A stretch of DNA of 64,000 nt, taken from an uncultured Chloroflexia bacterium. GTDB lineage: Bacteria; Chloroflexota; Limnocylindria; Limnocylindrales; CSP1-4. The translations under genes and the position numbers were made by a program. The stretch is taken from positions 86,454-150,453 of the forward strand of contig CAVVNQ010000004.1 in assembly GCA_963749705.1 (NCBI GenBank), written 5' to 3'. How positions within the stretch are numbered: position 1 is the first letter of the stretch; each line of letters starts with the position of its first letter. Under the pieces are notes generated by a model. The model was not told where the DNA came from. It did not search any database and saw only the letters and a program-made list of their open reading frames with translations. Positions 1 through 64,000 of the stretch are shown piece after piece.

Positions 1-568
1 CGGCATCGATGTCCGGCAGATCCGGCTGGCGTCGCTCGGCCGGATCATCGGCTTCGTGACCCAGGAGACGTACCTGTTCCACGCCTCGATCCGGGACAAC
101 CTGCTGTACGCGAAGCCCGATGCGACGCAGGAGGAGCTCGAGGCGGCGGTCGCGGCGGCGGCCATCGGTGACCGGATCGCGGAGCTGGCCGACGGGTTCG
201 ACACGATCGTCGGCGAGCGCGGCTACAAGCTCTCGGGTGGTGAGAAGCAGCGGATCGCGATCGCCCGGGTGCTGCTCAAGGATCCCCGGATCCTGATCCT
301 CGACGAGGCGACGTCGTCGCTCGACACCGTGAGCGAGCGGCTGATCCAGGCCGCCCTGAGCCGGCTGACCGAGGGTCGTACCACGATCGCGATCGCGCAC
401 CGCCTGTCGACGATCCTGCGCGCCGATCGGATCCTGGTGTTCGACCACGGGCGGATCGTCGAGCGCGGCACGCACCGCGAGCTGATCGCGAAGGGCGGCC
501 TGTACTCGCGGCTGTACCACGAGCAGTTCGAGGCCGAGGCGGCGCAGCTGGCAATCCTCGGCGCCTGA
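1..568 (+). CDS. ABC transporter ATP-binding/permease protein (MsbA-like exporter), C-terminal fragment; the gene begins upstream of the window
   Basis: ABC signature [16 protein letters not shown] plus Walker [13 protein letters not shown] and H-loop; the reading frame is open from base 1. Confidence 0.8.
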
Positions 569-599
569 TCGACGACCGGCCGCCGACCGTCGGCCAACT

Positions 600-645
600 C
601 CAATTGCATGACTATGCAATGCTCCTGTATACTCATGCTGTGACG
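600..645. promoter_or_regulatory. Putative ArgR operator (ARG-box-like inverted repeat TTGCATgactATGCAA, followed by a weaker half-site) in the AT-rich island upstream of argC
   Basis: Perfect 6-bp inverted arms at 604-609 and 614-619 in a locally AT-rich stretch about 85 nt upstream of the argC GTG; argR is encoded in the same operon. Confidence 0.35.
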
Positions 646-704
646 ACCCTCCGCCCGATCTCCAGCCCCTCGAGCCTGCGGCCGGCGAGCCGCTGCGCGC
701 GCCG

Positions 705-1880
705 GTGAGCGCGGACTCGACGGGCGCGGCGATCGAGGCGGGCCGTCATTCCGAGGCCTCCCCTGCCCCGGACGCGGTGCCCGGCGCAGCGCCGACGGCG
801 GTCGCGCGCGGCACGCGTGCGCTGGGCGGCGATCCGCTCCGCGTCGCGATCGTGGGTGCGACGGGATACGTCGGCGCGGAGCTGATCCGCCTGCTCGCGC
901 TGCACCCGCACGCCCGGATCGTGGGACTCGTCGGGCGTGAGCGGAAGGGCGACCCCGTCGCGGGCATCCACCCCCATCTCGCGACGCAGGACCTGCGCGT
1001 GTTCGACACCGTGCCCGACGACGCCGAGGCGGTGTTCACCGCCCTGCCCCACGGCGCGGTGGCCGCACGCATCGACGAGCTCCTCGGACGCGAGCGGAGC
1101 GTGATCGACCTGGGCCCGGACTTCCGCCTCCGGGACCCCGCCGACTACCCGACCTGGTATCACCTCGAGCACCCCCGCCCCGACCTCCTCTCGGGCGCCG
1201 TCTACGGCCTGCCGGAGCTGCACCGCGCGGAGCTCGCCGCGTTGGGGACGACGCCCGGCGCGATCGTCGGTGCACCCGGCTGCTATGCGACGACCTCGAT
1301 CCTCGCACTCGCGCCGCTCGCCCGGGCGGGGCTGATCGGCGACCTCGTCGTGGACGCCAAGAGCGGCGTGTCCGGGGCCGGCCGGGACCCGAAGGCCGAC
1401 CTCCACTTCGGCGAGGTCAACGAGAGCGTCAGGGCATACGGCGTGTTCACGCATCGCCACATCGGCGAGATCGAGCAGGAGCTGGGCGCGCTGGGGCAGG
1501 ACACCACCTCGAACCCCGGCGTCCGCGGCATCGACTTCCTGCCTCACCTGATCCCGATGACCCGGGGGATCCTCTCCGCCTGCCACGTCCGGCCGACCCG
1601 CGCCGTGACGCAGGCCGAGCTCGACCAGCTGTATGCGGCCGCCTACGCCGGCGAGCCGTTCATCACCGTGACCGACACGCCGCCCGCGACCAAGCACGTC
1701 CTGGGCAGCAACGAGCTCCGCGTGTGGTGCCGGCTGGACGAGCGCAACGGGCGGATCCTCGCGATCGCCGTCCTCGACAACCTGGTGAAGGGAGCGGCCG
1801 GCCAGGCGATCCAGGCGTTCAACATCGTCCACGGCCTGCCCGAGACGGCCGGCCTCCTCCAGCTTCCCCTCGCGCCCTGA
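705..1880 (+). CDS. argC: N-acetyl-gamma-glutamyl-phosphate reductase
   Basis: VAIVGATGYVGAELIRLL NAD-binding N-terminus and GCYATTSILALAPL active-site Cys motif; the start is ambiguous (GTG at 705, or an internal GTG at 777). Confidence 0.88.
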   Translation: MSADSTGAAIEAGRHSEASPAPDAVPGAAPTAVARGTRALGGDPLRVAIVGATGYVGAELIRLLALHPHARIVGLVGRERKGDPVAGIHPHLATQDLRVFDTVPDDAEAVFTALPHGAVAARIDELLGRERSVIDLGPDFRLRDPADYPTWYHLEHPRPDLLSGAVYGLPELHRAELAALGTTPGAIVGAPGCYATTSILALAPLARAGLIGDLVVDAKSGVSGAGRDPKADLHFGEVNESVRAYGVFTHRHIGEIEQELGALGQDTTSNPGVRGIDFLPHLIPMTRGILSACHVRPTRAVTQAELDQLYAAAYAGEPFITVTDTPPATKHVLGSNELRVWCRLDERNGRILAIAVLDNLVKGAAGQAIQAFNIVHGLPETAGLLQLPLAP

Positions 1881-1908
1881 CGGCGCCCTTAAACGCTCCG
1901 AGGTTCCC

Positions 1909-3291
1909 TTGATGTCCATCGCGACCGACCCGCTGCTCGCGCCGCTCCCCGCGGACCGTCCGCCGGTCGACCGCGCCGCGCGCATCCCCGCCGGGTTCGT
2001 CGCCGCCGGGACCCGCGCGGGCATCAAGTTCTCCGGACGCCACGACTTCGCGCTGATCGTCGCGGAGGATGGCGCTGTGCCGGCGGCCGCGGTGTTCACC
2101 CCCAACCGGGTCGCCGCGGCGCCGGTCCGCCTGTCGCGGGCGAACCTGCGGGCGACCGGCGGCACGGATGCCGCTGCCGGCCTCGCGCGCGCGGTGATCG
2201 GGACCTCGGGCAGCGCGAACTGCGCCACCGGGCCCGACGGCGACGCCGACCAGGTCGCGATCGGCGAGGCGGTCGCCGCGGCCCTGGGTTCGCCGACCAC
2301 GGAGATCCTCCACGTCTCGACCGGGATCATCGGGATCCGGCTGCCCGTCGACCGGGTGACCGCGGAGATCGCGCGGGTGACCGGCGGAGGGCTGGCCGCG
2401 ACCGATGACGCGCTCACGAATGCGGCGCTGGCGCTGCGAACCACCGACACGACGACCAAGACGGCGTCGACGACCGTGCTGCTGCCGGGTACGGGGGGCG
2501 CGGCGGCCGTCAGCGTCACCGTCACCGGGATCGCCAAGGGTGTCGGGATGATCCACCCGCGCATGGCGACGATGCTGTCGGTGGTCCTGACCGACGCGCC
2601 CGCGGACCCCGCGACGCTGCACGCGCTGCTCCGGGGCGCCGCAGCGACGACCTGGGACCAGCTGTCCGTCGACGGCGACACGAGCACCAACGACACGGTG
2701 TTCGTGCTGGCATCCGGACGCGCCGCCGCGGTCCCCGCCGGCGATGACGATGGCGCCCGGCGCGCGCTCGCGGCCGGGATCGAGGCCGTCGCACGGGACC
2801 TGGCCCGACAGCAGGCGGCGGACGGCGAGGGCGCCACGGCGCTGATCACCTGCCAGGTCTCGGGCGCCGCCGACGATGCCGACGCGCGGGCGGTTGCGCG
2901 AGCGGTGATCTCGTCGTCGCTGGTCAAGGCCGCGGTCCATGGCCGCGACCCCAACTGGGGCCGTCTCGCGGGCGCCGCCGGCAACGCGACGCTGGCCGAT
3001 GCGGCGATCCTCGAGGCGTCGGGCATGCCCCGCGCGGACGCGGCCGCCCGGGCAGGATCCCCCGCCGCCGTCGATCCCGCCCGGTTGCGGATCGCGATCG
3101 CCGGCCACCTCGTGTACGACGGCCCGCGCGGCGGCCCCGTCCCGATCGACAAGGTCGCGGCGCGTGAGGCGATGGGCGGCGACGAGGTCCTGCTCCGGCT
3201 CGATCTGGGGCTGGGCGGCGGCACCGGCGAGGCCTTTGGATGTGACCTGACCGAAGCGTACGTGCGCGAGAACTCGGAGTACACGACATGA
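1909..3291 (+). CDS. argJ: Bifunctional glutamate N-acetyltransferase / amino-acid acetyltransferase
   Basis: ArgJ family motifs IPAGFVAAGTRAGIK and the autoproteolytic ATMLSVVLTDA site. Confidence 0.9.
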   Translation: MMSIATDPLLAPLPADRPPVDRAARIPAGFVAAGTRAGIKFSGRHDFALIVAEDGAVPAAAVFTPNRVAAAPVRLSRANLRATGGTDAAAGLARAVIGTSGSANCATGPDGDADQVAIGEAVAAALGSPTTEILHVSTGIIGIRLPVDRVTAEIARVTGGGLAATDDALTNAALALRTTDTTTKTASTTVLLPGTGGAAAVSVTVTGIAKGVGMIHPRMATMLSVVLTDAPADPATLHALLRGAAATTWDQLSVDGDTSTNDTVFVLASGRAAAVPAGDDDGARRALAAGIEAVARDLARQQAADGEGATALITCQVSGAADDADARAVARAVISSSLVKAAVHGRDPNWGRLAGAAGNATLADAAILEASGMPRADAAARAGSPAAVDPARLRIAIAGHLVYDGPRGGPVPIDKVAAREAMGGDEVLLRLDLGLGGGTGEAFGCDLTEAYVRENSEYTT

Positions 3292-4070
3292 GCGAGATCG
3301 TCGTCGTCAAGCTCGGCGGGACGACCCTCAGCGAGCAGCGCCAGGTGCTGGCCGAGGTGGCCACGATCGCGCGCAAGCGGCCGGTCGTGCTGGTGCACGG
3401 CGGTGGCAAGCGCATGACCGAGTGGCTGGAGCGGCTGGGCGTGCCGTCGCGGTTCGAGGGCGGGCTGCGGGTCACCGATCCCGCCGCCCTCGAGGTCGCC
3501 GCGGCGGTCCTCCGCGGGGTCGTCAACAGCGAGCTGGTGGCCGCGCTCCACGACGTGGGCTGCGATGCCGTGGGGCTGTCCGGCGTGGACGGCGGGCTGC
3601 TCATCGGGCAGCGGGTGCCCGAGATCGGCCTGGTCGCGACCGTCGTCGGCGTGCGCCGCGACCTGCTCGACTCGCTGCTCGTCGCCGGCCAGGTGCCGGT
3701 CGTCGCGCCGCTTGCGCGCGACGAGGAGGGCATCGTGTGCAACGTCAACGCGGACGATGCAGCCGCGGGCATCGCCGCCGGGCTCGGCGCTCGCCAGCTG
3801 GTCCTGATGACGGACGTCGATGGCGTGCGCAACGCCGCCGGCGAGCGACTCACCTCGATCTCGATCGAGGAGGCCGAGGCGCTGATCGCCGATGGAACGA
3901 TCAGCGGCGGCATGGTGCCCAAGGTCAAGGCCGCGCTGGCGGCGCTGACCTGGGAGGGTGCCGAGGCGGTCATCGTGGATGCCGCCGCACCCGCTGCGCT
4001 CGCCCGCGCCCTGACCGATCCGACCTTCGGCACCCGCGTGTCGGCGCACGCCCACGCCGGCGCGGCCTGA
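3288..4070 (+). CDS. argB: Acetylglutamate kinase
   Basis: VVKLGGTTL and VLVHGGG amino-acid-kinase motifs; ATGA overlap with the argJ stop. Confidence 0.9.
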   Translation: MSEIVVVKLGGTTLSEQRQVLAEVATIARKRPVVLVHGGGKRMTEWLERLGVPSRFEGGLRVTDPAALEVAAAVLRGVVNSELVAALHDVGCDAVGLSGVDGGLLIGQRVPEIGLVATVVGVRRDLLDSLLVAGQVPVVAPLARDEEGIVCNVNADDAAAGIAAGLGARQLVLMTDVDGVRNAAGERLTSISIEEAEALIADGTISGGMVPKVKAALAALTWEGAEAVIVDAAAPAALARALTDPTFGTRVSAHAHAGAA

Positions 4071-4074
4071 GCCG

Positions 4075-4578
4075 ATGCTCGCCAAGCGGGATCGCCACGC
4101 CGCCATCCGCCGCCTCGTGGCGAGCCGTCCCATCGGCAGCCAGGGCGAGCTCGTCGCCGCGCTCTCCGCGCTCGGGTTCGAGGTCACCCAGGCGACGGTC
4201 AGCCGCGACATCGCGGAGCTCGGCCTGGCCAAGGTCATGCGCGGCGACCACGCCGCCTACGTCAACCCCGAGGATCTCGCGCCCGCGCAGCGTCCGCCGT
4301 CCGACGAGCGGCTGCGCCGGATCCTGGGCGACATCCCGGTCACCGTCGGGCGCAGCGGCCTGATCCTCGTCCTCACGGGCCAGCCCGGCACCGCCAACGT
4401 CATTGCCCAGGCGATCGACGAATCCACCCTCGCCGAGCAGGTCGGTACCGTCGCCGGGGACAACACGCTCATCGTCCTGTTCCCCGACGAGCCCGCCCTG
4501 GAGCGCTGGCTCGATCGGTTCCAAGCGATCCAGGCGCCGGTGGAGCCGGCGATCCCCACGGAGGCCATGTCCCGATGA
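4075..4578 (+). CDS. argR: Arginine repressor
   Basis: N-terminal winged-helix GELVAALSALGFEVTQATVSRDIAELGL and a C-terminal oligomerisation/arginine-binding domain. Confidence 0.85.
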   Translation: MLAKRDRHAAIRRLVASRPIGSQGELVAALSALGFEVTQATVSRDIAELGLAKVMRGDHAAYVNPEDLAPAQRPPSDERLRRILGDIPVTVGRSGLILVLTGQPGTANVIAQAIDESTLAEQVGTVAGDNTLIVLFPDEPALERWLDRFQAIQAPVEPAIPTEAMSR

Positions 4579-5870
4579 ACAAGGTCGTGCTTGCCTATTC
4601 CGGAGGCCTCGATACCTCCGTCGCCGTCGCCTGGCTCAAGGAACAGTACGGCGTCGAGGTGATCACCCTGACCGTCGACCTCGGTGGAGGCTCGATGCGC
4701 GAAGGGGTAGAGCGGCGCGCGATCAAGGCCGGCGCGTCGAAGGCGTACGTCGTCGACGCCCGCGAGACGTTCATCCAGCAGTACGCGTGGCGCGCGCTCC
4801 AGTCCGGGGCCGTCTACCAGGGCGCCTATCCCCTGGCGACCGCGCTCGCACGACCCCTGCTCGCGCAGCTCCTGGTCGAGGTTGCCCAGAAAGAGGGTGC
4901 CGACGCCGTCGCCCACGGGTGCACCGGCAAGGGCAACGACCAGGTTCGCTTCGACATCGCGGTCCACGCGCTCGACCCCGGGCTCGAGGTGATCGCGCCG
5001 ATGCGGGTGGGCATGGGCCTGTCGCGCGACCAGGAGATCGACTACGCGATCGAGCGCGGCATCGAGATCCCGATCACCAAGGCGTCTCCGTACTCGATCG
5101 ACGTCAACCTGTGGGGGCGCTCGTGCGAGACGGGCGTGCTCGAGGACCCGTGGGTGACCCCGCCGCCCGATGCGTACGAGTGGACCGTCGCGCCGGGCGA
5201 TGCGCCCGACCCGGTCGATCTCGTGATCGGGTTCGAGGGCGGAATCCCGGTGTCGATCGACGGCCAGCCAATGGGCTCGGTGGAGCTGGTCCAGCGGCTC
5301 CACGACGTCGGCGGCGCCCATGGCGTGGGCCGGATCGATCACGTCGAGGATCGCCTGGTGGGGATCAAGAGCCGCGAGATCTACGAGGCCCCGGCGGCCG
5401 TGATCCTGCACACGGCCCATCACGCGCTCGAAGGGCTCGTGCTGTCCAAGGAGCAGCTGCGGTTCAACCGCCTCGTCGCCGACGAGCTGTCGCAGATCAT
5501 CTACGACGGGCTGTGGTTCAGCGCCCTGTCGCGCGACCTCCGGACCTACGCGCTGTCCTCGCAACGGGTGGTCTCGGGTGACGTGCGGATGCGGCTGGAC
5601 CACGGGCGGGCGATCGTCGTCGGCCGGCGCTCCCCGCTCAGCCTGTACGACAAGAACCTCGCCACCTACGACGAGGGCGACGCCTTCGACCACGCGTCCG
5701 CGGTCGGGTTCATCGAGATCTTCGGGCTGCCGCTGCGGGTCGAGGCCGCGCGCCACGGCGCCGTGGGCAAGCACCACGGCGCGGCGTGGACGTGGACCGA
5801 GCCGTTGCTCGAGGGCCTGCCGACCAGCGTCACGGGCGACGCCGTGGCCGGCGAGACCGGCGGCCGCTGA
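4575..5870 (+). CDS. argG: Argininosuccinate synthase
   Basis: PP-loop AYSGGLDTS; strong overall ArgG similarity; ATGA overlap with argR. Confidence 0.9.
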   Translation: MNKVVLAYSGGLDTSVAVAWLKEQYGVEVITLTVDLGGGSMREGVERRAIKAGASKAYVVDARETFIQQYAWRALQSGAVYQGAYPLATALARPLLAQLLVEVAQKEGADAVAHGCTGKGNDQVRFDIAVHALDPGLEVIAPMRVGMGLSRDQEIDYAIERGIEIPITKASPYSIDVNLWGRSCETGVLEDPWVTPPPDAYEWTVAPGDAPDPVDLVIGFEGGIPVSIDGQPMGSVELVQRLHDVGGAHGVGRIDHVEDRLVGIKSREIYEAPAAVILHTAHHALEGLVLSKEQLRFNRLVADELSQIIYDGLWFSALSRDLRTYALSSQRVVSGDVRMRLDHGRAIVVGRRSPLSLYDKNLATYDEGDAFDHASAVGFIEIFGLPLRVEAARHGAVGKHHGAAWTWTEPLLEGLPTSVTGDAVAGETGGR

Positions 5871-5949
5871 CCCCGTCGCCGGGGGCCGCTCCCGCGCGCC
5901 CGCGCCCGGCGGGCCATCCGGTGCGCCCGACGCCGGGTAGGCTGTCGCG

Positions 5950-7236
5950 GTGACCACCACGTCGGAATCGGGCACCGGCCGCGCCATGGGACGGCGCCGC
6001 CGTGCATCCGCGGGCACGGCCGCCGCGCCGCGCGTCGACCAGCTGGCGTTCCTCCACGAGTTCGCGCAGCTCGCCACGCAGGCTCGCGACTGGGACGAGC
6101 TGATGCGAACGCTGGTCGACCGGACGACGGTGGCCCTGGGCGTCGAGGTCTGCTCGTTCTACCTGCTCGACCGCGATGGGCGGCGGCTGACGCTCGCGGC
6201 GACCAACGGGCTCGACGTGGCCAAGGTCGGCCAGGTCACGCTGCGGCTGGGCGAGGGCATCACCGGCCGTGCCGCCGAGACGCGATTGCCGGTCACGTCG
6301 CGCGACGTGACCGCCGATCCGCGATTCAGCTGGGTGCGCGGCTTCGACAACGTCCAGCTGCACGGGATGCTGTCCGTCCCGCTGATCTGGAACGAGGCGG
6401 TGGTCGGGGTGCTCAACGTCCAGACCGCGGGCATCCGGGCGTTCACGCCCGACGAGGTCGAGTTCCTGTCGACGATCGCGGCCCTGCTGGCCGGCATCGT
6501 GGAGAAGGGCCGCCTGCAGGCCGAGGCGGAGGCGCAGCTCGACCGGCTGTCGCAGCTGGACGCGGCCCGGGCGGAGCTGCTCGCGGTCGTGACCCACGAG
6601 CTGCGCACGCCGCTGGCGGTGGTCCGCGCGTACGTCGACCTGCTTGCCGACGAGGCCACCGATGGCGAGGGCGGCAACCGGAACCTCGTCGAGACCTGGC
6701 GCGAGAGCGCCATCGACCAGGTCACGAGACTCGACCGGCTGGTGGACTCGATCCTCGCGTCGGTGCGCGGCGAGGGGCTGACCGGCCTGCTCCGCGACCC
6801 GTTCGACGTGGTCACGGCGATCGGCGCCACCGTGGGCAACCTGGCGCTGCTGCTCCGTACCCGCGCCGTCCGCTGGGACCCGCCCACCCACCCGGTCGTC
6901 GCCCGGGGCGACGAGGCCCGCTTCCGCCAGGTGCTCGAGCAGATCCTCGACAACGAGGCGAAGTACGCGCCGCCGGAGGTCGCGGTCTCGATCGGCGTGT
7001 GGCGCCACGACGACGAGGTGCAGGTCTACATCACCGACGATGGGCCGGGCGTCCCGATCAACGACTGGGAGGCCGTGTTCCAGCCGTACGTGCGCGTCGA
7101 TCGCCTGCGCGCGCGCGGATCGGGCATCGGGCTGTTCGCCGCCCGACGGCTGATGGAGGCGATGGGCGGCCGGGTCTGGATCGAGAAGAACGGCTACGGC
7201 GGGTCGCGGTTCGTGGTGTCGCTGCCCATCGCCTGA
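5950..7236 (+). CDS. GAF-domain sensor histidine kinase (orphan; no adjacent response regulator)
   Basis: N-terminal GAF-like region, H-box HELRTPL, and a C-terminal HATPase region with DDGPGVP and GSGIGL. Confidence 0.75.
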   Translation: MTTTSESGTGRAMGRRRRASAGTAAAPRVDQLAFLHEFAQLATQARDWDELMRTLVDRTTVALGVEVCSFYLLDRDGRRLTLAATNGLDVAKVGQVTLRLGEGITGRAAETRLPVTSRDVTADPRFSWVRGFDNVQLHGMLSVPLIWNEAVVGVLNVQTAGIRAFTPDEVEFLSTIAALLAGIVEKGRLQAEAEAQLDRLSQLDAARAELLAVVTHELRTPLAVVRAYVDLLADEATDGEGGNRNLVETWRESAIDQVTRLDRLVDSILASVRGEGLTGLLRDPFDVVTAIGATVGNLALLLRTRAVRWDPPTHPVVARGDEARFRQVLEQILDNEAKYAPPEVAVSIGVWRHDDEVQVYITDDGPGVPINDWEAVFQPYVRVDRLRARGSGIGLFAARRLMEAMGGRVWIEKNGYGGSRFVVSLPIA

Positions 7237-7272
7237 CGCGACCGACGCACTGCCGCCGGCCGCCGGATCGCC

Positions 7273-8383
7273 CTACCCGAGCGAGGTCACCACCAGCGAC
7301 TCGCGGGCGCGCAGGTGCGCGTAGCGCGGCTTGACGACCTCGCTGATCAGGCGCAGCCGCTCGTCGAACGCGACGAACGCGGACTTGAGCGCGTTGATCG
7401 TGAGCCATTCCATCTCGCCCAGCCCGATCCCGAACGCGGCGTCCAGCGCCTGAAACTCGGACGACAGCGAGACCCCGCTCATCAGCCGGTTGTCGGTGTT
7501 GACCGTCACCCGGAACCGGAGCCGGCGGAGCAGATCGAACGGGTGCTCCTCGATCGACGCCGCCGCGCCCGTGTGCACGTTCGAGGTCGGGCACATCTCG
7601 AGGGGCACGCGGCGGTCGCGGGCAAATGCCGCCAGCCGGCCCATCGAGACCGTCCCGTCCTCGTGGACGGTGATGTCGTCGACCATGCGGACGCCGTGCC
7701 CCAGTCGCTCGGCGCCGCACAGCTGGAGCGCCTCCCAGATCGACGGCAGCCCGAACGATTCACCGGCATGGATCGTGATGTGGAAGTTCTCGCGCCGGAC
7801 GTGCTCGAACGCGTCGAGGTGGCGCGTGGGCCGGTAGCCGGCCTCGGGCCCGGCGATGTCGAAGCCGACCACACCGGCATCGCGCCACCTCACCGCCAGC
7901 TCCGCGATCTCCATCGACCGCGCCGCCTGGCGCATGGCCGTGATCAGCGCGCGGACCACGATCGGCCGCCCGGCGGCCTCCGCGTTCGCCATGCCGACCC
8001 GGAAGCCCTCGAGGTTGGCCTCGACGACCTCGTCCAGGGTCAGGCCCTTCTCGACCGACAGCTCTGGCGCGTACCGGATCTCCGCATACACGACGCCGTC
8101 CGCGGCCAGGTCCTCGACGCACTCGGCGGACACGCGGACGATGGCATCGCGATCCTGGAGCACGCCGATCGTGTGCTGGAAGGTCTCGAGGTACAGCTCC
8201 AGCGACTTGCGGTCGGCGCCGCGGCGGAACCACGCCCCCAGCGCCTCCACGTCCTGCGTCGGCAGGTCGCGGTAGCCGTACTCGCGGGCGAGATCCACGA
8301 TCGTCGCGGGGCGAAGACCGCCGTCGAGGTGGTCGTGGAGCAGCGCCTTGGGCGCCTCGCGGATGGTGTCGAGCGTGAGCATG
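7273..8383 (-). CDS. add: Adenosine deaminase
   Basis: HDHLDGG metal-binding N-terminus and HAGE motif. The start is set at the ATG giving [22 protein letters not shown]; the longer ORF to 8565 adds an unconserved 61-aa extension. Confidence 0.85.
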
Positions 8384-8489
8384 GCGGCCTCCGGACGTTC
8401 GAGCGATCGTAGCGCGGCCGCAGGCAACCGGTAGGGCCGACGGAACCGGGTCCGGCGGCCGGACGGACGCCGGTGCGAGTCGGCACCGC

Positions 8490-8536
8490 CATCGGCCGCG
8501 AGCCGGGGACATCGGTCATTTGCCCGATGCGTCATC
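8490..8536. promoter_or_regulatory. Cluster of CATCGG / CCGATG half-sites (inverted-repeat candidate operator) upstream of LAL regulator 1
   Basis: CATCGG at 8490 and 8510, CCGATG at 8524, CATC at 8533; the same half-site forms an inverted repeat upstream of the second LAL gene (12295-12314). Confidence 0.3.
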
Positions 8537-8563
8537 TGGCTCCGGTCGTACACTCTGCAAACC

Positions 8564-11494
8564 ATGAGCCAGGTGCGTCCCCTGCTGAGCCCGATCCTGG
8601 TCGGTCGCGACGACCTGCTTGAGCTTGCGGAGCGCCGGCTCGCGGAGGCAGCCGATGGCCATGGTCAGCTGCTGCTCCTGGCCGGCGAGGCGGGCATCGG
8701 CAAGACCCGGTTGCTGGCGGCCATCCTGCGCAAGGCGGGCGGCGCGGGCTTCCGGATCTCGAAGGGCGATCTCGCCCCGCAGGACCGGCAGGTACCGCTG
8801 GCATCGATCCTCGACCTCGCCCGGACCATGCGCCGGCTGCCCGAGTTCGGCACGCTCGGCGACGACCTGCTGGAGATCCGCGGCGGGCAGGGCGGCGACA
8901 ACCTCGGCTCGCGGCGGCTGCTCGTCCGCGACATCGCCGAACGGATCATCACATCCGTCGAGGCGCCCACCGTCCTGGTGTTCGATGACCTCCAGTGGGC
9001 CGACGAGATCAGCCTCGAGGTGATCGGCGAGCTGGCGCGCATGGGCCGCGGCATGCCGCTCCTGCTCGTGGGCGCGTACCGTGCCGACGAGCTCCCGGCT
9101 GGTTCGTATCACCGTGAGTGGCGCGCCCGCCTGCTCAGCCAGCGACTGGCCGAGGAGGCACGGCTGAGCCCAATGACCTACGAACAGACGGCGCTGGTCA
9201 CGACGCTCATCCTGGGCACCGGCCTGCCGGCGCCCCGCGAGGTGGTCAAGGCGGTGTTCGAGCGGACGGACGGGATCCCGCTCCACATCGAGGAGCTCCT
9301 CGGCGCGCTCAGCGACGACGCCCGCCAGGATGGCCGTGCCATCCGCGAGGCCGTGGTCCCGGACACGATCGAGGACGCGATCCTCGCCCGCGCCGGACGA
9401 CTGTCGCCGGCGGCGCGCGAGGTCGCGCGGGCCGGCGCCGTGATCGGGCGCTGCTTCGTCCCGGAGGTCCTGGCGGGCGTCCTGGACCGGCCGCTGCATG
9501 AGCTCGACGCGCCCCTCGCCGAGCTCGTCGCCAGCTCGTTCCTGTATCCCTTCGACTTCCTCGACCGTGGCTATTACGACTTCCGCCACCAGCTGCTGCG
9601 CGACGCCCTGTACGAGAGCGTGCCGGCCGCCGACCTGCGACGGATGCACGCGCGGGCCGGGGAGTTCGGCGCGCAGCTTGCGGGCGCCTCGGAGGTCCAT
9701 GCATCCGTCCACTTCGAGCGAGCCGGCCTCAGGGCGCAGGCGTTCCGCGCCGCCCTCGCCGGCGCGCGCGCGGCCGGAGCGATGACGAGCCGGCGCGAGT
9801 CATTCGAGCTGTACGCCAGGGCCGCGGCGAACATCCCCGAGGATCTCCCGGCCCTCGAGCGCGCCGAGCTGTACGACGGCTACTTCGAGGCGGCCGCCGC
9901 GGTTGATGACGTCGCTGTGATGGTCGAGGCCGCCAGGCTGGCGCGCCGCTGGTATGTCGAGGCCGGCCTGCCGGCCGGCGCGGCGGCTGCGCTGCTCAAC
10001 GAGGCGGGCGTCGCGCGCCGGGACGTCCGGCCCGCGTCGGATCGCCTGCGACTGCTCGACCAGGCCGAATCGGAGCTCCGCGAGCTGCCGGAATCGGCCG
10101 AGCGGGCGTCGCTCATGTCCGACCTCCGCCTGTTCCAGGCCCTCGTCAGCCTTGACCGGGTCCAGCTCGACGAGGCCGCCTCGTTGATCGATGAGGCGCG
10201 ATCGCTGTGGCTCGCGTCGGGGAACACCGACACGCGCGGCATCGACTTCATCGCCGCGAGCGTGGACGTGCTGGCGGGGCAGGTCGACACCGGGCTCGCG
10301 ACCATGCTCCGGATCGCGCGCGAGGCGCGCGACCTGCGCATGGAGAGCACCGGTGTGACGGCGTACCGGTGGGCGGCCGCCGTCGCGATCCGGGTGATGG
10401 ACTATCCGAGCGCGGAGGTCGGGCTTCGGGAGGGCCTGCGCTACGCGGACGAGATCGAGCAGTCGTACTGTCGCCACGTGCTCGCGGCCACGTCGGCGCA
10501 CGTTGCCTGGGCGCAGGGGCGATGGGACGATACGATCCCGGCCGCCGAGATCGAGATCGTCGAACCCGGCAGCCGCCGCGGCACGCTGGGCTCGCGTGAC
10601 GCGCTCGGCTTCGTCGCGTTCGGTCGGGGGCAGGTGGATCGCGCCCGCGGCCTGTTCAACGCCTCGCTCGAGATCGGGCGCGCGACCGGCGAGGTCGAGC
10701 TGATCATGCCCGCGCTGTGGGGCATGGCCGAGACGGCGCTGGTGTCGGGCGAGCCGCAGGTCGCCATCGAGCGCTGCAGCGAGGCGCTGGAGCTGGCCGC
10801 CGCGACCGGCGAGCGGGCGCTGCTGATCCCGTTCCTGGTCACCGGCGTGCGAGCGCACCTCGCCGCTCGCCGACCCGAGGCCGCCGAGCGCTGGTCCGAC
10901 CAGGTGCGGCCGATGCTCGCCGGATGGGGGCGGCGCGCGCAACCCGCCATCGACAACGCTGAGGGGTTGATCCGCCTTGCGGCGGGATCGACCGTGGCCG
11001 CCCGCACCGCGCTCGAGGCCGCGGTCGACGGCTGGGACGCCCTGGCCCGGATCTGGGAAGCGACGTGGGCCCGCCTCGACCTCGCTGCCTGCCTCCTGCG
11101 GGCCAACCGCCAGGCGGAGGCGATCCCGCTCATGCGCGACATCAAGGCGCTCGCCGAGCGCCTTGACAGCCCGCCGCTGCTCGCCCGGGCCGCGGAGCTG
11201 ACCGACATCGCGCGCGGACGCGGCGGGGAGGAGGAACCGTGGCGGCCGCTGACGGCCCGGGAGTACGAGATCGCCCGGAGCGTCGCTGATGGCCTCACCA
11301 ATGGCGAGATCGCGGGCCGGCTGGGCCTGTCGCCCAAGACCGTCAGCGCCCACGTCGAGCACATCCTGACCAAGCTCGGTGCCAGCCGGCGCTCCGAGAT
11401 CGCCGCGTGGACCGTCGCGATCCGACCGGCGGCTGCCAGCGCCGCGGCACCGGCCACGTCGGTGACCGCGGCGGCAATCGGCGCCCGTCGCTGA
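8564..11494 (+). CDS. LuxR-family large ATP-binding transcriptional regulator (LAL/MalT-like), paralogue 1
   Basis: N-terminal Walker [15 protein letters not shown], long helical middle region, and a C-terminal Lux[48 protein letters not shown]. Confidence 0.8.
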
Positions 11495-11531
11495 CTCTCT
11501 GTCCGGCGGCAGGATCCCGCGGGCATGGAAC

Positions 11532-11566
11532 GGCCCCGGTCGCCCGCGACGGGAACGACCGGGGCC
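11532..11566. terminator. Hairpin between the convergent LAL-1 and small secreted protein genes (candidate bidirectional terminator)
   Basis: 11-bp perfect inverted repeat GGCCCCGGTCG ... CGACCGGGGCC with additional pairing inside the loop. Confidence 0.4.
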
Positions 11567-11587
11567 GGGGTGCCGGCGAAGTTGCGA

Positions 11588-11929
11588 CTACCCCTCGAAG
11601 GTGCTCAGGTTCGGATTGCAGGCGATGCCGGGGTTGAGCCCGATCAACGTGAGCTGATCGCGGACCGCCTTGGGGATCTGGCCCCACGACTGGGCGTGAC
11701 CCGGATCTCCCTTGGTTGCGACGGCCTTGAGCGTGGAGTCACTGTCATCGGTGTACCACTGGAGGTCCTCCTGGCCCGAATAGGCGCAGTCGGATCGACC
11801 GTGGACATCCTTCAGCTGGCCGTTGCCGGTGATCTCGCCGGCCATCGCGGTGCCGGCAACCATGCTGAGGGCAAGGGCGGCGGTCGCGGCGGCGATGCCG
11901 AGCCTCGATGCGGTTCGGGTGTGCGTCAT
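11588..11929 (-). CDS. Small secreted protein of unknown function (113 aa; Sec signal peptide; mature part about 83 aa with 2 Cys)
   Basis: N-terminus MTHTRTASRLGIAAATAALALSMVAGTAMA/GE is a canonical signal peptide; GGAGG ribosome-binding site 9 nt upstream of the ATG; no recognisable family. Confidence 0.55.
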   Translation of the reverse strand: MTHTRTASRLGIAAATAALALSMVAGTAMAGEITGNGQLKDVHGRSDCAYSGQEDLQWYTDDSDSTLKAVATKGDPGHAQSWGQIPKAVRDQLTLIGLNPGIACNPNLSTFEG

Positions 11930-11976
11930 TGAAATCGATCCTCCGTTGTCGTGGGAACTGTGTCGCGATCCAGGGT

Positions 11977-12225
11977 TCAGACCTCGACGCTGAGCTCGTA
12001 GACCTCGGGCGTGGGATGCCCCGCCTGCTCGTGGATCCGCATCACCGCCTCCTTCGAGGGGCCCGACGCGAGGCAGAACACCTTGCCCGCCTCGGGATCG
12101 AGCCACGCATGCTCGAAGTGCACGCCCTCCGTGTCCTCGATCGCGAGGTCGCGGTCGTGGGCCTCCTGGAGCTGCTCGCCGGTGACGCCGAAGAACCCTT
12201 CGTGCACATCCATGAACTTCGCCAT
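11977..12225 (-). CDS. DUF4242 / SCO4226-like small metal (nickel)-binding protein (82 aa)
   Basis: Starts MAKFMDVHEGF as DUF4242 proteins do; GGAGGTGG ribosome-binding site. The listed 170-aa ORF has an implausible Pro/Arg-rich N-terminal extension. Confidence 0.6.
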   Translation of the reverse strand: MAKFMDVHEGFFGVTGEQLQEAHDRDLAIEDTEGVHFEHAWLDPEAGKVFCLASGPSKEAVMRIHEQAGHPTPEVYELSVEV

Positions 12226-12294
12226 TTGCCACCTCCGGAATGTGGGACGCCGGTCGTACCCTGCCCCGAGACTGGCTGATCGCGGCGAGTCCGT

Positions 12295-12314
12295 CATCGG
12301 TCGATCTACCGATG
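12295..12314. promoter_or_regulatory. Inverted repeat CATCGGT-N6-ACCGATG in the divergent promoter region between DUF4242 and LAL regulator 2
   Basis: 7-bp perfect arms; located 36 nt upstream of the LAL-2 ATG. Confidence 0.35.
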
Positions 12315-12349
12315 AGGGGTCGCGAGATGCACGTAGACTCCACGGCGGG

Positions 12350-15322
12350 ATGGCGACGAACGAGCTCGTGATCTGCCCGGTCCTCGTGGGTCGCGACGAC
12401 CTGCTGGCGCTGGCGGGCCGACGCCTGCGTGAAGCTGCCGCGTCGCGCGGCGGGTTGCTGTGCCTCGCCGGTGAAGCCGGGATCGGCAAGACGCGGCTGG
12501 CCGGGGCAATCGAGCGACGCGCCGTGTCGGCGGGCTTCGTGATCGCGAGAGGGATCGCCTACCCGCGTGACCTCGAGGTGGCCGGTGGCGTGTTCATCGA
12601 CCTTGCGCGCTCCCTCGGCCGGATCCCCGGGCTCGACCGCGTCGGTGCGGCGCTGGGCGAGCTGCTCGGTGGGCCTGGCGACAGGGCGCCGACGGCGGGC
12701 GACGCGCATCGGCGGCGGCGCATCCTCATGCTGGACGTGGTCGATCTGCTCGCGGGTCTGCCGGCGCGGACGCCGGTGATGCTCACGCTCGAGGATCTCC
12801 ACTGGGCGGACGACCTGACGCTGGAGATCGTCGGGGCGCTCGCGCGACGGCTGCCGGAGCTGCCGCTCATGGTCCTCGCGACATACCGGAGCGACGAGCT
12901 GTACCCCCGCGTCCCGATGCGCGAGTGGCGCGCGCGGCTGCTGGCGGGGCGCCTCGCGGAGGAGACGCGCGTCAGCCGCCTGGATCGCGACGGGACGGCG
13001 TCCATGGCGACCCTGATCCTCGGAACCGGGCTGCCCGCGCCGCGAGACCTGGTGATGTCGATCCACGAGCGCTCCGACGGCGTGCCACTGCACGTCGAGG
13101 AGCTCCTCGCGGTGGTGCGGGCGGCGGGTCCGGAAGCGATCGCGTCGACGGTGGTCCCGGAAACGCTCGACGAGGCCATCCTGCTGCGAGCGGGGCGACT
13201 CTCCGTCCGGGCGCGCCGGGTGGCCGATGCCGCCGCCGTCATCGGCCGGTCGTTCGACGTGTCCCTCCTGGCGGGCGTCGTCGACCGCTCCGCGGACCAG
13301 CTGTCCGCACCGCTCCGGGAGCTCGAGACCGCGTACTTCGTGGCCGAGACGGCCGATGCGGGTCGCCTCGACTTTCGGCACGCGCTGATCCGCGACGCGC
13401 TGTACCGGCAGGTGCCGGCGCATGTGCGCCGTCGCCTGCACGGCCGCGTCGCCGACGCCGCGGCGACGGATCCACGGTTCGATGCCGCCTTCCGGTCGAC
13501 CCACCTGGAGGAAGCCGGCCGCAGCGCCGAGGCCTTCGCGGCCGCGCTCGAGGGCGGGCGCCGCGCGGCCGCCATGTCCGCCCATCGCGAGGCGCTCGAG
13601 CTGCTCGAACGGGCGCGGCGGACCGCACCACCCGAGCTGCAGCCCCAGGACCGCGCTTCGATGCTCGCCGCGCTCGCCGACGAGGCGGCCGCCACCGACG
13701 CCAACGACAACGCCGACCGGAGCTACGAGGAGGCGATCGAGCTGCTGCGCCGCGTCGGTGATCTCCGGGCGGCATCGGCGCTCGTGCCGCGCCAGGTTGC
13801 CGTCCGACACCTGCTGGGCGACGACCTGCAGGCCCGGTCCGAGCGACTGGAGGCCGCGGTCCGCGCACTGGAGGCGGTCCCCGACGACACCGCGACACGA
13901 GCCGTGCGCGCCAGGCTGCTGTCGGGGCTGGCGGCAGCCAACATGCTCGATCGCCGGCTCGAGACCGCGATCGCGTACGGCGAGGCGGGCCGTGAGCTGG
14001 CCATCGAGACCGGCGAGCAGGGCATCGAGCTGGACGTTGCCGCGACCGTCGGCTCGTGCCTGGTGTTCGCGGGGCGCATGGACGAGGGCTGGGCGCTGCT
14101 CGAGCGCGCGGTCGCCGAGGCCCGATCGGCGCACCGCGAGTCGGAGGCTGCCCGCGCGTACCGGATGATCGGCTCGTGCGCCTCGGTGCTCGTCGAGTAC
14201 GGGCGCGCCGAACGCTGGCTCGGCGAGGGCATCGAGCTGGCAGAGCGCGTCGAGCTCTGGAACCATCGCCATTACATGGCCGCGCACCTCGGTCACGTAC
14301 GCTGGGCGAGTGGCGCCTGGCCCGACGCCGAGCGGCTCGCGGCACATGCCCTTGCCGACGGCCGGGGCGGCATCACGACCCGGATCACCGCGCTCCACGT
14401 GCTCGGCTACGTCAATGTCGGCCGCGGGCATCTCGACGATGCGCAACGGATCCTCACGGAGGCGCTCGAGCTGGGCGAGCAGATGGCCGAGCTCCAGCGG
14501 ATCTCGCCCGCCGTGTGGGGCCTGGCCGAGGCGGCGCTGCTCGCCGGCGATCCGCATCGCGCCATCGCCTGGTGCGAGAAGGGCGAAGCGGCCTCCGACG
14601 CCGTGGCCGACGCTGCCTACCTGTTCCCGTTCCTCGTCACGGGCGCGCGAGCGCATCTGGCGGCCGGCGATCCGGCCGCGGCGGCTGCCTGGACCACCCG
14701 GGTGTCCGCCGCCGTGGCCCATCGCGGGATCCCCGGCACCATGCCGGCGATCGACCATGCGCGCGGCCTGGTGGAGCTCGCAAACGGCGCCACGGGACGC
14801 GCACGTGCGTCGCTGGACATCGCGCGCCGCCAGTGGCACGAGCATCAACGGACGTGGGAGGGATCCTGGGCGGCGCTCGACCTCGCGGTCGCGCTCGCGC
14901 GCTCCAACCTGCCGGGCGAGGCGCGGCGGATCGCGCTCGAGGCGGAGGGGATCGCCGACCAGCTGGACTCGGCGCCGCTGCGGCGGGCCGCAGCGGACCT
15001 GCTGGCCAGGCTGCGGTCACGCACCGGTCCGGTGCCTCCGTGGGCGCCGCTCACGGCACGCGAGTACACGGTCGCCCGGCTCATCGCGGCGGGGTCGACC
15101 AACAGCGAGATCGCGCTGGAGCTGGGCATCGCCCCGCGCACGGCCACGTCGCACGTGGAGCACATCCTTGCCAAACTGGGGTTCACACGGCGGGCGGAGG
15201 TGGCGGCGTGGGTCGGCCGCACGGCGGCCGCACCGTCGATGCCCAGCGAGAACGCCGGTGGCGGTGCGTCGATGTCGCTCGTCGACACGCCACGCCGCCG
15301 GGCGACAGGGAGCGATCGATGA
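12350..15322 (+). CDS. LuxR-family large ATP-binding transcriptional regulator (LAL), paralogue 2
   Basis: Same architecture and roughly 45% identity to the 8564 gene ([13 protein letters not shown] Walker A; C-terminal LTAREYTVARLIAAGSTNSEIALELGIAPRTATSHVEHILAKLG). Start chosen at the ATG giving MATNELVICPVLVGRDD. Confidence 0.8.
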   Translation: MATNELVICPVLVGRDDLLALAGRRLREAAASRGGLLCLAGEAGIGKTRLAGAIERRAVSAGFVIARGIAYPRDLEVAGGVFIDLARSLGRIPGLDRVGAALGELLGGPGDRAPTAGDAHRRRRILMLDVVDLLAGLPARTPVMLTLEDLHWADDLTLEIVGALARRLPELPLMVLATYRSDELYPRVPMREWRARLLAGRLAEETRVSRLDRDGTASMATLILGTGLPAPRDLVMSIHERSDGVPLHVEELLAVVRAAGPEAIASTVVPETLDEAILLRAGRLSVRARRVADAAAVIGRSFDVSLLAGVVDRSADQLSAPLRELETAYFVAETADAGRLDFRHALIRDALYRQVPAHVRRRLHGRVADAAATDPRFDAAFRSTHLEEAGRSAEAFAAALEGGRRAAAMSAHREALELLERARRTAPPELQPQDRASMLAALADEAAATDANDNADRSYEEAIELLRRVGDLRAASALVPRQVAVRHLLGDDLQARSERLEAAVRALEAVPDDTATRAVRARLLSGLAAANMLDRRLETAIAYGEAGRELAIETGEQGIELDVAATVGSCLVFAGRMDEGWALLERAVAEARSAHRESEAARAYRMIGSCASVLVEYGRAERWLGEGIELAERVELWNHRHYMAAHLGHVRWASGAWPDAERLAAHALADGRGGITTRITALHVLGYVNVGRGHLDDAQRILTEALELGEQMAELQRISPAVWGLAEAALLAGDPHRAIAWCEKGEAASDAVADAAYLFPFLVTGARAHLAAGDPAAAAAWTTRVSAAVAHRGIPGTMPAIDHARGLVELANGATGRARASLDIARRQWHEHQRTWEGSWAALDLAVALARSNLPGEARRIALEAEGIADQLDSAPLRRAAADLLARLRSRTGPVPPWAPLTAREYTVARLIAAGSTNSEIALELGIAPRTATSHVEHILAKLGFTRRAEVAAWVGRTAAAPSMPSENAGGGASMSLVDTPRRRATGSDR

Positions 15323-16221
15323 CGAGCCAATGGACCGGATCCTCGGGCGGCGTGGACTGGGTGCTGCGGCTCGACCGCGACCGGCTGCTGCCGGGGCGCC
15401 TCGTGGGCGGGCATGTGACGGTGGCCGCGCGGCGCGCGGTGGAGGCTCGCGGGCTGGTCGTGACGCTGCGCGGCGAGGAGCACTGGAAGTACCACGTCAC
15501 GACGACGGACAGCGAGGGCCACAGCCACACGGAGACCCGCACCGGGCACCAGGACCAGCCGCGCGTCCCGGTGCTCGCGGTGGCGCCCATCCGGCTCGCC
15601 GCGGGGGAGACCCGCGAGCTCGACATCCAGATCCCCGTCCCGGGTCTCGGCCCGGCCACGCTCGAAGCCGACGTCGCGGGCGTCTCCTGGGCCGTCGAGG
15701 CCAAGCTGGACATCGAGGGCGGACGCGACAGCTCGATCGAGGTGCCGGTGCGCATCCTCCAGCCGACCGCGCTGCTGCGCGCCGGCGTGGTCCACGTGGG
15801 CGAGTTCGCCCTGTTCGAGGCAGCGGACGCGCAGGCAGGCGGCGTCACCGGCTCCATTCGCATCGACCCCGTCCCCCTGGTCCCGGGGGAGCCGTTCCGC
15901 GGCCAGCTCTCGCTGCGGCCTTCGTCGCCGATGCGACTCCAGGAGATCCGGATGGAGCTCCGGGTGAGGGTCGAATCCACCGTCTCCGGCGGGTTCGACC
16001 AGACGCTCGTGCCCTGGTCGGCCGTCGTGGCACCCGCGATGGAGCTGGCGTCGGACCAGGTGGTCGAGGTCGCGGGGACCGTGCCGGATGTTGCCCTGCC
16101 CACGATCGAGCTGCCCCACGGGCGCGCCGCCGCCGAGCTGCACGTGATCCTCGCGCGTGCCTGGGCGCGCGATCCACACCTCGTGCGGGACCTGGCGATC
16201 GCGACCACACGGGAGCTCTGA
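15319..16221 (+). CDS. Spo0M-like / arrestin-fold protein (300 aa)
   Basis: Two beta-sandwich-like halves with a Spo0M-type N-terminus (GHVTVAARRAVEARGLVVTLRGEE; compare Spo0M GTVHVKGGKVAQDI); the ATG overlaps the LAL-2 stop (ATGA). Confidence 0.45.
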   Translation: MTSQWTGSSGGVDWVLRLDRDRLLPGRLVGGHVTVAARRAVEARGLVVTLRGEEHWKYHVTTTDSEGHSHTETRTGHQDQPRVPVLAVAPIRLAAGETRELDIQIPVPGLGPATLEADVAGVSWAVEAKLDIEGGRDSSIEVPVRILQPTALLRAGVVHVGEFALFEAADAQAGGVTGSIRIDPVPLVPGEPFRGQLSLRPSSPMRLQEIRMELRVRVESTVSGGFDQTLVPWSAVVAPAMELASDQVVEVAGTVPDVALPTIELPHGRAAAELHVILARAWARDPHLVRDLAIATTREL

Positions 16222-16264
16222 CGCCGGCGCCCGCTCCCCCGCGGATGCGGCGGACGGGTGCCCG

Positions 16265-17683
16265 TCAGCCCTCGAGCCGGGACCTCGCCTCCGCCAGCGC
16301 CGCGGCAACGCGCGCCGGCGCCGTCCCACCGGTGACATCCGCGCTCGCCAGGGCTCCTTCGATCGTCGTCGCGGCGCGGAGCTGGGCCACGATCCCCTTC
16401 TGGCGACGGAGCCCCCGCGCGACCGGATCGTCGCTGCCGTCGAGCGCCGACCTGAACGCCTCGTCGGGCAGTGCCGCGAGCGTCGCAACTCCCTCGGCCT
16501 CGGCGCCCCCGACGAGCCCCCCGACGATGTGGTGGGCGGCACGGAACGGGACCCCGCGCATGACCAGCGCGTCGGCAAGCGCGGTCGCCGTCGTGTAGCC
16601 CTCCTCCGCCGCGGCCTGCATTCGGGCCCGGTCGATGACGAGCGTCTCGATCAGCCCGGCCATCACCCCCAGCGACGCGTCGAGCGTCGACACGGCGGCG
16701 AACAGCGGCGGCTTGTCCTCCTGGAGGTCGCGCTGGTAGGCCAGCGGCAGCCCCTTGAGCAGCGTGAGCATGCCCGCCAGGGCGCCGATGACGCCGGCGG
16801 CGCGCCCGCGGACGAGCTCCGCCGGATCCGGGTTCTTCTTGTTGGGCATCATCGACGACCCGGTCGAGAACGCGTCGGCGACGTGGACGAACCCGAACCG
16901 GGGGTTGGACCACCAGGTGATCTCCTCGGCCAGGCGGCTGAGGTGGACCATCGCGAGGGCCACCGCTGCCAGCACCTCGACCACGAAGTCACGGTCGGAC
17001 ACGGCGTCGAGCGAGTTGGCCGTCACGCCGTCGAAGCCGAGCTCCGCGGCGGTGGTCTCGCGGTCGAGCGGGTATCCCGCGCCGGCCAGCGCACCGGCTC
17101 CCAGGGGCGAGACGTTGAGCCGGCGGCGGGCATCGAGGAGGCGGCCCCGGTCACGCTCGAGCATCTCGACGTAGGCCAGCAGGTGATGCGCGAGGAGCAC
17201 CGGCTGGGCGGGCTGGATGTGGGTCGTGCCGGGCAGCACGGCGTCGCCCTCGCGCTCGGCGAGGTCCACCAGCGCCTGCTCCAGGCCGACGATCCCCGCG
17301 ACGAGCCGGTCCACGGCACGCCGGGTCCACAGCCGGAGGTCGGTGGCGACCTGGTCGTTGCGCGAGCGTCCGGTATGCAGCTTGCCGCCCACGCTGCCGA
17401 CGCGCTCGGTGAGCAGCGTCTCCAGGTTCATGTGGACGTCCTCGAGGGCCGGATCCCAGGCGATGGCTCCAGCTTCGACGTCCTCGCGCAGCCCGACCAG
17501 CCCGCGCTCGAGGACCGCGACCTCGTCCTCGGTCAGCAGCCCGGCGCGCCCGAGCCCGCGGACGTGCGCGATCGAGCCGGCGATGTCGTCCAGCGCGAGC
17601 ACCGCATCGATCTCGATCGAGCGCGTGAACTCCGCCATCCGCGCGTCCGGCCCCTCGCCGAACCGACCGCCCCACAACTGCAT
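16265..17683 (-). CDS. argH: Argininosuccinate lyase
   Basis: MQLWGGRF N-terminus and fumarate-lyase signature region GSSMMPNKKNPD; start set at the ATG giving MQLWGG. Confidence 0.9.
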   Translation of the reverse strand: MQLWGGRFGEGPDARMAEFTRSIEIDAVLALDDIAGSIAHVRGLGRAGLLTEDEVAVLERGLVGLREDVEAGAIAWDPALEDVHMNLETLLTERVGSVGGKLHTGRSRNDQVATDLRLWTRRAVDRLVAGIVGLEQALVDLAEREGDAVLPGTTHIQPAQPVLLAHHLLAYVEMLERDRGRLLDARRRLNVSPLGAGALAGAGYPLDRETTAAELGFDGVTANSLDAVSDRDFVVEVLAAVALAMVHLSRLAEEITWWSNPRFGFVHVADAFSTGSSMMPNKKNPDPAELVRGRAAGVIGALAGMLTLLKGLPLAYQRDLQEDKPPLFAAVSTLDASLGVMAGLIETLVIDRARMQAAAEEGYTTATALADALVMRGVPFRAAHHIVGGLVGGAEAEGVATLAALPDEAFRSALDGSDDPVARGLRRQKGIVAQLRAATTIEGALASADVTGGTAPARVAAALAEARSRLEG

Positions 17684-17817
17684 GAAGCCTCCGTGCCGCG
17701 TAGGGAGCCATCGTACCGGGTGTCCATGGCGGGATCGGGCGGAACGCGGTCGCCGCGTGCCGCGGCCGGAGCGGTGCGACCGGGGCCACCGCGCGGTGGC
17801 CGCGGCCGATGGCGGCA

Positions 17818-17871
17818 AGGCTCAGCGCGCGGCCGACGGCGCGCGGCGAGGCTCAGCGCGCGGCCGACGGC
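17818..17871. repeat. 23-bp direct duplication (AGGCTCAGCGCGCGGCCGACGGC x2, 8-bp spacer) duplicating the 3' end of galT
   Basis: The second copy encodes the final VPSAAR* of galT; an identical copy lies immediately downstream of the stop. Confidence 0.6.
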
Positions 17872-18911
17872 ACCACGGCGCGCAGGCGCTCGGCGGCCTC
17901 CTCGGCCGTCAGGTCCCGCTGCGGCTCGGCGAGCAGCTCGTAGCCGACCATGAACTTGCGCACCGTGGCCCGCAGCAGCGGCGGGTAGAAGTGCGCGTGC
18001 ACCTGCCAGTGCCCGGTCTCCGCGCTGCCGAACGGCGCCTGGTGCCAGCCCATCGAGTACGGGAACTGGCGCCCGAACAGCGCGTCGTAGCGGCGGGTGA
18101 GGTCCCGCAGCGCCGCCGCCAGCGCGTCGCGGTCCTCGTCGCCGACGTCGGCCAGCCGGGATGCCGGGAAGCGCGGGATGAGCAGCGTCTCGAACGGCCA
18201 CGCGGCCCAGAACGGGACGACGGCCAGCCACGCCCCGTGGGCCGCGACGACGCGCGGTCCGTCACGCTCGGCAGCCGCGTAGTCCGCGAGCAGGCGTCGT
18301 CCGTGGTCGGCGAGGTATCGCGACTGGGACTCGTCCTCGCGGGTCGCCTCCACCGGAAGCGCGTCGCCCGACCAGATCTGGCCGTGCGGGTGCGGGTTGG
18401 ACGCGCCCATCGCCTCGCCCCGGTTCTCGAACACCTGGACCCACCGGTAGTCACGACCGAGCTCGGTCGTCTGCTCCGCCCAGACGTCGATGACGCCCCG
18501 GATCTCGGCCTCCGACATCCCCGCCAGGGTCAGGTCGTGACGCGGCGAGAAGCACACGACCCGGCACGTGCCACGCGTGCCCTGGGCACGGAACAGGCCG
18601 TCACCCAGGCGCACCGCCGACGTGTCCGGCCGGAGCGCGGCGAAGTCGTTGGTGAACACGAACGTGCGGTCGTAGGCCGGGTTGACCTCGCCGTTGACGC
18701 GGGTGTTGCCCGGACACAGGTAGCACTCCGGGTCGAATGCCGGCCGATGCTCGGGCGGCTCCGGCTCCTCGGCGCCCAGCCACGGCCGGAGCGTCCGTCC
18801 CGCGGAGACCAGCACCCATTCGCCGGTCAGGGCGTTGAAACGGCGGTGGGGCTCGTCATCGAGCGCCCCGAGCGCCTCGTCGTCCGGCCTCGCAGCCGGG
18901 TCAGTTGGCAC
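17853..18911 (-). CDS. galT: Galactose-1-phosphate uridylyltransferase
   Basis: HIT-like HPHGQIW active-site motif and zinc-site CYLCPGN; GTG start overlapping the restored stop of the upstream deoR-family gene. Confidence 0.85.
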
Positions 18912-19759
18912 GGATCGACACCCCCATGGCCGAAAGCTCGTCGTCCGCGACCACTACGGCATCGGCTTCCTCCTGGGCGCCTTCGCCGGCATCGACGACG
19001 ACGACCTCGGGGACCGCATCCCGGAGGATGCCCAGGGCCTCGTCCGTCCAGCCCACTGTCGGTAACCACGACATCCGCCTGGTCGAGACGCGCGATCGTC
19101 GCGATCCCGACGACCCCCCATTTCGCGTGATCCGCGACCACGATGAGCCGGCGGCTCGCGTCGATCAGCGCCCGGTCCGTCTCGGCCTCGCTCAGGTTGG
19201 GACACGTGAACCCGGCATGCGCATCCATCCCGTGGACGCCCATGAACGCGAGATCGAGGTGGACGGTACGAATCTGGGCGACGGCGAACGGCCCGACCAG
19301 CGCCTCCGAGCGGGTGCGTACGCCGCCGGTGAGGATCACCGTCTGGTCGCGCCGCCCGGTGCGGTGCAGCACGTCCGCGACCCGGATGGAGTTGGTCACG
19401 ATGGTCACGCCCGGCACCTCGGCGACCCTGCGCGCGAGCACGTGGGTGGTGGTCCCGGCCGAGATCGCGATCGACATGCCCGGCTCGACCAGCTCCACCG
19501 CGGCGGCGGCGATCGCCGACTTCTCTGCCTGCTGCAGCGAGGTCTTCGCGGTGAAGCCGGGCTCGTACGAGGCCAGCCCGGACAGCGCCGTCGCACCGCC
19601 GTGCACCTTCTCGAGCAGACCCTGCTCGTGGAGCACCTCGAGATCGCGACGAACCGTCATGTCGGAGACGTCGAGCTCCCGCGCGAGCTCGACCACGCGG
19701 ACCGCGCCCGACGCGCGGACGCGATCGAGGATGAGTGCCTGACGCTGGCGGGCGAGCAT
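18901..19759 (-). CDS. DeoR-family transcriptional regulator; apparent +1 frameshift near 19030-19050, so a possible pseudogene or sequencing error
   Basis: N-terminal [36 protein letters not shown] and sugar-binding domain up to VVVTDSGLD. The conserved C-terminus ([21 protein letters not shown]...SIRAN*) continues in a different frame and ends at a TGA overlapping the galT GTG. Confidence 0.7.
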
Positions 19760-19911
19760 CGCTCCGGCGTTTCCTCGAGGTCGTGTCGATCGCGCTGGGC
19801 CCGACGCTCCGGCCCGCGATCGACCGACCGGCGCATTATCATCTTGATCCCGGAAAGCACCTAAGTCAACGCACTCGCACAAAAAAAGTTGTTCGAATCC
19901 GCGCGAGTCTC

Positions 19912-19940
19912 TTGACATTGCGCAATCTGGTCGCAACAAT
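19912..19940. promoter_or_regulatory. Promoter/operator candidate in the deoR/sugar-ABC divergent region: TTGACA -35-like hexamer overlapping the 10-bp perfect palindrome ATTGCGCAAT
   Basis: AT-rich intergenic region; TTGACA at 19912-19917; palindrome at 19917-19926. Confidence 0.3.
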
Positions 19941-19998
19941 CCCACTTGTCGGCCCGGCCCGCATGTGCATCGCGGAAGGTCGCGGAGGAGGTTTCAGC

Positions 19999-21369
19999 AT
20001 GGCTGATCACGACGGCCACCTTTCCGTCACGCGCCGCCAGGTGCTCAAGGGAGGCGCTGCTGTCGCGGCGCTGGGCGGAGTCTCCGCCTTCCTCGCGGCC
20101 TGCGGCTCCGCGGGCGCGACCACGGCGCCCCCGGCCTCGTCAACCGCACCGGCTGCGTCTGCTGCCCCGCCCGAGTCCATGGCCCCGGTCACGGGCAGCC
20201 TGACGTTCGGGTCGAACTACTCCGACCAGGTCCCCAAGGACGCGATGCAGGCCGTCGTCGACGCCTTCACCGCGAAGACGAGCATCACCGTCAACGTCAA
20301 CACGGTCGAGCACGGCAAGTTCCAGGACACGATCAACGCGTACCTGCAGGCGACACCGGACGATGCGTTCACCTGGTTCGCCGGCTACCGGATGCAGTTC
20401 TTCGCCGCCCAGGGCCTGGCCCTCGATATCAGCGACGTCTGGAGTCAGGTCGGCTCGAACTTCACCGACCCCATCAAGGCCGCCTCGACCGGCGCCGACG
20501 GCAAGCAGTACTTCGTCCCGTTCTACAACTACCCGTGGGGCGTCGCGTACCGGAAGAGCTTCTTCACCGAGAAGGGCTACACGGTCCCCAAGACACTCAG
20601 CGAGTTCACGGCGCTTGGCGACAAGATGAAGGCCGATGGGCTCATCCCGCTCGCGTTCGGCGATAAGGACGGCTGGCCCGCGATGGGCACGTTCGACATC
20701 CTCAACATGCGGATGAACGGCTACGACTACCACATCGGGCTCATGGCCGGCAAGGAGAAGTGGACGGACGCGAAGACCAAGGCCGTGTTCCAGAAGTGGG
20801 CGGAGCTGCTCCCCTACTTCGATCCGCAACCGTTGGGCAAGACCTGGCAGGAGGCCTGCCAGGACATGCTCAGCAATAAGGCCGGCATGTACTTCCTCGG
20901 CACCTTCCTGGGCGAGCAGGCAACCGACCCGGCTGTCCATGACGATCTGGACATGTTCCCGTTCCCGGTCTTCGGGAACGAGTACGACAGCGAGATGGCG
21001 ATCGACGCCCCGATCGACGGGTTCATGGTGGCCGCGAAGGCGGTCAACGTGGACCAGGCGAAGGCGTTCCTGGAGTACCTGGCGACCGGCGAGGCCGAGG
21101 GCATCTTCCTCAAGTCGAGCCCCAACAACGTGTTTGTCGGCAAGGACGGCGACACGAGCACCTACACGGCGTGGCAGACGACGGCGGCTGGGATCCTCGC
21201 CGGATCCAACAAGCTCGCCCAGTTCATGGACCGGGACACCAGGCCGGACTTCGCGGGCGCGAACGGGATGCAGGGGTTCATCCAGAACTTCCTGGGCGAC
21301 CCGTCGCAGGACCTGGACAAGTTCCTGTCCGGCATCCAGGACTTCTACGACAGCCTGCCGCCGCAGTGA
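19999..21369 (+). CDS. Sugar ABC transporter substrate-binding lipoprotein (family 1 SBP; TAT signal)
   Basis: TRRQVLKG twin-arginine motif and LAACG lipobox; GGAGGAGG ribosome-binding site; extracellular solute-binding fold similarity. Confidence 0.8.
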   Translation: MADHDGHLSVTRRQVLKGGAAVAALGGVSAFLAACGSAGATTAPPASSTAPAASAAPPESMAPVTGSLTFGSNYSDQVPKDAMQAVVDAFTAKTSITVNVNTVEHGKFQDTINAYLQATPDDAFTWFAGYRMQFFAAQGLALDISDVWSQVGSNFTDPIKAASTGADGKQYFVPFYNYPWGVAYRKSFFTEKGYTVPKTLSEFTALGDKMKADGLIPLAFGDKDGWPAMGTFDILNMRMNGYDYHIGLMAGKEKWTDAKTKAVFQKWAELLPYFDPQPLGKTWQEACQDMLSNKAGMYFLGTFLGEQATDPAVHDDLDMFPFPVFGNEYDSEMAIDAPIDGFMVAAKAVNVDQAKAFLEYLATGEAEGIFLKSSPNNVFVGKDGDTSTYTAWQTTAAGILAGSNKLAQFMDRDTRPDFAGANGMQGFIQNFLGDPSQDLDKFLSGIQDFYDSLPPQ

Positions 21370-21400
21370 TCACCAGCTGAGGCCAACGAACGAGCGCCCC

Positions 21401-22411
21401 ATGACGCAGTCCGTTCCGCAGAGCGCCCCGCCGGCCAGCACCGGCGGGGCGTCCCTGTCCCAGGGCCCATCGGCCACGGGTCCGCGTCGCTCACGGCGGC
21501 GGTTCAGCCTGCTCACGCGTCGCGACAAGGTGACCCTGGCGCTCATGGTCGGGATCCCGGCCTTCATCCACATCTTCCTGATCTGGCTGCCGACCCTGGG
21601 CTCGATCATCCTGTCATTCACCGACTGGAACGGCATCGGCGGGCTGGACAAGATCAAGTTCGTCGGGCTCAAGAACTACGACACTCTGGTCAACCTCTAC
21701 CAGCCGTTCTGGCCTGCGCTCCAGAACAACATCATCTGGCTGGTGGTGTTCCTGTTCATCGCCACGCCGCTGGGCATGCTGATGGCCGTGATCCTGGACC
21801 AGAACATCCGGGGCACCCGGATCTACCAGAGCGTGCTGTACATGCCGGTCGTGCTGTCACTGGCGATCGTCGGCTTCATCTGGGAGCTGATCTACTCCCC
21901 CGGCCAGGGGTTCATCAACAACATGCTGGTCCTGGTCACCGGCGACCAGCGGTGGGTCACATCGGGCACCACGATCGACTGGCTGGGGACCCGCGGGCTC
22001 AACTTCGCCGCCGTGATGGTCGCCGCCAGCTGGCGCCACGTCGGCTACATCATGGTCCTCTACCTGGCGGGGCTGAAGAGCGTGGACAACACACTCCGGG
22101 AGGCGGCCTCGATCGACGGTGCGAACGCCCGCCAGACGTTCTTCCGGGTGGTGTTCCCGGTCCTCGCGCCGATCAACGTCGTGGTCCTGGTGGTGACCGT
22201 GATCGAGTCGCTGCGCGCGTTCGACATCGTGTACATCATCAACAAGGGCCTCAACGGCCTCGGTCTGCTGTCGGTCCTGATCACCACGAACCTGCTGGGT
22301 GAGGCGAGCCTGGTCGGGTTCGGGTCCGCGATCGCGGTGATCCTGCTGCTGATCTCGATCGGCCCGATCAGCTTCTACCTGTACCGGGTGCTGCGCGAGG
22401 AGCCGGCGTGA
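21401..22411 (+). CDS. Sugar ABC transporter permease (MalF/UgpA-type)
   Basis: Six-transmembrane MalF-like permease with an EAA-type loop region. Confidence 0.85.
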   Translation: MTQSVPQSAPPASTGGASLSQGPSATGPRRSRRRFSLLTRRDKVTLALMVGIPAFIHIFLIWLPTLGSIILSFTDWNGIGGLDKIKFVGLKNYDTLVNLYQPFWPALQNNIIWLVVFLFIATPLGMLMAVILDQNIRGTRIYQSVLYMPVVLSLAIVGFIWELIYSPGQGFINNMLVLVTGDQRWVTSGTTIDWLGTRGLNFAAVMVAASWRHVGYIMVLYLAGLKSVDNTLREAASIDGANARQTFFRVVFPVLAPINVVVLVVTVIESLRAFDIVYIINKGLNGLGLLSVLITTNLLGEASLVGFGSAIAVILLLISIGPISFYLYRVLREEPA

Positions 22412-23310
22412 CCGCGGCCACGCTCCCGCACGCCCAGGCCACCGTCGCCAGGAAGAAGGGGCGTCGGCCGAAGTACGGCACCCACGCGTTCCTGATCGCG
22501 ATGTGCGTGCTGTGGATCTTCCCGCTCGCGTGGACGATCTACACCGCGTTCCGGCCCTACGGCGAGACGGCCCGGCTGGGCTACGTGTCGGTCGGCGGTG
22601 CCTACAACCTCGACAACTTCTTCAACGCCGCCAAGGGGATGGACCTGTGGCTGCACCTGTTCGACACGCTGATCGTGGTCGTGCCGGCGATGATCCTGGT
22701 CCTGTTCTTCGCGTCCATGATCGCGTTCGCGGTGTCGCGCTACAGCTTCCGGTTCAACGTCGCGATGCTGATGCTGTTCACGGCCGGCAACCTGCTGCCC
22801 CAGCAGGTCGTGATCACCCCGCTGTACCGGATGTACCTCGCGCTGCCGCTGTTCTCGCCGCTGGCCGACCGCGGGATCTGGTACGACACGTTCTTCGGGA
22901 TGATCGCGATCCATATTGCGTTCCAGCTCGGGTTCTGCACGTTCGTGCTGTCCAACTACTTCAAGCAGGTTCCCAAGGAGATCAACGAGGCGGCAGTGAT
23001 GGACGGGGCGTCCGTGTGGAAGACCTACTGGTCCGTGCTCCTGCCGCTCACCCGCCCGGCGCTGGCGGCGCTTGCCACGCTCGAGTTCACATGGATCTAC
23101 AACGACTTCTTCTGGGGCCTCCTGCTCATGCGGACGGGCGCCAAGTTCCCGATCACCCCGGCCCTCAGCCAGCTGTCGGGCCAGTTCTTCACCGACAACA
23201 ACCTGCTCGCGGCGGGGGCGCTTCTCGTTGCGTTGCCGACGCTGATCGTGTACTTCGCGCTCCAGAAGCACTTCGTCGCCGGCCTGACCCTGGGCTCGAC
23301 CAAGGGCTGA
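22408..23310 (+). CDS. Sugar ABC transporter permease (MalG/UgpE-type)
   Basis: ATGA overlap with the upstream permease; EAA loop EAAVMDGASVWKTYWSVLLPL. Confidence 0.85.
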   Translation: MTAATLPHAQATVARKKGRRPKYGTHAFLIAMCVLWIFPLAWTIYTAFRPYGETARLGYVSVGGAYNLDNFFNAAKGMDLWLHLFDTLIVVVPAMILVLFFASMIAFAVSRYSFRFNVAMLMLFTAGNLLPQQVVITPLYRMYLALPLFSPLADRGIWYDTFFGMIAIHIAFQLGFCTFVLSNYFKQVPKEINEAAVMDGASVWKTYWSVLLPLTRPALAALATLEFTWIYNDFFWGLLLMRTGAKFPITPALSQLSGQFFTDNNLLAAGALLVALPTLIVYFALQKHFVAGLTLGSTKG

Positions 23311-23356
23311 CATGCGACCCCCGGCCACCTGGGCCGGGTCGAGGAGGAACCGCACG

Positions 23357-26300
23357 ATGTCGCCCGCGCCGTGGGCCGACCCGGAGCTGACCGGCCGTGG
23401 CCGGCTGCCGATGCATGCCGTCCCCCACCTCGACCGGCTCGAGCTCGACGGGACCTGGCGGTTCCAGCTGCTCCACCGGCCGGACGATCCGGTCGGCGAC
23501 GGCGACTCCTGGCGCGAGATCGACGTCCCGGGTTGCTGGACGATGCAGGACACCTGGGATGGCCCGATCTACACCAACGTCCAGATGCCGTTCCCCGACC
23601 GGCCGCCGGCCACGCCCGAGGAGAACCCGACGGGCGTCTACGAGCGCTCGTTCGAGGTGCCGGCCGCGTGGGCGGACCGTCGGATCGTGCTCCACGTCGG
23701 AGCTGCAGAGAGCGTGCTCGTCGCGCAGCTCAACGGCGTCGAGGTGGGCATCAGCAAGGACTCGCACCTGGCCGCCGAGTTCGAGATCAGCGGCCTGGCT
23801 GCGACCGGGCGCCAACGACCTGCGGCTGACCGTCGTCAAGTGGTCCGACGCGTCGTTCATCGAGGACCAGGACCAGTGGTGGCACGGCGGGATCACCCGC
23901 TCTGTGTTCCTGTACGCGACCGGTCCGGTGCATCTGGCCGATCTCCGAATCGACACCGGGCTGGACCCGGATCTCGCGACCGGGACGCTGGAGCTCGAGG
24001 TCGCGCTGGGCTGGCCCGATGGCTCGGCGCTGGAGCCCGGCTGGCTGGTGGAGGCCGCGATCGAGGGCGTCGCGGCGCCGCTGGTCGCGGTCGTGCCGGA
24101 CGCACCCACGGCCGATCGCGGTCCGGGCGCGTTCGTGGTGCCGGGGCCGCCCCGGCGCGGGATCCTCGACCTCCAAAGCCTCAACGCATCGGGCACGCTC
24201 ACCGACCCGGAGGACCAGGCGCGATGGCGGGAGGCGGAAGCGGTGGTCCGGCCGCCCCGCGTCGGCCGCGCACGGCTCGGCGCCCGGATCGACGGCGTGA
24301 CGCCGTGGTCCGCGGAGGTGCCCGCGCTGCGGACGCTGAGCGTCGTACTCCGCGCGCCGGACGGCAAGGTCACGGAGCGGATCGAGCGCCCGATCGGCTT
24401 CCGGCGGATCGAGGTTCGCGGTGTCGAACTGCTGGTCAACGGGCGGGCCGTGCTCATCCGCGGCGTCAACCGCCACGACTTCGACCGCCGGACCGGAAGG
24501 GTGGTGTCGGCCGAGGACATGCTCGCCGATGTGATCGCGATGAAGCGGTGGGGCTTCAACGCGCTGCGCACCTCGCATTACCCCAACGACCCGTACCTGC
24601 TCGACGTGTGCGACGAGCTGGGGCTGTACGTCATCGACGAGGCGGACATCGAGTCCCACGGCTGGTACGACGACGTGTGCCACGACCCTCGCTACCGGGC
24701 GGCGTTCGTGGACCGGGTCGCGCGGATGATCGAACGCGACCGGCACCACCCCTCGATCATCTCCTGGTCGCTGGGCAACGAATCGGGCTACGGCGCCAAC
24801 CATGACGCGGCCGCCGGCTGGGCGCGTAGGGCGGACCCCTCGCGGCCGCTCCACTACGAGGGCGCGATCCGGTTCGACTGGACCAGCGCCCAGACGGCGA
24901 GCGACCTCACCTGCCCGATGTACCCGCCCATCTCGGCGATCGTCGCGCACGCCCGGTCAGGCCTCCAGCGGCACCCGCTGATCATGTGCGAGTTCAGCCA
25001 CGCGATGGGCAACAGCAACGGCACGCTGGCCGAGCACTGGGACGCGATCGAGGCCACGCCCGGGCTCCAGGGCGGGTTCATCTGGGAGTGGCGCGACCAC
25101 GGCCTCGACCAGCTGCTGCCCGACGGGACGGTGCGCGCCGCCTACGGCGGCGACTTCGGCGACGTGCCCAACGACGGGACGTTCGTGCTCGACGGGATGG
25201 TGTTCCCGGACCGGCGGCCAAAGCCCGCGATGTTCGAGCACATGCACCTCGCGTCTCCGGTCCGGGCCGCGACCGACGACACCGCCATCGCCGCCGCGCG
25301 CGAGGGACGAGCCGCCCTCGAGAACCGGGGCGAGTTCCGCGACAACGGCTGGCTGCGCGCCACCTGGGAGGTGACCGTCGACGGCGAGCCGGTCACCGGC
25401 GGCGACCTGCCGCTGCCCTCGATCGCCCCGGGTGACCGGGCCGAGGTGACCATCCCCGGCTGGCGCCTGCCACCGGAGGGCGGCGAACGCTGGCTCACCC
25501 TGCGGTTCCTGACCGCCGACGCCACCGGATGGGCGCCGGCGGGCCACGAGATGGGCTGGGCACAGGTGCCGCTCGATGCGGCAACCGGGCCCGGCGCCGC
25601 CGCCTCGACGGCGGCGGGCTGGACCGGCGGCGTCGTCCTGAACGAAGCGGGGCAGCTCCTCCTCCCCGCGTTCGCGGCGCCGCCGGCCCTGTCCCTGTGG
25701 CGGGCGCCCACCGACAACGACCGGATCGGCGGCATGGCGCAGCGCTGGGCCGGCTGGGGACTGGCGAGCCTGACCCGTCGCCTGGAGAGCATCGAGCGCG
25801 CGGCCGATGCGGTGACGGTCCGGTCGACGTGGACGACCGGGACCGGGATCGAGCTGGCGCACGTCCAGCGGATGGCGGTCGCGCCCGACGGCCGGATCCG
25901 TGTCGATGAGGCGGTCGAGGTGCCGGCGATCCTCGACGACCTGCCGCGGGTGGGGACCGTGCTCGAGCTGGCCGCCGGCCACGAGGACCTCGAATGGTTC
26001 GGTCGCGGGCCGCACGAGACGTACCCCGACCGCCGGCGCGGCGGGCAGGTCGGCCGATGGCGGTCGACGGTGACGGACGCGGCGACGCGCTACCTGCGGC
26101 CGCAGGAGAACGGCGGGCACGCCGACACGCGCTGGCTGCGCATCTCCGGACGCGGCGCCGGGGTCCGGCTCGACCTCGACCGGCCGCGCCAGGTCTCGGT
26201 CACGCACCTGCGGGCGGTCGACCTCGACGCGGCGGCCCATGACGACGAGCTGCGACCGTGCCCCGAGACGATCGTCCATCTCGATGCCGCGCATCGTGGC

Positions 26301-26405
26301 GTGGGCACCGCCAGCTGCGGGCCGGATACCCTCGAGCCGTACGTCCTGCGCCCGGGCACGTACCGCTGGGCGTGGACGATCTCGACGGAGACCACCCCCG
26401 CATGA
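23357..26405 (+). CDS. lacZ: Beta-galactosidase (GH2, LacZ-like); apparent single-base insertion frameshift near 23790-23805
   Basis: N-terminal part (IYTNVQMPFP, ENPTGVYER) in one frame; remainder (WSLGNESGYG, MCEFSHAMGNSNG, AYGGDFGDVPNDGTFVLDGMVFPDRRPKP) in the +1 frame. The junction EISGL/RPGANDLRLTVVKWSD matches E. coli [21 protein letters not shown]. Confidence 0.8.
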
Positions 26406-26418
26406 GGATCCGCCCGAC

Positions 26419-28665
26419 ATGACGATCCACTGGGACGAGGACGCTCGCGAATGGCACCTCGCGAACGGCCGGATCAGCTATGCGCTGCGGGTGCTCGAGA
26501 ACGGCTGGCTCGGCCATCTCCACGCGGGTGCGCCGCTGGCGGCCGGTGGCTCGCTGCGCCACCTCGGCCCCGACGCGTTCAGCGGGTTCTCGAACCGCGT
26601 CGGTGAGCCCGTCGCGCTCGAGGTCCCGGTCCCGGGCGTCGGCGACTGGCGGATCCCGGCGCTCGTCGTCGAGGCTGCGGACGGCTCGACCGTCCTCGAC
26701 CTCCGCTACGCGGGCCATCGGATCCTGGCCGGCAAGCCGGACCTCCAGGGCCTGCCGTCGACGTACGTCGAAGATCCTGCCGAGGCGGAGACGCTCGAGA
26801 TCGACCTCGACGACGCGCCCACCGGGCTGCGTGTCACGCTCCGCCTCACGCTGTTCGCGGACCGGCCGATCGTGGCGCGCTCGATGATGCTGGCCAATCG
26901 CGGCGCGGCGGCGCTGACCGTGCGCTGCGCGATGAGCGCGTCGCTGGACCTGCCCGACGCCGACTGGGCCCTGATGACGCTCAGCGGCGCCTGGGCACGC
27001 GAGCGTCACGTCCAGGACCGTCCGCTGGTTCCCGGCCGGCAGTCGGTGGGCAGCGCGCGGGGAGCGTCGGGCCTGGAGCACAACCCGTTCCTCGCCCTGC
27101 GCCGGGCGCACACGACCGAGGACACCGGCGAGGCACTCGGCCTGAGCCTTGTCTACTCGGGCAGCTTCCTGGCCGAGGCGGAGGTGGAGCCGCTGCGGAC
27201 GGCGCGGCTGCGGATCGGCATCAACCCGGAGACGTTCGCCTGGCGGCTCGAGCCAGATGCCGCGTTCACCACGCCGGAAGCCGTCCTCGCCTGGTCCGGC
27301 GAGGGCCTCGGCGGCCTCAGCGAGGCGTTCCACGGCCTGTACGGATCCCGGCTCGTCCGCGGCCCGTGGCGCGACCGGCCCCGGCCGGTGGTGCTCAACA
27401 ACTGGGAGGGCACGTTCTTCGACTTCGACCACGACCGGCTGGTCGCCATGGCCACCAAGGCCCGGGAGCTGGGCGTCGAGCTGTTCGTGCTCGACGACGG
27501 CTGGTTCGGCCACCGCAACAACGACGACTCGTCGCTGGGCGACTGGATCGTCGACCGGCGCAAGCTGCCCGGCGGGCTCGAGGCGCTCGCGCGCGACCTC
27601 CACGGGCTCGGGCTGCGCTTCGGCCTGTGGATCGAGCCCGAGATGGTCAACCCCGACAGCGACCTGTACCGCGCGCATCCCGACTGGGCGATCGGTGTGC
27701 CCGGCCGGCCGCACACCGAGAGCCGCCAGCAGCTCGTCCTCGACCTGTCGCGACCCGAGGTCGTCGACCACCTGGCCGACGCGCTGATCGCGGTCCTCTC
27801 GAGCGCGCCGATCGACTACGTCAAGTGGGACATGAACCGCAACATCACCGAGCCATGGACGCCGTCGCTGCCCGCCGACCGCCAGGGCGAGCTGCTCCAC
27901 CGCTACATCCTCGGCGTGTACGAGCTGTACCGACGGCTGGTCGAGCGGTTCCCGGACATCCTGTTCGAGTCGTGCGCCAGCGGCGGTGGGCGCTTCGACC
28001 CCGGCATGCTGGCCTACGCCCCGCAGACCTGGACCAGCGACGACACGGATGCGGTCGAGCGGCTCCGGATCCAGTGGGGCACGTCGCTCGTGTACCCGGT
28101 GTCGTCGATGGCGGCCCACGTGTCCGCCGTGCCCAACCATCAGACGGGCCGGATCGTCCCGATCTCGACCCGCGCCGCGGTCGCGATGTTCGGCGTGTTC
28201 GGGTACGAGCTGGATCCGACCGCGATGAGCGCGGCCGAGCACGATGCGGTCCGAACGCAGATCGCCTGGTACGTCGAGCGCCGCGAGCTCCTCCAGCACG
28301 GACGGTTCCTGCGGCTCCGGAGCCCGTTCGAGGGCGACGGCAACGAGACGGCCTGGATGGTGGTCGATGGTGACGGGGGCCACGCGATCGTCGCCCACTA
28401 CCGAGTCCTGTCCCACCCGCTGCCCGTGCGCAACCGGCTTCGGCTGCGCGGCCTCGATCCGGCCGCCCGGTACCGGGTCAGGGCATGGTCGGACAGCCTC
28501 GGGGCTCCTGACGGGGTGATGGACCGGGCCGGAGACGAGCTGATGGCCGTGGGGCTGGCGATCGAGCCCCGCGAGCCGCAGGCCGCGGGGGTCCGGATGC
28601 ACGACGGGGAGCGCGTGATCCGGGGCGACTTCGAGGCGCGACTGTTCGAGCTCGATCGAGCCTGA
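26419..28665 (+). CDS. Alpha-galactosidase (GH36)
   Basis: GH36 signature KWDMNRNITEP, catalytic region CASGGGRFD; about 750 aa as is typical of AgaA/MelA. Confidence 0.85.
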   Translation: MTIHWDEDAREWHLANGRISYALRVLENGWLGHLHAGAPLAAGGSLRHLGPDAFSGFSNRVGEPVALEVPVPGVGDWRIPALVVEAADGSTVLDLRYAGHRILAGKPDLQGLPSTYVEDPAEAETLEIDLDDAPTGLRVTLRLTLFADRPIVARSMMLANRGAAALTVRCAMSASLDLPDADWALMTLSGAWARERHVQDRPLVPGRQSVGSARGASGLEHNPFLALRRAHTTEDTGEALGLSLVYSGSFLAEAEVEPLRTARLRIGINPETFAWRLEPDAAFTTPEAVLAWSGEGLGGLSEAFHGLYGSRLVRGPWRDRPRPVVLNNWEGTFFDFDHDRLVAMATKARELGVELFVLDDGWFGHRNNDDSSLGDWIVDRRKLPGGLEALARDLHGLGLRFGLWIEPEMVNPDSDLYRAHPDWAIGVPGRPHTESRQQLVLDLSRPEVVDHLADALIAVLSSAPIDYVKWDMNRNITEPWTPSLPADRQGELLHRYILGVYELYRRLVERFPDILFESCASGGGRFDPGMLAYAPQTWTSDDTDAVERLRIQWGTSLVYPVSSMAAHVSAVPNHQTGRIVPISTRAAVAMFGVFGYELDPTAMSAAEHDAVRTQIAWYVERRELLQHGRFLRLRSPFEGDGNETAWMVVDGDGGHAIVAHYRVLSHPLPVRNRLRLRGLDPAARYRVRAWSDSLGAPDGVMDRAGDELMAVGLAIEPREPQAAGVRMHDGERVIRGDFEARLFELDRA

Positions 28666-28668
28666 GGG

Positions 28669-29937
28669 TCAGCCGCCGCAGCCTTCTCCGGCCACGACGG
28701 GCGGGACCGCCGGGCCCAGCGTGAACCCCTCGCCCAGCGCCGCGAGGAAGGCGGCTCGGAGCGTCGGATCGGCCGCGATCCGCCAGTCCACGACCGCGTC
28801 GACCTCGGCTTCCGTCTTGCGCCACTCGAACCAGTTGACCATCCGGAGCCACGGGAAGCGGACCGATGCCTGCGTCCCGAACACCTGACCAAGCCACGCA
28901 CGCTTGATCTCCGACTCCCCCGCCCCACCCGCGCCGGGACGGTAGAACGCGGCGGTCTCGACGATCGCCAGCGGCTTCGAGAACCGCTCCGCGTAGCCGG
29001 TGTAGAAGTCCGGAACCGACGCCGACCCCGTCATCAGGCCCACGAACGCACCGTCAGGCGGGAGCTCGTTCTCGCCCCACGGATACGCCAGACCCCAGAA
29101 GTACAGGCTCATGCCGACCCAGTCCACGTACCCGGGTCCCGGCCAGTACGGCGCGTACGGATCGTCGGTCGCGTCCAGGATCCCGTCGCCGTCGGTGTCA
29201 AGGGTCGTGGCCGCCGGGCTGCCGGGCGCGGCCCCGTACCGGCCGCCGGCGTATGGGTAGCCGTCTCCCTGGTTGGGCGCCCACAGCATCGCGGACGTCG
29301 GCGAGCCGGCGTGCACCGCATCGGCGACCCGACGGAACGCCGCGACATAGGCCGCCGGATCCTGGCCCCACGGATACCAGCTGCCGTTCATCTCGTGCGC
29401 GAACCGGACGATCGTGGGCACACGTGCCGCGCCATAGCGGGCGAGCCGGGTCGCGAGATTCGCGGCGACGGCGTCGGTCACCGCGGCCAGCCCGCCCCAT
29501 GGCTCGAGCGTGACGACCAGGACGGCCCCGGCGCTCGCGGCCTGGTCCGCCGCGGCGTCGAGGTTGGCCGCGTCGCCGTCGGTGAGCGGGAACGCCACGA
29601 AGCTCACGACGTCGGCGGGTGGCCGGCCCAGCTCCGCCTCGAGCTGTGCGACGGTCTGCGACCCCCAGTCGAGGTTCATCCCCACCCAGGCGCCCGTGTC
29701 CGGCCCGTGGCGGGCAAGGGCGCCGATCGCGTCCGCCGATGACGCGCTCGATGCGCACGGGCTGGTCGCGGCCGACGGGGTGCCGGCGCTCGGGGTGCCG
29801 GCGCTCGGGGCGCTCGCCCCCGTCGATGCGGCGGGGTCGGCCGCGGGCGTCGCCGGGCCCGCGGCACACGCGGCGATGGTGACCGCGAGCACCAGGACGC
29901 GACCGGCGCGACGTACGGGAACAACGATGTGCAGCAT
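28669..29937 (-). CDS. Secreted lipoprotein glycoside hydrolase, GH26-like (mannanase-like)
   Basis: Lipobox LAVTIAAC; RFAHEMNGSWYPWG resembles the GH26 catalytic-acid region; Ser/Ala/Pro-rich linker after the signal. Confidence 0.55.
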   Translation of the reverse strand: MLHIVVPVRRAGRVLVLAVTIAACAAGPATPAADPAASTGASAPSAGTPSAGTPSAATSPCASSASSADAIGALARHGPDTGAWVGMNLDWGSQTVAQLEAELGRPPADVVSFVAFPLTDGDAANLDAAADQAASAGAVLVVTLEPWGGLAAVTDAVAANLATRLARYGAARVPTIVRFAHEMNGSWYPWGQDPAAYVAAFRRVADAVHAGSPTSAMLWAPNQGDGYPYAGGRYGAAPGSPAATTLDTDGDGILDATDDPYAPYWPGPGYVDWVGMSLYFWGLAYPWGENELPPDGAFVGLMTGSASVPDFYTGYAERFSKPLAIVETAAFYRPGAGGAGESEIKRAWLGQVFGTQASVRFPWLRMVNWFEWRKTEAEVDAVVDWRIAADPTLRAAFLAALGEGFTLGPAVPPVVAGEGCGG

Positions 29938-30015
29938 GGGATCGTTGGCCACTGTGGAAGGCGGGTGCGACGCCGTCAACGGGACGATCGTCCGGCGGAC
30001 GCCGCCAGGCTGCGA

Positions 30016-31221
30016 TCAGGCGAGCCGCCGCGCCCCCGCGTTCGCCTCGACCGGGAACACCCGCGGCACCAGCCCCGTCCGGGCCGGGTAGTCGCGCAGC
30101 ACCGCCTCGCGCAGCGCGTCCACCGCGTCCCGGCGCACGAGGTTGATCGTGCAGCCGCCGAACCCCGCCCCGGTCAGCCGGGCGCCGATCACCCCCGGCG
30201 TCGCCCGCGCGATCTCCACCAGCGCGTCGAGCTCCGGGCTGCTCACCTCGTACAGGTCGCGGAGCGACGCGTGGCTCGCGTAGAACAGGCGGCCCACGGT
30301 GTCGAGGTCGCCGGCCTCGAATGCCGCGATCGAGTCCAGCACCCGCTGGTTCTCGGCGACGATGTGCTCGGCCCGGCGGGCGGCGACCGGGGCCAGCCGG
30401 TCTCGCACCCGGTCGAGCATCGAGGGCGTGACGTCACGCAGGGCGGTCACCCCAGGCTCGACCGCGGCGATCGCCGCGACGGCCGCCTCGCACTGCGCGC
30501 GACGCTCGTTGTACGCGGATGCCTCGAGCTTGCGCGGCGATCCCGAGTGGCAGGCGACCAGCGCGACGTCGTCCAGCGGCAGCGGCACCGACCGGTGCTC
30601 GAGCGACCGGCAGTCGAGCAGGAGCGCCCGGCCCGGCTCGCCGAAGACGCACGCGAACTGATCCATGATCCCGTTGTTGAGCCCGATGTAGCCGTTCTCC
30701 GAGCGCTGGACGACATGGACCAGGCGCATCGGGTCGAGCGGCGGCCGGTCACCGCCGGACAGCGCCCAGGCGGCCACCACCTCGATCGCCGCCGACGATG
30801 ACAGCCCGGCGGCCTGCGGGAGGTCCGAGGCGAGCAACCCGCGAAACCCGCGCGGCCCGGTGCCCGCCTCGTCCAGGGCCCAGGCCATGCCGGCCACGTA
30901 GTCGAGCCACGAGTCCCGCCGCTCACCCACCGCATGGACGTCGAACCCGCCGGTCTCGCCGCTCGCCGCCAGCGTCAGCGCCACCCGGTCGTCGTCGGTG
31001 GGGACGAGGGCGATCGAGATCCCGAGGTCGATCGCGAACGGGAGCACGAACCCCTCGTTGTAGTCCGTGTGCTCGCCGATCAGGTTCACGCGCCCGGGCG
31101 CATGCACGACGCGCACGTCGTCGGGCCGAGCGGCGGCGACCGGATCGAGCCTGACCAGCGCATCGCGAAGCGCCGCAGGGTCGCGCGCGAGGGCCGCCTC
31201 CGACGCGGCATCGAGGCTCAT
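30016..31221 (-). CDS. galK: Galactokinase
   Basis: Galactokinase signature GRVNLIGEHTDYNEGFVLPFAID and GHMP kinase motif SSSAAIEVV. Confidence 0.9.
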   Translation of the reverse strand: MSLDAASEAALARDPAALRDALVRLDPVAAARPDDVRVVHAPGRVNLIGEHTDYNEGFVLPFAIDLGISIALVPTDDDRVALTLAASGETGGFDVHAVGERRDSWLDYVAGMAWALDEAGTGPRGFRGLLASDLPQAAGLSSSAAIEVVAAWALSGGDRPPLDPMRLVHVVQRSENGYIGLNNGIMDQFACVFGEPGRALLLDCRSLEHRSVPLPLDDVALVACHSGSPRKLEASAYNERRAQCEAAVAAIAAVEPGVTALRDVTPSMLDRVRDRLAPVAARRAEHIVAENQRVLDSIAAFEAGDLDTVGRLFYASHASLRDLYEVSSPELDALVEIARATPGVIGARLTGAGFGGCTINLVRRDAVDALREAVLRDYPARTGLVPRVFPVEANAGARRLA

Positions 31222-31222
31222 G

Positions 31223-32350
31223 TCACGCCACGTCGCGGCGGATCGTGAGCGACGCGATCACGGCGAAGAACACGGCGATCAGCGCGAGCACGCCGAGATC
31301 GAGCTGGAGCTCGGGCGTCGCGAGGTCCGCACCCCGGATCAGCACCTGGCGCAGGCCGTCCACCGCGTACGTGACGGGCATCACCGCGGCCAGCGGCTGC
31401 AGCAGCCCCGGCAGGCCGCTGATCGGGATCAGGATCCCGGACAGCAGGAACTGGGGGACGATCACGAGCGGGATGAACTGGACGATCTGGAGCTCGGTCC
31501 GGGCGAACGTCGACAGGAAGATGCCCAGGCTCACGGCGCCGATGGCGACCAGCAGCACCACCAGGAACGCGACCAGCGGGCTGCCCGCCAGCTCGACCCC
31601 GAGGCCGATCGAGAACGCGGGCAGCGGCCCGATCGAGGCGACGTGCACCGTCCCCAGCGTCCAGGTGAGCAGGATCGCGACCTGGAGCGTCGCGAACAGG
31701 GCAAAGCCCAGCGTGTACCCGGCGACGACCTCGCCGCGCGTGACCGGCGTCGCCATCAGGCGCTCGAGCGTGCCACCGGTCCGCTCCCGCAGGAAGCTGA
31801 CCCCGGTCAGGATATACACGAAGAAGTAGACGAAGAACCCGATGATCGCCGGTGCGTACGGCGCGATCGGGTCCGCGCTGGGCGTCCCGTACACCGTGAC
31901 GTGCTCGATCGCCGGCATCGCGCCCGACGTCATCACGCCGATGAGCGCCTTGGTCACGATGCCCACCTGGGTGGCCTCCGCGAATGGATCGAGGCCGTTG
32001 GTGATCAGGGTGACCGTGCTCCCGACCCCCTTGTCGGCCGGCAGGATGATCCCGATCGACGCCGTCCCGTCCGCGACGGCGGCCCGAGCCGCTGCCTCGT
32101 CCGGCACCTGCGTCACCGTCCCACCATCGGCAGCGACGCCGAGCCGGAGGTTCTGGACGAAGACCGTCGCGGGAACCCCGGTCTCGACCACGGCGACGTT
32201 GACCGCCGGGGTTTCGCCCTCGCGCAGGATGAACGTGAGCAGCCCGGTCATCAGGACGGGCGCGATGAACAGGAGGGCGAGCGACGGACGGTCGCGCCGG
32301 ATCTCCTGGACGACGCGCCGGAACAGGGCTCGCAGGCGACGCGGGTTCAT
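31223..32350 (-). CDS. ABC-2 family transporter permease
   Basis: ABC-2 permease features (RERTGGTLERLMATPV); six predicted transmembrane segments; its stop lies 1 nt from the galK ATG. Confidence 0.75.
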   Translation of the reverse strand: MNPRRLRALFRRVVQEIRRDRPSLALLFIAPVLMTGLLTFILREGETPAVNVAVVETGVPATVFVQNLRLGVAADGGTVTQVPDEAAARAAVADGTASIGIILPADKGVGSTVTLITNGLDPFAEATQVGIVTKALIGVMTSGAMPAIEHVTVYGTPSADPIAPYAPAIIGFFVYFFVYILTGVSFLRERTGGTLERLMATPVTRGEVVAGYTLGFALFATLQVAILLTWTLGTVHVASIGPLPAFSIGLGVELAGSPLVAFLVVLLVAIGAVSLGIFLSTFARTELQIVQFIPLVIVPQFLLSGILIPISGLPGLLQPLAAVMPVTYAVDGLRQVLIRGADLATPELQLDLGVLALIAVFFAVIASLTIRRDVA

Positions 32351-33111
32351 CGGGCGGCCTCCGTCTCGCCGGCGAACTGGAGGAAGGCCTGCTCGAGGTC
32401 GTCGGTGGCGGCGGCGGCCCGCAGGTCACCTCCGGTGCCGCGCGCGATGATCCGGCCCGCTCGCATGAACAGCAGCTCGTCGCACCGATCGGCCTCGTCC
32501 ATCACGTGGCTCGATACGATCAGGGTGATCCCGTCCGCGGCGAGCTTGCGGAAGTGGGTCCAGAACTCGACCCGGAGCAGCGGGTCGATGCCCACCGTCG
32601 GCTCATCGAGGAACAGGATCGTCGGGCGGTGGACGAGCGCGCACGCCAGCGACAGCCGGCGACGCTGGCCACCCGACAGCGTGCCCGCGACCGACTCGGT
32701 TCGATCGGCCAGGTTGACGAGCTCGAGCGCCTCGACCACCGGCGCGTCGCCATCGACGCCGTAGACCGCGGCGAAGAACCGCGCGTTCTCGCCTACGGTC
32801 AGCGCCGGGTAGATCCCGTCGCTCTGGGTCATGTACCCGATCCGGCTCAGGTTGGACCGCGATGGCATCCGGACGCCCAGCACCTCGGTGTGGCCGGACG
32901 TGGCGCGCGCCATCCCCGTCAGCAGCCGGATCAGCGTCGTCTTGCCGGATCCGTTGGGGCCCAGGATCCCGTAGATGCGGCCGGGCGCGAGCTCGAACGA
33001 CACCCCATCGACCGCGCGCAACGGACCGAAGGCCTTGACCAGGTCGACCGCGCGGACCGCGGGCCGGGCCGCGGCCGCCGCGTCAGCTTGGGAGGGCGCC
33101 ACGCTGTGCAC
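32347..33111 (-). CDS. ABC transporter ATP-binding protein (partner of the ABC-2 permease)
   Basis: Walker A GILGPNGSGKTT and signature LSGGQRRRLSLACAL. Start set at the GTG at 33111; the longer ORF to 33234 adds a non-conserved leader. Confidence 0.8.
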   Translation of the reverse strand: MHSVAPSQADAAAAARPAVRAVDLVKAFGPLRAVDGVSFELAPGRIYGILGPNGSGKTTLIRLLTGMARATSGHTEVLGVRMPSRSNLSRIGYMTQSDGIYPALTVGENARFFAAVYGVDGDAPVVEALELVNLADRTESVAGTLSGGQRRRLSLACALVHRPTILFLDEPTVGIDPLLRVEFWTHFRKLAADGITLIVSSHVMDEADRCDELLFMRAGRIIARGTGGDLRAAAATDDLEQAFLQFAGETEAAR

Positions 33112-33240
33112 TGTTGGCTCCAGGTGCGGGAAGCCGCCACCGACGATTCGTCGGTTGATGAATTCTAGGTCGGCCGGCGGAGCCGACCACGGGCCGCCGG
33201 ACACCGCGCGGCGGTCCGGACGGCGCGTCGGCACGGGCGA

Positions 33241-34431
33241 TCAGTCCCTGAGCGCATCGCCGCCGCCCAGCGGCACATCGGTCCGACGCCACCGACGCGC
33301 GCCCCTGGCCGGGAGATAGCGCCAACCCACCAGCGCGCCCGCCACGGCGAGCAACGCGGAGATCCCGAACAGGACCTGGGGCCCGCCCTCGGCGTACAGG
33401 AGCCCGCCGACGACGTTGGCCAGGAACGCCGCCACCCCCGCCGTGGTGATCGAGATCAACGCCTGCCCCGATCCCTGGAGGCGCGGCGGCATCACCTGCT
33501 GGATGGTCATCACGCTCGCGATCCACAGCCCCGCAAACCCGACCCCCGAGATCAGCCGGGAGGCAACGATCGCGAGCGCCGACCCGAGCACCGCCCACAG
33601 CAGGAACGCCGACACGTACAGGGCCACCGACACCACGAACAGGCCCCGGATCCCGATCCGGGGCACCGCACGGCCAGCGGCGACCATGGCACCGACCTCG
33701 GCGGCGGCCGCGACCGCGGATGACAGGGCCACCTCGGGCGCCCCGCCGCCCAGCTCGACGATCCGCAGCGACAGGAACGTGAAGCCGGCGAACACGCCGA
33801 CGTACGCCAGGCCGACCGCGACCAGGACCCGGGGCATGGCCGGGTCGACCGCGAATGCCTCGCGGATCGCGCCGCCGCGACGGTGCGCGGTGAGCTGCGC
33901 GCGCCCCAGGTCCGGGATCCGGCGCGCGACCAGCGCGATCGCGACCGCCAACACGAGGAACATGACCCCGGCCGGCCAGTACCCGAGCGCCCCGTACAGC
34001 ACCCCGAATGCGACCGCCGCGACCGCGAACGCCGCGCTCGACCCACTGCGGACCCGCCCGTACTCGCGCCCGGGGTCACGCATCGCGTTGACCGCCAGCG
34101 CATCGGACAGGGGTCCCGCGGCGCCGTAGCAGGCGGCATACGCGACATAGGCGGCCCCCACCGCAAGCGGCGGCAACGGAAGCAGGAACAGCACCAGCAG
34201 CCCCGCCGCCAGCAGGATCGACACGCTGAGCGCCCGGGCGCGCCCGAGCACGACATCGCCCAGGTGGCCCCACACGGACACCGACACGATGAACGCGACC
34301 GAGGTGAGCGCCGTCACCAGGCCGATCACGGCCGGGCTGAACCCACGGCCCGCGAGGATCACGGAGGCGAACGGACCCAGCACGGCAATCTCGGCGCCGT
34401 TGAGCACGAACAGCAGGCGAATGCGGACCAT
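33241..34431 (-). CDS. MFS transporter
   Basis: Twelve hydrophobic segments and a duplicated six-transmembrane MFS-like organisation. Confidence 0.7.
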   Translation of the reverse strand: MVRIRLLFVLNGAEIAVLGPFASVILAGRGFSPAVIGLVTALTSVAFIVSVSVWGHLGDVVLGRARALSVSILLAAGLLVLFLLPLPPLAVGAAYVAYAACYGAAGPLSDALAVNAMRDPGREYGRVRSGSSAAFAVAAVAFGVLYGALGYWPAGVMFLVLAVAIALVARRIPDLGRAQLTAHRRGGAIREAFAVDPAMPRVLVAVGLAYVGVFAGFTFLSLRIVELGGGAPEVALSSAVAAAAEVGAMVAAGRAVPRIGIRGLFVVSVALYVSAFLLWAVLGSALAIVASRLISGVGFAGLWIASVMTIQQVMPPRLQGSGQALISITTAGVAAFLANVVGGLLYAEGGPQVLFGISALLAVAGALVGWRYLPARGARRWRRTDVPLGGGDALRD

Positions 34432-34485
34432 CGTGGACCCGTCCAGGGCGCCGAAGCGCGATGCCGCCGGCGCGGCGGCGTGGCG

Positions 34486-35490
34486 TCAGCCGAAGCGCTC
34501 GCGAAGCCTCGGCAGGATGACCTTCCCGTAGCGCGCGATGGCCGTCTCCTGGTCGTTGCCCGGGAAGTGGAACACGAGGTGGTTGAGCCCGTAGGAGAGG
34601 TACGGGGCGATCTGGTCCACGTGCTCGTCGGGATCGTCGGACACGAGCCAGCGGGTGTGCGCGTAGGGCTCGGCGTGCTTGGCGAGGATCTCCATCTGGC
34701 GCGGGTCGTGGACGCCGACCTTCATCTCGCCCGGCAGGGCCAGCGCCGCCCAGACCTTGGTGTCCTCCATCGCCCGCGAACGATCGGGGTCGAAGCTGAC
34801 CTTCATCTCGATCATCCGGTCCATCGCCGCGGCGTCCCGCCCGACCTTCGCGGCCCCCTCGGCGAGCGCCGGCAGGAGGGTGTCGGTGTACAGCTCGGCA
34901 CCCTTGCCGCTGGTGCAGATGAACCCGTCGGCGATCCGCCCGGCGAGCCTCGCCGCGGCCGGACCCGAGGCCGCGATGTAGATCGGGACGGGCGTGTCCG
35001 GGCGATCATAGACCGTCGCCTCGTGGGTGCGGAAGAACTCGCCGCTGAAGTCGACGAACTCCTCGCGCCATAGCCGCCCGATGAGGGTCACCGCCTCCTT
35101 GAGCCGCGCGAACCGCTCCTTCTGTTCGGGCCAGTCCACGCCTACGGGGACCTCGTTCATCGACTCCCCGGTGCCGACGCCCAGGATCACCCGTCCGGGG
35201 GCCAGGCAGGCCAGGGTCGCGAACGCCTGGGCAACGATCGCGGGGTTGTATCGGAATGAAGGGGTGAGCACGCTCGTACCCAGCGTCACCCGCTGGGTCG
35301 CCTGGGTCGCGGCACCCAGCCAGACGAGCGCGTTGGGGGCATGACCGTCGGTGTGGCGCCAGGGCTGGAAGTGGTCGCTCGTCCATACGGAGTCGAACCC
35401 CGCGGCCTCGGCCGCCACCGCGAGGTCCAGCAGGCGGCGGGGCGGAAACTGCTCTGCGGACGCCTTGTAGCCGAGGGTCAGTCGGGGCAT
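34486..35490 (-). CDS. fgd: F420-dependent glucose-6-phosphate dehydrogenase
   Basis: Near-collinear similarity to mycobacterial Fgd1 (LGYKASAEQFPPRRLLDLAVAAEAAGFDSVWTSDHFQPWRH ... NHLVFHFPG). Confidence 0.85.
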   Translation of the reverse strand: MPRLTLGYKASAEQFPPRRLLDLAVAAEAAGFDSVWTSDHFQPWRHTDGHAPNALVWLGAATQATQRVTLGTSVLTPSFRYNPAIVAQAFATLACLAPGRVILGVGTGESMNEVPVGVDWPEQKERFARLKEAVTLIGRLWREEFVDFSGEFFRTHEATVYDRPDTPVPIYIAASGPAAARLAGRIADGFICTSGKGAELYTDTLLPALAEGAAKVGRDAAAMDRMIEMKVSFDPDRSRAMEDTKVWAALALPGEMKVGVHDPRQMEILAKHAEPYAHTRWLVSDDPDEHVDQIAPYLSYGLNHLVFHFPGNDQETAIARYGKVILPRLRERFG

Positions 35491-35518
35491 TCGGGACCTC
35501 TGTGCGTTCTGGGCATGC

Positions 35519-36415
35519 TCAGCGGGCGATGGCGAGCACGCCGGCTCCCGCCAGGACCAGCATAGCCCCGACGATCCGGCGGGACACCTCGCCGGGGTCC
35601 CGGGCCTCGCGCAGCCGGACGACGCCCCAGGTGGTGGCGAGGAGCACGGCGGACTCGCGGAGCGGGGCCACCACGGCGAGCGGTGCGCGCTGCAGGGCCG
35701 CCAGGACCAGCCCGTACGCGGCGACCGTGAGCACGCCCGCCGACACCGCGCGCCGGCGGGCTGCCCCGACCCCCATCGTGGCGACTGGAAGATCGCCGCG
35801 CCGGGCCCGGACGATGGCGATCAGGCCAAGCCCGAGCGCGCCCGTCGGCCACAGGATCCCCGCGTACAGCCACGGTGGCACGAGCTGGACGCCCACGCGA
35901 TCGATGGCCGAGTACGAGGCGATCATCGCGCCCGTGAGCAGCGCGAACCCGGCCGCGGATCGATCGTCGCGCGCCTCTGCCGCGCGCAGCAGGCGCCACG
36001 GCCGTTGGACGATGAGCAGGCTCGCGACCAGGAGCGCGACGCCCAGGATCGCCCCGGGCGCCAGTCGCTCGCCCAGGACGCCGACACCCAGGATGATCGC
36101 GAGCAGCGGTGCGCTGCCGCGCGCGAGCGGGTACACGAGCGACAGGTCGCCGCGACGGTAGGCCGCGGCGAGGAACAGGAAGTACACCACCTCCACCCCG
36201 CCCGAGGCCACGCCAAGCAGCCACGCGTCGTTGGGGATCGCGGGCCGTCCCAGCGTCAGCCACCCCACCGCCACCGCGGGCACGAGCACCACGGACACCG
36301 CGACGAGCCCGACCGTCGCGGTCCACAGCGGGTCGTCCGCGGTCTTGAGCAGCACGTTCCACGCGGCGTGGAGGACCGCCGCCAGCGCGATGAAGGCGAG
36401 GGCGAGCGGATCCAC
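35519..36415 (-). CDS. EamA/DMT-family transporter
   Basis: Ten-transmembrane protein with duplicated EamA-like halves. Confidence 0.65.
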   Translation of the reverse strand: MDPLALAFIALAAVLHAAWNVLLKTADDPLWTATVGLVAVSVVLVPAVAVGWLTLGRPAIPNDAWLLGVASGGVEVVYFLFLAAAYRRGDLSLVYPLARGSAPLLAIILGVGVLGERLAPGAILGVALLVASLLIVQRPWRLLRAAEARDDRSAAGFALLTGAMIASYSAIDRVGVQLVPPWLYAGILWPTGALGLGLIAIVRARRGDLPVATMGVGAARRRAVSAGVLTVAAYGLVLAALQRAPLAVVAPLRESAVLLATTWGVVRLREARDPGEVSRRIVGAMLVLAGAGVLAIAR

Positions 36416-36513
36416 GCGCGAAGTCTAGGGTCCGGACCCTGGCCGGCGGACCGCTCGTTGCGGGTCGGCGAAGCACTCGCCGGATGCGTGTTCGCCGCCG
36501 CCGGTTCGCCCGA

Positions 36514-37479
36514 CTACCCGGATCCGGCCGCCGGCCAGCCGCCGAGCTCGGCGAGCGTCGGCGGATCGGCGCCGGCTCGCTCGCAGGCCATCGCGGACGC
36601 GCGGACCGCGAACCGCGCCGCGTCGAGCGCCGACCGGGCGTCATGGAGGCCTGCTCGTCCCACCCCGGCGCGGACGATGGCGGCGAGGAAGGCACCGCCG
36701 AACGTATCGCCCGCACCCACCGTGTCGACGACCCGCACCCTCGGGACCGGCACCACGTGGTTCGCACCCCCCGCGTGCACCGTGACCGAGCGACCGCCGT
36801 CGGTGAGCAGGACGACCCGGTCGCCATCCCCGGCCAGCCGGGCGACCGCCTCGGGCAGCGGGACCCCCGGCTGCAGGTAGGCGAGGTCGTCGGCGCTGAC
36901 CTTGACCACGTCGGTCCGCTCCATCACGCGCGCCACCCGCGCCCGGTAGCCATCCGGATCGGCGGTGATCGATGGCCGGCAGTTGGGATCGACCATGAGG
37001 ATCACGTCATCGGGAAGCGTCGCCGCCAGCGATTCCAGCGTGGTGGCCATCGGCTCGAGCACGAACCCCAGCGTGCCCAGGTGCACGGCGCGCGTCGCTG
37101 CCGGCAGCCCGGCTTGGAGCGGCCCGATGTCCACCGCCGGCGCGGACGTCCCATCCACGTAGAACCGGTACGCCGCGACGCCGTGCTCGTCGAGCTCGGC
37201 CAGGGCGAGCGTCGTCGGCAGGTCAGTTCGCTGGACGTGGTCGAGCGACACGCCGTCGCGGACGAGCCCGGTCTCCAGCATCCGCCCGAAGCGATCCGAC
37301 GACAGCCCGCCGATCCAGGCCACCGGAACCCCCAGGCGGGCGACGGCCCGGGCAGTGTTGTACGGTCCGCCACCGGGTGCCGGCACCAGCCGTCCGTCGG
37401 CGAGCACGATCAGGTCGATCAGCGCCTCGCCGGCGACCACGATCAGCGCCGGTTCGCCGGACGTTTCCTGGCTGGTCAT
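36514..37479 (-). CDS. PfkB-family carbohydrate kinase (ribokinase/deoxyribokinase/fructokinase-like)
   Basis: PfkB signature DTVGAGDTFGGAFLAA and an N-terminal GG motif; divergent from the BMC operon. Confidence 0.8.
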   Translation of the reverse strand: MTSQETSGEPALIVVAGEALIDLIVLADGRLVPAPGGGPYNTARAVARLGVPVAWIGGLSSDRFGRMLETGLVRDGVSLDHVQRTDLPTTLALAELDEHGVAAYRFYVDGTSAPAVDIGPLQAGLPAATRAVHLGTLGFVLEPMATTLESLAATLPDDVILMVDPNCRPSITADPDGYRARVARVMERTDVVKVSADDLAYLQPGVPLPEAVARLAGDGDRVVLLTDGGRSVTVHAGGANHVVPVPRVRVVDTVGAGDTFGGAFLAAIVRAGVGRAGLHDARSALDAARFAVRASAMACERAGADPPTLAELGGWPAAGSG

Positions 37480-37572
37480 GGCTGGAGGCTACTGCCTCGC
37501 GGCGGGCCGCGCCAACCCGCCGGAGCGCAGGCCCGTCGACGCCACGACCGCCCGCGGCAGCGGATCGGCAGG

Positions 37573-37601
37573 TTGACACGGCTCGTGGCCGGACCTAGCA
37601 T
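37573..37601 (+). promoter_or_regulatory. Sigma70-like promoter of the BMC operon: TTGACA-N17-TAGCAT
   Basis: Consensus -35 hexamer at 37573-37578 and a -10-like hexamer at 37596-37601 with 17-nt spacing, about 25 nt upstream of the sorC-type regulator start. Confidence 0.4.
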
Positions 37602-37608
37602 GCGACCT

Positions 37609-37641
37609 GCACATATGAGCATTGATGTACGCACATGAGCA
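37609..37641. promoter_or_regulatory. Direct repeat GCACAT(AT)GAGCA x2 with 22-bp periodicity straddling the regulator start codon; candidate SorC-family operator
   Basis: Copies at 37609-37621 and 37631-37641, immediately downstream of the predicted -10. Confidence 0.35.
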
Positions 37642-38650
37642 ACGCGGGGCGCGCGTGACGACCGTCGCTGCCCCGGTTCGCGGCGCCTCGGATCCGCGCC
37701 TGCTCGTTCGCGTCGCGCGGATGTACTACGGCATGGCGCTGACCCAGGAGGAGATCGGCGCGAGGCTCGGTCTGAGCCGGTTCAAGGTCGGCAGGCTGCT
37801 GGACCGGGCGGTCCGCGAGTCGATCGTGCGGATCGAGATCGTCCACCCCGCCGCCCGGCTGGTCGAGATCGAGGAGCAGCTGGTCGCCCGCTTCGGGCTG
37901 CGCGCGGCGGTCGTCGCCGACGCCGGGTCCGGTCCGGTCACCGCGGAGGGGTCGGTCGAGGCCGCGACCGCCGTCGCGCGGGAGGCGGTGGCCAGGGCTG
38001 CCGCCCGGTATCTCGCCGAGATCCGACCGACGGGCGCGATCGGCGTGTCGTGGGGCCGGACGATGCTCGAGCTGGCCCGTGCCCTGGAGCCGGGCTGGAC
38101 GACCGCGACCGAGATCGTCCAGCTCAACGGGGCGACGTCACGCTCGGCGACGCCGACGCGTGCCGGCGAGATCGTGGACCGGTTCGGGGTCACCAGCGGC
38201 GGATCGATCCGGCTCATGCCCGCGCCGGCGATCGTGGGGTCGGCCGCGCTGCGGACCGCGCTCGAGGCGGACCCGTCCGTGGGCGACACGCTGCAGGCGG
38301 CCCGGCGGGCGCCGTTCGCCGTGTTCAGCCTCGGCATCCCGGAGCCCGGCAGCGTCCTCGTGGAGTCCGGGTTCGTGGCGCCCGCGGACCGGAAGCTCCT
38401 GCGCCGGGCGGGCGCGGTCGGCGACATCCTGGGCCGGTTCCTCGCACCCGACGGCCGGATCGCGCTGCCGGACCTCGACCAGCGCACGGTCGGCCTGCCG
38501 CTCGACGAGCTCGCGGCCAAGGACCACACCATCGGGCTCGCCGCCGGACCCGGTCGCGGTCCCATCGCGCTCGCGGCCATCCGCGCGGGCTGCGTGAACA
38601 CCCTGATCACCGACGAAGGAACGGCTGACTGGCTGGTTGCGCATGGCTGA
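37625..38650 (+). CDS. SorC/DeoR-type sugar-phosphate-binding transcriptional regulator
   Basis: N-terminal HTH ARMYYGMALTQEEIGARLGLSRFKVGRLL and a C-terminal sugar-binding domain; first gene of the BMC operon. Confidence 0.8.
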   Translation: MYAHEQRGARVTTVAAPVRGASDPRLLVRVARMYYGMALTQEEIGARLGLSRFKVGRLLDRAVRESIVRIEIVHPAARLVEIEEQLVARFGLRAAVVADAGSGPVTAEGSVEAATAVAREAVARAAARYLAEIRPTGAIGVSWGRTMLELARALEPGWTTATEIVQLNGATSRSATPTRAGEIVDRFGVTSGGSIRLMPAPAIVGSAALRTALEADPSVGDTLQAARRAPFAVFSLGIPEPGSVLVESGFVAPADRKLLRRAGAVGDILGRFLAPDGRIALPDLDQRTVGLPLDELAAKDHTIGLAAGPGRGPIALAAIRAGCVNTLITDEGTADWLVAHG

Positions 38651-39266
38651 GCCGCGGATCCGCCCCACCGAGCAGGACGTGCGGGACGTGGTCCGGCGCA
38701 TCGTCGACGCCGTGTACGTACCCTCGGCCACGGTCGCCCCGACGACGGCGGCCGCACACATCGATGCCGGGGCCGCCGACGGGCAGCGTCCGTCCTCCAT
38801 CGCCATCGGCGCCGACCATGGCGGCTTCCGGCTCAAGGAGCAGCTCCGGCAGGCGCTGGCCGAGCGCGGCCACGCGGTCCACGACTGCGGGACCGGCAGC
38901 GAGGACGCGGTCGACTACCCGGATCTCGCGCTGGCCGTCGCGAAGCTGGTCGCCGACGGCACGTGCAGCGTCGGGATCGTCGTGGACGGCGCCGGCATCG
39001 GCTCGTGCATGGCCGCCAACAAGGTGCCCGGCGTACGCGCCGCCATGTGCTACGACCTCTCAACGGCACGCAACAGCCGCGAGCACAATCACGCCAACGT
39101 GCTCACGCTCGGGGCGCGGCTCATCGGCGCCGGGCTTGCGCTCGACATCGTGACCGAGTGGCTGGCCACGCCCTGGGGGCCGGGTCGCCACGCGGCCCGC
39201 GTCGACAAGATCACCGCCATCGAGCGGCACTACCTGAAGGACGGCACCGGGGTTGGGACGCGATGA
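38643..39266 (+). CDS. rpiB: Ribose-5-phosphate isomerase B-like sugar-phosphate isomerase with an N-terminal amphipathic-helix extension (candidate encapsulation peptide)
   Basis: RpiB/LacAB core [10 protein letters not shown]...[10 protein letters not shown]. The about 55-aa N-terminal extension contains the amphipathic helix [16 protein letters not shown] followed by a Pro/Ala/Thr linker. Overlaps the regulator's end by 8 nt. Confidence 0.75.
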
Positions 39267-40129
39267 CGACGATCGATGACCGGGACCTGCTGATCGAGAC
39301 GATCACGCGGGAGGTGCTGGCGACGTTCTCGCTGGGCGGCGAGACGTGCATCAACTGCGGCGGGTCGTGCGCCGCGCATTGCGCGGACAAGGTCCGCGAC
39401 GTCGTGACCAACGGCGCCAGCCGGATCGCGTACCACGGCCGGGGCAGCGACGTGCCGCTGGACCTCGCCGGCTACATCGACCACACCCTGCTCCGCCCCG
39501 ACGCCACCGCGGCCGACATCGACCGCCTGTGCGCGGAGGCCGTCGAGCACCACTTCGCGGCGGTGTGCATCAACCCCACCTGGATCCGACGCGCGGCGGA
39601 CAACGTGCGCGGGACCGATGTCGCGGTCGCCTCGGTGATCGGCTTCCCGTTCGGCGCCGCGACGACCGAGGTCAAGGCCATGGAGGCGCGCCGCGCCATC
39701 CGCGACGGGGCGCGCGAGATCGACATGGTGATCAACATCGGGGCGCTCAAGAGCGGCATGCTGGACGCGGTCCGCGAGGACATCGATCGCGTCTCCGACG
39801 CATGCCACGAGTCCGGGGCCCTCAACAAGGTGATCATCGAGACCGCGCTCCTCACCGACGAGGAGAAGGTCATCGCGTGTCACCTCGCGAAGGAGGCCAA
39901 GGCTGACTTCGTCAAGACCTCCACCGGCTACGCCTCGGGTGGCGCGACCGTGTTCGACGTCGCCCTCATGCGCGAGGCGGTGGGCTCACGGATGGGCGTC
40001 AAGGCCTCGGGCGGGATCCGTACCGCCGAGGATGTCCAGGACATGATCGCCGCCGGCGCCACCCGGATCGGGGCCTCCGCCGGCGTCAAGATCGTCACAG
40101 GAGAGAGGGGAGCGCGTGAGCAATATTGA
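39263..40129 (+). CDS. deoC: Deoxyribose-phosphate aldolase (DeoC-like class I aldolase) with an N-terminal encapsulation-peptide-like extension
   Basis: DeoC core (Schiff-base lysine region [24 protein letters not shown]) preceded by an about 60-aa extension containing the amphipathic [15 protein letters not shown]; ATGA overlap with rpiB. Confidence 0.8.
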
Positions 40130-40745
40130 CCTTCGCGCCTATGTCTTCCTCGACAGCCTCCAGGCGCAGTACGCCGCGTTCCTGGGGACCGTCGCGCAGG
40201 GGTTCCTGCCGCTGGCCGGCGATGCGTCGCTGTCGATCGAGGTGTCGCCGGGCATCGAGATCAACCGGCTGACGGACATCGCCCTCAAGTCCACCTCGGT
40301 CAAGCCGGGGATGCAGATCATCGAGCGCTACTACGGCATGCTCGAGGTCCACTCCCCCTCGCAGGCGGAGGTCCGGGCGGCCGGGGCGGCCATCCTGCGC
40401 GAGATCGGGCTCGAGGAGACGGACCGGATCAAGCCCCGGATCCTGTCCAGCCAGATCATCCGCCGCATCGACGATCACCAGGCGCAGCTGATCAACCGCA
40501 CCCGCCACGGCCAGATGCTGATCCCGGGCGAGACGCTGTACGTGCTCGAGCTCGAGCCCGCGGCCTACGCGGCCCTCGCCGCCAACGAGGCGGAGAAGGC
40601 GGCCCACATCAACATCCTCGAGGTCCGCTCGTTCGGCTCGATGGGCCGGATCTACCTGGGCGGCGAGGAACGGGACATCGACGTCGGCTGGCGCGCGGCG
40701 CTGGCCTCGATCGAGGGCCTCGACGGCCGCGAGGCCAAGAGCTGA
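40116..40745 (+). CDS. BMC-T shell protein, tandem circularly permuted BMC-domain type (PduB/EutL-like)
   Basis: About 209 aa with two repeated halves, each having a G-x-L-x-V/I hydrophobic beta-strand followed by a helix ([24 protein letters not shown]; [25 protein letters not shown]); GTG start after a GGAGAGAGGGGAG ribosome-binding site. Confidence 0.55.
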
Positions 40746-40791
40746 CACCCACCACCAATACCGGCAATCACAACGGCGAAGGAGAGGATCG

Positions 40792-41100
40792 ATGGCTGAA
40801 GCACTGGGCATGATCGAGGCGCGCGGGTTCGCCGCGATGGTCGAGGCGGCCGACGCGATGGTCAAGGCGGCCAAGGTCGAGCTGGTGAGCTACGAGAAGA
40901 CCGGCGGCGGCTACGTGACCGCGGTCGTGCGCGGTGACGTCGCGGCGGTCAAGGCGGCCGTCGAGGCGGGCGTCCGGGCCGCCACCAAGGTCGGCGAGGT
41001 GGTCACCAGCCACGTCATCGCGCGGCCGCACAGCAACGTGGACCTCGTCCTCCCGCTCGGTCGTGCCGAGCAGGCCAAGGGCGAGAAGGGCGACGACTGA
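40792..41100 (+). CDS. BMC-H hexameric shell protein (PduA/EutM/CcmK family)
   Basis: Canonical [29 protein letters not shown]...[23 protein letters not shown]; strong AAGGAGAGG ribosome-binding site. Confidence 0.9.
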
Positions 41101-41158
41101 CGTTCGCACCAGGGGCCGCGGTCGCAGCGCGATCGCGGCCCGGACCCGGGAGGAAGCC

Positions 41159-41446
41159 ATGCTCCTTGGACGGGTGGCCGGAACGGTCGTCTCCAGCCGC
41201 AAGGAACCGCTGATCGAGGGCTGGAAGCTGCTCCTCGTGCGCCAGCTCGACACCGACAACCACGAGGGCGGCGGCTACGTCGTCGCCGCCGACGCCGTGG
41301 GCGCCGGGGTGGGCGAGGTCGTCCTGTACGCGACGGGCAGCTCCGCGCGCCAGACCGAGATGACCAGGGATCGACCGTGCGACGCCGTGATCATGGCGAT
41401 CGTCGACACCTGGGAGGTCGGCGGTCGTGAGATCTATCGGAAGTAG
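41159..41446 (+). CDS. BMC-P pentameric vertex protein (EutN/CcmL/PduN family), paralogue 1
   Basis: [31 protein letters not shown]...[10 protein letters not shown] typical of EutN/CcmL. Confidence 0.85.
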
Positions 41447-41449
41447 CCG

Positions 41450-42910
41450 ATGAGCGACCTCAGCGAGCGCGACATCCAGGACATCATCGAGCGCGTCAGG
41501 CGGCGGATCGACGCCGCCTCCGAGGGCCGGGTGGGCACGGCGCTGCGCGCCGAGGCCGAGCTGGCCGCCGCGCCCACCGAGCTGGGCGACGGGATCCACG
41601 CCACGATCGACGACGCGGTCGCGGCGGCCACCGGCGCGTTCCGCGAGTTCCAGTCCATGGGCCTCGACGGGCGGCGGGTGATCATCGAGGCGATCCGGCA
41701 GTCGATGCTCGACCACGCGGAGCAGCTCGCGCGGATGGCCCATCAGGAGACGCACCTCGGGCGGTACGAGGACAAGGTCGTCAAGAACCGCCTGGTGACG
41801 ATGAAGGCGGCGGGCCCCGAGGACCTCGAGGTCGAGGCGGTGTCCGGCAGCCTGGGCATGATGGTCACGGAGTGGGCGCCGTTCGGTGTCGTGGCCGCGA
41901 TCACGCCGGTCACCAACCCGACCTCCACGGTGATCAACAACACGATCAGCATCGTGTCCGCCGGCAACGCGGTCGTGTTCAACGCCCACCCCAACGCGAA
42001 ACGAAGCTCCGCGGAGACGATCCGCCTGATCAACCGCGCGATCGTCGGCGCCGGCGGCCCGTCGGACCTGGTGACCGCGATCGTGGAGCCGACGATCGAC
42101 AGCGCCCGGGCCCTGATGAGCCACCCCGGCGTCCGGGTGCTGCTGGTCACCGGTGGTCCGGGCGTCGTCCGCGAGGCGCTGCGGACCGACAAGCGGGCGA
42201 TCACGGCCGGCCCCGGCAACCCGCCCGCGGTGGTCGACCAGACGGCGGACGTCGAGCGCGCGGGCCGCGACATCGTGCGCGGCGCGTCGTTCGACAACAA
42301 CATCATCTGCACCGACGAGAAGGTCGTGCTGGTCGTGGACTCGGTCGCGGACCGGCTGATCCGCGCGATGACCCACAACGGCGCCTACCTGCTCAAGGAG
42401 CACGAGCTCCGACGCCTGGAGCGGGTGATCTTCCGGGAGCTCGGCGAGCCGGGCAAGCCCGGCGTCATCAACCCCGCCTGGATCGGCCGCGACGCCGCGA
42501 AGATCCTGGCCGAGATCGGGGTCAGCGTGGAGCCCGAGCCGCGGCTGCTGATCGCGGAGGTGCCGCGGGATCACAGCCTGGTGTGGACCGAGCAGATGAT
42601 GCCGGTGCTCCCCGTGGTGCGGGTCGGGACCGTCGACCAGGCGATCGACCTCGCCGTCCGAGCCGAGCATGGGTTCCGGCACACCGCGTCGATCCACTCG
42701 ACCAACGTGGACACGATCACGCGCATGGCCCGGGCCATGAACTGCAGCATCTTCGTGGCCAACGGACCCAACTTCGCGGGGCTGGGCGAGGGCGGCGAGG
42801 GGTTCTCGTCGTTCTCCATCGCCTCCCCCACCGGCGACGGCCTGACCCGGCCGCGGACCTTCTCGCGCGAGCGGCGGATCACCGTCGTCGGCGCGCTCCG
42901 GATCGTCTGA
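41450..42910 (+). CDS. CoA-acylating aldehyde dehydrogenase (PduP/EutE family) with an N-terminal encapsulation peptide
   Basis: ITPVTNPTSTVINN, catalytic FDNNIICTDEK and MAHQETHLG motifs; the N-terminal amphipathic DIQDIIERVRRRI matches a PduP-type encapsulation peptide. Confidence 0.85.
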   Translation: MSDLSERDIQDIIERVRRRIDAASEGRVGTALRAEAELAAAPTELGDGIHATIDDAVAAATGAFREFQSMGLDGRRVIIEAIRQSMLDHAEQLARMAHQETHLGRYEDKVVKNRLVTMKAAGPEDLEVEAVSGSLGMMVTEWAPFGVVAAITPVTNPTSTVINNTISIVSAGNAVVFNAHPNAKRSSAETIRLINRAIVGAGGPSDLVTAIVEPTIDSARALMSHPGVRVLLVTGGPGVVREALRTDKRAITAGPGNPPAVVDQTADVERAGRDIVRGASFDNNIICTDEKVVLVVDSVADRLIRAMTHNGAYLLKEHELRRLERVIFRELGEPGKPGVINPAWIGRDAAKILAEIGVSVEPEPRLLIAEVPRDHSLVWTEQMMPVLPVVRVGTVDQAIDLAVRAEHGFRHTASIHSTNVDTITRMARAMNCSIFVANGPNFAGLGEGGEGFSSFSIASPTGDGLTRPRTFSRERRITVVGALRIV

Positions 42911-42912
42911 CC

Positions 42913-43503
42913 ATGCAGCCGGCCATCGCCCTGCTCGAGCTCGACTCGATCGCCGTCGGGATCGAGACCGGCGATGCGATGGCCAAGCGCTCCCCCATCG
43001 ACGTCATCTACGCCGGGACCGTCCACCCCGGCAAGTACCTGGTGCTCGTGGGCGGGGCGGTCGCGGACGTCGAGGAGGCGCTCGAGGCCGGGCGCGCCGT
43101 CGGCGGACCATCGATCCTCGACGTCGTCCTGCTCCCGGACGTCCATCCCCAGGTGGTGGCCGCGATCCGCGGCACCCGGCGAGCATCTTCGGGCGAGGCA
43201 CTGGGGATCATCGAGACCCAGACGGTGGCCGCGATCATCGATGCGGCCGACGCCGGGGTGAAGGGCGCGCGGGTCCGGCTGCTCGAGCTTCGCCTCGCCG
43301 ACGGCATCGGCGGCAAGGCGTACCTGCTGTTCGGCGGCGGCGTAGCCGATGTCGAGGCGGCGGTCGAGCTTGGCCGCGACCGGATCGGCGCCGCCGCGCG
43401 CTCGATCTCCCGCGTGATCCCCCAGCTCCATGGCGAGATGCGCGTCAACCTCGAGGCCGACTCCCGGTTCCGCGACCGGATTGCCGCTCGAGAGGACGCC
43501 TGA
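42913..43503 (+). CDS. BMC-T shell protein, standard tandem BMC-domain type (PduT-like; no Cys for an Fe-S site)
   Basis: Two PF00936-like domains (IALLELDSIAVGIETGDAMAKRSPIDVI; ALGIIETQTVAAIIDAADAGVKGARVRLLEL). Confidence 0.75.
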   Translation: MQPAIALLELDSIAVGIETGDAMAKRSPIDVIYAGTVHPGKYLVLVGGAVADVEEALEAGRAVGGPSILDVVLLPDVHPQVVAAIRGTRRASSGEALGIIETQTVAAIIDAADAGVKGARVRLLELRLADGIGGKAYLLFGGGVADVEAAVELGRDRIGAAARSISRVIPQLHGEMRVNLEADSRFRDRIAAREDA

Positions 43504-43504
43504 G

Positions 43505-43885
43505 ATGCAGCTCGCGCGGGTCATCGGCACCGTCGTGGCGACGATCAAGTCGCCCGGGCTCGAGGGCGTCCCGCTGCTGATCGTGCAGCCGCTCGACCGG
43601 CGGCAGCAGGCCGAGGGGACGCCGGTCGTCGCCGCGGACGCGGTCCGGATGGCCGGACCCGGCGAGCTCGTGTACATCGTCGCCGCCCGCGAGGCGTCGC
43701 TCGCCCTGGACGAGCCGTTCGTACCGGTCGACCATGCGATCGTGGGCATCGTGGACGCGGTCGCCACCGATGGGGAGCGCGACCCACGCGGAACCGGCGA
43801 ACCACGCGGAGCGGGGGCGCCATCCGCCGGCCATCCCGCGACGCGCCGGAAGCGGGCGCCGTCACGCGGAAGGGGCACGCCATGA
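43505..43885 (+). CDS. BMC-P vertex protein, paralogue 2, with a basic Arg/Pro-rich C-terminal tail of about 40 aa
   Basis: MQLARVIGTVVATIKSPGLEGVPLLIVQPLD core; tail ATDGERDPRGTGEPRGAGAPSAGHPATRRKRAPSRGRGTP. Confidence 0.8.
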   Translation: MQLARVIGTVVATIKSPGLEGVPLLIVQPLDRRQQAEGTPVVAADAVRMAGPGELVYIVAAREASLALDEPFVPVDHAIVGIVDAVATDGERDPRGTGEPRGAGAPSAGHPATRRKRAPSRGRGTP

Positions 43886-44229
43886 AGCTCGCGCGGGTGG
43901 TCGCCACGGTCACCTCGACGATCAACGTGCCGCTGTTCGACGGCCGCAAGCTGCTGCTGTGCGACCTGCTCGATCCTGAGGGCGCCGACGCGGGCGGGTA
44001 CCTGATCGCCGTCGACACCGTGGGTGCCGGCCCGGGCGAGACGGTGCTGCTCATGGACGAAGGGAACTCCGCGCGCCAGATCCTGGACGCGCGGGACGCG
44101 CCGGTCCGCACGCTGGTGGTGGGGATCGTCGACGCGGTGGAGCTCGCGAAGCCGGTGGGCGATGCGTCGACGGTGGCGCGGCGCACGCCCAACCGCGCTC
44201 GACCCGCACGCCGCCGCGCGGCCGAATGA
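43882..44229 (+). CDS. BMC-P vertex protein, paralogue 3
   Basis: MKLARVVATVTSTINVPLFDGRKLLLCDLLD...YLIAVDTVGAGPGE; ATGA overlap. Confidence 0.8.
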   Translation: MKLARVVATVTSTINVPLFDGRKLLLCDLLDPEGADAGGYLIAVDTVGAGPGETVLLMDEGNSARQILDARDAPVRTLVVGIVDAVELAKPVGDASTVARRTPNRARPARRRAAE

Positions 44230-44666
44230 CCCCGGACGACGGGGTCCCCCGGCGCGTCCGCCTTGCCGCCTACGCGTGGATCGAGGACGACGGGCGGGTG
44301 GTCCTGGTCCGTGTCGCCGCCGGGTCGCCGGGAGCCGGCGAGTGGACGCTGCCCGGGGGCGGGCTCCGGTTCGGGGAGGACCCGGTCGACGGCGTCGTCC
44401 GCGAGGTGGCCGAGGAGACCGGCCTGACGGTCAGGGTCGGCAGCCTCGTCGCGGTCCGATCGACCGTGCTCGAGCCCGGGGAGACGCCGAGCGGCGACCG
44501 AATCCACGCGGTCGGGCTCGTGTACCGGGCGAGCGCCGACGACGGCGAGCTTCGCCACGAGGCTGACGGATCCACCGACATGGCGGCGTGGATCTCGTTC
44601 GACGAGCTCGATGCGCTCGCGTCGGCGCGGCTGCTGCGCTGGGCGCGGAGCGTGGTTGGTCGATGA
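44226..44666 (+). CDS. NUDIX hydrolase
   Basis: Nudix box GGGLRFGEDPVDGVVREVAEETGL; ATGA overlap with the last BMC-P gene. Confidence 0.8.
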   Translation: MTPDDGVPRRVRLAAYAWIEDDGRVVLVRVAAGSPGAGEWTLPGGGLRFGEDPVDGVVREVAEETGLTVRVGSLVAVRSTVLEPGETPSGDRIHAVGLVYRASADDGELRHEADGSTDMAAWISFDELDALASARLLRWARSVVGR

Positions 44667-46558
44667 CCCGAACGACGCCCCCCTCCGCGCGCTACCCTGC
44701 CGCCATGTCGAACCTTCCGTTGTGGGAGCGCCGTTTCCGCGCGCCCGTCCTGTCCTTTCCGTCATGGTCAGCGGAGGCGCCGGACAGGATCGTGGTCGCC
44801 TCCACCGAGAGCGGGAGCTACCAGCTCCACACCTGGGACCGGGCCACCGGCCGTCGCCGGCAGGTCACCCGGGACCCCGTCGGGGTCACCGAGGGCCGGC
44901 CGACCCGCGATGGCACGGGGGTGATCTGGTTCCGCGACGACACGGGAGATGAGACAGGTACCTTCGTGATCGCCCCGTTCGACGAGGACGTCGCGCCCGA
45001 GCCGTTGATCGAAGGGTTGCCCAGGGGCTGGTCCGAGGGCCTCGCGATCGGCCGGACGCGCTCGGTCGCCGTGGTCAGCTCGATCGACGGGTTCTCGGTG
45101 TGGACCGCGGCCAACGGCTCGGCTGCGCGCCGGATCCACGCCCACCGGCAGCCGGTCCGGCTGGCCGGAGGCTGGGGCGTGATCGCGTCGGTGGACCGCA
45201 ACGCCCTGTCGGCCGACGACGCGGTCGTCGTGCTCGAGATCATGGAGGACGGCGACGTCCTGCACCCGTCGCTGCGGGCGATCGACGCCGACACCGGCGA
45301 GACCGTCCGCGACCTGCGGGATCCGGGGCTCGAGCTCGCGGGGTTCGGCTTCTCGCCCGTGCCCGGCGACCGCCGCATCGCGATCACGCACGAGCGGACC
45401 GGCGATCGGCGGCCGGCCCTGTGGGACACGGACAGCGGTGAGGTCATCGACCTCGACATCGACCTCGAGGGGCCGGTGGAGCCGGTCGGCTGGTGGCCGG
45501 ATGGCTCGGCGCTCCTCCTGCAGCAGCTCGTCGAGGGCCGCCACCGCCTCCATCGCTACGACCTGGCCGGCGGACGCGTCGAGGCCCTCGACACGGTGCT
45601 GGGCTCGATCACCGCCGCGGCCGTCCGGCCCGACGGCTCCGTGTGGTATCGCGTCCATGCCGGCGAGCATCCGGCGATGCTCCTGGCGGTGGGCTCGCCG
45701 ACGCCGCTCCTGGTCGCCGATGGAGCCCCGGCGCCGGCGGGCCGGCCGTTCGAATCCTGGTGGTTCGCCAATCCCGACGGGCAGCAAGTGCACGGCTTCC
45801 TCGTCCACCCCGAGGGGCCCGGGCCGCACCCCGTGATGATGCGCGTGCACGGTGGCCCGCAATCCACCGACATGGACCGGTGGGCGCCCGACATCCAGGC
45901 ACACGTGGACGCCGGCTTCCTGGTCGCGATGGTCAACTACCGTGGATCCGAGGGGTTCGGCCGGCAATGGCGCGATGCGCTCACCGGCAACGTCGGCTTC
46001 CTCGAGCTCGAGGACGTCCTTGCCGGGCTCGACGACCTCGTCGCCCGGGGCCTCGCGGACCCGTCTCGAGCGGTGCTCGCCGGCTGGTCATGGGGCGGGT
46101 ACATCACGCTGCTGGGCATGGGCCGCCACCCTGGGCGCTGGGTCGCCGGCATCGGCGGCGTGCCCGTGGCCGACTACATCGCGGCCTACGAGGACGAGGC
46201 TCCCACCCTGCAGGCGCTCGACCGTGCGCTGTTCGGCGGGTCGCCCGAGACGGTGCCGGACCTGTTCGTGGAGCGCAACCCGATCACGTACGCCGACGAT
46301 GTCCGCGCACCGCTGCTGATCCTCGCCGGCGAGAACGACAGCCGCTGCCCGATCCGCCAGGTGTGGAACTACGTCGAGCGGCTGCGCGCGCGTGGCGTCG
46401 AGCCGCAGGTGTACACGTACGCGACGGGACATGCGTCGTACGACATCGAGGAACGGGTCCGCCAGACGCGGATCGTGCTCGAGTTCCTGGCCAGGACCGT
46501 GCCGGGCGTGCGGCGGCTCGACGGGCTGGACGCTCCGCTGGAGGCGGCGCCGGCGTAG
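44663..46558 (+). CDS. S9-family serine peptidase (prolyl oligopeptidase / acylaminoacyl-peptidase-like; beta-propeller plus alpha/beta hydrolase)
   Basis: Catalytic GWSWGGY nucleophile elbow, C-terminal Asp and His regions, N-terminal propeller; ATGA overlap with the nudix stop. Confidence 0.8.
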   Translation: MTRTTPPSARYPAAMSNLPLWERRFRAPVLSFPSWSAEAPDRIVVASTESGSYQLHTWDRATGRRRQVTRDPVGVTEGRPTRDGTGVIWFRDDTGDETGTFVIAPFDEDVAPEPLIEGLPRGWSEGLAIGRTRSVAVVSSIDGFSVWTAANGSAARRIHAHRQPVRLAGGWGVIASVDRNALSADDAVVVLEIMEDGDVLHPSLRAIDADTGETVRDLRDPGLELAGFGFSPVPGDRRIAITHERTGDRRPALWDTDSGEVIDLDIDLEGPVEPVGWWPDGSALLLQQLVEGRHRLHRYDLAGGRVEALDTVLGSITAAAVRPDGSVWYRVHAGEHPAMLLAVGSPTPLLVADGAPAPAGRPFESWWFANPDGQQVHGFLVHPEGPGPHPVMMRVHGGPQSTDMDRWAPDIQAHVDAGFLVAMVNYRGSEGFGRQWRDALTGNVGFLELEDVLAGLDDLVARGLADPSRAVLAGWSWGGYITLLGMGRHPGRWVAGIGGVPVADYIAAYEDEAPTLQALDRALFGGSPETVPDLFVERNPITYADDVRAPLLILAGENDSRCPIRQVWNYVERLRARGVEPQVYTYATGHASYDIEERVRQTRIVLEFLARTVPGVRRLDGLDAPLEAAPA

Positions 46559-46758
46559 CGGGCCGCCGTATGCCCACCACGTTTAGCGAGCGCCAGAACC
46601 CGGCCGATCGGGCACGCGAGCACCGGGAACGACCCCACGACCCGTTCGCGACACGCTCACGGCGCTCGATTCGGCGGCACAGGAGTCCTTCGGGCGCCGC
46701 ATTTCCGGCCCGGTAAGCGTGGTACGCATGCGAGGGGCAGCCACCAAGCCGCCGCGCC

Positions 46759-47862
46759 TCAGTCGAACCGGAACCGGCCCTCGCGGCCGAGGCAGGGCTG
46801 TCCGCGCCCGTACCTGATCTCGCCCGCGGTGACGTCGGCGACACACCAGAACGCGGTGGTCGAGGTCTCCGCACCGTCGTCGTGGCGACAGATCGATGGC
46901 GTCGACGCGTGATCGGACAGGGCCGCGAGCAACGTGTCCGCCGTGATTGAACCCGCAGCCGGCCCTTCGCGGTCCGGGCCATCCAGCAGCTCCAGGGCGC
47001 GCCCCAGCCGAACCGCGGAGCGGCGCGCGTACGCCGGATCACCCTCATAGCGAAGCATCGGCTCGCACGCGTAGTGGTTCGTGTGTGCGAACGTCCCGCC
47101 GCGGGTCAACCCGCCCAGCTCGGCATCGGTGGCCGATCCCTCGACGTTGACGACGCGCCCGTCGCGGTGCGCGAGCACGGTGTTGTACGAGGACGCACGG
47201 TCGGGCCGCAGCGTCATCCGCACGGCCTCGTCGAGCGAGGTCGCGGTGAGCTGCTCGCGGACCATCAGCAGGCGCGGGACCCCGACCCGCTCATCGTTGG
47301 GTGACAGCTCGTTGCCGGTCAGCGACAGGCCGGCCGCGTTCCAGCCGACGCTGATCCAGGGGCCGATCCCGAGCGAGAACACGACCGGCTCCCCGGGCAC
47401 CCGCCACTCGATGGCGATGATCGAATCCTCCGAGGCCGGGGCCAGGTCGTTGTTGTGCGCGATCAACACGTGGCCGTCGGCGGTCGCCGGGGGCCCCGCA
47501 ACCAGGTCCGTGCAGCGGCCGTCCACGACCGCACCCGCGGTCGCCTGCGACGGACGGATCGACCAGATCTCCTCGATCGAGGCGGCGAACAGGGCGATCG
47601 GATCGACTCGCGCGCCGTCCGCAGCGCCGTCGATCTCGTCCACCAGCCATGGCGTCGCGCGGAGCGTCGCATCGCGGTACGCCGTCGCGAGCGCGAGCTG
47701 CTGGTCACGGGTCCGGCCGGCCGGTAGCTCGTCGTCGAAGGCGACCGCCTGCCGGAGGACCTCGGCGGTCGCCTCGCCGACCTGGCGGCCGACATCGCGA
47801 TGCGATCCGCGCACGCTAAGGAACGGGATGCCCGGGCTCATGAACGGGATGCCCGGGCTCAT
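46759..47862 (-). CDS. Peptidase C45 / acyl-CoA:6-aminopenicillanic-acid acyltransferase-family protein
   Basis: C45-like length and motifs (HNNDLAPASEDS, SYNTVLAHRDGRV); start set at the first in-frame ATG after the intergenic gap. The 5' end carries a 21-bp tandem repeat. Confidence 0.6.
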   Translation of the reverse strand: MSPGIPFMSPGIPFLSVRGSHRDVGRQVGEATAEVLRQAVAFDDELPAGRTRDQQLALATAYRDATLRATPWLVDEIDGAADGARVDPIALFAASIEEIWSIRPSQATAGAVVDGRCTDLVAGPPATADGHVLIAHNNDLAPASEDSIIAIEWRVPGEPVVFSLGIGPWISVGWNAAGLSLTGNELSPNDERVGVPRLLMVREQLTATSLDEAVRMTLRPDRASSYNTVLAHRDGRVVNVEGSATDAELGGLTRGGTFAHTNHYACEPMLRYEGDPAYARRSAVRLGRALELLDGPDREGPAAGSITADTLLAALSDHASTPSICRHDDGAETSTTAFWCVADVTAGEIRYGRGQPCLGREGRFRFD

Positions 47863-47877
47863 GAACGGGTGCCCGGC
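47821..47877. repeat. 21-bp tandem repeat (GAACGGGATGCCCGGGCTCAT, 2 perfect copies plus 1 degenerate) spanning the start-codon region of the C45 gene; encodes MSPGIPF-MSPGIPF
   Basis: Direct reading of the sequence; in-frame heptapeptide duplication. Confidence 0.7.
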
Positions 47878-47996
47878 TTGGCGCCGGTCGGCTGGATGGT
47901 CATTGGATCGCGACTGTACGCCGGTCGCCGGCCGGCCGCACCCGCGAACGGGGTCGCCCGGCCGTTCTGACCCGCCGGCGCCGAGCCAGACCGCCG

Positions 47997-50123
47997 TCAG
48001 GCGCCCGCGCGGTTCCTCGGCGCGGGCGGCAGGCGCCGCGCACCGTGGACCAGGAAGTGGACGAACCAGTCGCGGACCTGGACCAGGTTCTCGGCGCGGC
48101 GGAACGGCACCCCGCCGCGGGTCAGCTCGTGGGACTCCTCCGGGACGCGCATGAAGCGCACCGGCCGCCGCAGCGAGCGCAGGACGGTGAACAGGGCCTC
48201 GGCCTGGCCGATGGTCGTCCGGATGTCGCGCTCCGAGTGCTGGATCAGCAGCGGCGTGTGGATGTCGGGAGCCCGCGAGATCGGCGAGATCGAATCGAAG
48301 TACGCAGGGTCGTCCCATGGCCGGCGACCGAACTCGGTCCACGCCCACTCGGCGTTCGAGATGTCGCCGGTCAGGAACAGCATCCGCATGTCCGCGACCG
48401 AGCGGCAGGTGACCGCGGCACGGAAGCGGTTGGTCCGGCCCACGATCCAGTTCGTGAGGTAGCCGCCGTAGGAGCCGCCCGTGATGCCCAGGCGATCCGG
48501 GTCGGCGAGGCCGTCGGCGATCGCCTGGTCGACGCCGGCGAGCACGTCCGCCATCGGGCCATCGCCCCAGTCGCCGAGGTTCGCGCGGTTGAAGGCCTCG
48601 CCGTATCCCTCCGACCCGCGCGGGTTGGCGGCGAGCACCGAGACGCCGGCACCCGCGAGGATCTGCCACTCGAGGGTCGGCGCCCAGCCGTAGAGCGTGT
48701 GGGGACCGCCGTGGATCTCGAGTGCGAGAGGCTGCCGGCCCGCTCCGGCGGGCAGCAGCCAGCCCTGGATCTCGCGTCCGTCGCTCGTCCAGCGGCGCTC
48801 GACCGGGGCGACCCAGTCGATCTCCCCCGCGAGCACGGTGTTGAGGTTGCTCAGCGGCCGCGCACCGGCCGCGTGACCGCCGCCATGCAGGTCGTAGACG
48901 ACGACCTCGGGGAACGACACGGCCGTCGACCGCACGGCGACGATCGCGTCGCGGCCGGCGACCCGGCCATGATCCCAGCCCGACAGGTAGTGGTGATCCG
49001 TGGTCAGGCGCTCGGGTGCGGAACCACCGCCCACCGGGACGCGCCATGCCTCGACGCTGCCCTCGATCGGCGCCGTGAACAGGACGTGCTCGCCATCGGC
49101 CGAGACGGCAAGCCGCGAGCGTTCACCCATCGCGACGTCGCTGTTCATCCCGGCATCGGGCTTGAGCTCGCTCGTCGCCAGCAGGTCCTCGCCGCCGTTT
49201 CGGCCGGCATCCGCACCGTCGGCGGCGAACCGCCAGATCCCGGTCCGGTACTCGCCCCGCGGGAACCGGTCACCGAGCGCGACGATCGCCGACCCGTCGG
49301 GCAGCCATGCCGGCTCCCGGAACAGCGGGTCCGGGCCCCCGGCGATGGTGGTGACGGTCCCGGTGGCGACGTCGACCGCGTAGATCCCCGATCGGGACTC
49401 GACGTCCGGGTGCCGGCCGCGGTTGGCCGCGAACGCGATCCTGCTCCCATCGGGCGACCACGCCGGCGATTCGACCGACGTGCCTCCGACGACGAGCGGG
49501 CGTGCCGCTCCCGTTGCCACGTCGACCAGCCACAGGTGCGCGATGCGATCGTCGACGAAACCGACCCCGTTGGCCATGTAGTGGAGGCGGTCGATGTACC
49601 GGAAGTCGGACCGCGGCACGGCCCCCGGCGCGGGCTTGGGTGGCCGGCGCCGACGCCGCTTCTCCTCGTCCATCGTCGCCCCGACCGAGTAGGTCAGGAC
49701 CGCGATCATCCGGCCATCGGGCGACCACGAGAGCGCCTCGACACCGCGCGGCAGGTCCGTGAGCCGATGGGCCTCGCCGCCGTCGAGCGGGAGCAGGTGG
49801 ACCTGGAAGCAGTCGTCTCGATCCCTCGGGTCCTTCGGTCGGCCCGGCTCATCTTCGGCGAACAGTCGCCGGTCGCTGACGAAGGCCAGCGTGGTCCCGT
49901 CGGGCGAGAAGCGCGCCTGGCTGTCGTTCCGGGCGCCGATCGTGAGCCGGCGAGCGTCGCCCGAGCCGTCGGCCGGGGCCGCCCAGATCGCCGACCGATA
50001 CGCGTCACTGCCGGGCGCCGTCGTCCTGACGCTGAATGCGACCATCCGGCCGTCGGGCGACAGCCTGGGGTCGAATGGAATGCGGAGGCGGTACAGGTCC
50101 TCCGGGCGTGCGGGTCTGGGCAC
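47997..50123 (-). CDS. S9-family serine peptidase with an N-terminal TolB-like beta-propeller (second paralogue)
   Basis: GGSYGGYLTNWIV nucleophile motif, C-terminal HSERDIRT and His regions, propeller repeats with SPDG motifs. Confidence 0.8.
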   Translation of the reverse strand: MPRPARPEDLYRLRIPFDPRLSPDGRMVAFSVRTTAPGSDAYRSAIWAAPADGSGDARRLTIGARNDSQARFSPDGTTLAFVSDRRLFAEDEPGRPKDPRDRDDCFQVHLLPLDGGEAHRLTDLPRGVEALSWSPDGRMIAVLTYSVGATMDEEKRRRRRPPKPAPGAVPRSDFRYIDRLHYMANGVGFVDDRIAHLWLVDVATGAARPLVVGGTSVESPAWSPDGSRIAFAANRGRHPDVESRSGIYAVDVATGTVTTIAGGPDPLFREPAWLPDGSAIVALGDRFPRGEYRTGIWRFAADGADAGRNGGEDLLATSELKPDAGMNSDVAMGERSRLAVSADGEHVLFTAPIEGSVEAWRVPVGGGSAPERLTTDHHYLSGWDHGRVAGRDAIVAVRSTAVSFPEVVVYDLHGGGHAAGARPLSNLNTVLAGEIDWVAPVERRWTSDGREIQGWLLPAGAGRQPLALEIHGGPHTLYGWAPTLEWQILAGAGVSVLAANPRGSEGYGEAFNRANLGDWGDGPMADVLAGVDQAIADGLADPDRLGITGGSYGGYLTNWIVGRTNRFRAAVTCRSVADMRMLFLTGDISNAEWAWTEFGRRPWDDPAYFDSISPISRAPDIHTPLLIQHSERDIRTTIGQAEALFTVLRSLRRPVRFMRVPEESHELTRGGVPFRRAENLVQVRDWFVHFLVHGARRLPPAPRNRAGA

Positions 50124-50226
50124 GGGCCCCTCCGGGTGGGCGGGCGGCCGGCCCGCAGCGGGCGCCAGGGTGCGCCGGGGATTGCCGGCAGTCTAGCGCG
50201 GAGGGACGGGCTACCATCGGGGCTCG

Positions 50227-51000
50227 ATGGCCGAGCAGCTCTCTCTCCGGCTCGATCCGGCGCTCCCCCGCCCCGGTGACGTGGCCCCGATGTGGCCCAC
50301 GGCCGTTGCCGATGCCTTCGACGCGCCTGACTTCCTGTTCGAGCCCACCTGGGGCGGTCACCGGGTCCTGGCCTTCGTCGGGCCCGCGGACCGGGCGGGC
50401 GGCGGCGACGTACGGCTGGTCGATCCCAACGGGCTGGAGCTGGTCGAGCGGCTGCCGGAGCTCGCCGGGCTTGCCGTGCGCGTGGCGGCGCGCTCCGCGG
50501 TGCTCGACGGCGAGCTCGTCCTGGTCGACGGGCGAGGGCGCGCCGACGACCAGGCGCTGCGCGAACGGCTGAGCGGGCGGCCGGGGCGTCCGGTCGCGTT
50601 CCTCGTGTTCGACATCCTCCACCTCGACGGCCGGTGGCTGCTCAACCAGCCGCTCGACAAGCGGCGCCAGCAGCTGCGCGCCGTCCTGCGACCGGGCGAC
50701 GAGGTCGTGGTCGTGCCCGCGATCGTCGGCGAGGGCCGGGCGCTGTTCGACGCGGTCGTCGCCCAGGGGATCGCCGGGGTGCTGGCCCGGCGGCGGTCGA
50801 GCCCGTACCTGCCCGGCGTCCGGAGCACGCTGTGGCGGTCGATCCTCGCGACCCCCGGTGCGGTCGCGGGCGAGGGCGAAACCGAGGCCGAGGCGGGGAT
50901 GACCGGCGACGGCGGGATCGACGGCCCGGCGCCCAGCGGCACCGCGCCCGTCCTCGCGCTGTTCCGACGCCTCCCGTTCGACGACGACCCGGACGGGTAA
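50227..51000 (+). CDS. ATP-dependent DNA ligase homologue (LigC/LigD adenylation-domain-like) with substituted catalytic motifs; probably inactive
   Basis: Collinear with the mycobacterial LigD ligase domain (VLDGELVLVD, FLVFDILHLDGRWLL), but motif I KxDG is TWGG (FLFEPTWGGHRV), the motif V Lys is Arg (GVLARRR), and no OB domain follows. Confidence 0.6.
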   Translation: MAEQLSLRLDPALPRPGDVAPMWPTAVADAFDAPDFLFEPTWGGHRVLAFVGPADRAGGGDVRLVDPNGLELVERLPELAGLAVRVAARSAVLDGELVLVDGRGRADDQALRERLSGRPGRPVAFLVFDILHLDGRWLLNQPLDKRRQQLRAVLRPGDEVVVVPAIVGEGRALFDAVVAQGIAGVLARRRSSPYLPGVRSTLWRSILATPGAVAGEGETEAEAGMTGDGGIDGPAPSGTAPVLALFRRLPFDDDPDG

Positions 51001-51044
51001 CCCGGCCGCGGCGGGTCGCCGGGGGCGCCTGGCCGGACGGGTCG

Positions 51045-52430
51045 CTAGCCGCGGACCGCCCGCGCGAACGCGCGGAGCCCCGGCGGCTGCCCGTACATCA
51101 GGACGCCGGCGCGGAACACGCGGATCGAGAACCACATCGCCAGCGGCACCGTCAGCAGCAACAGCCCGATCGAGAGCGCCAGCTCCCAGGGCTCCACGCG
51201 CCCGACCGAGAGCCGGGACAGCATCACGAACGGGCTCCAGATCGGGATGTAGGACGCGATCCGGATGATCGACGAGCTGCCGCCGCTCAGGGCGAGCACC
51301 GCGGGCAGGTACCCGGCGATCGCCGGGATCGACAGGGGCAGCGCGATGACCTGGAGATCCTCCGCGCGACTGAGCAGCGAGCCGGCACCCGCGTACAGCG
51401 ACGCATAGAGCGCGAACCCGAGCACGAAGTAGACGAGGAACGCCGCCAGGAGTCCGGGCGACAGCCCCGCCAGGGACGACGCGGACCCCGGGTCCTCGCC
51501 CAGCAGCGCGTTGCCGATCCTGCCCGACAGGAGCAGTGCCGCGAGCGCCGGCGCCAGCACGAGCGCCACCTGGGTCAACCCGGACAGGCCGATCCCGAGG
51601 ATCTTGCCCAGCACCAGCTGCGGTGCGGTGCCCGCCGAGATGAGCAGCTCCATGACCCGGCTGGCCTTCTCGGCGACCACGCCCGCGGCGACCCACAGGC
51701 CGTAGAACACGAGGGTTAGGAACGACAGGACCACGAACACGATGCCCACGATGCGGCGACTCGCGTACTCGGCGGTGTCGATGGTGTCGCCGCCACCGGC
51801 GCCGCCCGTGGCGCCCGGATCCACGACGTTGAACGTGGGTGCGACGAACTGCCGGCTGCTGGGCGGCTGGGTCGCCGTCCAGTCGAGGATCCCAACGGCG
51901 AACGCCCCGATCTGCAGCAGCTGCGCGCGATCCTGGCTCAGCGCCCCCACGGTCAGCACCCGGAAGTCGAGGCCGCCATCCGGGCCGCGCGTGATCAGCA
52001 CGGCACCCGCCAGCGATCCGTCCCGGACCTCGGCGGCCGCGGCGGCGGCGTCGTCCTGGCGCTCGAAGTCGAAGCGGCGGCTGGCCGCGGCGCCGGAGTC
52101 GAGCCGTGCGTTGAGGAAGCCGTCCATGACCGACACGGCCCGGTCCCCGAGCGTCTGCTCGTCGGCGACCACCGCGATCCGGGTCACCGTGACCTGGTCC
52201 ACGAACCGGACCGCGAGCGGGATGAGCGCGATCATCACGGCCAGGCCTGCGAGCAGCACCGTCGAGAACACGAATGCCCGGGCCCGGACCCGCTCGGCGT
52301 ACTCGCGCCGCGCGACCAGCCCGATGTTGCCGAGCCCGATGCTGCCGAGCCCGATGCTGCCGAGCCCGACGTCGGGCCGCACGTCGACGCGCGGATCCTG
52401 CTCGACGCGCGGATCCTGCTCGCCGCTCAT
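51045..52430 (-). CDS. ABC-2 family transporter permease with a repeat-containing N-terminal cytoplasmic region
   Basis: ABC-2-type membrane domain; N-terminus MSGEQDPRVEQDPRVDVRPDVGLGSIGLGSIGLGNIGL encoded by nucleotide tandem repeats; ATGA overlap with the downstream ATPase. Confidence 0.65.
   Translation of the reverse strand: MSGEQDPRVEQDPRVDVRPDVGLGSIGLGSIGLGNIGLVARREYAERVRARAFVFSTVLLAGLAVMIALIPLAVRFVDQVTVTRIAVVADEQTLGDRAVSVMDGFLNARLDSGAAASRRFDFERQDDAAAAAAEVRDGSLAGAVLITRGPDGGLDFRVLTVGALSQDRAQLLQIGAFAVGILDWTATQPPSSRQFVAPTFNVVDPGATGGAGGGDTIDTAEYASRRIVGIVFVVLSFLTLVFYGLWVAAGVVAEKASRVMELLISAGTAPQLVLGKILGIGLSGLTQVALVLAPALAALLLSGRIGNALLGEDPGSASSLAGLSPGLLAAFLVYFVLGFALYASLYAGAGSLLSRAEDLQVIALPLSIPAIAGYLPAVLALSGGSSSIIRIASYIPIWSPFVMLSRLSVGRVEPWELALSIGLLLLTVPLAMWFSIRVFRAGVLMYGQPPGLRAFARAVRG
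52321..52418. repeat. Two adjacent in-frame tandem repeats (15 bp x3 CCGATGCTGCCGAGC; 18 bp x2 ACGCGCGGATCCTGCTCG) in the 5' coding region of the ABC-2 permease
   Basis: Direct reading of the sequence. Confidence 0.7.
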
Positions 52431-53398
52431 GCCGCGTCCCCGACACGAGACTCGGGCGAGTCGGGGTCACCGGGCGCGAGACGGCGCTCGTCCTCCGGGG
52501 GATGGCCGACATGGTCGATGAACACCTGCTCGAGGGTCGGATCGGCTGCCTCGAAGTGGAGCACGCGGGCGCCGGCGGCGACGGCCGCCAGCAGCACCGA
52601 CTCCGGCTCGACCCCGGGATCGAGCTCCACCGACGAGCGATCCATCCCCGCCTGGATGATCCGCGTCCCGGGCACCGCGCTCAGCCACGGGAGGCGATGG
52701 TCGCCGGCAACCGAGATCCGGACCAGCCGCCGGCCGGTCGACCGGCGGACCTCGCGCACCGGACCCCCGACGACCATCCTGCCCCGGTCGACGATCGCGA
52801 CCGCCTCGCACAGCGATTCCGCGACGTCCATCGAATGGGTCGAGAACACGACGGTCCGGCCGCGGTCGCGGAGCTCGAGGAACGCCTCGCGCAGGAGCAT
52901 CACGTTGACCGGATCGAGCCCCGAGAACGGCTCGTCCATGAGCAGCACCTGGGGATCGTGCAGGACCGCGGCGATGAACTGGACCTTCTGCTGGTTGCCC
53001 TTGGACAGCTGCTCGGCCTTGCGTCCGACGAGATCCTCCGCGCGGAACCGCCGGAGCCACGCCAGCGCCTCCCGCCGGGCACGCTCGCGCGGCATCCCGT
53101 GGAGTCCGGCGAAGAACAGCAGCTGGTCGAGCACCCGCATCCGGGGGTACAGGCCGCGCTCCTCGGGGAGGTAGCCCCAGGTCGATCGCGGCAGCCGGGC
53201 GCTCGGCATCCCGCGCCACGTCACCTGCCCCGCGTCGGGCTCGAGCACGCCGACCGCGATCCGCATGGTCGTCGTCTTGCCCGCGCCATTCGCCCCGAGG
53301 AATCCGAACACCTGGCCCGGGGCGACCTCGAACGTGAGGTCATCGACGGCCACGACGGCTCCGAACCGCTTGGACAGGTGATCGACCACGAGCGCCAT
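52427..53398 (-). CDS. ABC transporter ATP-binding protein
   Basis: Walker A GFLGANGAGKTT, signature LSKGNQQKVQF, Walker B LLMDEPFSGLD; start at the ATG giving MALVVDHLSKRFG. Confidence 0.85.
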   Translation of the reverse strand: MALVVDHLSKRFGAVVAVDDLTFEVAPGQVFGFLGANGAGKTTTMRIAVGVLEPDAGQVTWRGMPSARLPRSTWGYLPEERGLYPRMRVLDQLLFFAGLHGMPRERARREALAWLRRFRAEDLVGRKAEQLSKGNQQKVQFIAAVLHDPQVLLMDEPFSGLDPVNVMLLREAFLELRDRGRTVVFSTHSMDVAESLCEAVAIVDRGRMVVGGPVREVRRSTGRRLVRISVAGDHRLPWLSAVPGTRIIQAGMDRSSVELDPGVEPESVLLAAVAAGARVLHFEAADPTLEQVFIDHVGHPPEDERRLAPGDPDSPESRVGDAA

Positions 53399-53463
53399 TC
53401 GCGCCCGAGCATACCGGGGCCCCGGCCCGAGGCCATTGCGGGATAGTCCGCATCGACGACACG

Positions 53464-53964
53464 ATGAAGGTCCCGGTGGCGGCCCGGCCCCGCACGGTGG
53501 ACACGGCCCGGTGCCGCACGGTGCCCGCGGCCCGGCGAGAGTACGATCGGAGCGTGCAGGACCCGAGATCGACGACACCCGTCCGCATCGACGCGGACCG
53601 CACGGCCGGGACGCTCCGGCTGGAGTGGGCGGACGGGCACCAGACGGCATACGACGCCGCGACCCTGCGCTGGCTGTGCCCCTGCGCGTACTGTCGCGGC
53701 GAGGCGGGCCAGCCGGGCTGGCTCGACACCAACCCGACGCTCACGCCGGACCAGACGACGCTGGTCGATGTCGCCCTGGTGGGTTCCTATGCGGTCCAGG
53801 TGACCTGGGGCGACGGACACCACACGGGCTATCACACGTTCATGCTGCTGCGCGACCGCTGCCCGTGCGCCGAGTGCACGCGCGCCCGCGCCCAGCGTCA
53901 CGAGCACGAGCCCCGGGCGACCGCTCAGGCGAGCGACCGCCACTGGCATGGAGGAGACCAATGA
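53464..53964 (+). CDS. DUF971-domain protein (gamma-butyrobetaine-hydroxylase-like N-terminal domain; CPC/CPC zinc-ribbon-like motifs)
   Basis: LEWADGHQTAYDAATLRWLCPCAYC and a second WGDGHHTGYHTFMLLRDRCPCAEC repeat; an alternative GTG start at 53554 has a GGAG ribosome-binding site. Confidence 0.6.
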   Translation: MKVPVAARPRTVDTARCRTVPAARREYDRSVQDPRSTTPVRIDADRTAGTLRLEWADGHQTAYDAATLRWLCPCAYCRGEAGQPGWLDTNPTLTPDQTTLVDVALVGSYAVQVTWGDGHHTGYHTFMLLRDRCPCAECTRARAQRHEHEPRATAQASDRHWHGGDQ

Positions 53965-54305
53965 TCATCTCGACTGCGCCGTTCATCGCCGGCCACCGCG
54001 TGACCGAGACCAAGGGCCAGGTGTTCGGCCTCGTCGTCCGCAGCCGCGGCCTGGGCGGGAACCTGGTCGCGAGCCTTCGCTCGATCGCCGGCGGCGAGAT
54101 CCACGAGTACACCAGCCTGCTCGAGGACACCCGCCGCCAGGCCGTCGACCGCATGGTCCAGAACGCGACCATGATGGGCGCCAACGGCGTCATCTCGATG
54201 CGCTTCGACTCCTCGGAGATGGCATCGACCATGACCGAGATCGTCGCCTACGGGACCGCGGTCGTGGTCACGCCGGACGCGGGCGCCGCACAGCCGCTGG
54301 AATAG
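53961..54305 (+). CDS. YbjQ/UPF0145 (DUF74) family protein
   Basis: MIISTAPFIAGHRVTETKGQVFGLVVRSRG...VISMRFDSSEMA; GGAGGAG ribosome-binding site; ATGA overlap with the DUF971 gene. Confidence 0.75.
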   Translation: MIISTAPFIAGHRVTETKGQVFGLVVRSRGLGGNLVASLRSIAGGEIHEYTSLLEDTRRQAVDRMVQNATMMGANGVISMRFDSSEMASTMTEIVAYGTAVVVTPDAGAAQPLE

Positions 54306-54308
54306 CCC

Positions 54309-54662
54309 GTGGGCGTGGCGCTCGCTCGAGCCGTCATCGGGACGGCCGGCGTCCTGCTCCTGGTCGGCGGCATCGCGGTGGCCGCGACCACCGGCCCGTC
54401 CGGTGACGCGTTCTCGGCCCTGTTCCTGTTCGTTCCCGGTGCGCTGCTGATCGCCGCCGTGATCCTCGAGCGGACCCGCTACCGCTCGCTCACGGCGGAG
54501 CAGTCGGGCGATGGCCACGGCCTGGGAGGCGGCGAAACGGCCGTCCCGGATGCGCGCTTCCAGCCGACCGACGAACGGTTCGTGGATCCAACGACGCGCG
54601 TCCCGATGCGCGTGTTCGTCGACCCGCGCACCGGCGAGCGGCGGTACGTCGCGGAGCGGTAG
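54309..54662 (+). CDS. Hypothetical small membrane protein
   Basis: Two hydrophobic segments; no recognised family; GC3-biased ORF in an operon position. Confidence 0.4.
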   Translation: MGVALARAVIGTAGVLLLVGGIAVAATTGPSGDAFSALFLFVPGALLIAAVILERTRYRSLTAEQSGDGHGLGGGETAVPDARFQPTDERFVDPTTRVPMRVFVDPRTGERRYVAER

Positions 54663-54828
54663 CCGGGGCTTCACCCTGGCCCGGTCGAGGCTCCGGGCCG
54701 GGCGACCGAACGGGGGCCGCGTGCGGCTGCGTGCTATTCTCGGCCGTCCGACCGGGTTCGGGTGACGTGGCTCGCGTCACGCCCGCGTCCCCCGTCTCGC
54801 GCCCGGCGGGCACGCCTGCGAGAGGATC

Positions 54829-57000
54829 ATGACCGCCGTTCGACCCGCTCCCGGACCCCGCGCCGCGTCCCGCGGCCGACGGCGGGCGGTGCACGACCAT
54901 AAGGCCCCGATCCTCAACCGCGAGCTGTCGTGGATCGAGTTCAACGCCCGCGTGCTCCACGAGGCCCGCGACACGCGCAACCCGATCCTCGAGCGCGTCA
55001 AGTTCCTCGCGATCTTCGCGTCCAACCTCGACGAGTTCTTCCAGGTTCGCGTGTCCGGGTTGCGCCGGCAGGACCTGGCCGGCTCGCAGCACCTGTCCTC
55101 GGACGGCCTGACCCCGGCCAAGCAGCTGGACGCGATCCGGGCCCGGGTCCGGGACCTCGTCGCCGAGCATTCCCTGATCTTCGCCACGATCCGCGAGGAG
55201 CTCGCCGGCGAGGGCGTCGAGATCGTGGACTACGACGACGTTCCCGAGCACCACGACACGCTCCGGCGCCGGTTCCACGACGAGATCTTCCCGGTCCTGA
55301 CGCCGCTCGCCGTGGATCCGGGACACCCGTTCCCGTACATCAGCACCCTGTCGCTCTCGATCGCGGTCGGGCTGCGGGACCCCGAGACGGGCGAGAAGCG
55401 GTTCGCGCGGGTCAAGATCCCGCCGATCCTGCCCCGCCTGTTCGAGGTCGAGCGCGACCGGTTCGTGCTCCTGGACCAGGTCATCGAGGCCAACCTCGAC
55501 GAGCTGTTCCGGGGCATGGAGATCCTCGAGACGCACCTGTTCCGGGTCACCCGCGACGCGGACATCGCGATCGAGGAGGACGAGGCGGACGACCTGCTGC
55601 TCGCGATCGAGGAAGAGGTCCGGCGGCGGCGGTTCGGCGAGGCGGTCCGGCTCGAGGTCGAGCGCTCGATGCCGGAGCTGACGCGCAAGATCCTGATCAA
55701 CGGCATCGGGCTGCGCGAGGACGACAGCTTCGAGGTCGCCGGGATGATGGACCTCACGGCGCTGTGGCAGCTCGCCGAGCTCGACCGTCCCGACCTCAAG
55801 GCGCCGACCTTCACGCCGGTCGTGCCCCAGCGGCTGCTGCCGCCGGACGAGGACGAGCCGGTCGACGTGTTCGCGCAGATGCGGGCCGGGGACCTGCTCC
55901 TCCATCACCCGTACGACTCGTTCACCGCCTCGGTCGAGCGGTTCATCTCGCAGGCCGCGGACGACCCCCTGGTGCTGACCATCAAGCAGACCCTGTACCG
56001 GACGTCGGGCGACTCGCCCATCGTCAAGGCGCTGATCCGCGCGGCGGAGCAGGGCAAGCAGGTCGTGGTCCTGGTCGAGATCAAGGCGCGCTTCGACGAG
56101 GAGGTCAACATCGTCTGGGCGCGCAAGCTTGAGCAGGCGGGCGCCCACGTCGTGTACGGGCTGGTCGGCCTCAAGACCCACTGCAAGGTCGCGCTCGTCG
56201 TCCGGCGCGAGGGCAACGGGCTCCGGCGCTACGTCCACATCGGCACCGGCAACTACAACTCGCGGACGGCGCGCCTGTACGTGGATCTCGGCCTGCTCTC
56301 GTGCCGCGAGGAGCTGGGCGCGGACGTCACGGACCTGTTCAACGTGCTCACCGGGCTGTCACGCCAGAGCGTGTTCCGCCGCCTGCTCGTGGCGCCGATG
56401 ACGCTCCGGTCGCGCTTCCTCGAGCTGGTCGAGCGGGAGGCGGCGAATGCCCGTGCGGGCCAGCAGGCCCGGATCGTGATCAAGGTCAACTCGCTGGTCG
56501 ACACCCAGGTGGTCGAGGCGCTGTACGAGGCGGCGCGGGCGGGCGTCGAGATCGAGTGCATCATCCGGGGCGCGTGCTGCCTGGTCCCCGGCGTCCCCGG
56601 TGCCTCCGAGCGGGCGCGCGCGCGCTCGATCATCGGCGAGTTCCTGGAGCACTCGCGGATCTGGATGTTCGCCAACGGCGGGCGCCCTGAGTGGTACATC
56701 GGGTCGGCGGACCTGATGGAGCGCAACCTCGATCGGCGGGTCGAGGTCGTGACCCCGGTCGAGGATCACGAGGCGCAGGTCCGGCTCGCGCGGATCATCG
56801 AGGTCATGCTGGCCGATGACCGCCGCTCGTGGCAGCTGCAGTCCGACGGCCGATGGGTCCGGACCGAGGTGCTGACGTCGGCCGCGGGCGAGATCGACAC
56901 GTTCGCCGTGCTCAAGCAGGATGCCGCGGCCGCCGCAGCCGCCGCGGACGTGCCCAGACGGCCGCACTCGAACGTCGGATCGATGGACCCGCGCGCGTGA
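54829..57000 (+). CDS. ppk: Polyphosphate kinase 1
   Basis: PPK1 N-terminal motif RNPILERVKFLAIFASNLDEFFQVR and duplicated PLD-like C-terminal domains. Confidence 0.9.
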   Translation: MTAVRPAPGPRAASRGRRRAVHDHKAPILNRELSWIEFNARVLHEARDTRNPILERVKFLAIFASNLDEFFQVRVSGLRRQDLAGSQHLSSDGLTPAKQLDAIRARVRDLVAEHSLIFATIREELAGEGVEIVDYDDVPEHHDTLRRRFHDEIFPVLTPLAVDPGHPFPYISTLSLSIAVGLRDPETGEKRFARVKIPPILPRLFEVERDRFVLLDQVIEANLDELFRGMEILETHLFRVTRDADIAIEEDEADDLLLAIEEEVRRRRFGEAVRLEVERSMPELTRKILINGIGLREDDSFEVAGMMDLTALWQLAELDRPDLKAPTFTPVVPQRLLPPDEDEPVDVFAQMRAGDLLLHHPYDSFTASVERFISQAADDPLVLTIKQTLYRTSGDSPIVKALIRAAEQGKQVVVLVEIKARFDEEVNIVWARKLEQAGAHVVYGLVGLKTHCKVALVVRREGNGLRRYVHIGTGNYNSRTARLYVDLGLLSCREELGADVTDLFNVLTGLSRQSVFRRLLVAPMTLRSRFLELVEREAANARAGQQARIVIKVNSLVDTQVVEALYEAARAGVEIECIIRGACCLVPGVPGASERARARSIIGEFLEHSRIWMFANGGRPEWYIGSADLMERNLDRRVEVVTPVEDHEAQVRLARIIEVMLADDRRSWQLQSDGRWVRTEVLTSAAGEIDTFAVLKQDAAAAAAAADVPRRPHSNVGSMDPRA

Positions 57001-58721
57001 CCGATGTCGCCATCCCGCGACCCGGCGGCGTGGTCGAGGTCGAGCTCAAGTTCCGCATGTCCGGGACGGGCGCCGGGACCCGGCTGATCGCCGCCGACGA
57101 CCTGGCCGGGTTCGCCGCGCTGGCGCCCGCGGCGACGGTCCGGCACGAGGACCGGTACGTCGACACGGCCGACGGCCGGCTGGCGGCGGCCGGCTACGCG
57201 GGACGGTTCCGGTCGGCGGGCGATGTCACGGTGCTCACGCTCAAGTCCCTCCGCTCTGACGCCGAGGACGGCGCGCTCCACCGGCGCGAGGAGCTGGAGG
57301 GCCCGGCGATCGCCGAGGTCCCACCCGATGCGTGGCCCGACTCCGCGGCTCGCACCGCCGTGCTCGAGCTGCTGGGCGGTGCGCCGCTGAGCGACCTCGT
57401 GACCGTCCGGCAGACACGGCACAAGCGAACGTACGGGCGCGAGGGGGTCGTCGTCGAGCTGTCCGTCGATGACGTGGAGATCGTGGCCGGCGAGCGGGTG
57501 CTGGACCGGTTCGCCGAGCTCGAGGTGGAGCTCATCGAGGGCGGCGAGGCGGCGCTCGAACCGCTCGCTGACCTGCTCGCCGAGGTCGAGGAGCTGGTCC
57601 CCGCCGAATCGTCGAAGCTCGAACGGGCGCTGGAGGCCGTCGCCCACGACCGGGCGGGCACGGGCGACCTTCGCGAGGCACCCCAGGGCCCCCGGACGAG
57701 CGTGGCTGCCGGACCGGTCGAGGTGCCCGCGTCGGGCACGGACGTGACCGCGACCCAGGCGCCGGAGCCGGCCGTCCCGCGGATCACCGTCCCCAAGGCG
57801 CCGGGTGTCATCTCCGAGGACCACCTCGCCGAGGCGGGTCGGAAGGTGCTCCGGTTCCACCTGGCCCGGATGATCGCCCGCGAGCCCGGCACCCGCGTCG
57901 GCCGCGACGACGCGGAGCTGCACGCGATGCGCGTGGCGACGCGGCGACAGCGCGCCGCCTGGCGCGTGTTCGGCGAGGCGTTCGACCGCAAGGCGACGGC
58001 CCGCCACCGGGTCCGGCTGCGCGAGGTCGCCCGGGACCTGGGTGCGGTCCGGGACCTCGATGTGCTGATCGGGGCCGCCGAGATGCATCGTGCCCAGCTG
58101 CCGGCACGCGAGGCGGCGGCCTTCGACCGGCTGATCCAGGGGTGGCGCGGGCAGCGCGAAGGTGCCCGCGAGGTCCTGCTCCGGGAGCTCGACTCGGGCC
58201 GCTACCGCAAATGGGTCGACGGGTACGTGGAGTTCGTCCAGGCCGAGGGAGCGGGCGCTCTCCCGGTCGGGCCGACCCAGCCCCACCGCGTGCGGGACAC
58301 GATGCCGTCGCGGATCTGGGCGGCGTACGAGGGCGTTCGCGCCTACGAGCCCGTGCTCAGGTGGGCCGACGTGACCACCCTCCACGACCTCCGGATCGCG
58401 GCCAAGTGGCTGCGCTACACGCTGGAGTTCGTGCGCGAGGCGCTGGGACGTGACGCCGGCCCGGTCATCGAGAAGATCGTCGCGCTCCAGGACCACCTCG
58501 GCTGGCTCCACGACGCGGACGTGGCGGCGGCCCTTGCGCGCCAGTACCTGGTGGAGCACGCGGGCGACCTCACGGAGCTCGAGAGCGCGGCGATCGGCCG
58601 CTATCTCGTCGATCGGGAGCGGGAGCTCGCGCGGCTCCGGCGGACCGTCGGCGGACCCTGGCGCGGGTTGTCGAGCCTCGCCTTCCGTCGCGCGCTCGGC
58701 CGGCTCGTGGCGGGCCTGTAG
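56997..58721 (+). CDS. CYTH-domain plus CHAD-domain protein (polyphosphate-associated)
   Basis: N-terminal CYTH (EVELKFRM ... ELEVELIEG) and C-terminal CHAD helices (HAMRVATRRQRAAWRVFGEAF); GTG start overlapping the ppk stop (GTGA). Confidence 0.75.
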   Translation: MTDVAIPRPGGVVEVELKFRMSGTGAGTRLIAADDLAGFAALAPAATVRHEDRYVDTADGRLAAAGYAGRFRSAGDVTVLTLKSLRSDAEDGALHRREELEGPAIAEVPPDAWPDSAARTAVLELLGGAPLSDLVTVRQTRHKRTYGREGVVVELSVDDVEIVAGERVLDRFAELEVELIEGGEAALEPLADLLAEVEELVPAESSKLERALEAVAHDRAGTGDLREAPQGPRTSVAAGPVEVPASGTDVTATQAPEPAVPRITVPKAPGVISEDHLAEAGRKVLRFHLARMIAREPGTRVGRDDAELHAMRVATRRQRAAWRVFGEAFDRKATARHRVRLREVARDLGAVRDLDVLIGAAEMHRAQLPAREAAAFDRLIQGWRGQREGAREVLLRELDSGRYRKWVDGYVEFVQAEGAGALPVGPTQPHRVRDTMPSRIWAAYEGVRAYEPVLRWADVTTLHDLRIAAKWLRYTLEFVREALGRDAGPVIEKIVALQDHLGWLHDADVAAALARQYLVEHAGDLTELESAAIGRYLVDRERELARLRRTVGGPWRGLSSLAFRRALGRLVAGL

Positions 58722-58723
58722 GC

Positions 58724-60736
58724 CTAGCCCTCCCAGCCGCCGGCCAGGACGGGCAACCGGTCCCGCCAGGCACGACCCGCGATGGCACTCACCAGGATCG
58801 CCCCTTCCCGGATGCCCGCCTCGGACACGCGCAGGCGGTCGACGCCGTACCGGTCCAGGATCGCGTCCACGATCACGGCGCCGGCCGGCAGGATCCTGGC
58901 CCGGGTGTGGCGGAGCGTGTGACGCGCCGCGGTGTCGGCACTGGTCCCGACCGTCAGCATCGCGAGCGCGATCGTCACGCGGCGGCTGGTGAGGATGCTG
59001 TCGGACGTCCGTCCCGGCAGGATCCGCAACAGGTTGGACGCGGTTCCGCCGACCGCGACCATCTCCTCGGGACGGGCGTCGGGCGCGTCGGCGATGACGC
59101 GTCGAGCGTCGATGACCATGGCGTCGATCTCGTCCATCGTGGGCGGATCGGATCGAACGTGATCCTGCGTCAGGCGCGCTGATCCGAGCGGCAGGCCGAT
59201 GCACCGGGCGGGCTCGCCCGGCGAGGAGACGACGATCTCGGAGCTGCCGCCGCCGATGTCGACGACCATGATCTCGCGACCGGCGGCCCGTCCCATCGTG
59301 ACGCCCGCCAGCGTGAGCATGCCCTCTTCACGGTGGTCGAGGACGTACAGCGGCAGGCCAGTACGCGCCTCGACGTCGCGGACGAGGATCGCGGCATCGG
59401 CGGCGCGCCGGATCGGCTCGGTGCCCATCAGCACGACCTCGACGGCACCGAGGTTCCGGGCGGCCTCCGCGTATGTCGCCAGGGCAGCGACGAGGTCATC
59501 GCGCGCGGTCGCACCGAGGAAGCCATCCGTCGCCACGCGATCGCCCAGCCCGAGGAACACCAATTCGTCGAGCATCGGATCGAGCTGGTGGCCCCCGGCC
59601 GCGGCGACCAGGAGATGGACGCTGTTGGCGCCGATGTCGATGGATGCACCGACGACGAGCTCGGGACCGGTCACCAGCAGCGGCCGGGAGATCTCGATCA
59701 CGGTCACCGACGGTCCCTGGGGCTCCAACCCGGCGGCGGCTGCCGGCGGCAGGTCAGCTGCGAGCTCCGGCTCGGCGGCGGTGGACGGTTCGGGGGCGGC
59801 GGACGGTTCGTCCGGCGCGACGGGGGCCACGTCGTAGGCGTCCGGAACATCGTCATCGGGACTCGACATGTACGGCGGCGCGACCTGGGCGTCAAAGGCG
59901 AAGCCGGTTCGATCGGGTGACATGGCGAATGGCGGCTCGACCGGCCACGGATCGGACGGCGTTGCGAACGCCGGCTGCCGTGGTCCTGGCTCGGGTTCGG
60001 GTTCCGCCTCGAGGGGCGGCTCAGGTTCGAGCTCGAGGGCCGGCTCGGGCTCAGACTCCGGTTCCGGCTCCAGGGCGAGTTCGGGCTCGGGTTCGGGCTC
60101 GAGGGCGAGTTCGGGCTCCGGCTCGATGGCAGGTTCGGGCTCGAGGGCGAGTTCGGGCTCCGGCTCGATGGCCGGTTCGGGCTCGAGGGCAGGTTCGGGT
60201 TCGGGCTCGGGTTCGGGCTCGGGCTCGGGCGCCGATCCGACCTCGGGTTCCGATTCGACCTCGGCCTCCGGTTCGGGGTCGCGCTCGCGCCGCCCGACAC
60301 GGTCGACGATCCGCGACGCAGCGGGCTCAGCGGTCTGGCGGACGAGATCGGCGACCTCCTGGAGCACCGCTTCGGCAGCTGCGGCCATCTCGCCCGATTG
60401 CTCTGCCTGCTCCGGTACGGGCTCGGGCGCGGGCACGGCGACCCGCGCCGCGCGCTCTCGCTTGACCCGCCGAGCATCCGCATGCACATCGACCGCCGTT
60501 GCGGCGACGTCCGCGGCCGTTCGTTCGATCCTGCGGGCTGCTTTCGCCGCCCGCTTTGCTGCCTTGGCCGCCCGTTGCGCCGCCTTCTCGGCGGCGGCCG
60601 CCTCCCGCCGCGCCGCCCTGGCCCGCCGTTTCGCTTCCTTCCTTATGGCCTTCCGTTCCGCCTTGCGCGCGGCCTTGCGGGCGGCTTTCGCCTTCTTCGC
60701 GGCGCGCCTGCCGGCCTTTGCCTCGCGCTTCGACAT
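58724..60736 (-). CDS. ppx: Exopolyphosphatase (Ppx/GppA family) with an about 340-aa intrinsically disordered N-terminal extension (Lys/Ala-rich basic segment plus acidic Glu-Pro repeat segment)
   Basis: C-terminal about 330 aa are a Ppx/GppA domain ([30 protein letters not shown]). The in-frame upstream part encodes [18 protein letters not shown]... then [24 protein letters not shown] repeats. Start set at the ATG giving MSKREAKAG; an alternative ATG lies at 60922. Confidence 0.75.
59990..60245. repeat. Hexanucleotide-periodic tandem repeat (GGCTCG/GGTTCG units, higher-order units of about 48 bp) encoding the Glu-Pro repeat of the ppx extension
   Basis: Direct reading of the sequence; the mirror-frame GS-rich ORF on the plus strand is its artefact. 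Confidence 0.7.
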
Positions 60737-61049
60737 TGCGTCGTCGGCCGGCTCCTGGTCCGGCGTCTCGCGGACGCCGCCCGCGCGCGGCAACCCTGTG
60801 CCCGTCGGCGGCACGTCCAGACCACCCGGCGCGCCCGCAAACGGGTTGTCGAGCCCGCTCGTCTCGCCGCTCCGACGCCAGTCGGTCCTGTCGTGATCAC
60901 CCACCGCACAAGTCTGCCCCACCCGCGGCCACCCTGCGAGGCCGGCGTGACCGCATGACGTGCTGCGGCGCCCGATCGCTCACGTTCGATGACCGACCCG
61001 GAACGGGACCGCGATTCGTGCACGGATCCCGAGCGGCATCCACCGAAGC

Positions 61050-61093
61050 GTTAACCCGCACTTAACGGTCCGCACATCAGCCGTTGACGGCCG
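61050..61093. promoter_or_regulatory. Four consecutive 11-nt direct-repeat units (GTTAACCcgca CTTAACGgtcc GCACATCagcc GTTGACGgccg) resembling actinobacterial PHO boxes, upstream of pstS
   Basis: 11-nt periodicity with GTT(A/C)AC(C/G) cores; located 77-120 nt upstream of the pstS GTG, in the pstS/ppx divergent region. Confidence 0.4.
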
Positions 61094-61169
61094 GGCTCGA
61101 ACGTGAGAGCGGCAAGAGACGGAATCACTGCACGGCGCGTGGCGCCGGCCAACCCACGGAGGAGTCCTG

Positions 61170-62321
61170 GTGACCATCACCCCTGCGAGGCGCCTCGGCG
61201 CGATCGCCCTCGCCGCGACCATGTTCGTCGCCGCCTGCGGCGGCTCCGGCGCCACCACCGCGCCCACCGACCAGTCGGCGGCAAGCATGGCTCCCGGATC
61301 CTCGGGCGACGCGATGACCGGACCCGAGCCCGGCACGGCGAGCCTCGTGCTCCAGGGCGCCGGTGCCACCTTCCCGGCCCCCCTGTACCAGGTCTGGTTC
61401 GAGAAGTACACGGAGCTGCACGGCAACATCCAGTTCGACTACCAGGCGATCGGCTCCGGCGGTGGCATCAAGGCCATCACCGAGCAGACCGTGGACTTCG
61501 GCGCATCCGATGCAGCGATGAAGGACAGCGAGATCTCCGCGCTCCCGGCCGGCGTCACGCTGCTCCATGTCCCGACCGCGCTGGGCGCCGTCGTGGTGAT
61601 CTTTAACGTCCCGGGCGTGACCGACCTGAACCTCGACGCCGACGCGGTGGCCGGGATCTTCCTGGGCACGATCACCAACTGGAACGACCCGAAGATCGCG
61701 GCGCTCAATCCCGGCGTCACGCTCCCCGACCTCGCGGTCACGGTCGTCCATCGCAGCGACGGCTCGGGCACGACCAACGCCTTCACCACCTACCTCGACA
61801 CGGTCAGCCCTGACTGGCACGCGGGTCCCGGTGCGGGCAAGGAGGTCAACTGGCCGGTGGGCATCGGTGCCCCGGGCAACGACGGCGTCGCCGGCGGCGT
61901 CAAGCAGACCGACGGGACGGTGGGCTACGTCGAGCTCAACTACGCCGCGCAGGCCGGGCTGACGTCGGCCAAGGTCAAGAACGCCGACGGCCAGTTCGTC
62001 GCCGGATCGACCGCCGGCGTCACCGCTGCCGCGGAAGCCGCCGCCACCACCTTCCCCGCCGACTTCCGCCAGGCCCCGATCATCAACGGTGCGGGCGCCT
62101 CGACCTATCCGATCGCTTCCTACACCTACCTGCTGATCCCGGTCGACTGGACCGACGCTGACAAGGCGCAGGCGATGGTCGCGTTCACCTACTGGGCGCT
62201 GACCGACGGCCAGGCGGACGAGGACGGGCTGGGCTACGCACCGCTCCCCGCCCCGATCCAGCAGAAGTCGCTCGACGAGCTCCACAAGGTCATGGCCAAC
62301 GGGTCCGCCGTCTGGCCCTGA
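61170..62321 (+). CDS. pstS: Phosphate ABC transporter substrate-binding lipoprotein
   Basis: Lipobox FVAACGG and PstS motifs (GAGATFPAPLYQVW, HRSDGSGTT); GTG start with a GGAGG ribosome-binding site. Confidence 0.85.
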   Translation: MTITPARRLGAIALAATMFVAACGGSGATTAPTDQSAASMAPGSSGDAMTGPEPGTASLVLQGAGATFPAPLYQVWFEKYTELHGNIQFDYQAIGSGGGIKAITEQTVDFGASDAAMKDSEISALPAGVTLLHVPTALGAVVVIFNVPGVTDLNLDADAVAGIFLGTITNWNDPKIAALNPGVTLPDLAVTVVHRSDGSGTTNAFTTYLDTVSPDWHAGPGAGKEVNWPVGIGAPGNDGVAGGVKQTDGTVGYVELNYAAQAGLTSAKVKNADGQFVAGSTAGVTAAAEAAATTFPADFRQAPIINGAGASTYPIASYTYLLIPVDWTDADKAQAMVAFTYWALTDGQADEDGLGYAPLPAPIQQKSLDELHKVMANGSAVWP

Positions 62322-62346
62322 GCCAATCCCTCGCACTCCCTCCTCC

Positions 62347-62382
62347 GCCGACCGGTCCCGCATCTCGGAGCGGGACCGGTCG
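62347..62382 (+). terminator. Perfect 14-bp stem hairpin (CCGACCGGTCCCGC-N8-GCGGGACCGGTCGG) immediately downstream of pstS; a terminator or attenuator, with no U-tract
   Basis: Direct reading of the sequence; positioned between pstS and pstC, as is common for differential pstS expression. Confidence 0.45.
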
Positions 62383-62444
62383 GTCCCGTTCGTCGGCACT
62401 ACCCTTGGCAACGTGACCCTTCCCCGCCATTCGAGGATCACCGC

Positions 62445-63407
62445 ATGACGACGCTCCAGGTCCCCGGACGACGGCTTGCCTCCGGCTCGGGCAAGGTCGC
62501 CGACCGCCTGTTCCGTGGCGGATCGGGCCTCGCCGCGTATGCGGTCGTCGGGATCCTGATCCTGCTGGCGGCGATGCTGACGCTGAGCAGCACCGAGGCC
62601 CTGACGCACTTCGGGATCGTCGAGTTCATCACGGGCACGACCTGGGACCCGGTCAACCGGATCTTCGGTGCGCTGCCGTACATCGTCGGCACGCTCCTGT
62701 CCGCCGCGATCGCGCTGGTCATCGCCACACCGATCGCGCTGCTCACCGCGATCTACCTCTCGGAGCTCGCGCCGCGCCGGGTCGCGATCCCGCTCACGTT
62801 CCTGGTCGAGCTGATCGCAGCGGTCCCATCCGTCGTCATCGGCCTGTGGGGCGTGTTCGTGCTGACGCCGTTCCTCAAGCTGACCGTCGAGTCCTTCCTC
62901 GTGAGCACCCTCGGCGGCTCGATCAGCATCTTCGAGGGGCCGCCGCTGGGGATCGGGCTGTTCGCCGCCGGCGTCATCCTCGCGATCATGATCCTGCCCA
63001 CCATCGTGTCCGTCTCGCGCGAGGTCATCACCTCGGTGCCGATGGCCCAGCGCGAAGCAATGTTCGCCCTCGGCGCCACGCGCTGGGAGGTGGTCACCAG
63101 GGCCGTCCTGCCGGCGGCCAGGTCGGGCATCGCCGGGGCGGTGATCCTGGGCCTGGGCCGCGCGCTGGGCGAGACGATGGCCGTGACCATGGTCATCGGC
63201 AACGCGCAGGACATCCCGACGTCGCTGTTCGACCAGTCGCAGACCATCGCGTCCAAGATCGCGACGACCTTCAACGAGGCGTCGGTCGGGCTCCAGACCT
63301 CGAGCCTCATCGCCCTCGGCCTGATCCTGCTGGTGCTGACGATCGGGCTCAACATCGTGGCCCGGTTGCTGGTGTGGCGGGTCGCCGGCGCGGTCGGCAC
63401 GGAGTGA
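62445..63407 (+). CDS. pstC: Phosphate ABC transporter permease PstC
   Basis: PstC-like six-transmembrane permease with an EAA loop region. Confidence 0.85.
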   Translation: MTTLQVPGRRLASGSGKVADRLFRGGSGLAAYAVVGILILLAAMLTLSSTEALTHFGIVEFITGTTWDPVNRIFGALPYIVGTLLSAAIALVIATPIALLTAIYLSELAPRRVAIPLTFLVELIAAVPSVVIGLWGVFVLTPFLKLTVESFLVSTLGGSISIFEGPPLGIGLFAAGVILAIMILPTIVSVSREVITSVPMAQREAMFALGATRWEVVTRAVLPAARSGIAGAVILGLGRALGETMAVTMVIGNAQDIPTSLFDQSQTIASKIATTFNEASVGLQTSSLIALGLILLVLTIGLNIVARLLVWRVAGAVGTE

Positions 63408-63411
63408 TGGC

Positions 63412-64000
63412 ATGACCGCAGGCTCCCCCGCCGTCGCTGCCCGGGGCGTGCTCAGGAGGTCGGCGTCCGATCGTCGCCGCAGCCTGGTCGACCGCACGTT
63501 CCGCGCCATCGCGCTGCTCGCAGCGATCAGCGGGATCGTGCCGCTCGCGTTCATCGTCGCGTTCGTGACGATCAACGGCATCGGTGCCCTCAACCTCGAC
63601 CTGCTGACCAGGCCGCCGAAGGCGCTTGGGCGTCGGCGGGGGTGCGCTGGCGGCGATCCTTGGCTCGCTCCAGCTGGTCGGCCTGGCCACGCTGCTGGCG
63701 GTCCCGTTCGGGATCCTCGCCGGCGTGTACGTCAACGAGTTCAGCGACCGGCGGTCCGCCCGCGTGATCCGGTTCGCGGCCGACGTCCTGGTGGGCGTCC
63801 CGTCGATCCTGGTCGGGATCTTCGTGTTCAGCTTCCTGGTGCTGCCGTTCAAGCAGTTCAACGCGTTCGCCGGCGCGGTGGCCCTGGCCGTGATCATGGT
63901 CCCGGTGATCATGCGCACGACCGAGGAGATGCTCAAGATCGTCCCCGGCACGCTCCGGGAGGCGTCGCTGTCGCTGGGCATCCCGGTCTGGCGGACGGTG
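63412..64000 (+). CDS. pstA: Phosphate ABC transporter permease PstA, 5' portion (the gene continues beyond the window); apparent +1 frameshift near 63628-63642
   Basis: PstA N-terminus in frame 1 up to LTRPPKALG. The conserved continuation GVGGGALAAILGSLQLVGLATLLAVPFGILAGVYVNEF...IMRTTEEMLKIVP is in frame 2. The junction lies at a GGCGGGGG homopolymer run. Confidence 0.75.
   Translation, partial: MTAGSPAVAARGVLRRSASDRRRSLVDRTFRAIALLAAISGIVPLAFIVAFVTINGIGALNLDLLTRPPKALGRRRGCAGGDPWLAPAGRPGHAAGGPVRDPRRRVRQRVQRPAVRPRDPVRGRRPGGRPVDPGRDLRVQLPGAAVQAVQRVRRRGGPGRDHGPGDHAHDRGDAQDRPRHAPGGVAVAGHPGLADG

Follow-up and report, generated by a model that had tools for sequence, protein, structure and literature searches.

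The window analyzed here is a 64-kb stretch of high-GC DNA from a member of Ca. Limnocylindria (Chloroflexota), an abundant, uncultured class of soil and fresh water, and not from an actinomycete, and the features that concern us lie between add and argH (Table 1). Genes were called by third-position GC framing together with Pfam and NCBIfam scans. The calls and domain scans bore out the two paralogous LAL regulators of about 980 aa that had been described here, at 976 and 990 aa, and their likeness does extend over the full length, although the identity, first put at about 45%, comes to 42% over 997 alignment columns. Between them lies the expected two-gene minus-strand unit, formed by a SCO4226-family gene and the gene of a signal-peptide protein, and the ATGA overlap of LAL2 with the Spo0M-like gene is plainly seen in the sequence at 15319-15322. 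The original prediction had placed the block between argG and an inverted argH; argH is indeed its direct neighbor, but a kinase gene and add separate it from argG.

Table 1. Genes and predicted regulatory elements of the window
Feature	Position	Strand	Description
argG	4575-5870		left of the block, separated from LAL1 by two genes
GAF-HisKA-HATPase kinase	5950-7236		between argG and LAL1
Adenosine deaminase (add)	7273-8370	-	between argG and LAL1
Putative operator O1	8510..8529	.	CATCGGTCATTTGCCCGATG; 1 mismatch/14 core bases; add/LAL1 divergent intergenic region; LAL1 ATG 34 nt downstream
-10-like hexamer TACACT, LAL1 promoter	8549..8554	+	starts 19 nt past O1; ends 9 nt before ATG
LAL1	8564-11494	+	976 aa; AAA_16 + TPR_12 + C-terminal GerE
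Perfect 12-bp inverted repeat CGGCCCCGGTCG / CGACCGGGGCCG	11531..11567	.	loop of 13 nt; separates the 3' ends of the convergent LAL1 and small genes
Small secreted protein	11588-11929	-	113 aa; Sec-type signal peptide; no match in Pfam/NCBIfam
SCO4226-family protein	11977-12225	-	82 aa; PF14026 (formerly DUF4242), NF033706
-10-like hexamer CAGTCT, putative SCO4226-small promoter	12269..12274	-	20 nt from O2; relatives (G/C)A(T/C)NGT
Putative operator O2	12295..12314	.	CATCGGTCGATCTACCGATG; 0 mismatches/14 core bases; common to two divergent promoters
-10-like hexamer TAGACT, LAL2 promoter	12334..12339	+	starts 19 nt past O2; ends 10 nt before ATG
LAL2	12350-15322	+	990 aa; AAA_16 + TPR_12 + GerE
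Spo0M-like (arrestin-like) protein	15319-16221	+	300 aa; PF07070
argH	16265-17680	-	direct right neighbor of the block; galT next

The proteins encoded in the block

LAL1 and LAL2 each combine the traits of the LAL family, namely a P-loop NTPase, a GerE HTH and a large size with a TPR region. AAA_16 (PF13191) matched LAL1 with E=1.8e-18 and LAL2 with E=2e-16, and a Walker A motif (GEAGIGKT) and a Walker B-like one (VLVFDD/MLTLED) are visible in their alignment. GerE (PF00196) scored 58.9 and 51.8 bits, respectively, against a cutoff of 23.5, while TPR_12 reached 30.7 bits in LAL1 (residues 680-745; cutoff 30.1) and 27.7 bits, slightly under that cutoff, in LAL2 (residues 646-709). The recognition helix, (S/A)P(K/R)T(V/A)(S/T)(A/S)HVEHILAKLG, is almost the same in both, and the nearest solved HTH in a PDB search was that of DevR/DosR, with the NarL DNA-binding domain also matching. 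Among the fetched loci, which carry the prefix L, orthologs of LAL1 occupy the same position in relatives at 54-84% identity. LAL2 is not confined to the window, as orthologs fill the same slot in L080, L081, L082 and L083 (66-84%) and in L206 (at least 90%). The LAL2 clade is distinct from that of LAL1 and much larger, with a mutual identity of 38-45%, and the two genes are members of two old clades, not the outcome of a local duplication. L001 is without LAL2: 2903 bp are gone between TGGCG microhomologies, and the LAL2 start codon and roughly the last 60 nt of the gene are retained.

The SCO4226-family protein scored 138 bits with the NCBIfam equivalog NF033706 (cutoff 125) and 77.2 bits with PF14026 (cutoff 28.5), and it is 56% identical to SCO4226 of Streptomyces coelicolor (PDB 4OI3). 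The Spo0M-like protein matched PF07070 (Spo0M) with 29.2 bits against a gathering cutoff of 23, over profile positions 17-132 of 213; its matches to Arrestin_N and Arrestin_C were weak and under the cutoffs, and no PDB sequence matched it. Because its start overlaps the LAL2 stop, the Spo0M-like gene would belong to the LAL2 transcription unit, downstream of O2. The same 4-nt overlap is found in L080, L083 and L206, and L081 has a 46-nt gap instead. We know of no report of the translational coupling of Spo0M to a LAL regulator.

A conserved palindrome upstream of the LAL and SCO4226-like genes

A 20-bp palindrome with the consensus CATCGGTCGA/TCGACCGATG occurs exactly twice in the window (at most 1 mismatch in 14 core bases), against a mean of 0.04 in shuffled sequences. 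From O2 it is 69 nt to the SCO4226 ATG and, in the other direction, 35 nt to that of LAL2. In a set of loci fetched without using the motif (L001-L085, together with the window), every SCO4226-like gene (20/20) has a site 67-79 nt upstream of its ATG, and so do 18 of the 22 LAL genes at 32-55 nt, the remaining four having no recognizable site (L025, L050, L081 LAL1 and L085). The distance is 33-35 nt from the LAL1 orthologs of L001-L003, L009-L014 and L017, and likewise in L083 with its LAL1-like gene. The order of the small gene and the SCO4226 gene is reversed in L014, where each has a site of its own. The sites number 40 in all, the search having covered the fetched loci, about 1.3 Mb; 910 kb of loci without the synteny held none with at most 1 mismatch. 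Moreover, a LAL gene, a site and a SCO4226-like gene also come as a trio in unrelated contexts, in L084 (adjoining ffh and SDR genes), L139, L160 and L196, and in the last three it is a LAL1-clade gene that diverges from SCO4226; the palindrome is associated with both LAL clades. A metagenome-wide scan with a 16-base pattern gave mostly chance matches in unrelated DNA and no further regulon members, eight of the matches being genuine LAL or SCO4226 promoters. Computation finds the palindrome conserved, fixed in its spacing and in the company of LAL and SCO4226 genes in several contexts.

Promoter geometry

At all three promoter types the palindrome is followed, at a constant 19-20 nt, by a -10-like hexamer. 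In the LAL1 promoter, CGTACACTC is kept in most of 14 aligned upstream regions, with TAGACT, CTACACTC and a degenerate form (L050) as the few variants, and in the LAL2 promoter TAGACT or TACACT is kept in the window, L080, L081 and L082. The third hexamer, CAGTCT, comes from an alignment of 18 SCO4226 upstream regions, and we infer, by a weak assignment, that it may be the promoter element of the SCO4226-small operon. With this spacing the site would be centered at about -41.5, where class II activators classically bind. The placement, and hence activation over repression, depends on predicted -10 hexamers, of which the SCO4226 one is weak. A consensus promoter scan of positions 8300-16400 found no canonical -35/-10 promoters, as is expected where promoters depend on an activator.

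The same interval gave no terminators in a consensus terminator scan and no match in Rfam. Since LAL1 has no Shine-Dalgarno sequence, its mRNA probably has little or no leader. The SCO4226 leader runs for about 40 nt past the hexamer and contains a hairpin and a GGAGG Shine-Dalgarno sequence; the hairpin appeared in most single-sequence folds, with a mean z-score of just -0.4, and RNAalifold returned no consensus structure for these leaders from an alignment that was out of register. The inverted repeat at 11531..11567 is probably a bidirectional terminator hairpin, though it has no T-run and was not called by the terminator scan.

A probable self-activating LAL cassette

Taken together, we consider it rather probable that the locus is a chromosomal, vertically inherited, self-activating cassette of Ca. 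Limnocylindria, in which the LALs bind the palindrome and activate their own genes and the SCO4226-like gene. A LAL/STAND regulator, dimeric via its GerE-type HTH, would bind the 20-bp palindrome, which at its predicted position would substitute for a -35 element, and once bound it would activate both its own near-leaderless gene and the divergent or nearby gene of the small cytoplasmic SCO4226-family protein. The two LALs, anciently diverged and with almost identical recognition helices, would each have such a promoter, with O2 common to LAL2 and the operon of SCO4226 and the small gene. Such a circuit would amount to a positively autoregulated switch that has two sensors and three outputs. 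These would be the SCO4226-like protein, the secreted 83-aa protein with two cysteines, presumably co-transcribed with it, and, via the LAL2 operon, the Spo0M-like protein. It is guilt by association that points to the LALs as the binders of the palindrome, and the geometry that points to their activating rather than repressing. A LAL gene, the operator and a SCO4226-like gene are found together, and the small gene is absent, in L083, L084, L139, L160 and L196, and this trio is the portable core. The original prediction of a dedicated regulatory module that controls a secreted factor is supported as to the module, as one palindrome lies at three promoters with the same geometry, which is the picture to be expected of a dedicated LuxR-type regulator and its target operon, but not as to the secreted protein, which is no constant part of the cassette. 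As to what the outputs may serve, our best guess, a weak one, is a response to metal or redox stress; it draws solely on the published S. coelicolor SCO4226, whose nickel ligands are mostly not kept here.

The strongest alternative, which we nevertheless regard as unlikely, is that the palindrome is the real operator of a regulator encoded elsewhere, such as a repressor that responds to metal or phosphate, and that the LALs are co-regulated neighbors. The LAL HTH is tied to the palindrome by association, which leaves room for such a regulator, and so does the LAL paralog of L085, whose recognition helix is the same and which has no palindrome, making the covariation of helix and site uninformative; recognition helices of LALs with and without the palindrome could not be discriminated. 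Furthermore, SCO4226 of S. coelicolor is under the control of PhoP (PMC4991794) and responds to nickel (PMC4186839) without any LAL. Against a binder encoded elsewhere, however, all contexts open to examination, among them three unrelated neighborhoods and both clades, have the site next to a LAL start codon. The palindrome is also, going by the published consensus sequences, presumably unlike the ARG, Nur or NikR boxes. A perfect 20-bp palindrome suits a GerE/LuxR-type dimer as well, and inverted repeats of some 20 bp are known targets of LuxR-family dimers (PMC9628970).

The small secreted protein

The small ORF is evidently a real gene. It has a GGAGG Shine-Dalgarno sequence 10 nt upstream, and the 47-nt gap that separates it from the SCO4226 gene contains no hairpin. 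Its product is predicted to have a signal peptide of about 30 aa, ending AMA/GE, and a mature part of 83 aa with 2 Cys. It belongs to a family of small secreted proteins that is widespread and carries no annotation (1169 homologs; 306 clusters at 50% identity), in which the signal peptide varies and the mature part is strongly conserved, with the core AGE(I/V)TGNG...SxCA(F/Y)SG...QSWGQ...PGxACNP and two near-invariant Cys. Searches of Pfam, NCBIfam and PDB and structure comparison tied it to nothing characterized, whether by family, structure or sequence; the family profile met only chance-level matches among PDB sequences (E at least 0.5), and the best AlphaFold model was moderate (pLDDT 68). 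When neighbors outside the syntenic clade were clustered in search of a conserved partner, only generic, non-recurrent ones appeared (ABC ATPase, TetR, AhpC-like and luciferase-like). The 58 other loci of the family show no recurrent neighbor, with LAL-type genes nearby in about four (L038, L061, L072 and L075). The family is mostly stand-alone, and its member here is an accessory and not a constant output of the cassette.

A secreted-protein gene that adjoins TPR-containing, probably autoregulating regulators, under a common operator here and an operator of its own in L014, brings to mind a quorum-sensing-like loop, in which the LAL TPR domain would sense the small protein, whole or as a fragment, as in RRNPP systems, and positive autoregulation would amount to autoinduction. 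We find this improbable. The gene is missing from intact cassettes of LAL, operator and SCO4226 (L083, L084, L139 and L160), and the obligatory pairing of a pro-peptide gene with a TPR receptor gene, by which RRNPP-like systems are recognized, is not seen in a family whose 58 other loci mostly have no LAL. Moreover, the whole 83-aa mature region is conserved, including its two Cys, so it looks like a folded protein and not a short processed pheromone. Just as little credence goes to a variant in which the secreted protein would be an extracellular signal or ligand-capture protein, autoinduced by the two TPR-containing LALs, and the SCO4226-like and Spo0M-like proteins would act inside the cell, as partners of the STAND regulators or as their modulators. 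If true, the autoinduced 83-aa protein would make a protein-based cell-cell or environment-sensing loop in uncultured soil Limnocylindria.

Synteny of the locus

The order argG, GAF-kinase, add, LAL, small gene, SCO4226, (Spo0M), argH, galT is shared by about 15 Limnocylindrales MAGs at the species level and by several contigs from metagenomes, and the same add-to-argH slot is found in about 20 relatives, although its content varies and LAL2, Spo0M or the small gene may be absent. GC is 0.71-0.75 within and outside the block, no tRNA genes were found, and the genes scanned within and next to the block include no mobility gene (integrase, transposase). The block had been described as if inserted into the arginine cluster, a view that conserved synteny in relatives had been set beforehand to refute; that synteny is what we found, together with uniform composition, and the idea fails. 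The genes argG and argH are adjacent in many bacteria, the block parts them here and the slot content differs among relatives, yet an accessory module recently inserted between them to control a secreted factor is hardly credible, as slot and flanks are kept over LAL1 identities down to about 54% and the signs of a genomic island (absence in relatives, odd composition, border mobility genes or tRNA) were not seen. Nor does the locus speak for a secreted-factor purpose, as the small gene is dispensable (absent in L082, L083, L084 and L160) while the pairing of LAL and SCO4226 persists.

Equally hard to credit is a role of the palindrome as a hairpin at the nucleic-acid level (terminator, attenuator, REP-like or RNA stability element) and not as an operator. 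A perfect inverted repeat could form a stem-loop, and the region is GC-rich with other hairpins, but base identity is kept and not pairing, the half-site mismatches being one-sided and uncompensated, a pattern more in keeping with a protein operator than with an RNA stem. The palindrome lies upstream of the predicted -10s and between divergent genes, where no upstream transcript is to be terminated, keeps a fixed distance to the -10 element and has no Rfam match.

Comparison with known systems

To our knowledge, few LAL regulators have well-defined operators, and gene regulation in Ca. Limnocylindria is almost unexplored. The self-activating cassette favored here offers a precise, testable candidate operator, CATCGGTCGATCGACCGATG, along with a promoter geometry, and its minimal portable form, a LAL gene, the operator and a SCO4226-like gene, could be rebuilt in a heterologous host. 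The locus is well-defined but ordinary, and current understanding is not overturned by it.

The SCO4226-like protein shares with its S. coelicolor namesake (PDB 4OI3/4OI6) a length of 82 aa and the invariant residues H8, H23, H36, H65, H70 and C51, whereas only four of the nine published nickel ligands are retained. Asp43, Ser46 and His76 form Ni-1, the only nickel site that its authors deemed conserved (PMC4186839); in the window protein D43 is retained, S46 is replaced by Ala and H76 by Tyr. The replacement of His76 by Tyr holds in 26 of 26 Limnocylindria homologs, in which His3, His12 and His20 are likewise absent. With the published nickel ligands not conserved and another His/Cys set kept, the nickel-binding annotation of the SCO4226 family comes into question. 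In both organisms the gene adjoins that of a small cysteine-containing protein, mtpA/SCO4227 in S. coelicolor (PMC2267785), but the neighbor here is predicted to be secreted, has 2 Cys only and is not metallothionein-like. The regulatory context differs too, with phoU-phoRP under PhoP there and a LAL with the palindrome here. As for the Spo0M-like protein, it resembles Bacillus subtilis Spo0M and bacterial arrestin-like proteins in scoring above the gathering threshold of the Pfam Spo0M model, and departs from B. subtilis Spo0M in that the profile is covered only in part.

The predicted promoters are reminiscent of class II activation by LuxR, TraR and DosR. A GerE-type HTH, with DevR/DosR as its closest solved homolog, is shared, a 20-bp inverted repeat would stand in place of the -35 element, at about -41.5 (the lux box is centered at -42.5), and positive autoregulation of the LALs is plausible. 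Unlike LuxR and DosR, the regulator here is a STAND ATPase, neither an acyl-homoserine-lactone receptor nor a response regulator, and the sequence of the site is unrelated to the lux and DosR boxes. MalT and other LAL regulators have the same architecture of about 980 aa, with an N-terminal STAND ATPase, a central TPR sensor region and a C-terminal GerE/LuxR HTH. The LALs described here are not orthologs of MalT, as the NCBIfam MalT model matches the HTH alone, and their predicted operator is a 20-bp palindrome where MalT boxes are asymmetric. Like MalT/LAL systems, they probably activate an adjacent small operon, but one that is neither a sugar regulon nor a biosynthetic gene cluster, in a host that belongs to the Chloroflexota.

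Gene map and age of the block

The window has a GC content of ~72% and raw ORF lists were swamped by spurious frames; the gene map below is based on third-position GC framing, translation and Pfam/NCBIfam scans. It bears out the original prediction of two large ATP-binding LuxR-type regulators (LAL1 and LAL2) bracketing a small operon, as both carry AAA_16, TPR_12 and GerE domains and share 42% identity over their full length. The block lies between argG and argH as proposed, directly beside argH but with two genes separating argG from LAL1. The GAF-HisKA-HATPase kinase, which all syntenic relatives have in this place between argG and add, is an orphan with no response-regulator gene nearby.

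Features of the window, in coordinates of the whole stretch
Feature	Coordinates	Strand	Remarks
argG	4575-5870	+	
GAF-HisKA-HATPase kinase	5950-7236	+	
Adenosine deaminase (add)	7273-8370	-	
Palindrome, LAL1 copy	8510-8529		
LAL1	8564-11494	+	976 aa
Inverted repeat	11531-11567		
Small signal-peptide protein	11588-11929	-	113 aa
SCO4226-family protein	11977-12225	-	82 aa
Candidate leader hairpin	12233-12262	-	
Palindrome, SCO4226/LAL2 copy	12295-12314		
LAL2	12350-15322	+	990 aa
Spo0M-like protein	15319-16221	+	300 aa; ATGA overlap with LAL2
argH	16265-17680	-	
galT	17853-18911	-	
Low-GC region	19700-23400		
Sugar-binding ABC component (SBP)	19735-21369		
lacZ	23391-26405		
Melibiase	26074-28665		
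Protein without Pfam hits	40047-40745		232 aa
Aldehyde dehydrogenase	41447-42910		
EutN/CcmL pentamer protein	43418-43885		
Polyphosphate kinase (ppk)	54766-57000		

A scan with the small protein returned 1169 homologs, every one unannotated, and yielded 75 loci at one genome per species, the nearest being Chloroflexota MAGs (Ca. Limnocylindrales / Limnocylindria), not actinomycetes. Using tblastn of the window proteins against these loci and direct context look-ups, we found a common order, argJ-argB-argR-argG, GAF kinase, (GyrI-like), add, LAL1, small gene, SCO4226, argH, galT, in ~15 species-level genomes and several metagenome contigs. The block has the GC content of its flanks, the window contains no tRNA genes, and the scan of genes within and next to the block identified no mobility gene. 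It had been proposed that the block was inserted into the arginine cluster, a reading contradicted by this conserved core synteny, which rules out a recent insertion.

The interval between add and argH varies among relatives. The full set (LAL1, small gene, SCO4226, LAL2, Spo0M) is shared by the window and two fetched loci, L081 and L206, whose LAL2 proteins are 70% and 90% or more identical to that of the window, respectively. Locus L080 also has the full set, but its LAL1 position (1-2707) is occupied by a LAL only ~45% identical to LAL1 and split over several frames, after which come a 126-aa ORF and an orphan palindrome (2690-2707). The small gene is missing from L083, LAL2 from L001, L002 and L017, and both LAL2 and Spo0M from L009-L013, L025 and L050; Spo0M lies upstream of LAL1 in L003, and L082 carries a LAL2 ortholog alone. 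In L001, the closest of these variants (small protein 92% identical), window positions 12356-15258 are exactly absent, a clean 2903-bp gap (L001 9574-9578) with its junction within TGGCG microhomology, and the LAL2 start codon and last ~60 nt of LAL2 are retained upstream of Spo0M. Such remnants at a microhomology junction indicate a deletion in L001 rather than an insertion in the window. The argH of L001 is also called in fragments, and the contig may represent a decaying locus or a lower-quality assembly. A local duplication giving rise to LAL1 and LAL2 was ruled out, since in a neighbour-joining tree they fall in two separate old clades, 38-45% identical to each other. The LAL2 family is very large in Limnocylindria, with hundreds of proteins at 53-57% identity.

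Elsewhere in the window, GC falls to ~65% in a region upstream of lacZ and the melibiase gene, which includes the SBP gene and probably, by alignment to L001, two permease genes and a DeoR-type regulator gene. Its 90% identity to L001 identifies it as native and rules out foreign DNA. The neighbouring aldehyde dehydrogenase, EutN/CcmL and 232-aa protein genes (40047-43885) may constitute a small bacterial-microcompartment locus of Limnocylindria.

A conserved palindrome at the LAL and SCO4226 promoters

The SCO4226/LAL2 intergenic region contains a single inverted repeat, a palindrome centred on CATCGGTCGATCTACCGATG, and a search of the whole window found only one further copy, CATCGGTCATTTGCCCGATG; shuffled windows gave a mean of 0.04 matches (at most one mismatch in 14 core bases). 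The distance from the palindrome to the downstream start codon is 34 nt for LAL1 and 35 nt for LAL2; on the opposite strand, the LAL2 copy also precedes the SCO4226 start codon by 69 nt. Counting only loci fetched without use of the motif, we found the site 67-79 nt upstream of the ATG in all 20 of 20 SCO4226-like genes and 32-55 nt upstream in 18 of 22 LAL genes, and none at up to one mismatch in 910 kb of loci with the small gene but without synteny. The 40 distinct sites produce a perfect 20-bp palindromic consensus, with halves CATCGGTCGA and TCGACCGATG. Deviations from it are one-sided and not compensatory, which favours a protein operator over an RNA stem; an Rfam scan of the region gave no match. 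In L014 (9849-10717) the order is reversed, the small gene preceding SCO4226, and each gene has its own palindrome, which supports both genes being targets.

The LALs are the sole DNA-binding proteins that always accompany the site. LAL, site and SCO4226-like gene also occur together in genomic contexts unrelated to this one: in L084 the trio adjoins ffh and SDR genes and has a LAL2-clade gene, while in L139, L160 and L196 a LAL1-clade gene is divergent from SCO4226 with one common site. The occurrence of the trio with either clade argues that the cassette predates the split of the two. The two clades have near-identical recognition helices, DevR/DosR is the solved structure closest to the HTH, and LuxR-family dimers are known to bind inverted repeats of ~20 bp (PMC9628970). 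Counting against LAL binding are four LAL genes lacking a recognisable site and a paralog in L085 with the same recognition helix and no site.

Aligned upstream regions revealed a −10-like hexamer 19-20 nt after the palindrome in each promoter type: TACACT, inside the conserved CGTACACTC, for LAL1, TAGACT or TACACT for LAL2, and (G/C)A(T/C)NGT for SCO4226. The LAL hexamers end 9-10 nt ahead of the start codon and no Shine-Dalgarno sequence is present, so the LAL mRNAs are probably leaderless or nearly so, while the predicted SCO4226 transcript has a ~40-nt leader with a GGAGG Shine-Dalgarno. From the hexamer spacing, the palindrome centre is predicted at ~−41.5, replacing the −35 element, which is the classical class II activator position of LuxR-type proteins. 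No canonical sigma-70 promoter was found in the region, as expected for activator-dependent promoters. From this geometry we infer that both LALs are positively autoregulated and that the SCO4226-small operon is activated as well. The 47-nt gap between the genes of this operon is hairpin-free, the small gene has its own Shine-Dalgarno, and between it and the convergent LAL1 lies a perfect 12-bp inverted repeat.

In most of 18 aligned SCO4226 leaders (window and equivalents in L001-L050), a candidate GC-rich hairpin occupies the stretch from the predicted −10 element to the Shine-Dalgarno; its stems vary by locus yet stay complementary (GGGACG/CGTCCC in the window; GGCGCC/GGCGCC, GACGCC/GGCGTC, GAGCGC/GCGCTC and CGACGGC/GCCGTCG elsewhere), with folding z-scores that are not significant (mean −0.4).

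The proteins of the cassette

The SCO4226-like protein scores above the NCBIfam equivalog cutoff and shares 56% identity with the S. coelicolor protein, for which a crystal structure is available. Only four of the nine published nickel ligands are retained; across the window protein and 26 homologs from the fetched loci, H3, H12, H20, S46 and H76 are not conserved. His76 of Ni-1, the only nickel site called conserved by the S. coelicolor authors (PMC4186839), is Tyr in 26/26 Limnocylindria homologs. Residues H8, H23, H36, H65, H70 and C51, common to the Streptomyces protein, are invariant, and the family may function through a site other than the nickel sites seen in the crystal structure. The S. 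coelicolor protein has a low nickel affinity (Kd ~10 uM), and its PhoP-regulated gene lies beside metallothionein-like mtpA (PMC2267785) and phoU-phoRP (PMC4991794). Given the few ligands kept, the low affinity and the Streptomyces context, a function in handling metals or stress is only a weak guess. In Streptomyces, SCO4226 shares its neighbourhood with ppk, phoU and mtpA. The window also carries ppk, but ~40 kb from the SCO4226-like gene, and its presence here is probably a coincidence.

The small-protein family comprises 306 clusters at the 50% identity level. Almost all of its members are free-standing proteins, 90-125 aa long, and the conserved core is AGE(I/V)TGNG...SxCAFSG...QSWGQ...PGxACNP, with two near-invariant cysteines. 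Pfam, NCBIfam and PDB sequence searches found nothing that matches the small protein, nor did a fold comparison. The module had been suggested to control a secreted factor, but outside the syntenic clade the family has no recurrent genomic neighbour; the small protein is an accessory of the cassette, not its defining output. The Spo0M-like protein exceeds the Pfam threshold on part of the model only. Its gene is translationally coupled to LAL2 by overlap in the window, L080, L083 and L206, but other relatives have it in the absence of LAL2, or on the upstream side of LAL1; that the protein modulates LAL2 is speculation.

A proposed self-activating LAL cassette

The dedicated regulatory module of the original prediction is supported and can be refined. 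We propose a self-activating LAL cassette that would act through a defined 20-bp operator, with two LAL sensors converging, in the window genome, on one small operon. The main value of the analysis is the defined operator; it also puts the nickel-binding annotation of the SCO4226 family in doubt and flags an unannotated family of secreted proteins. The layout is that of known systems in which a LAL or LuxR-type activator is adjacent to its target operon, here in a poorly studied phylum.

Follow-up and report, generated by a model that had tools for sequence, protein, structure and literature searches.

Surplus single bases in the deoR, lacZ and pstA genes of an uncultured Chloroflexota are very probably consensus errors of long-read metagenome assembly

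The window analysed here, meaning the whole stretch of 64,000 nucleotides, is 72% GC and comes from an uncultured, Limnocylindria-like member of the Chloroflexota. It carries exactly one surplus base in each of three genes, deoR (at about 19043), lacZ (at about 23798) and pstA (63624-63630); the initial annotation had reported +1 frameshifts in these same genes, and all three are present in the window sequence. The GC content had raised the suspicion of an actinobacterial (e.g. Leifsonia-like) genome in real decay, which is ruled out by the relatives, all of them Chloroflexota/Limnocylindria MAGs. The closest are about 91% identical to the window in DNA; in the clusters of neighbouring proteins the nearest members come from relatives about 90-92% identical, and no further assembly of the window's species is represented there. 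The features concerned are the following.

17853..18911, minus strand: galT, intact, directly downstream of deoR (above the NCBIfam equivalog cut-offs NF008724.0 and TIGR00209)
18901..19759, minus strand: deoR, a DeoR/GlpR-family regulator gene (from translations, an alignment with 13 homologues and Pfam domains)
19040..19048, minus strand: deoR frameshift site, one surplus base (gene strand GACGGACGAG vs. GAC-GGCGAG or GAG-GACGAG in relatives)
20008..23310, plus strand, first start approximate: sugar ABC transporter genes upstream of lacZ (substrate-binding protein and two permeases), intact (from a codon-position scan and orthologous gene calls in relative L082)
23357..26405, plus strand: lacZ, gene of a LacZ-type GH2 beta-galactosidase (from translations, tblastn and domains)
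23795..23799, plus strand: lacZ frameshift site, a surplus G (CTGGCTG vs. CTGCTG or equivalent in ten relatives)
61170-62321, plus strand: pstS, intact, upstream of pstA (above the NCBIfam equivalog cut-off; exact protein on record)
62445-63407, plus strand: pstC, intact, upstream of pstA (above the NCBIfam equivalog cut-off; exact protein on record)
63412..64000, plus strand, continuing past the window end: pstA, phosphate ABC transporter permease (from translations, a relative and TIGR00974)
63624..63630, plus strand: pstA frameshift site, one surplus base (GCGCTTGGG vs. GC-CCTGGG in a relative)

With its surplus base removed, deoR encodes a product of 285 aa, the length of its orthologues, which can be aligned over its full extent with 13 homologues; the stop codon at 18901-18903 gives the 11-nt overlap with the galT start that is also seen in relatives. 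Left uncorrected, the open reading frame extends to 18827 and yields 310 aa ending in junk sequence; this frameshifted protein (P0012) is already recorded for the contig that contains the window and forms a singleton cluster. At the site itself the window reads GACGGACGAG, where the two assemblies of a sister species, L082 and L083, have GAC-GGCGAG and L084 has GAG-GACGAG, so that GGAC in the window faces either GGC or GAC in the relatives, and it looks as if two alleles may have been retained side by side. The correction to GACGACGAG put forward in the initial annotation is one of two that fit equally well. The regulator's HTH_DeoR domain (PF08220, residues 6-59) and DeoRC domain (PF00455, residues 76-235, profile positions 2-160 of 160) are present, the latter complete, in the corrected and the as-is product alike; no NCBIfam equivalog cut-off is reached, and the assignment is to the family, not to a specific type of regulator. 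Because the shift lies downstream of the complete DeoRC domain, a real lesion would exchange no more than a tail of 47 aa, and the impairment of regulation once predicted for that case does not clearly follow.

In lacZ, codons 1-147 from the ATG at 23357 lie in one frame and the other 868 codons in the +1 frame, to the stop at 26405; uncorrected, the N-terminal 147 codons run into a junk open reading frame ending at 24805. In tblastn, each of eight lacZ homologues matches a frame-2 segment and an abutting frame-3 segment, the 7 nt between them standing for 2 residues. The window has GGCCTGGCTGCG where ten relatives in the alignment have GGCCT-GCTGCG, and removal of a single G at 23795-23799, in accord with an insertion previously placed near 23797, restores a frame of 1015 aa, the length of the closest intact homologue, P0013. 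The corrected product contains all of Glyco_hydro_2_N, Glyco_hydro_2_C (the TIM barrel), LacZ_4 and Bgal_small_N, as a LacZ-type GH2 beta-galactosidase should in a single chain of about 1000 aa, and in the uncorrected products Glyco_hydro_2_N is split at profile position 128 of 169. P0013, which is a 90%-identical LacZ, itself falls below the NCBIfam equivalog cut-off (708 vs. 999 bits). The second of the sugar ABC permeases upstream of lacZ was found in the protein collection.

The pstA gene starts with the ATG at 63412 and reads in one frame for its first 71 codons, the remainder being in the +1 frame, with the switch near 63625. The indel appears as AAGGCGCTTGGGC in the window vs. AAGGC-CCTGGGC in the closest relative. 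The junction had earlier been assigned to a G run (GGGGG) near 63636; that run, at 63638-63642 (GGCGGGGG), is the same in the window and the closest pstA relative, and the indel is located about 10 nt upstream of it, at 63624-63630. Against TIGR00974 (PstA; cut-off 193.45), a full-length orthologue from L081 reaches 264.6 bits, and the corrected product of the window, truncated where the window ends, reaches 165.3 bits for profile positions 2-173; this match, together with its place in a pstS-pstC-pstA-pstB-phoU operon, identifies the product as PstA.

The initial annotation had proposed comparison with related genomes as a check, and the surplus base is absent at each site from every relative compared there; eight lacZ homologues, 13 DeoR homologues and the closest pstA relative keep to a single frame across the respective sites. 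No further frameshift in the window came to light when GC was scanned by codon position, Pfam domains were checked for completeness and the bases were compared with those of relatives. Same-strand frame switches at about 4.57 kb (ArgR/ArgG), 41.0 kb (BMC/EutN), 43.8 kb (EutN/EutN) and 48.0 kb (acyltransferase/peptidase S9) proved to be ordinary boundaries of complete genes.

The broken genes bear none of the usual marks of disuse. Downstream of the shift, in the corrected frame, dN/dS is 0.20 for lacZ (868 codons) and 0.10 for pstA (124 codons), as in parts of genes that, judged from these ratios, are still under purifying selection. Relative-rate tests gave no significant excess of amino-acid change in the window lineage, no second lesion (a further stop or shift) was found in deoR, lacZ or pstA, and the operons around all three are intact, although a test for relaxed selection on these genes would miss very recent pseudogenisation.

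In a census of frameshifts, 16 orthologous genes were searched against 81 related loci. The loci were classed by contig naming, those with Flye-style 'contig_N' names, most of them from Microflora Danica MAGs, being taken as Nanopore-type. In the orthologous coding sequence, the 34 Nanopore-type loci show 21 frameshifts over 372 kb and the 47 short-read MAG loci only 2 over 401 kb (p = 1.6e-5 for the platform difference). This amounts to roughly one frameshift per 18 kb for the former and a rate about 11 times lower for the latter in the same genes; moreover, every frameshift in the Nanopore-type loci (21/21) is +1 (p = 1e-6). For the window, the 3 frameshifts observed over about 57 kb of coding sequence compare with 3.2 expected at the Nanopore-type rate and 0.28 at the short-read rate, and 3 or more would arise at the latter with a probability of 0.003. 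In both rate and direction, then, the window fits the Nanopore-type set and not the short-read set. We infer a long-read origin for the window from this error signature, from the 314-kb contig and from an NCBI and ENA source pattern that it shares with Microflora Danica MAGs, and the assembly behind it was most likely Nanopore-only. For the Microflora Danica long-read MAGs, Flye assembly of Nanopore reads alone was followed by a single Medaka round (PMC12313526), and near-finished consensus from Nanopore data alone has been reported only from about 40-fold coverage (PMC9262707).

The errors strike different places in each assembly. In contig_10327 the genes for pstS, a CHAD-domain protein and a sorC-type regulator are broken, and in L001 those for an ABC-2 permease and an oxidoreductase, all of them intact in the window; in L023 it is deoR that is broken, at another position than in the window. 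L082 and L083, assembled from two samples of one sister species, share 99.6% identity over 23 kb. Four 1-nt indels separate them; at three of these, whichever assembly has the surplus base has a broken gene (for an ABC-2 permease, an ABC ATPase or a luciferase-like oxidoreductase), and mismatches between the two cluster beside the indels (permutation p = 0.0014). For this sister species, the one case in which it was seen, replicate assemblies of one population thus disagree at frameshift sites.

We consider it very probable, on the comparative sequence evidence, that the frame breaks in deoR, lacZ and pstA are assembly artefacts, namely errors in the consensus of a metagenome assembled from long reads, and the real organism almost certainly has all three genes intact. 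A preference for indel errors in the assembly over three real pseudogenes was expressed at the outset, and all of the comparative tests, which were made on assembled sequences, agree with it. The errors might arise where a population has strain-level variation: reads from different haplotypes would conflict, the assembler or polisher would err locally at such positions, and occasionally one base too many would be retained, giving a +1 shift of frame. Those in the window are not of the classic long-homopolymer type, since lacZ, and pstA on one reading, show extension of a two-base run only, and deoR of none. No common sequence motif or methylation site is evident at the insertions in eight base-resolved cases.

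Indel frameshifts are a known limitation of Nanopore-only genome and metagenome assemblies (PMC9262707; bioRxiv 10.64898/2026.04.03.716430; PMC12313526). As in those, single-base indels here split or truncate conserved genes at a frequency tied to platform and coverage, and their sites differ between assemblies of close relatives. The classic Nanopore indels, however, go in either direction and fall in long homopolymers, mainly in AT-rich genomes, whereas here the DNA is 72% GC, the runs are of two bases or absent and insertions alone are found. Another parallel is provided by the collapse of homologous chromosomes, which, according to one account, yields mosaic-consensus artefacts with apparent frameshifts that allele-specific assembly corrects (PMC8445201). 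The mismatch clusters beside indels and the deoR pattern, GGC/GAC to GGAC, fit this picture, but the subject of that account is a diploid eukaryote, and the mixture here would be one of co-occurring bacterial strains, acting by the mechanism suggested above.

If instead the extra bases are real, three independent recent +1 mutations would have deprived this population of functional lacZ and pstA and changed the tail of DeoR. The bases do stand in the deposited sequence, the frameshifted DeoR protein has been recorded from that very contig, and pseudogenes are possible in uncultured soil bacteria. Decaying genomes such as that of Mycobacterium leprae likewise have frameshifted conserved genes beside intact neighbours, but their genes accumulate several lesions each, by deletion and insertion alike, under relaxed selection; none of those extra lesions, deletions or signs of relaxed selection is seen here, and the pattern tracks platform. 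All three mutations would have to be very recent, given the lack of secondary lesions, the low downstream dN/dS and the absence of a rate excess, and the partner genes in each operon are intact. Real mutations would also have to occur at an equal rate and exclusively in the +1 direction in the Nanopore-type assemblies, which span many species, but not in the short-read ones, yet sequencing platform should not govern biology, and indels in bacteria are naturally biased, usually, towards deletions. This reading we hold to be unlikely. An insertion-biased mutation process in high-GC soil Chloroflexota, producing fresh +1 frameshifts in functional genes, would likewise make the extra bases real and would mean that the strain has just lost beta-galactosidase and high-affinity phosphate uptake; it is very unlikely.

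The mismatches that separate L082 from L083 beside their indels suggest strain mixtures under such sites, and the frameshift alleles might then be real in part of a mixed population and have been caught by the consensus. A consensus artefact at variable sites accounts better for the uniform direction of the 21 insertions and their dependence on platform than would true frameshift alleles taken up as consensus again and again, and such partial-population alleles appear exceedingly unlikely. That all three shifts are +1 would also suit programmed frameshifting or transcriptional slippage, by which full-length proteins would still be made. Programmed sites, however, are conserved among relatives, and here every relative (60-91% identity) has a single frame without the surplus base; the three contexts have no motif in common, and the equivalent shifts in relatives lie at unrelated positions. 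This last explanation is scarcely credible.

On the preferred reading, consensus error, the organism's galactoside cluster and its Pst phosphate transporter are most likely working and the biological consequence is small, and inferences of gene loss or metabolism from the breaks in deoR, lacZ and pstA are not warranted. For the Nanopore-type MAGs of this clade the implications are technical, in that insertions often lie beside clusters of variant sites and raise the apparent numbers of pseudogenes, split genes and singleton protein clusters, a problem that could be removed by polishing with short reads or by annotation that allows for frameshifts. Several of the recorded proteins nearest to the window's lacZ product are themselves fragments or have out-of-frame tails.

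Three single-base insertions interrupt conserved genes of the window, and platform, replicate and no-decay tests bear out the earlier preference for assembly error as the most probable account of them. The genes concerned are:

deoR: from 19759, minus strand; 285 aa after removal of one base near 19043
lacZ: ATG at 23357, end at 26405; 1015 aa after removal of one G
pstA: start at 63412; frame change near 63625

In lacZ, whose start is preceded by a GGAGGA motif, codons 1-147 lie in one frame and the remaining 868 codons in the +1 frame. Alignment breaks each of eight homologues into two adjoining segments, one in frame 2 and one in frame 3, and the 7 nt left between these for two residues mean that exactly one base is surplus; the repaired protein is as long as the closest homologue that is intact. 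Translated uncorrected, deoR yields 310 aa ending in an arginine-rich junk tail, while the corrected protein matches 13 homologues through to its final residue and stops 8 nt past the galT start codon, as it does in relatives. The proposed site in deoR stands, but the G singled out by the initial annotation is only one option, the adjacent A being equally a candidate: the window reads GGAC, against GGC or GAC in relatives. In pstA the frame does switch, but not in the suggested G run, which is identical in the closest relative (63638-63642); the indel is at 63624-63630 instead. Were the breaks real, the one in lacZ, which cuts the first GH2 domain at profile position 128 of 169, would inactivate the enzyme, and the one in pstA, which precedes the transmembrane permease domain, would likewise inactivate; the deoR shift comes after a complete DeoRC domain, with just the tail replaced, and its effect would be uncertain.

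With the repaired beta-galactosidase as query, 595 related places were found and 80 loci kept, nearly all from uncultured Chloroflexota, many of them under the labels Limnocylindrales or Limnocylindria; among species representatives, the best match has 79% protein identity. The window's own proteins are recorded from one contig of 314,203 bp, sourced from NCBI and ENA. Two ENA metagenome assemblies hold three close relatives (ERZ25039495 contig_68594 and contig_101000, and ERZ25039539 contig_10327), contigs with the window's gene order and about 91% DNA identity to it. Intact versions of deoR (285 aa), lacZ (1015 or 1019 aa) and pstA (295 aa) are present in them. Their own breaks lie in other genes, which are intact in the window: contig_10327 has broken genes for pstS, a CHAD-domain protein, a sorC-type regulator and an ABC ATPase, a proS split into two gene calls and possibly a split Ppx phosphatase gene; in contig_68594 the breaks fall in an ABC-2 permease and a luciferase-like oxidoreductase. 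In all base-resolved cases the broken assembly is one base longer than the intact one. Elsewhere, further independent +1 frameshifts occur in the ABC-2 permease and luciferase-like oxidoreductase of one related locus (L001), in deoR of another (L023), and in GH36, lacZ, galK and a permease of other Microflora Danica MAGs; four lacZ proteins on record (P0133, P0135, P0136 and P0138) are fragments or have out-of-frame ends.

Sixteen orthologous proteins of the lac/gal neighbourhood were searched against all retrieved loci, a frameshift being counted wherever a protein aligned as two adjoining pieces in different frames, and platform classes being read from contig names.

Frameshifts by platform class
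Flye-style 'contig_N' (mostly Microflora Danica MAGs): 34 loci; 21 frameshifts; 372 kb aligned; 1 per 17.7 kb
SPAdes, MEGAHIT or scaffold names (short reads): 47 loci; 2 frameshifts; 401 kb aligned; 1 per 200 kb

The rate is higher in the 'contig_N' loci (p = 1.6e-5), where all 21 shifts are +1 (p = 1e-6); of the two short-read cases, one is +1 and the other -1. For the roughly 57 kb of coding sequence in the window, the 'contig_N' rate predicts 3.2 shifts and the short-read rate 0.28 (P(>=3) = 0.003); the three present, all +1, fit the former and not the latter. The long-read Microflora Danica catalogue was assembled with Flye and a single Medaka round, on Nanopore reads alone (PMC12313526); the same group describes Nanopore-only consensus as near-finished from about 40-fold coverage, and attributes fragmented gene calls to indels (PMC9262707).

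Contig_68594 and contig_10327, from two samples, are 99.6% identical over 23 kb and thus represent one species. Between them lie 89 substitutions and four 1-nt indels; three of these indels are genic, and the gene is broken in whichever assembly has the extra base. Substitutions fall within 12 nt of three of the four, where 0.09 per indel would be expected (permutation p = 0.0014), and at one site the sequence follows one haplotype upstream and the other downstream, keeping both CCC/CCG codon variants. The window's deoR site, with its GGAC, looks the same. From these observations we infer that a surplus base is left where reads of co-occurring strains differ and the consensus step resolves the column wrongly; the data themselves show association only.

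It is possible, though unlikely, that the three breaks are real, recent pseudogenes. The genes bear no sign of decay: once the frame is corrected, dN/dS between window and relative downstream of the shift is 0.20 for lacZ, 0.10 for pstA and 0.47 for the DeoR tail, whose 47 codons are poorly conserved; relative-rate tests with L001 or L003, another related locus, as outgroup gave no significant amino-acid excess in the window lineage for lacZ or deoR; no further stops or shifts were found in the three genes; and their operon partners are intact. Recent pseudogenes would, moreover, leave unexplained the platform dependence, the exclusive direction of insertion and the disagreement of the replicate assemblies. 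Programmed frameshifting can in practice be ruled out, the shift being shared by no compared orthologue and the three sites lacking a common motif. The insertions are most probably assembly errors, a known kind of artefact; they carry little biological interest, and their practical lesson is caution with split genes in assemblies of this type.

The whole window (72.2% GC) was scanned for GC content at the three codon positions, and each same-strand frame change without an obvious gene boundary was checked; by Pfam, each suspect proved to involve complete, separate genes. Base-level comparison with close relatives (6.7-8.4, 15.3-43.8, 43.9-46.6 and 46.8-64 kb) found no further gene-breaking non-triplet indel within coding sequence, which together leaves three frameshifts among about 56 genes.

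The phosphate/polyphosphate cluster at 54778-64000 comprises polyphosphate kinase 1, a CYTH-CHAD protein, a Ppx/GppA phosphatase and pstS-pstC-pstA, and carries on in a relative with pstB and phoU. Its 732-aa phosphatase ORF (58724-60922, minus strand) has the Ppx/GppA domain confined to the C-terminal 275 residues, behind an acidic, proline-rich low-complexity repeat some 450 residues long. Within the repeat, indels relative to the related sequence are mostly multiples of 3, which suggests that it is translated. In the related locus L081 the region is cut into two ORFs by a net 2-nt difference near 59692-59750, and either assembly could be right.

About 6.9 kb (8441-15346) is missing from the sister species contig (L082/L083). 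The segment encodes two large AAA_16-TPR-GerE (LuxR-type STAND) regulators (about 8528-11491 and 12017-15319) and, on the opposite strand, a small SCO4226-like protein; a similar regulator occupies the same position in L084, another related locus.

A bacterial microcompartment locus at 37643-44663, conserved in the sister species (L085), encodes a SorC-type regulator, RpiB, a DeoC-family aldolase, CsoS1D-like, BMC-H and tandem-BMC shell proteins, three EutN/CcmL vertex proteins, an aldehyde dehydrogenase and a NUDIX hydrolase, and resembles the sugar-phosphate-utilising type. Where its second and third EutN genes meet, the window has about 72 nt extra relative to L085 (43791-43863), so that the second EutN ends in a basic tail of 26 aa, rich in proline, glycine and arginine; the codon-position signal fades along these extra nucleotides.

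Follow-up and report, generated by a model that had tools for sequence, protein, structure and literature searches.

The window analysed here is a stretch of DNA of 64 kb, which contains at 37,573-44,229 (plus strand) a promoter followed by ten mostly overlapping genes of the same strand. They encode the shell proteins and enzymes of a bacterial microcompartment (BMC) in the order sorC, rpiB-like, deoC, BMC-Tdp, BMC-H, BMC-P1, AldDH, BMC-Ts, BMC-P2, and BMC-P3, and two more genes adjoin the block downstream:

37573..37601, plus strand: sigma-70-like promoter, TTGACA-17 nt-TAGCAT, the sole promoter-like match in 9.9 kb
37608..37621, plus strand: predicted operator site 1, imperfect palindrome TGCACA-TA-TGAGCA, skeleton kept in related promoters
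37628..37641, plus strand: predicted operator site 2, TACGCA-CA-TGAGCA, 20 bp from site 1
37655..38650, plus strand: SorC/DeoR-family transcription regulator (PF04198, 167 bits, plus HTH)
38643..39266, plus strand: RpiB-like protein, the "RPI" of sugar-phosphate-utilising (SPU) BMC loci (PF02502, 178 bits)
39263..40129, plus strand: deoxyribose-5-phosphate aldolase, DERA (TIGR00126, 283 bits, cut-off 117)
40116..40745, plus strand: BMC-Tdp, CcmP-like permuted tandem-BMC shell protein with predicted gated pore (NCBIfam CcmP, 340.3 bits, cut-off 340)
40792..41100, plus strand: BMC-H, major hexamer (PF00936, 104 bits)
41159..41446, plus strand: BMC-P1, vertex pentamer (PF03319, 99 bits)
41450..42910, plus strand: CoA-acylating aldehyde dehydrogenase of the EutE/PduP type, AldDH (PRK15398, 618 bits, cut-off 403)
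42913..43503, plus strand: BMC-Ts, PduT-like tandem BMC (PF00936, 112 bits, 2 domains)
43505..43885, plus strand: BMC-P2, vertex pentamer (PF03319, 88 bits)
43882..44229, plus strand: BMC-P3, vertex pentamer (PF03319, 85 bits)
44226..44666, plus strand: Nudix hydrolase (PF00293, 74 bits), ATGA overlap with BMC-P3
44663..46558, plus strand: S9-family serine peptidase (PF00326, 132 bits), ATGA overlap with the Nudix gene

A preliminary description of this DNA had placed the ten named genes at 37625-44229, and family-model searches confirmed all of them, intact and at those coordinates or a few bases away. This includes the shell genes in 40116-44229, which were matched by PF00936, PF03319, and related models as had been proposed for a check. 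Every open reading frame is full length against its family model. The near-continuous coupling of the genes was likewise borne out, as nine of the eleven junctions from sorC through the S9 gene are overlaps or gaps of at most 3 nt (-8, -4, -14, +46, +58, +3, +2, +1, -4, -4, and -4 nt). Strong ribosome-binding sites (GGAGAGG and GGGAGGA) are present in the two wider gaps, those in front of BMC-H and BMC-P1.

The predicted shell gene set is complete, with one BMC-H, one CcmP-like BMC-Tdp, one PduT-like BMC-Ts, and three BMC-P proteins of the EutN/CcmL family. BMC-H carries the standard interface motifs KAAK and ARPH. Owing to the permutation of its domain, BMC-Tdp scores only 19.6 bits against the Pfam BMC model; the protein aligns over its full length with beta-carboxysome CcmP (PDB 4HT5/5LSR; 292 bits for 4HT5) and reaches 230-242 bits with BMC-T2 and BMC-T3 of Haliangium ochraceum (HO). 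Its ER dipeptide (IIERYYG) is aligned with the ER of CcmP, a pair which we take to be the Glu-Arg gating residues of a stacked, gated pore. In contrast to carboxysomal CcmP, the protein is found in the context of a heterotrophic metabolosome without RuBisCO, CcmM, and CcmN, which rules out a carboxysome component, and it is therefore regarded as a CcmP-like BMC-Tdp. BMC-Ts yields 136 bits with PduT (PDB 3N79), TVHPGKY being aligned with TISPGKF. Wild-type PduT presumably has its Fe-S-ligand cysteine at the serine position of the latter motif. BMC-Ts has a histidine in place of this pore cysteine, and histidine or glutamine occupies the position in all 14 group-A orthologues with a readable motif, cysteine in none. 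With PDB 5DIH, deposited as "Microcompartments protein" and presumably HO BMC-T1, BMC-Ts aligns at 103 bits. The HO model shell resembles the inventory found here in having one BMC-H, three BMC-P, and both types of tandem BMC-T protein (Ts and Tdp), but it has two BMC-Tdp paralogues, and DERA and RPI are lacking from the main HO locus.

BMC-P2 and BMC-P3 end in basic tails of 40 amino acids (rich in proline, alanine, and arginine) and 29 amino acids, respectively, the composition of which is indistinguishable from GC-rich read-through. A pentamer paralogue with a basic C-terminal tail also occurs in the SPU-type microcompartments of Hodarchaeales, Asgard archaea which have the DERA and AldDH core in common with the present locus and from which SPU-type shells have been assembled (bioRxiv 2025 preprint, PMC12747264). 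There the tail is a disordered K/R-rich region of 36-137 amino acids shown to bind DNA and RNA (PMC12747264), whereas the tails in the window are shorter and Arg/Pro/Ala-rich. The Hodarchaeales loci in addition encode PTAC, MNdh/PduS, and a fusion of a flavoprotein with DERA, none of which is present here.

Among the enzymes, the predicted DERA retains all three catalytic residues, D154, K218, and K247, with a spacing (64/29) identical to that of the characterised SPU6 DERA. Its N-terminal extension of 71 amino acids, a helix followed by a four-cysteine motif (CX2CX3CX3C), is conserved across over 120 protein clusters of at least 76% identity. The catalytic cysteine of AldDH sits in DNNIICTDE, and a hydrophobic moment of 0.86 was calculated for the N-terminal encapsulation peptide helix of the enzyme, RDIQDIIERVRRRID. 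RPI begins with an encapsulation-peptide-like helix, the moment of which (0.80) exceeds the maximum in the rest of the protein. These two amphipathic helices and the DERA extension appear to be of the type that targets cargo into shells.

RPI is not the canonical RpiB-like isomerase it had been taken for. Alignment with Clostridium thermocellum RpiB (PDB 3HE8) revealed that the catalytic cysteine is replaced by aspartate and the neighbouring threonine by alanine, the histidine being kept, and for this reason no pentose-isomerisation step should be assumed. DGAG at the active site, and the fuller motif xxDGAGIGSxxxANK, occur in 60 out of 60 BMC-linked copies with a readable site. This matches the published finding that the Cys to Asp substitution occurs in all SPU RPIs and that the RPI of an SPU6 locus has negligible ribose-5-phosphate isomerase activity and forms complexes with DERA (Dwyer, Sutter & Kerfeld 2024, PMC11585597). 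RPI probably does not isomerise ribose-5-phosphate; its role is more probably to bind DERA or to serve as an encapsulation adaptor, as in the SPU6 pair, or it has another activity.

The invariance of DGAGIGS suggests that the catalytic site of RPI is maintained, so the true substrate of the organelle could be another one than 2-deoxyribose-5-phosphate (dR5P). RPI might then be an active isomerase feeding a promiscuous DERA, or some other aldehyde-generating sugar-phosphate reaction might take place in the same organelle. The motif with its conserved histidine gives the impression of an active site under purifying selection and not of a decaying one, rare sugar phosphates were left possible as RPI substrates by Dwyer et al. 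(PMC11585597), and the window lacks genes supplying dR5P. Nevertheless, this alternative is considered unlikely. DERA matches DeoC at the equivalog level with its catalytic triad intact, and its SPU6 orthologue, once purified, cleaved dR5P at a Km near 0.1 in the units of the publication (Dwyer, Sutter & Kerfeld 2024, PMC11585597). No RPI-DERA pathway link is known (PMC11585597), RPI shows the weakest constraint in the block (dN/dS 0.3-0.5), and nucleoside phosphorylases are neighbours of sister loci. In the sister loci L005, L006, and L014 a pyrimidine-nucleoside and a purine-nucleoside phosphorylase lie 0.9-5 kb from the operon, which fits an origin of the substrate from deoxynucleosides.

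The same ten-gene order was found in 26 independent fetched loci from Chloroflexota, Acidimicrobiia, Thermoanaerobaculia, Calditrichia, Neomarinimicrobiota, and other lineages, a recurrence far above chance. The DNA of the window itself most likely belongs to a Limnocylindria-like member of the Chloroflexota. Values of dN/dS from about 0.04 to 0.54 across all ten genes indicate that these are under purifying selection. Shell and core enzyme genes yielded 0.04-0.2 against the three closest relatives and 0.15-0.46 against L008, BMC-Tdp being at 0.04-0.06 (L001, L003, and L005) and 0.24, respectively; the highest values, up to 0.54, belong to RpiB and SorC. A silent or decaying relic which no longer forms an organelle might be suspected from the want of cofactor-recycling enzymes in the pathway, but such constraint, together with full-length reading frames, a conserved promoter with its predicted operators, and the preservation of translational coupling and strong ribosome-binding sites, makes this explanation extremely improbable.

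What had been described as twelve genes is a conserved unit of ten, because the Nudix and S9 genes are lineage-specific. They could nevertheless be working parts of the pathway together with a divergent PfkB kinase, the Nudix hydrolase supplying (deoxy)ribose phosphates and PfkB phosphorylating a sugar. In the window each of the two genes overlaps its upstream neighbour by ATGA, no terminator-like site was found between the shell genes and Nudix/S9, and the synteny of S9 extends to the three closest contigs (L001-L003). The Nudix gene is probably, and S9 possibly, cotranscribed with the block. However, none of the other loci, L001-L003 included, has the Nudix gene after BMC-P3, not even relatives with 89% DERA identity, and it is not a conserved SPU component; an equivalog-level match for it was sought and not obtained. 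S9 does not follow the block beyond L001-L003, where a gap of 56-71 nt separates it from BMC-P3. Both proteins lack an N-terminal amphipathic helix. PfkB, earlier read as a clue to a sugar phosphate, proved to be fructokinase-like (127 bits; best PDB matches annotated as "Ribokinase:Carbohydrate kinase, PfkB", then fructokinases), adjoins a galactoside-utilisation cluster (GH36/GH2/GalK/GalT), and accompanies the BMC locus in only one of 83 related loci (L003). Two catalogues of SPU loci list none of the three families. A pathway role for these proteins seems very doubtful.

Expression of the operon would be governed by a promoter of which one match was seen in 9.9 kb, with 0.3 expected from shuffles; a TTGACA-17-TAGNNT layout is also present upstream of sorC in related loci. 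The predicted operator sequence TGMACA-N2-TGWGCA is present in two copies, and CRCANNTGAGCA occurs in the 64 kb only at these two sites (0.16 expected). Its skeleton, G..CA..TG..C, was found in nine of nine other correctly anchored sorC promoters, 32-59 nt past the -35 hexamer and including those of AT-rich Neomarinimicrobiota, at a chance expectation of 0.02-0.05 matches per promoter. In related loci, too, the first predicted site is accompanied by a second at a distance of about 20 bp. The promoter and the predicted tandem operators are conserved across phyla. For sorC itself the start GTG 37655 is more likely than the alternative ATG 37625, since it is aligned with the start in L001. The gene heads the operon in close relatives, and in Neomarinimicrobiota its product is 37-38% identical. 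The likeness to Bacillus DeoR proposed before holds at the family level, the best NCBIfam model being DeoR_Bac and the architecture (HTH plus PF04198 sugar-binding domain) being that of Bacillus subtilis DeoR, the repressor of dra-nupC-pdp; with 211 bits against an equivalog cut-off of 420, however, the protein is not a DeoR orthologue. Repeated binding sites are typical of SorC-family repressors, and the inducer of B. subtilis DeoR is deoxyribose-5-phosphate. The regulator encoded by the first gene probably represses its own promoter through the two palindromes just downstream of the -10 box and would be released by a phosphosugar, dR5P being the obvious candidate.

The reading of the locus as an SPU-class metabolosome was right, and the subtype can now be given. 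SPU3 comprises 31 loci spread over many phyla, Chloroflexi and Actinobacteria among them (Sutter et al. 2021, Nat Commun). It is defined by AldDh, pfam01791, and pfam02502 enzymes with N-terminal EPs, and by a shell in which a single standard BMC-H is joined by a triplet of BMC-P, a CcmP-like BMC-Tdp, and a BMC-Ts lacking both PduS and a pore cysteine (Sutter 2021, Supplementary Data 2). Comparison with this classification, as had been suggested, showed every one of these features that could be tested to be present at the locus. Shared with SPU3 are also the position of RPI (pfam02502) before DERA (pfam01791), the adjacency of two of the three BMC-P genes, and the absence of PTAC. There are no subtype-defining differences, although 12-20 SPU3 loci have RPI and DERA as a fusion and the present locus has them as separate proteins. 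The published SPU3 description does not include the SorC regulator and its conserved predicted operator, the basic tails of BMC-P, or the Nudix and S9 genes appended here.

The SPU class can no longer be said to lack an experimentally characterised member, as DERA and RPI from the SPU6 BMC of Chloroflexi bacterium GWB2_54_36, the sole biochemically characterised SPU enzymes, were studied in vitro (Dwyer, Sutter & Kerfeld 2024, PMC11585597). This pair is 51-57% identical to the window proteins. SPU6 and the present locus have in common the DERA N-terminal extension of about 70 amino acids, the Cys to Asp exchange and N-terminal EP of RPI, the BMC-P triplet, and the proposed chemistry. They differ in gene order (rpiB-deoC-P-aldh-H-Tdp-P-P in SPU6), in the regulator (GntR/UTRA in SPU6), in the DERA cysteine motif (CX3CX4CX3C in SPU6), and in AldDH, the SPU6 counterpart of which bears its EP at the C-terminus and belongs to another branch (30-36% identity). 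SPU6 also lacks BMC-Ts, and its BMC-Tdp is only about 50% identical.

We therefore regard a catabolic microcompartment of the SPU3 type, predicted to degrade deoxyribose phosphate from DNA, as the likely product of the locus. The DERA and acylating AldDH pathway inferred in the preliminary description is the one proposed in the literature. In this scheme dR5P would enter the shell via the BMC-H pore or the gated BMC-Tdp and be cleaved by DERA to glyceraldehyde-3-phosphate, which would exit to glycolysis, and acetaldehyde, which would be trapped and converted to acetyl-CoA by AldDH with NAD+ and CoA. Phosphotransacylase, alcohol dehydrogenase, and PduS are encoded neither in the locus nor in the rest of the 64 kb, so that NAD(H), CoA, and acetyl-CoA would have to cross the shell, most plausibly via the ~14 Å gated BMC-Tdp pore. 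As deoA, deoB, deoD, a nucleoside transporter, and a deoxyribokinase were not identified in the 64-kb window, the source of dR5P is not visible there.

With SPU3 already catalogued, the operon is a well-preserved further example rather than a new kind of system. It adds, as minor new items, the conserved predicted tandem palindromic operator, the four-cysteine motif of DERA, and the basic C-terminal tails of BMC-P2 and BMC-P3.

The preliminary description had placed a translationally coupled operon of twelve genes in this stretch, and a co-oriented run of genes is indeed found at that place, with Pfam and NCBIfam models supporting every assignment. It had also named failure of the shell-protein models, or decay of the shell genes to pseudogenes, as grounds for abandoning the idea; both were checked and neither applies. 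The genes are the following.

Genes of the microcompartment operon and the divergent kinase gene (window coordinates)
36514-37479, divergent from the operon, PfkB kinase
37625/37655-38650, +, sorC (two candidate starts)
38643-39266, +, rpiB-like
39263-40129, +, deoC
40116-40745, +, tandem permuted BMC (BMC-Tdp)
40792-41100, +, BMC-H
41159-41446, +, BMC-P1
41450-42910, +, aldehyde dehydrogenase
42913-43503, +, tandem BMC (BMC-Ts)
43505-43885, +, BMC-P2
43882-44229, +, BMC-P3
44226-44666, +, Nudix
44663-46558, +, S9 peptidase

The junctions from sorC to the S9 peptidase gene, taken from an ORF listing and inspection of start codons, measure -8, -4, -14, +46, +58, +3, +2, +1, -4, -4 and -4 nt, and strong Shine-Dalgarno sequences lie inside both true gaps, that is before BMC-H and before BMC-P1. 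No intrinsic terminator was detected in 9.9 kb, a search which is uninformative at 72% GC, and riboswitches, other RNA elements and tRNAs were looked for without any being found. In pairwise comparisons with the two closest relatives (contigs L001 and L003) the genes of BMC-Tdp, BMC-H, BMC-P1 and the aldehyde dehydrogenase (AldDH) yielded dN/dS values of 0.04-0.11, climbing to 0.15-0.46 against the related locus L008, and for every gene the value was at most 0.54 across four relatives. By these low pairwise values, the operon genes are maintained.

The class of sugar-phosphate-utilising (SPU) microcompartments was first defined by Axen et al. 2014 and was enlarged by Sutter et al. 2021 to more than 280 loci from 26 phyla and seven subtypes. 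Supplementary Data 2 of the latter work gives the enzymes of the subtype SPU3 as AldDh together with pfam01791 and pfam02502 proteins, the RpiB-like protein (RPI) being encoded ahead of the deoxyribose-phosphate aldolase (DERA). The SPU3 shell consists of one standard BMC-H, a BMC-P triplet and a CcmP-like BMC-Tdp, along with a BMC-Ts which occurs without PduS and without the pore cysteine; encapsulation peptides (EPs) are N-terminal on AldDh and DERA, and the hosts belong to many phyla, Chloroflexi and Actinobacteria among them (Sutter et al. 2021). In terms of HMM 'colour' clades, SPU3 shells would have green, grey and orange BMC-P and a petrol or related BMC-Tdp, with an AldDH of the EUT1/SPU branch. 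Gene content, gene order, motifs and EP position were compared, and every SPU3 feature among these is present in the window. On these sequence grounds it is near certain that the locus encodes an SPU3 microcompartment. The SPU class proposed beforehand therefore fits; the accompanying statement that the class has no experimentally characterised member is outdated by the work of Dwyer, Sutter and Kerfeld 2024 (PMC11585597) on the subtype SPU6.

A scan of GTDB species representatives, with the window proteins mapped onto the results, yielded 80 loci. Twenty-six of these, termed group A, have the gene order of the window and AldDHs 51-92% identical to its own; the window falls in this group, which is SPU3. 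Their hosts are Chloroflexota, Acidimicrobiia, Thermoanaerobaculia, Calditrichia, Neomarinimicrobiota, Ardenticatenaceae, Promineifilaceae and a few other lineages. The ArgG encoded in the window shares 83-89% identity with proteins named Ca. Limnocylindrales or Chloroflexota, which makes a Limnocylindria-like Chloroflexota the most likely host. An actinobacterial origin, to which the 72% GC and an F420-dependent glucose-6-phosphate dehydrogenase had pointed, was rejected on this ground and by the nearest DERA loci. The loci nearest by DERA come from Chloroflexota MAGs, and the closest long contigs (L001-L003), with 89% DERA identity, read sorC-rpiB-deoC-Tdp-H-P-aldh-Ts-P-P followed by S9, with no Nudix gene. 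Group B comprises 24 loci from Anaerolineae such as Levilinea saccharolytica and has the pattern of the published SPU6: the order rpiB-deoC-P-aldh-H-Tdp-P-P, no BMC-Ts, and an AldDH of the EUT3-like branch which carries its EP as a C-terminal helix instead of an N-terminal one. SPU6 is confined to Chloroflexi, and an assignment to it was rejected: the window has another gene order and possesses a BMC-Ts, and its AldDH belongs to a different branch, with 30-36% identity to those of group B, and bears its EP at the N-terminus. A beta-carboxysome could be suggested by the CcmP match of BMC-Tdp, but this lies just 0.3 bits over the cut-off, the neighbouring genes encode DERA, AldDH and RPI, and no carboxysome genes (RuBisCO, CcmM, CcmN or a CcmK locus) were found in the 64 kb. 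A PDU, EUT or GRM metabolosome was likewise rejected, with no diol dehydratase, ethanolamine ammonia-lyase or glycyl-radical enzyme in the 64-kb window.

The catalytic residues of both DERA and AldDH are intact. DERA, the signature enzyme of the SPU class, matches TIGR00126 with 283 bits, is encoded with the shell genes (its gene overlaps that of BMC-Tdp by 14 nt), and has D154, K218 and K247 in a 64/29 spacing identical to that of the active SPU6 enzyme. AldDH matches PRK15398 with 618 bits (cut-off 403) and contains the catalytic cysteine motif DNNIICTDE; its N-terminus forms an amphipathic helix with a hydrophobic moment of 0.86, followed by a linker, and its C-terminus is plain. The N-terminal helices of RPI and AldDH share the near-identical pattern E-x-D-[VI]-x-D-[VI]-[VI]-x-R-[IV], and each out-ranks all other 15-mers of its own protein in amphipathicity. 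DERA carries an N-terminal extension of 71 amino acids made up of a helix and a cysteine-rich segment, and the enzyme together with this extension is represented in public metagenomes by over 120 clusters of proteins with >=76% identity. Within the extension residues 29-40 (window 39341-39376) form a four-cysteine cluster CX2CX3CX3C. Exactly four cysteines are present in the extension at 12 of the 26 group-A loci and at least three at 20 of the 26, the motif is missing in six, and a variant CX3CX4CX3C occurs in 19 of the 24 SPU6 loci. This distribution suggests a dispensable metal site, which may hold Zn or an Fe-S cluster. On this motif Dwyer et al. 2024 are silent in their main text, where the SPU6 DERA lacking its extension of about 70 amino acids was found to be a dimer active on 2-deoxyribose-5-phosphate (dR5P).

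In RPI the segment VVDGAGIGS stands opposite VICGTGLGI of C. thermocellum RpiB, with the catalytic cysteine and a nearby threonine replaced and the histidine kept; we take the replaced residues to be the equivalents of C66 and T68 in E. coli. DGAGIGS occupies residues 108-114 (window 38964-38984), where canonical RpiB has C-G-T-G. All 60 BMC-linked RPI copies with a readable site, from SPU3- as well as SPU6-type loci, contain DGAG, set in a near-invariant DGAGIGSxxxANK. RPI is overall the least constrained protein of the block. Since the motif is so strongly conserved the site seems to be maintained and not decayed, and the conservation suggests that the enzyme is not dead but has an alternative active site. 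Replacement of the catalytic cysteine by aspartate in all SPU RPIs was noted by Dwyer et al. 2024 (PMC11585597), who further reported negligible ribose-5-phosphate isomerase activity of an SPU6 RPI and a roughly 1:1 complex of RPI with DERA, in which RPI bears an EP and may serve core packaging. In a 2025 preprint on Hodarchaeales (PMC12747264) shells of the SPU type were assembled and cargo recruitment was EP-dependent.

The shell gene set is complete by sequence. BMC-Tdp is the sole protein of the operon with a weak Pfam match (19.6 bits), which is settled by its score of 340.3 bits against the NCBIfam CcmP model (cut-off 340) and a full-length match of 292 bits to the CcmP crystal structure 4HT5, compared with 176 bits for CsoS1D. 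The single-domain PF00936 protein BMC-H is encoded by one gene and has KAAK and ARPH motifs. Of the three PF03319 genes for BMC-P, those of P2 and P3 are adjacent with an ATGA overlap and that of P1 lies apart. In the PduT-like BMC-Ts TVHPGKY aligns to TISPGKF of the PduT entry 3N79, which places a histidine opposite a serine. That serine position is presumably the cysteine ligand of the Fe-S cluster in wild-type PduT. Histidine or glutamine is found at this pore position in the 14 group-A orthologues with a readable motif.

Basic tails rich in proline, alanine and arginine and ending in R/K clusters extend BMC-P2 by 40 amino acids (43763-43882) and BMC-P3 by 29 (44140-44226). Nine close loci, L003, L005-L010 and L014 among them, encode a P2 or P3 with such a tail, whereas their P1 is always without one. 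When compared with what this GC-rich DNA gives on random translation free of stops, the net charge of these post hoc selected tails gave P values of 0.06-0.58, and the terminal K/R cluster was the sole enriched feature, mildly so. The tails resemble the K/R-rich intrinsically disordered region of AMC-P2 which binds DNA and RNA in Asgard archaea and was called 'not observed in BMCs' (PMC12747264), with the charge in the window being that of GC-rich read-through. A reading in which basic, disordered tails of P2 and/or P3 tether nucleic acid to the shell, or the four-cysteine site of DERA provides a redox or assembly function, or both, as undescribed additions to SPU3 is considered unlikely. Its scope may be the SPU3 compartments found in Chloroflexota and Acidimicrobiia from soil, and a metal or Fe-S site in DERA might offset the absent electron conduit of PduS and PduT. 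If true, this bacterial locus would be the first to specify a microcompartment whose shell captures DNA or whose encapsulation domain is metallated.

The start assigned to the feature in the preliminary description, 37573, coincides with a sigma-70-like site, TTGACA-17-TAGCAT at 37573-37601, which has no second example in 9.9 kb. Directly 3' of this promoter lie two imperfect palindromes of 14 bp, TGCACATATGAGCA at 37608-37621 and TACGCACATGAGCA at 37628-37641, 20 bp apart, as a predicted operator. Their shared core has no other copy in the 64 kb (0.16 expected). The same layout of promoter (TTGACA-17-TAGNNT) and two sites (consensus TGMACA-N2-TGWGCA) precedes sorC in L001, L003, L004, L005, L008, L009, L014 and L039 and also in L060 and L066, which are AT-rich loci from Neomarinimicrobiota, and thus ranges from these to Chloroflexota with 72% GC. 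A skeleton G..CA..TG..C, for which the window was the only source, was found 32-59 nt after the -35 element in 9/9 other correctly anchored promoters, with 0.02-0.05 expected. From this conservation we infer that the tandem palindromes are a predicted autoregulatory SorC operator of SPU3 operons, lying over the transcription start. The regulator belongs to the SorC family (PF04198, 167 bits), as had been proposed. The DeoR of Bacillus invoked along with it is the best model, but the protein reaches 211 bits where the equivalog NF053881 demands 420, and is not a DeoR orthologue.

By the literature on homologues, dR5P would pass into the shell and be cleaved by DERA into glyceraldehyde-3-phosphate plus acetaldehyde, and the trapped acetaldehyde would be converted by AldDH to acetyl-CoA. 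PTAC (pfam06130/pta), AlcDH, PduS, TPI and deoA/B/D were searched for and not found across the whole 64-kb window. As PTAC, AlcDH, PduS and an Fe-S pore are lacking, cofactors would have to exchange across the shell, for which the gated CcmP-like BMC-Tdp would be the likeliest route; the same route was suggested for PTAC-less subtypes by Dwyer et al. 2024 (PMC11585597). RPI could act as partner or adaptor of DERA or have another activity, and SorC would sense a phosphosugar. The overall reading as an SPU3 metabolosome is considered probable, the class being near certain and the substrate and cofactor logic plausible. Nucleoside phosphorylase homologues are absent from the 64-kb window. In the nearest GTDB-representative MAGs a pyrimidine- and a purine-nucleoside phosphorylase gene stand side by side (L005 16571-18784, L006 6419-8671, L014 18852-20898), in convergent orientation with respect to the SPU3 operon at a distance of 0.9-5 kb, which as an independent line fits a substrate derived from deoxynucleosides. 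An HhH-GPD glycosylase-like gene was seen upstream of the group-A block in six MAGs, on the same strand and 278-364 nt upstream in L038, L055, L062 and L070 (Ardenticatenaceae, Promineifilaceae), whereas L010 and L011, both from Acidimicrobiia, have it on the opposite strand at distances of 510 and 4,055 nt; the Pfam scan of this gene covered the L011 copy alone. It may be another tie to DNA catabolism.

Among the loci compared a Nudix gene at this position occurs in the window only, and the S9 peptidase gene is syntenic in the nearest relatives only; neither product has an EP-like helix. Both may be co-transcribed with the shell genes, given the ATGA coupling and with no terminator detected. 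Of the twelve-gene operon the twelve co-oriented genes and coupled ends thus stand, but Nudix and S9 are not conserved components. A role of the Nudix protein as ADP-ribose or dNTP pyrophosphatase was rejected, there being no equivalog match (best 40 bits, cut-off 200). The divergent PfkB kinase had been said to fit a sugar-phosphate inducer, which is not borne out. Among NCBIfam models a fructokinase fits it best, and in the PDB it matches PfkB carbohydrate kinases first and fructokinases next; ribokinase models reach 68-70 bits against cut-offs of 300-341, and a deoxyribokinase or ribokinase was dismissed on these scores and on its lack of conservation with the locus. Since it accompanies just one related locus it is probably unrelated to the microcompartment, and it may belong with the neighbouring sugar metabolism; it adjoins an F420-dependent glucose-6-phosphate dehydrogenase, transporters and a galactoside cluster (GH36, GH2, GH26, GalK, GalT). 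The dehydrogenase (34486-35490, - strand) is at equivalog level with 442 bits (cut-off 420), and its synteny with the SPU3 locus is shared by L001-L003. The galactoside-utilisation cluster (17853-31221) encodes GalT, a sugar ABC transporter, a GH2 beta-galactosidase, a GH36 alpha-galactosidase, a GH26-like protein and GalK, and its transporter stretch at 20-24 kb has a lower GC content of 0.65-0.67. Further off lie a polyphosphate and phosphate cluster at 54829-63407 (polyphosphate kinase, CYTH-CHAD protein, Ppx/GppA phosphatase, PstS-like binding protein and permease) and an open reading frame of 1,201 amino acids at 633-4238 (- strand), whose codon bias resembles that of coding sequence and which matches no Pfam family at E <= 1e-4.

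The locus is a known and catalogued microcompartment subtype and holds nothing to surprise a specialist; new here are the predicted SorC operator and a few testable oddities. SPU microcompartments are among the most widespread types, and the literature contains no in vivo or organelle-level study of a bacterial one and none of any SPU3 component; in the literature searched no paper tied Limnocylindria-like Chloroflexota to microcompartments. The view of SPU microcompartments is refined and not changed by these results. With its ten genes the locus offers a compact, intact and clean template of SPU3, from a soil lineage which is abundant and uncultured, apparently Limnocylindria-like Chloroflexota. 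The predicted promoter and operator would provide a handle on what induces SPU organelles, the invariant alternative motif bears on what RPI does, and the tails of the pentamers can be compared with the DNA-binding tails of archaeal SPU compartments.

Follow-up and report, generated by a model that had tools for sequence, protein, structure and literature searches.

The sugar-phosphate-utilising (SPU) microcompartments (BMCs) carry targeting peptides on their enzymes. Dwyer, Sutter and Kerfeld (2024) reported that every SPU deoxyribose-phosphate aldolase (DERA, or DeoC) has an N-terminal extension of ~70 aa, that the SPU RpiB-like protein (RPI) has a typical encapsulation peptide followed by a linker, and that the aldehyde dehydrogenase (AldDH) has an N-terminal peptide in all subtypes but SPU6. 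For the SPU3 subtype, the published enzyme content is an AldDH, a pfam01791 protein and a pfam02502 protein, with N-terminal peptides on the first two. Its published shell has a CcmP-like BMC-T(dp), a BMC-T(s) without PduS or a pore cysteine, and a triplet of BMC-P proteins. The sole SPU system with biochemistry is the SPU6 BMC of Chloroflexi bacterium GWB2_54_36 (PMC11585597). There, the RPI had negligible ribose 5-phosphate (R5P) isomerase activity and bound DERA, and a role in packaging the core was proposed.

Here, the window is the whole stretch of DNA that was analysed, 64,000 nucleotides long. The region examined within it holds the cargo genes of an SPU3-type BMC operon in a high-GC Chloroflexota genome. 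It is assigned to SPU3 because its gene set and its gene order, Reg-RPI-DERA-Tdp-H-P-AldDH-Ts-P-P, agree with the published description (Table 1). We give a probability of about 0.85 to the overall reading, in which three enzymes carry targeting-type helices, the RPI is an adaptor, and the helix of DERA is part of a larger module.

The same gene order recurs in many SPU3-like loci, from Chloroflexota, Acidimicrobiia, Acidobacteriota and further phyla, and across these syntenic loci the BMC-T(dp) protein is 68-96% identical. Neither PTAC nor an alcohol dehydrogenase is found in it. The top NCBIfam match of the regulator is the Bacillus-type DeoR, at 211 bits under a 420-bit cut-off. The BMC-T(s) protein contains no cysteine, and its PduT-like match (101 bits) is likewise under the cut-off. 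BMC-P proteins 2 and 3 end in basic C-terminal tails, the former of ~40 aa and rich in Arg, Gly and Pro, the latter of ~30 aa.

Table 1. Features of the operon, in coordinates of the window.
Feature	Position	Strand	Evidence
SorC/DeoR-type transcriptional regulator	37622..38650	+	Pfam Sugar-bind 5.5e-49
RpiB-like protein (SPU RPI), 207 aa	38643..39266	+	Pfam LacAB_rpiB aa 53-190, 1.2e-52
RpiB putative encapsulation-peptide helix, aa 10-24	38670..38714	+	AF2, hydrophobic moment, conservation
RpiB Pro/Ala/Thr/Ser-rich linker, aa 25-51	38715..38795	+	AF2, low conservation
Asp115-Gly116-Ala117, at the catalytic Cys-Gly-Thr site of RpiB	38985..38993	+	alignment to 3he8
DERA/DeoC, 288 aa	39263..40129	+	TIGR00126 deoC 283 bits, cut-off 117
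DERA helix 1, aa 7-22, encapsulation-peptide-like	39281..39328	+	AF2, conservation
DERA cysteine cluster C29-x2-C32-x3-C36-x3-C40	39347..39382	+	homologue conservation
DERA extension helix 2 and putative strand, aa 41-58	39383..39436	+	AF2, conservation
BMC-T(dp) shell protein, CcmP-like	40116..40745	+	NCBIfam CcmP 340.3 bits, cut-off 340
BMC-H shell hexamer protein	40792..41100	+	Pfam BMC 4.1e-30
BMC-P pentamer protein 1	41159..41446	+	Pfam EutN_CcmL 1.7e-28
CoA-acylating AldDH, 486 aa, catalytic Cys287	41450..42910	+	NCBIfam PRK15398 618 bits
AldDH putative encapsulation-peptide helix, aa 6-21 (ERDIQDIIERVRRRID)	41465..41512	+	hydrophobic moment, conservation
AldDH linker, aa 22-47	41513..41590	+	sequence and length vary among SPU3-like loci
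BMC-T(s) tandem-domain shell protein	42910..43503	+	Pfam BMC, two domains, 1.3e-32
BMC-P pentamer protein 2	43505..43885	+	Pfam EutN_CcmL aa 1-84
BMC-P pentamer protein 3	43882..44229	+	Pfam EutN_CcmL aa 1-84

Each of the three cargo proteins has a conserved amphipathic helix at its N terminus that is missing from non-microcompartment homologues. A preliminary description of this DNA had quoted peptides at residues 10-25 of RpiB (then a linker), 8-22 of DeoC and 8-20 of AldDH (DIQDIIERVRRRI); all are present, and they lie in extra segments ahead of the catalytic cores, with Pfam domains starting at residues 53, 71 and 50, respectively. The observation is real. It is also ordinary and already known for the SPU organelle type, and the view that an isomerisation step inside the shell is unusual for metabolosomes is not supported.

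In the RpiB-like protein, the extension is 51 residues long and begins with the helix, which AlphaFold2 (AF2) predicts at residues 10-24 with a pLDDT of 71-81. Its hydrophobic moment, 0.82, is the highest in the whole protein (shuffle p 0.01, 14-residue window), and it is kept as a 15-residue pattern in 120 homologues. Its conservation score is 0.71. The linker that follows is without secondary structure, disordered in AF2 (pLDDT 34-47), poorly conserved (0.34), and anywhere from 21 to 43 aa long in 52 homologues. Solved RpiB structures align from residues 49-53 of the protein.

The AldDH has as its nearest solved relatives the BMC aldehyde dehydrogenases 5jfl and 4c3s; the latter, which is truncated, aligns only from residue 44. 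Here, the extension is ~47 residues long. The moment of its helix, 0.89, is again the maximum for the protein (shuffle p 0.005, 14-residue window), and the motif (D/E)xEIQxIIERVRRRV is kept in SPU3-like loci.

The extension of DERA has 65 residues, also with an amphipathic helix first. AF2 makes residues 4-22 helical at a low pLDDT of ~50-57. The helix is conserved (0.83) and is found in both SPU3-like and SPU6-like loci. Its moment is 0.49 (shuffle p 0.25, 14-residue window), near the 0.47 of the validated PduP tag. The DeoC helix, then, is only moderately amphipathic. Thus, the hydrophobic periodicity earlier claimed for all three segments is clearly above chance in RpiB and AldDH, while for DeoC the argument comes from conservation and not from the moment.

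With conserved helices set against variable linkers, and with no counterpart in non-BMC homologues, the three extensions behave like elements of the encapsulation-peptide type, as had been proposed. Non-BMC DeoC genes (L068, L071, L072, L076, L079) have no such extension, nor does any solved RpiB or DERA structure.

The DERA extension had been described as an amphipathic helix. The helix is there, but the extension is more than this. It is a conserved, DERA-specific module in which the first helix leads through a variable linker to a group of as many as four cysteines, after which come a second helix and a putative strand. The catalytic core begins only at about residue 66 (solved DERAs align from residues 66-68), with D154, K218 and K247 invariant and spaced exactly as the published D165/K229/K258. 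Helix 2 is predicted by AF2 at residues 42-54, again with a low pLDDT of ~50-60 (conservation 0.75). Together with the strand, it weakly resembles the C-terminal segment of DERA itself (hhalign P 0.0068) and, also weakly, designed TIM-barrel repeat units. Dwyer, Sutter and Kerfeld (2024) do not take up the architecture of this module in their main text.

A module of this kind might, of course, be primarily a metal-binding or redox-sensitive domain that regulates DERA or assembly, and not an encapsulation peptide. The cysteine cluster recurs across phyla in three spacing classes, with up to four cysteines within 12-16 residues; at least four are present in 47 of the 71 extension-bearing loci. 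The stretch past the variable linker is conserved, unlike a "poorly conserved linker," and among 1.84 billion representative proteins the module was found nowhere outside DERA or RPI-DERA fusions. A conserved motif of four cysteines is also found on a cargo extension of another BMC type. However, 11 loci have two cysteines and seven have none, which makes the cluster dispensable. Even in close homologues, where C29, C32 and C36 are invariant, position 40 is either Cys or, in many, Ser. The AF2 confidence in this region falls below 50. A published DERA from which the extension had been deleted was still active, dimeric and able to bind RPI, and neither a metal nor a cofactor is mentioned in the main text of the 2024 study. 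We therefore regard a primarily regulatory domain as rather unlikely.

As to the RpiB-like protein, the preliminary description held that a peptide on a sugar-phosphate isomerase implies an isomerisation inside the shell. This does not fit the active site. In RpiB, the catalytic Cys is the base in proton transfer and the Thr is the shuttle (PMC4783025). Alignment to the Clostridium thermocellum enzyme (3he8) sets ivvDgAgig here against giviCgTglg there. The catalytic Cys position is Asp in 119 of 119 homologues matched, and the full Asp-Gly-Ala motif is present in all 59 related genomic loci and does not vary in the RPI alignment. Because both proton-transfer residues are replaced, and because of the precedent of the SPU6 RPI (only ~50-55% identical to the protein here), the RpiB-like protein is most likely a packaging adaptor that binds DERA, rather than a ribose-5-phosphate isomerase.

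This reading may be incomplete if it is taken as purely structural. Residues D58, H59, H148, N149, R182, H183, R186, D91-Y92-P93 and E194 are invariant in RPI, and such strict conservation of the phospho-sugar pocket suggests that a ligand is still bound. One might go further and suppose an active sugar-phosphate isomerase inside the shell, with Asp115 as its base and with R5P or another compound, a triose or tetrose phosphate for example, as its substrate. Every substrate-binding and ring-opening residue is invariant, the protein passes the cut-off of the NCBIfam rpiB equivalog (TIGR01120; 150.4 versus 138.65), the RpiB of Mycobacterium tuberculosis uses a carboxylate base, Glu75, though at a different position, and the SPU6 authors left an alternative substrate open. 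We find this improbable. The uniform loss of Cys and Thr speaks against it, as do the inactivity of trypanosomatid RpiB carrying either C69S or C69A and the negligible action of the SPU6 RPI on R5P. Further, 2-deoxyribose 5-phosphate has no C2 hydroxyl, and a pathway from R5P to DERA would need transketolase.

That the extensions are mis-called, with true translation beginning past the helices, can safely be set aside: in-frame GTG codons do occur (RpiB residues 13, 16 and 24; DeoC 18, 48 and 64; AldDH 28) and some database entries are short (P0204, 155 aa; P0253, 225 aa), but the amino acids of the extensions are conserved in homologues to ~50% identity, the helices persisting while flanking linkers vary, the GC3 of the extensions (0.90, 0.97 and 1.00 for RpiB, DeoC and AldDH) equals that of the cores (0.93-0.97), upstream ATGs overlap preceding stops, RpiB has no in-frame start between helix and core, and according to the literature it is the truncated annotations that are in error. 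The gene junctions agree, the RpiB ATG at 38643 overlapping the regulator stop, the DeoC ATG at 39263 sharing an ATGA with the stop codon of RpiB, and the AldDH ATG at 41450 lying 4 nt past a BMC-P stop and preceded by GGAAG. Public assemblies contain gene calls with exactly these three protein sequences.

A pathway can be proposed. Deoxyribose 5-phosphate would enter the shell, and acetaldehyde would be converted to acetyl-CoA by the acylating AldDH. From the sequence properties of the helices and from the PDU and EUT precedents, we infer that they act as encapsulation peptides, which would draw the cargo together and attach it to the shell. The RpiB-like protein would bind DERA.

Those precedents are the validated tags of PduP (residues 1-18), PduD (1-20) and EutC (1-19). 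Like the extensions here, each of them has a short amphipathic helix at the N terminus with a linker behind it. Their hydrophobic moments (0.47-0.76) are comparable to those of the SPU helices (0.49-0.89), and the RpiB pattern resembles that of EutC, KQIEEIVRSVMASM. Unlike these validated tags, the SPU peptides are putative ones, and they sit on other cargo enzymes; further, in DERA another conserved module comes after the helix.

For the RPI, the likeness is to inactive, peptide-bearing scaffolding paralogues from other BMCs, the gamma-CA domain of CcmM and a defunct AldDH copy in GRM1 (cited in PMC11585597). These too retain an enzyme fold, have lost catalytic residues, carry or mediate encapsulation, and bind a signature enzyme. 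Unlike them, the RPI has invariant pocket residues, a sign that it may still bind a ligand, and loss of activity in an SPU RPI has been demonstrated in one SPU6 orthologue only.

The SPU6 system shares with this locus the DERA extension of ~70 aa, an RPI adjacent to DERA, and in that RPI an N-terminal peptide, a linker, and Asp in place of the catalytic Cys. It differs in gene order, in having no BMC-T(s), in a BMC-T(dp) from a different clade, and in an AldDH from another branch (30-36% identity) with a C-terminal peptide, an arrangement reproduced in Anaerolineae loci. The cysteines of its DERA extension are spaced Cx3Cx4Cx3C, or are only two, against Cx2Cx3Cx3C here.

SPU3 (Sutter et al., 2021, Supplementary Data 2; Dwyer, Sutter and Kerfeld, 2024) has the identical enzyme set of AldDH, DERA and RPI. 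Its shell likewise combines a single BMC-H with three BMC-P proteins, a CcmP-like BMC-T(dp) and a BMC-T(s) without a pore cysteine, and there is no PduS, with N-terminal peptides on AldDH and DERA and with RPI directly upstream of DERA. The RPI peptide is unlisted in the text of the 2021 catalogue and was given in 2024 for SPU RPI generally. Between SPU3 and this locus, where the regulator is of the SorC/DeoR type, there is no essential difference.

Encapsulation peptides (EPs) are recognisable from raw sequence alone, and the preliminary description recognised them on three cargo proteins of this locus, namely the RpiB-like protein (RPI, 207 aa), DeoC (DERA, 288 aa) and the CoA-acylating aldehyde dehydrogenase (AldDH, 486 aa). 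It then proposed that an isomerisation step takes place inside the shell of the bacterial microcompartment (BMC). The peptides stand on all three proteins; the internal isomerisation is not supported, the Cys and Thr of proton transfer having been lost.

The peptides quoted for RpiB, DeoC and AldDH are all found exactly as written, and each belongs to a segment that precedes the catalytic core. Pfam domains begin at aa 53 in RpiB, aa 71 in DeoC and aa 50 (Aldedh) in the dehydrogenase. Alignments to solved structures begin at aa 49-53 for RpiB and aa 66-68 for DERA, while 4c3s, an N-terminally truncated BMC AldDH, aligns to the AldDH from aa 44.

Such extensions might, of course, be artefacts of mis-called start codons, with the true starts lying downstream of the helices. 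Five lines of evidence speak against this. The RpiB ATG overlaps the stop codon of the regulator gene, the DeoC ATG and the RpiB stop form an ATGA overlap, and the AldDH ATG lies 4 nt past a BMC-P stop with GGAAG ahead of it. The GC3 of the three extensions is 0.90, 0.97 and 1.00, compared with 0.93-0.97 in the cores, and GC2 is approximately 0.5. Gene calls in public assemblies give the same three full-length sequences. Among homologues, the helices are kept at the amino-acid level and the adjacent linkers are not. Last, the stretch from helix to core in RpiB contains no in-frame start codon. Downstream starts are thus ruled out by conservation, GC3 and the stop/start overlaps. Database annotations are known often to miss the extensions on cargo of sugar-phosphate-utilising (SPU) BMCs (Dwyer, Sutter and Kerfeld, 2024; PMC11585597). 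This is illustrated by Chloroflexi bacterium RBG_16_72_14, whose close homologues of the RpiB-like protein (P0204 in our set of database proteins, 155 aa) and of DERA (P0253, 225 aa, OGO55340.1) are annotated without them.

An EP is defined as an amphipathic helix of 15-20 aa, joined by a poorly conserved linker, and found only on encapsulated homologues (PMC4594438; Kinney et al.; Aussignargues et al., 2015). Each of the cargo extensions has a short terminal helix, of about 15-20 aa, by prediction. In the AlphaFold2 model of RpiB (52 homologues), a helix spans aa 10-24 (pLDDT 71-81), aa 25-51 are disordered (pLDDT 34-47), and the core begins at aa 52. The model of DeoC places helices at aa 4-22 and 42-54, with low confidence, and leaves aa 23-41 unstructured. 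For AldDH, periodicity and conservation point to an N-terminal helix.

Amphipathicity was assessed as the hydrophobic moment in a 14-residue window, with a p value from shuffling. The helices of RpiB (0.82, p 0.01) and AldDH (0.89, p 0.005) each give the highest moment in the whole protein; that of DeoC (0.49, p 0.25) is marginal. Experimentally used tags, with sequences from PMC5405515, gave 0.61 (EutC), 0.76 (PduD) and 0.47 (PduP) in the same calculation. Set against these validated tags, none of the three helices falls below the range, though DeoC is near its lower limit, close to PduP. The EP-like periodicity ascribed to all three is thus clear in two and borderline in the third.

The linker follows the same division. 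Across 52 homologues, the majority-residue fraction of the 15-residue RpiB helix averages 0.71, and the Ala/Pro/Ser/Thr linker has a conservation of 0.34 and a length of 21-43 residues. In AldDH from SPU3-like loci, the N-terminus reads (D/E)xEIQxIIERVRRRV and then gives way to a variable linker. The AldDH of the window ends in ...GALRIV, with no C-terminal tail. DeoC has a poorly conserved linker only in part, because a conserved Cys/helix module (0.69-0.78) sits between its linker and its core.

The window holds no paralogue of RpiB, DeoC or AldDH, and the comparison with non-BMC proteins was consequently made with other genomes and PDB entries. The DERA extension is present in 120 close homologues and in 71 of 80 genomic loci. 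Non-BMC DeoC genes (in comparison loci L068, L071, L072, L076 and L079) begin approximately 5-10 aa before the IDHT motif, and solved RpiB and DERA structures all align to the core only. The extensions are specific to the BMC-linked homologues. On this analysis the extensions fit the published definition of an EP, and a targeting role is predicted for them. The 2024 paper does not report targeting of cargo to the shell by SPU peptides (PMC11585597).

The proposed isomerisation step fares worse. In E. coli RpiB, the catalytic base is Cys66 and the proton shuttle is Thr68; the M. tuberculosis type has Glu75 as an alternative base. None of these is present in RPI. Its Asp115-Gly-Ala117 aligns with the Cys-Gly-Thr of C. 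thermocellum RpiB (3he8), as ivvD115-G-A117-gig against giviC-G-T-glg. The Cys position is Asp in 119 of 119 matched homologues, Ala117 is invariant, and the motif is Asp-Gly-Ala in all 59 RPI genes of related loci. Judged by eye, the position equivalent to Glu75 of the M. tuberculosis sequence is Ser or Cys (GIGSC). In competent enzymes the Cys acts as base and the Thr shuttles a proton between O2 and O1, and the C69S and C69A mutants of a trypanosomatid RpiB are inactive (PMC4783025). The sole published measurement on an SPU RPI, that of subtype SPU6, found negligible ribose 5-phosphate (R5P) isomerase activity (PMC11585597). Isomerisation of R5P inside the shell is therefore unlikely.

What has been kept is the pocket. 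The substrate-binding and ring-opening residues of RpiB (Asp/His, His-Asn, Arg-His...Arg) are all found in RPI, where D58, H59, D91-Y92-P93, H148, N149, R182, H183, R186 and E194 are invariant. Because the pocket is invariant, and because RPI scores above the rpiB equivalog cut-off, ligand binding has likely been retained. It is possible, of course, that RPI acts on a substrate other than R5P. Having neither proton-transfer residue, RPI is probably an adaptor. The SPU6 protein forms an approximately 1:1 complex with DERA, and a role in core packaging has been proposed for it (PMC11585597).

Not every RPI carries the amphipathic helix. It is absent in the SPU3-like loci L033, L035, L048, L052, L059, L064 and L067, and also in L026, L037, L046, L053 and L069. 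There, a segment of about 45 aa, '...VxxxPxGxxxxxxxGxxVTPLARxxAxERxIRL', stands in its place. By Pfam it is weakly similar to the E3-binding/peripheral-subunit-binding domain (E 0.003-0.08), and this cargo would have N-terminal modules of two kinds.

The extension of DERA is more than a helix and a random linker. Helix 1 (aa 7-22; conservation 0.83) leads into a Gly/Ala-rich linker of 5-34 residues (0.42). Then comes a Cys cluster, C29-x2-C32-x3-C36-x3-C40 (aa 29-40; window 39347-39382), which is flanked by the two helices of the extension, has a conservation of 0.69, and accepts Cys or Ser at its fourth position. An 18-residue segment (0.75) follows, and then a short join to the barrel. Of the 71 loci with an extension, 47 have at least four cysteines in it; three cysteines occur in 4 loci, two in 11 and a single one in 2, and the remaining 7 lack cysteine there altogether. 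Three spacing classes occur across phyla: Cx2Cx3Cx3C, Cx3Cx4Cx3C (in SPU6) and Cx1Cx4Cx3C. The main text of the 2024 paper mentions neither cysteines, nor zinc, nor iron-sulfur (PMC11585597).

When 1.84 billion representative proteins were searched with a profile of the DERA extension, 104 matches came back. Those inspected were all DERA, RPI-DERA fusions in which the module is internal, or frameshifted gene calls. The module is therefore not shared with other cargo. Its internal place in the fusions agrees with the published remark that their apparent 'linker' is a structural element of DERA (PMC11585597). A weak match to this profile from outside the window, P0357 (a metagenomic protein of 179 aa), has five tandem EP-like helices, ALVEAIKR[E/D]VLA..., with Gln/Pro-rich linkers between them; from its sequence it looks like a multivalent scaffold.

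Against the PDB, the same profile gave weak, non-significant matches of the helix-2 and strand segment to designed TIM-barrel repeats (E approximately 0.002), and the Cys cluster had no match. Aligning the extension to the DERA core with hhalign paired aa 41-55 (window 39383-39436) best with a C-terminal 15-residue stretch, aa 255-269 (40025-40069), over 15 columns (P 0.0068, probability 5.7%). Helix 2 and the strand could thus be a duplicated alpha/beta unit of DERA, a suggestive but not significant resemblance. We give roughly one chance in five to a broader proposal, in which the extension would be a DERA-specific assembly module whose Cys cluster binds metal or redox-switches cargo condensation, and which, with a pocket-retaining RPI, would make packaging responsive to ligand or redox.

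The other two enzymes have kept their catalytic residues. In E. coli DERA, the lysine that forms the Schiff base and the catalytic Asp/Lys pair are supplied by D102, K167 and K201. The DERA here has invariant D154, K218 and K247 and scores 283 bits with TIGR00126 (cut-off 117); by catalytic residues and family membership, it is a class I DERA. The spacing of 64/29 is that of the published Chloroflexi D165/K229/K258 (PMC11585597). In AldDH, the catalytic Cys287 is intact. Following the SPU literature and the PDU and EUT precedents, dR5P would enter the shell via BMC-H or CcmP-like pores, DERA would convert it to G3P and acetaldehyde, and AldDH would trap the acetaldehyde as acetyl-CoA. The helices would drive cargo coalescence and shell attachment, and the RPI-like protein would bridge DERA into the core.

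How much of this is new? The name SPU dates from 2014; such loci were catalogued then and again in 2021, when the count stood at more than 280 in 26 phyla, and their characterisation came in 2024. All SPU DERAs were then described as having an N-terminal extension of approximately 70 residues, with a helix and low-confidence strands, which non-BMC DERA lacks; SPU RPI was said to have 'a typical N-terminal EP' on an unstructured linker; and the AldDH peptide was placed C-terminally in SPU6 and N-terminally in other subtypes (PMC11585597). Because that paper reports extensions on all three proteins, the presence of EPs on SPU cargo, including the RPI peptide and the DERA extension, is correct but already published, and as a main point adds nothing new. 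A useful correction is that the 'RpiB' annotation in this locus should not be taken to indicate an isomerisation step. Three features deserve the attention of specialists: the Cys cluster of the DERA extension, recurrent yet dispensable; the invariant ligand pocket in an inactive-looking RPI; and the absence of any cofactor-recycling enzyme from SPU3 loci.

The genes form a tightly packed operon on the forward strand, at 37.6-44.2 kb of the window.

Genes of the microcompartment operon, in window coordinates
Feature	Position	Strand	Model evidence
SorC/DeoR-type regulator	37622-38650	+	
RpiB-family protein	38643-39266	+	
DeoC/DERA	39263-40129	+	
CcmP-like BMC-T(dp)	40116-40745	+	CcmP model, 340.3 bits (cut-off 340)
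BMC-H	40792-41100	+	Pfam BMC
BMC-P, first	41159-41446	+	Pfam EutN
CoA-acylating aldehyde dehydrogenase	41450-42910	+	
BMC-T(s), zero Cys	42910-43503	+	Pfam BMC
BMC-P, second	43505-43885	+	Pfam EutN
BMC-P, third	43882-44229	+	Pfam EutN

Enzymes for NAD+ or CoA recycling (PTAC, alcohol dehydrogenase, PduS) are absent from the operon, and the stretch of 37.6-44.7 kb holds no PduS. Beyond the EutN domain, the second and third BMC-P proteins end in basic C-terminal tails rich in Arg, Gly and Pro, of approximately 40 and 30 aa (43763-43885 and 44140-44229), with poor conservation among relatives. For archaeal SPU-like compartments, a BMC-P with positively charged disordered tails has been described in a preprint. 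A Nudix hydrolase gene (44226-44666) is apparently translationally coupled to the operon, since it has an ATGA overlap with the stop of the last BMC-P. Among related SPU3 loci, a Nudix homologue occurs in L002 only, at another position. Nudix, pfkB kinase and EamA transporter genes, considered as members of the system, are not conserved beside related loci and were dropped.

The DNA of the window is approximately 72% G+C, and its nearest relatives are metagenome-assembled genomes of Chloroflexota, such as 'Chloroflexi bacterium RBG_16_72_14'. Positions 20001-24000 have a G+C fraction of 0.65-0.67, compared with about 0.72-0.75 elsewhere, and could have been acquired horizontally. Rfam and tRNA scans of the whole window found no rRNA, tRNA or Rfam family.

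The SPU3 entry of Sutter et al. (2021, Supplementary Data 2) combines AldDH with pfam01791 and pfam02502, with peptides N-terminal on AldDH and pfam01791. Its shell has one BMC-H, a BMC-P triplet and a CcmP-like BMC-Tdp; its BMC-Ts is without the pore cysteine, and PduS is missing. Chloroflexi and Actinobacteria are among its hosts. The window agrees in each of the features compared: the three enzymes are encoded together, RPI ahead of DERA, the shell components are the same, the BMC-Ts again without the pore cysteine, and the two peptides are N-terminal. Thus, by gene content and shell composition, the locus matches an SPU3-type BMC, and its gene order is syntenic with many SPU3-like loci (including L002-L012, L033, L035, L052, L059 and L067). 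The SPU6 arrangement of the Anaerolineae loci is distinct. There, AldDH is only 30-36% identical to that of the window and carries, as published, a C-terminal peptide, ...PxEIExVVRxVVxEIL, whereas the peptide of the window AldDH is N-terminal.
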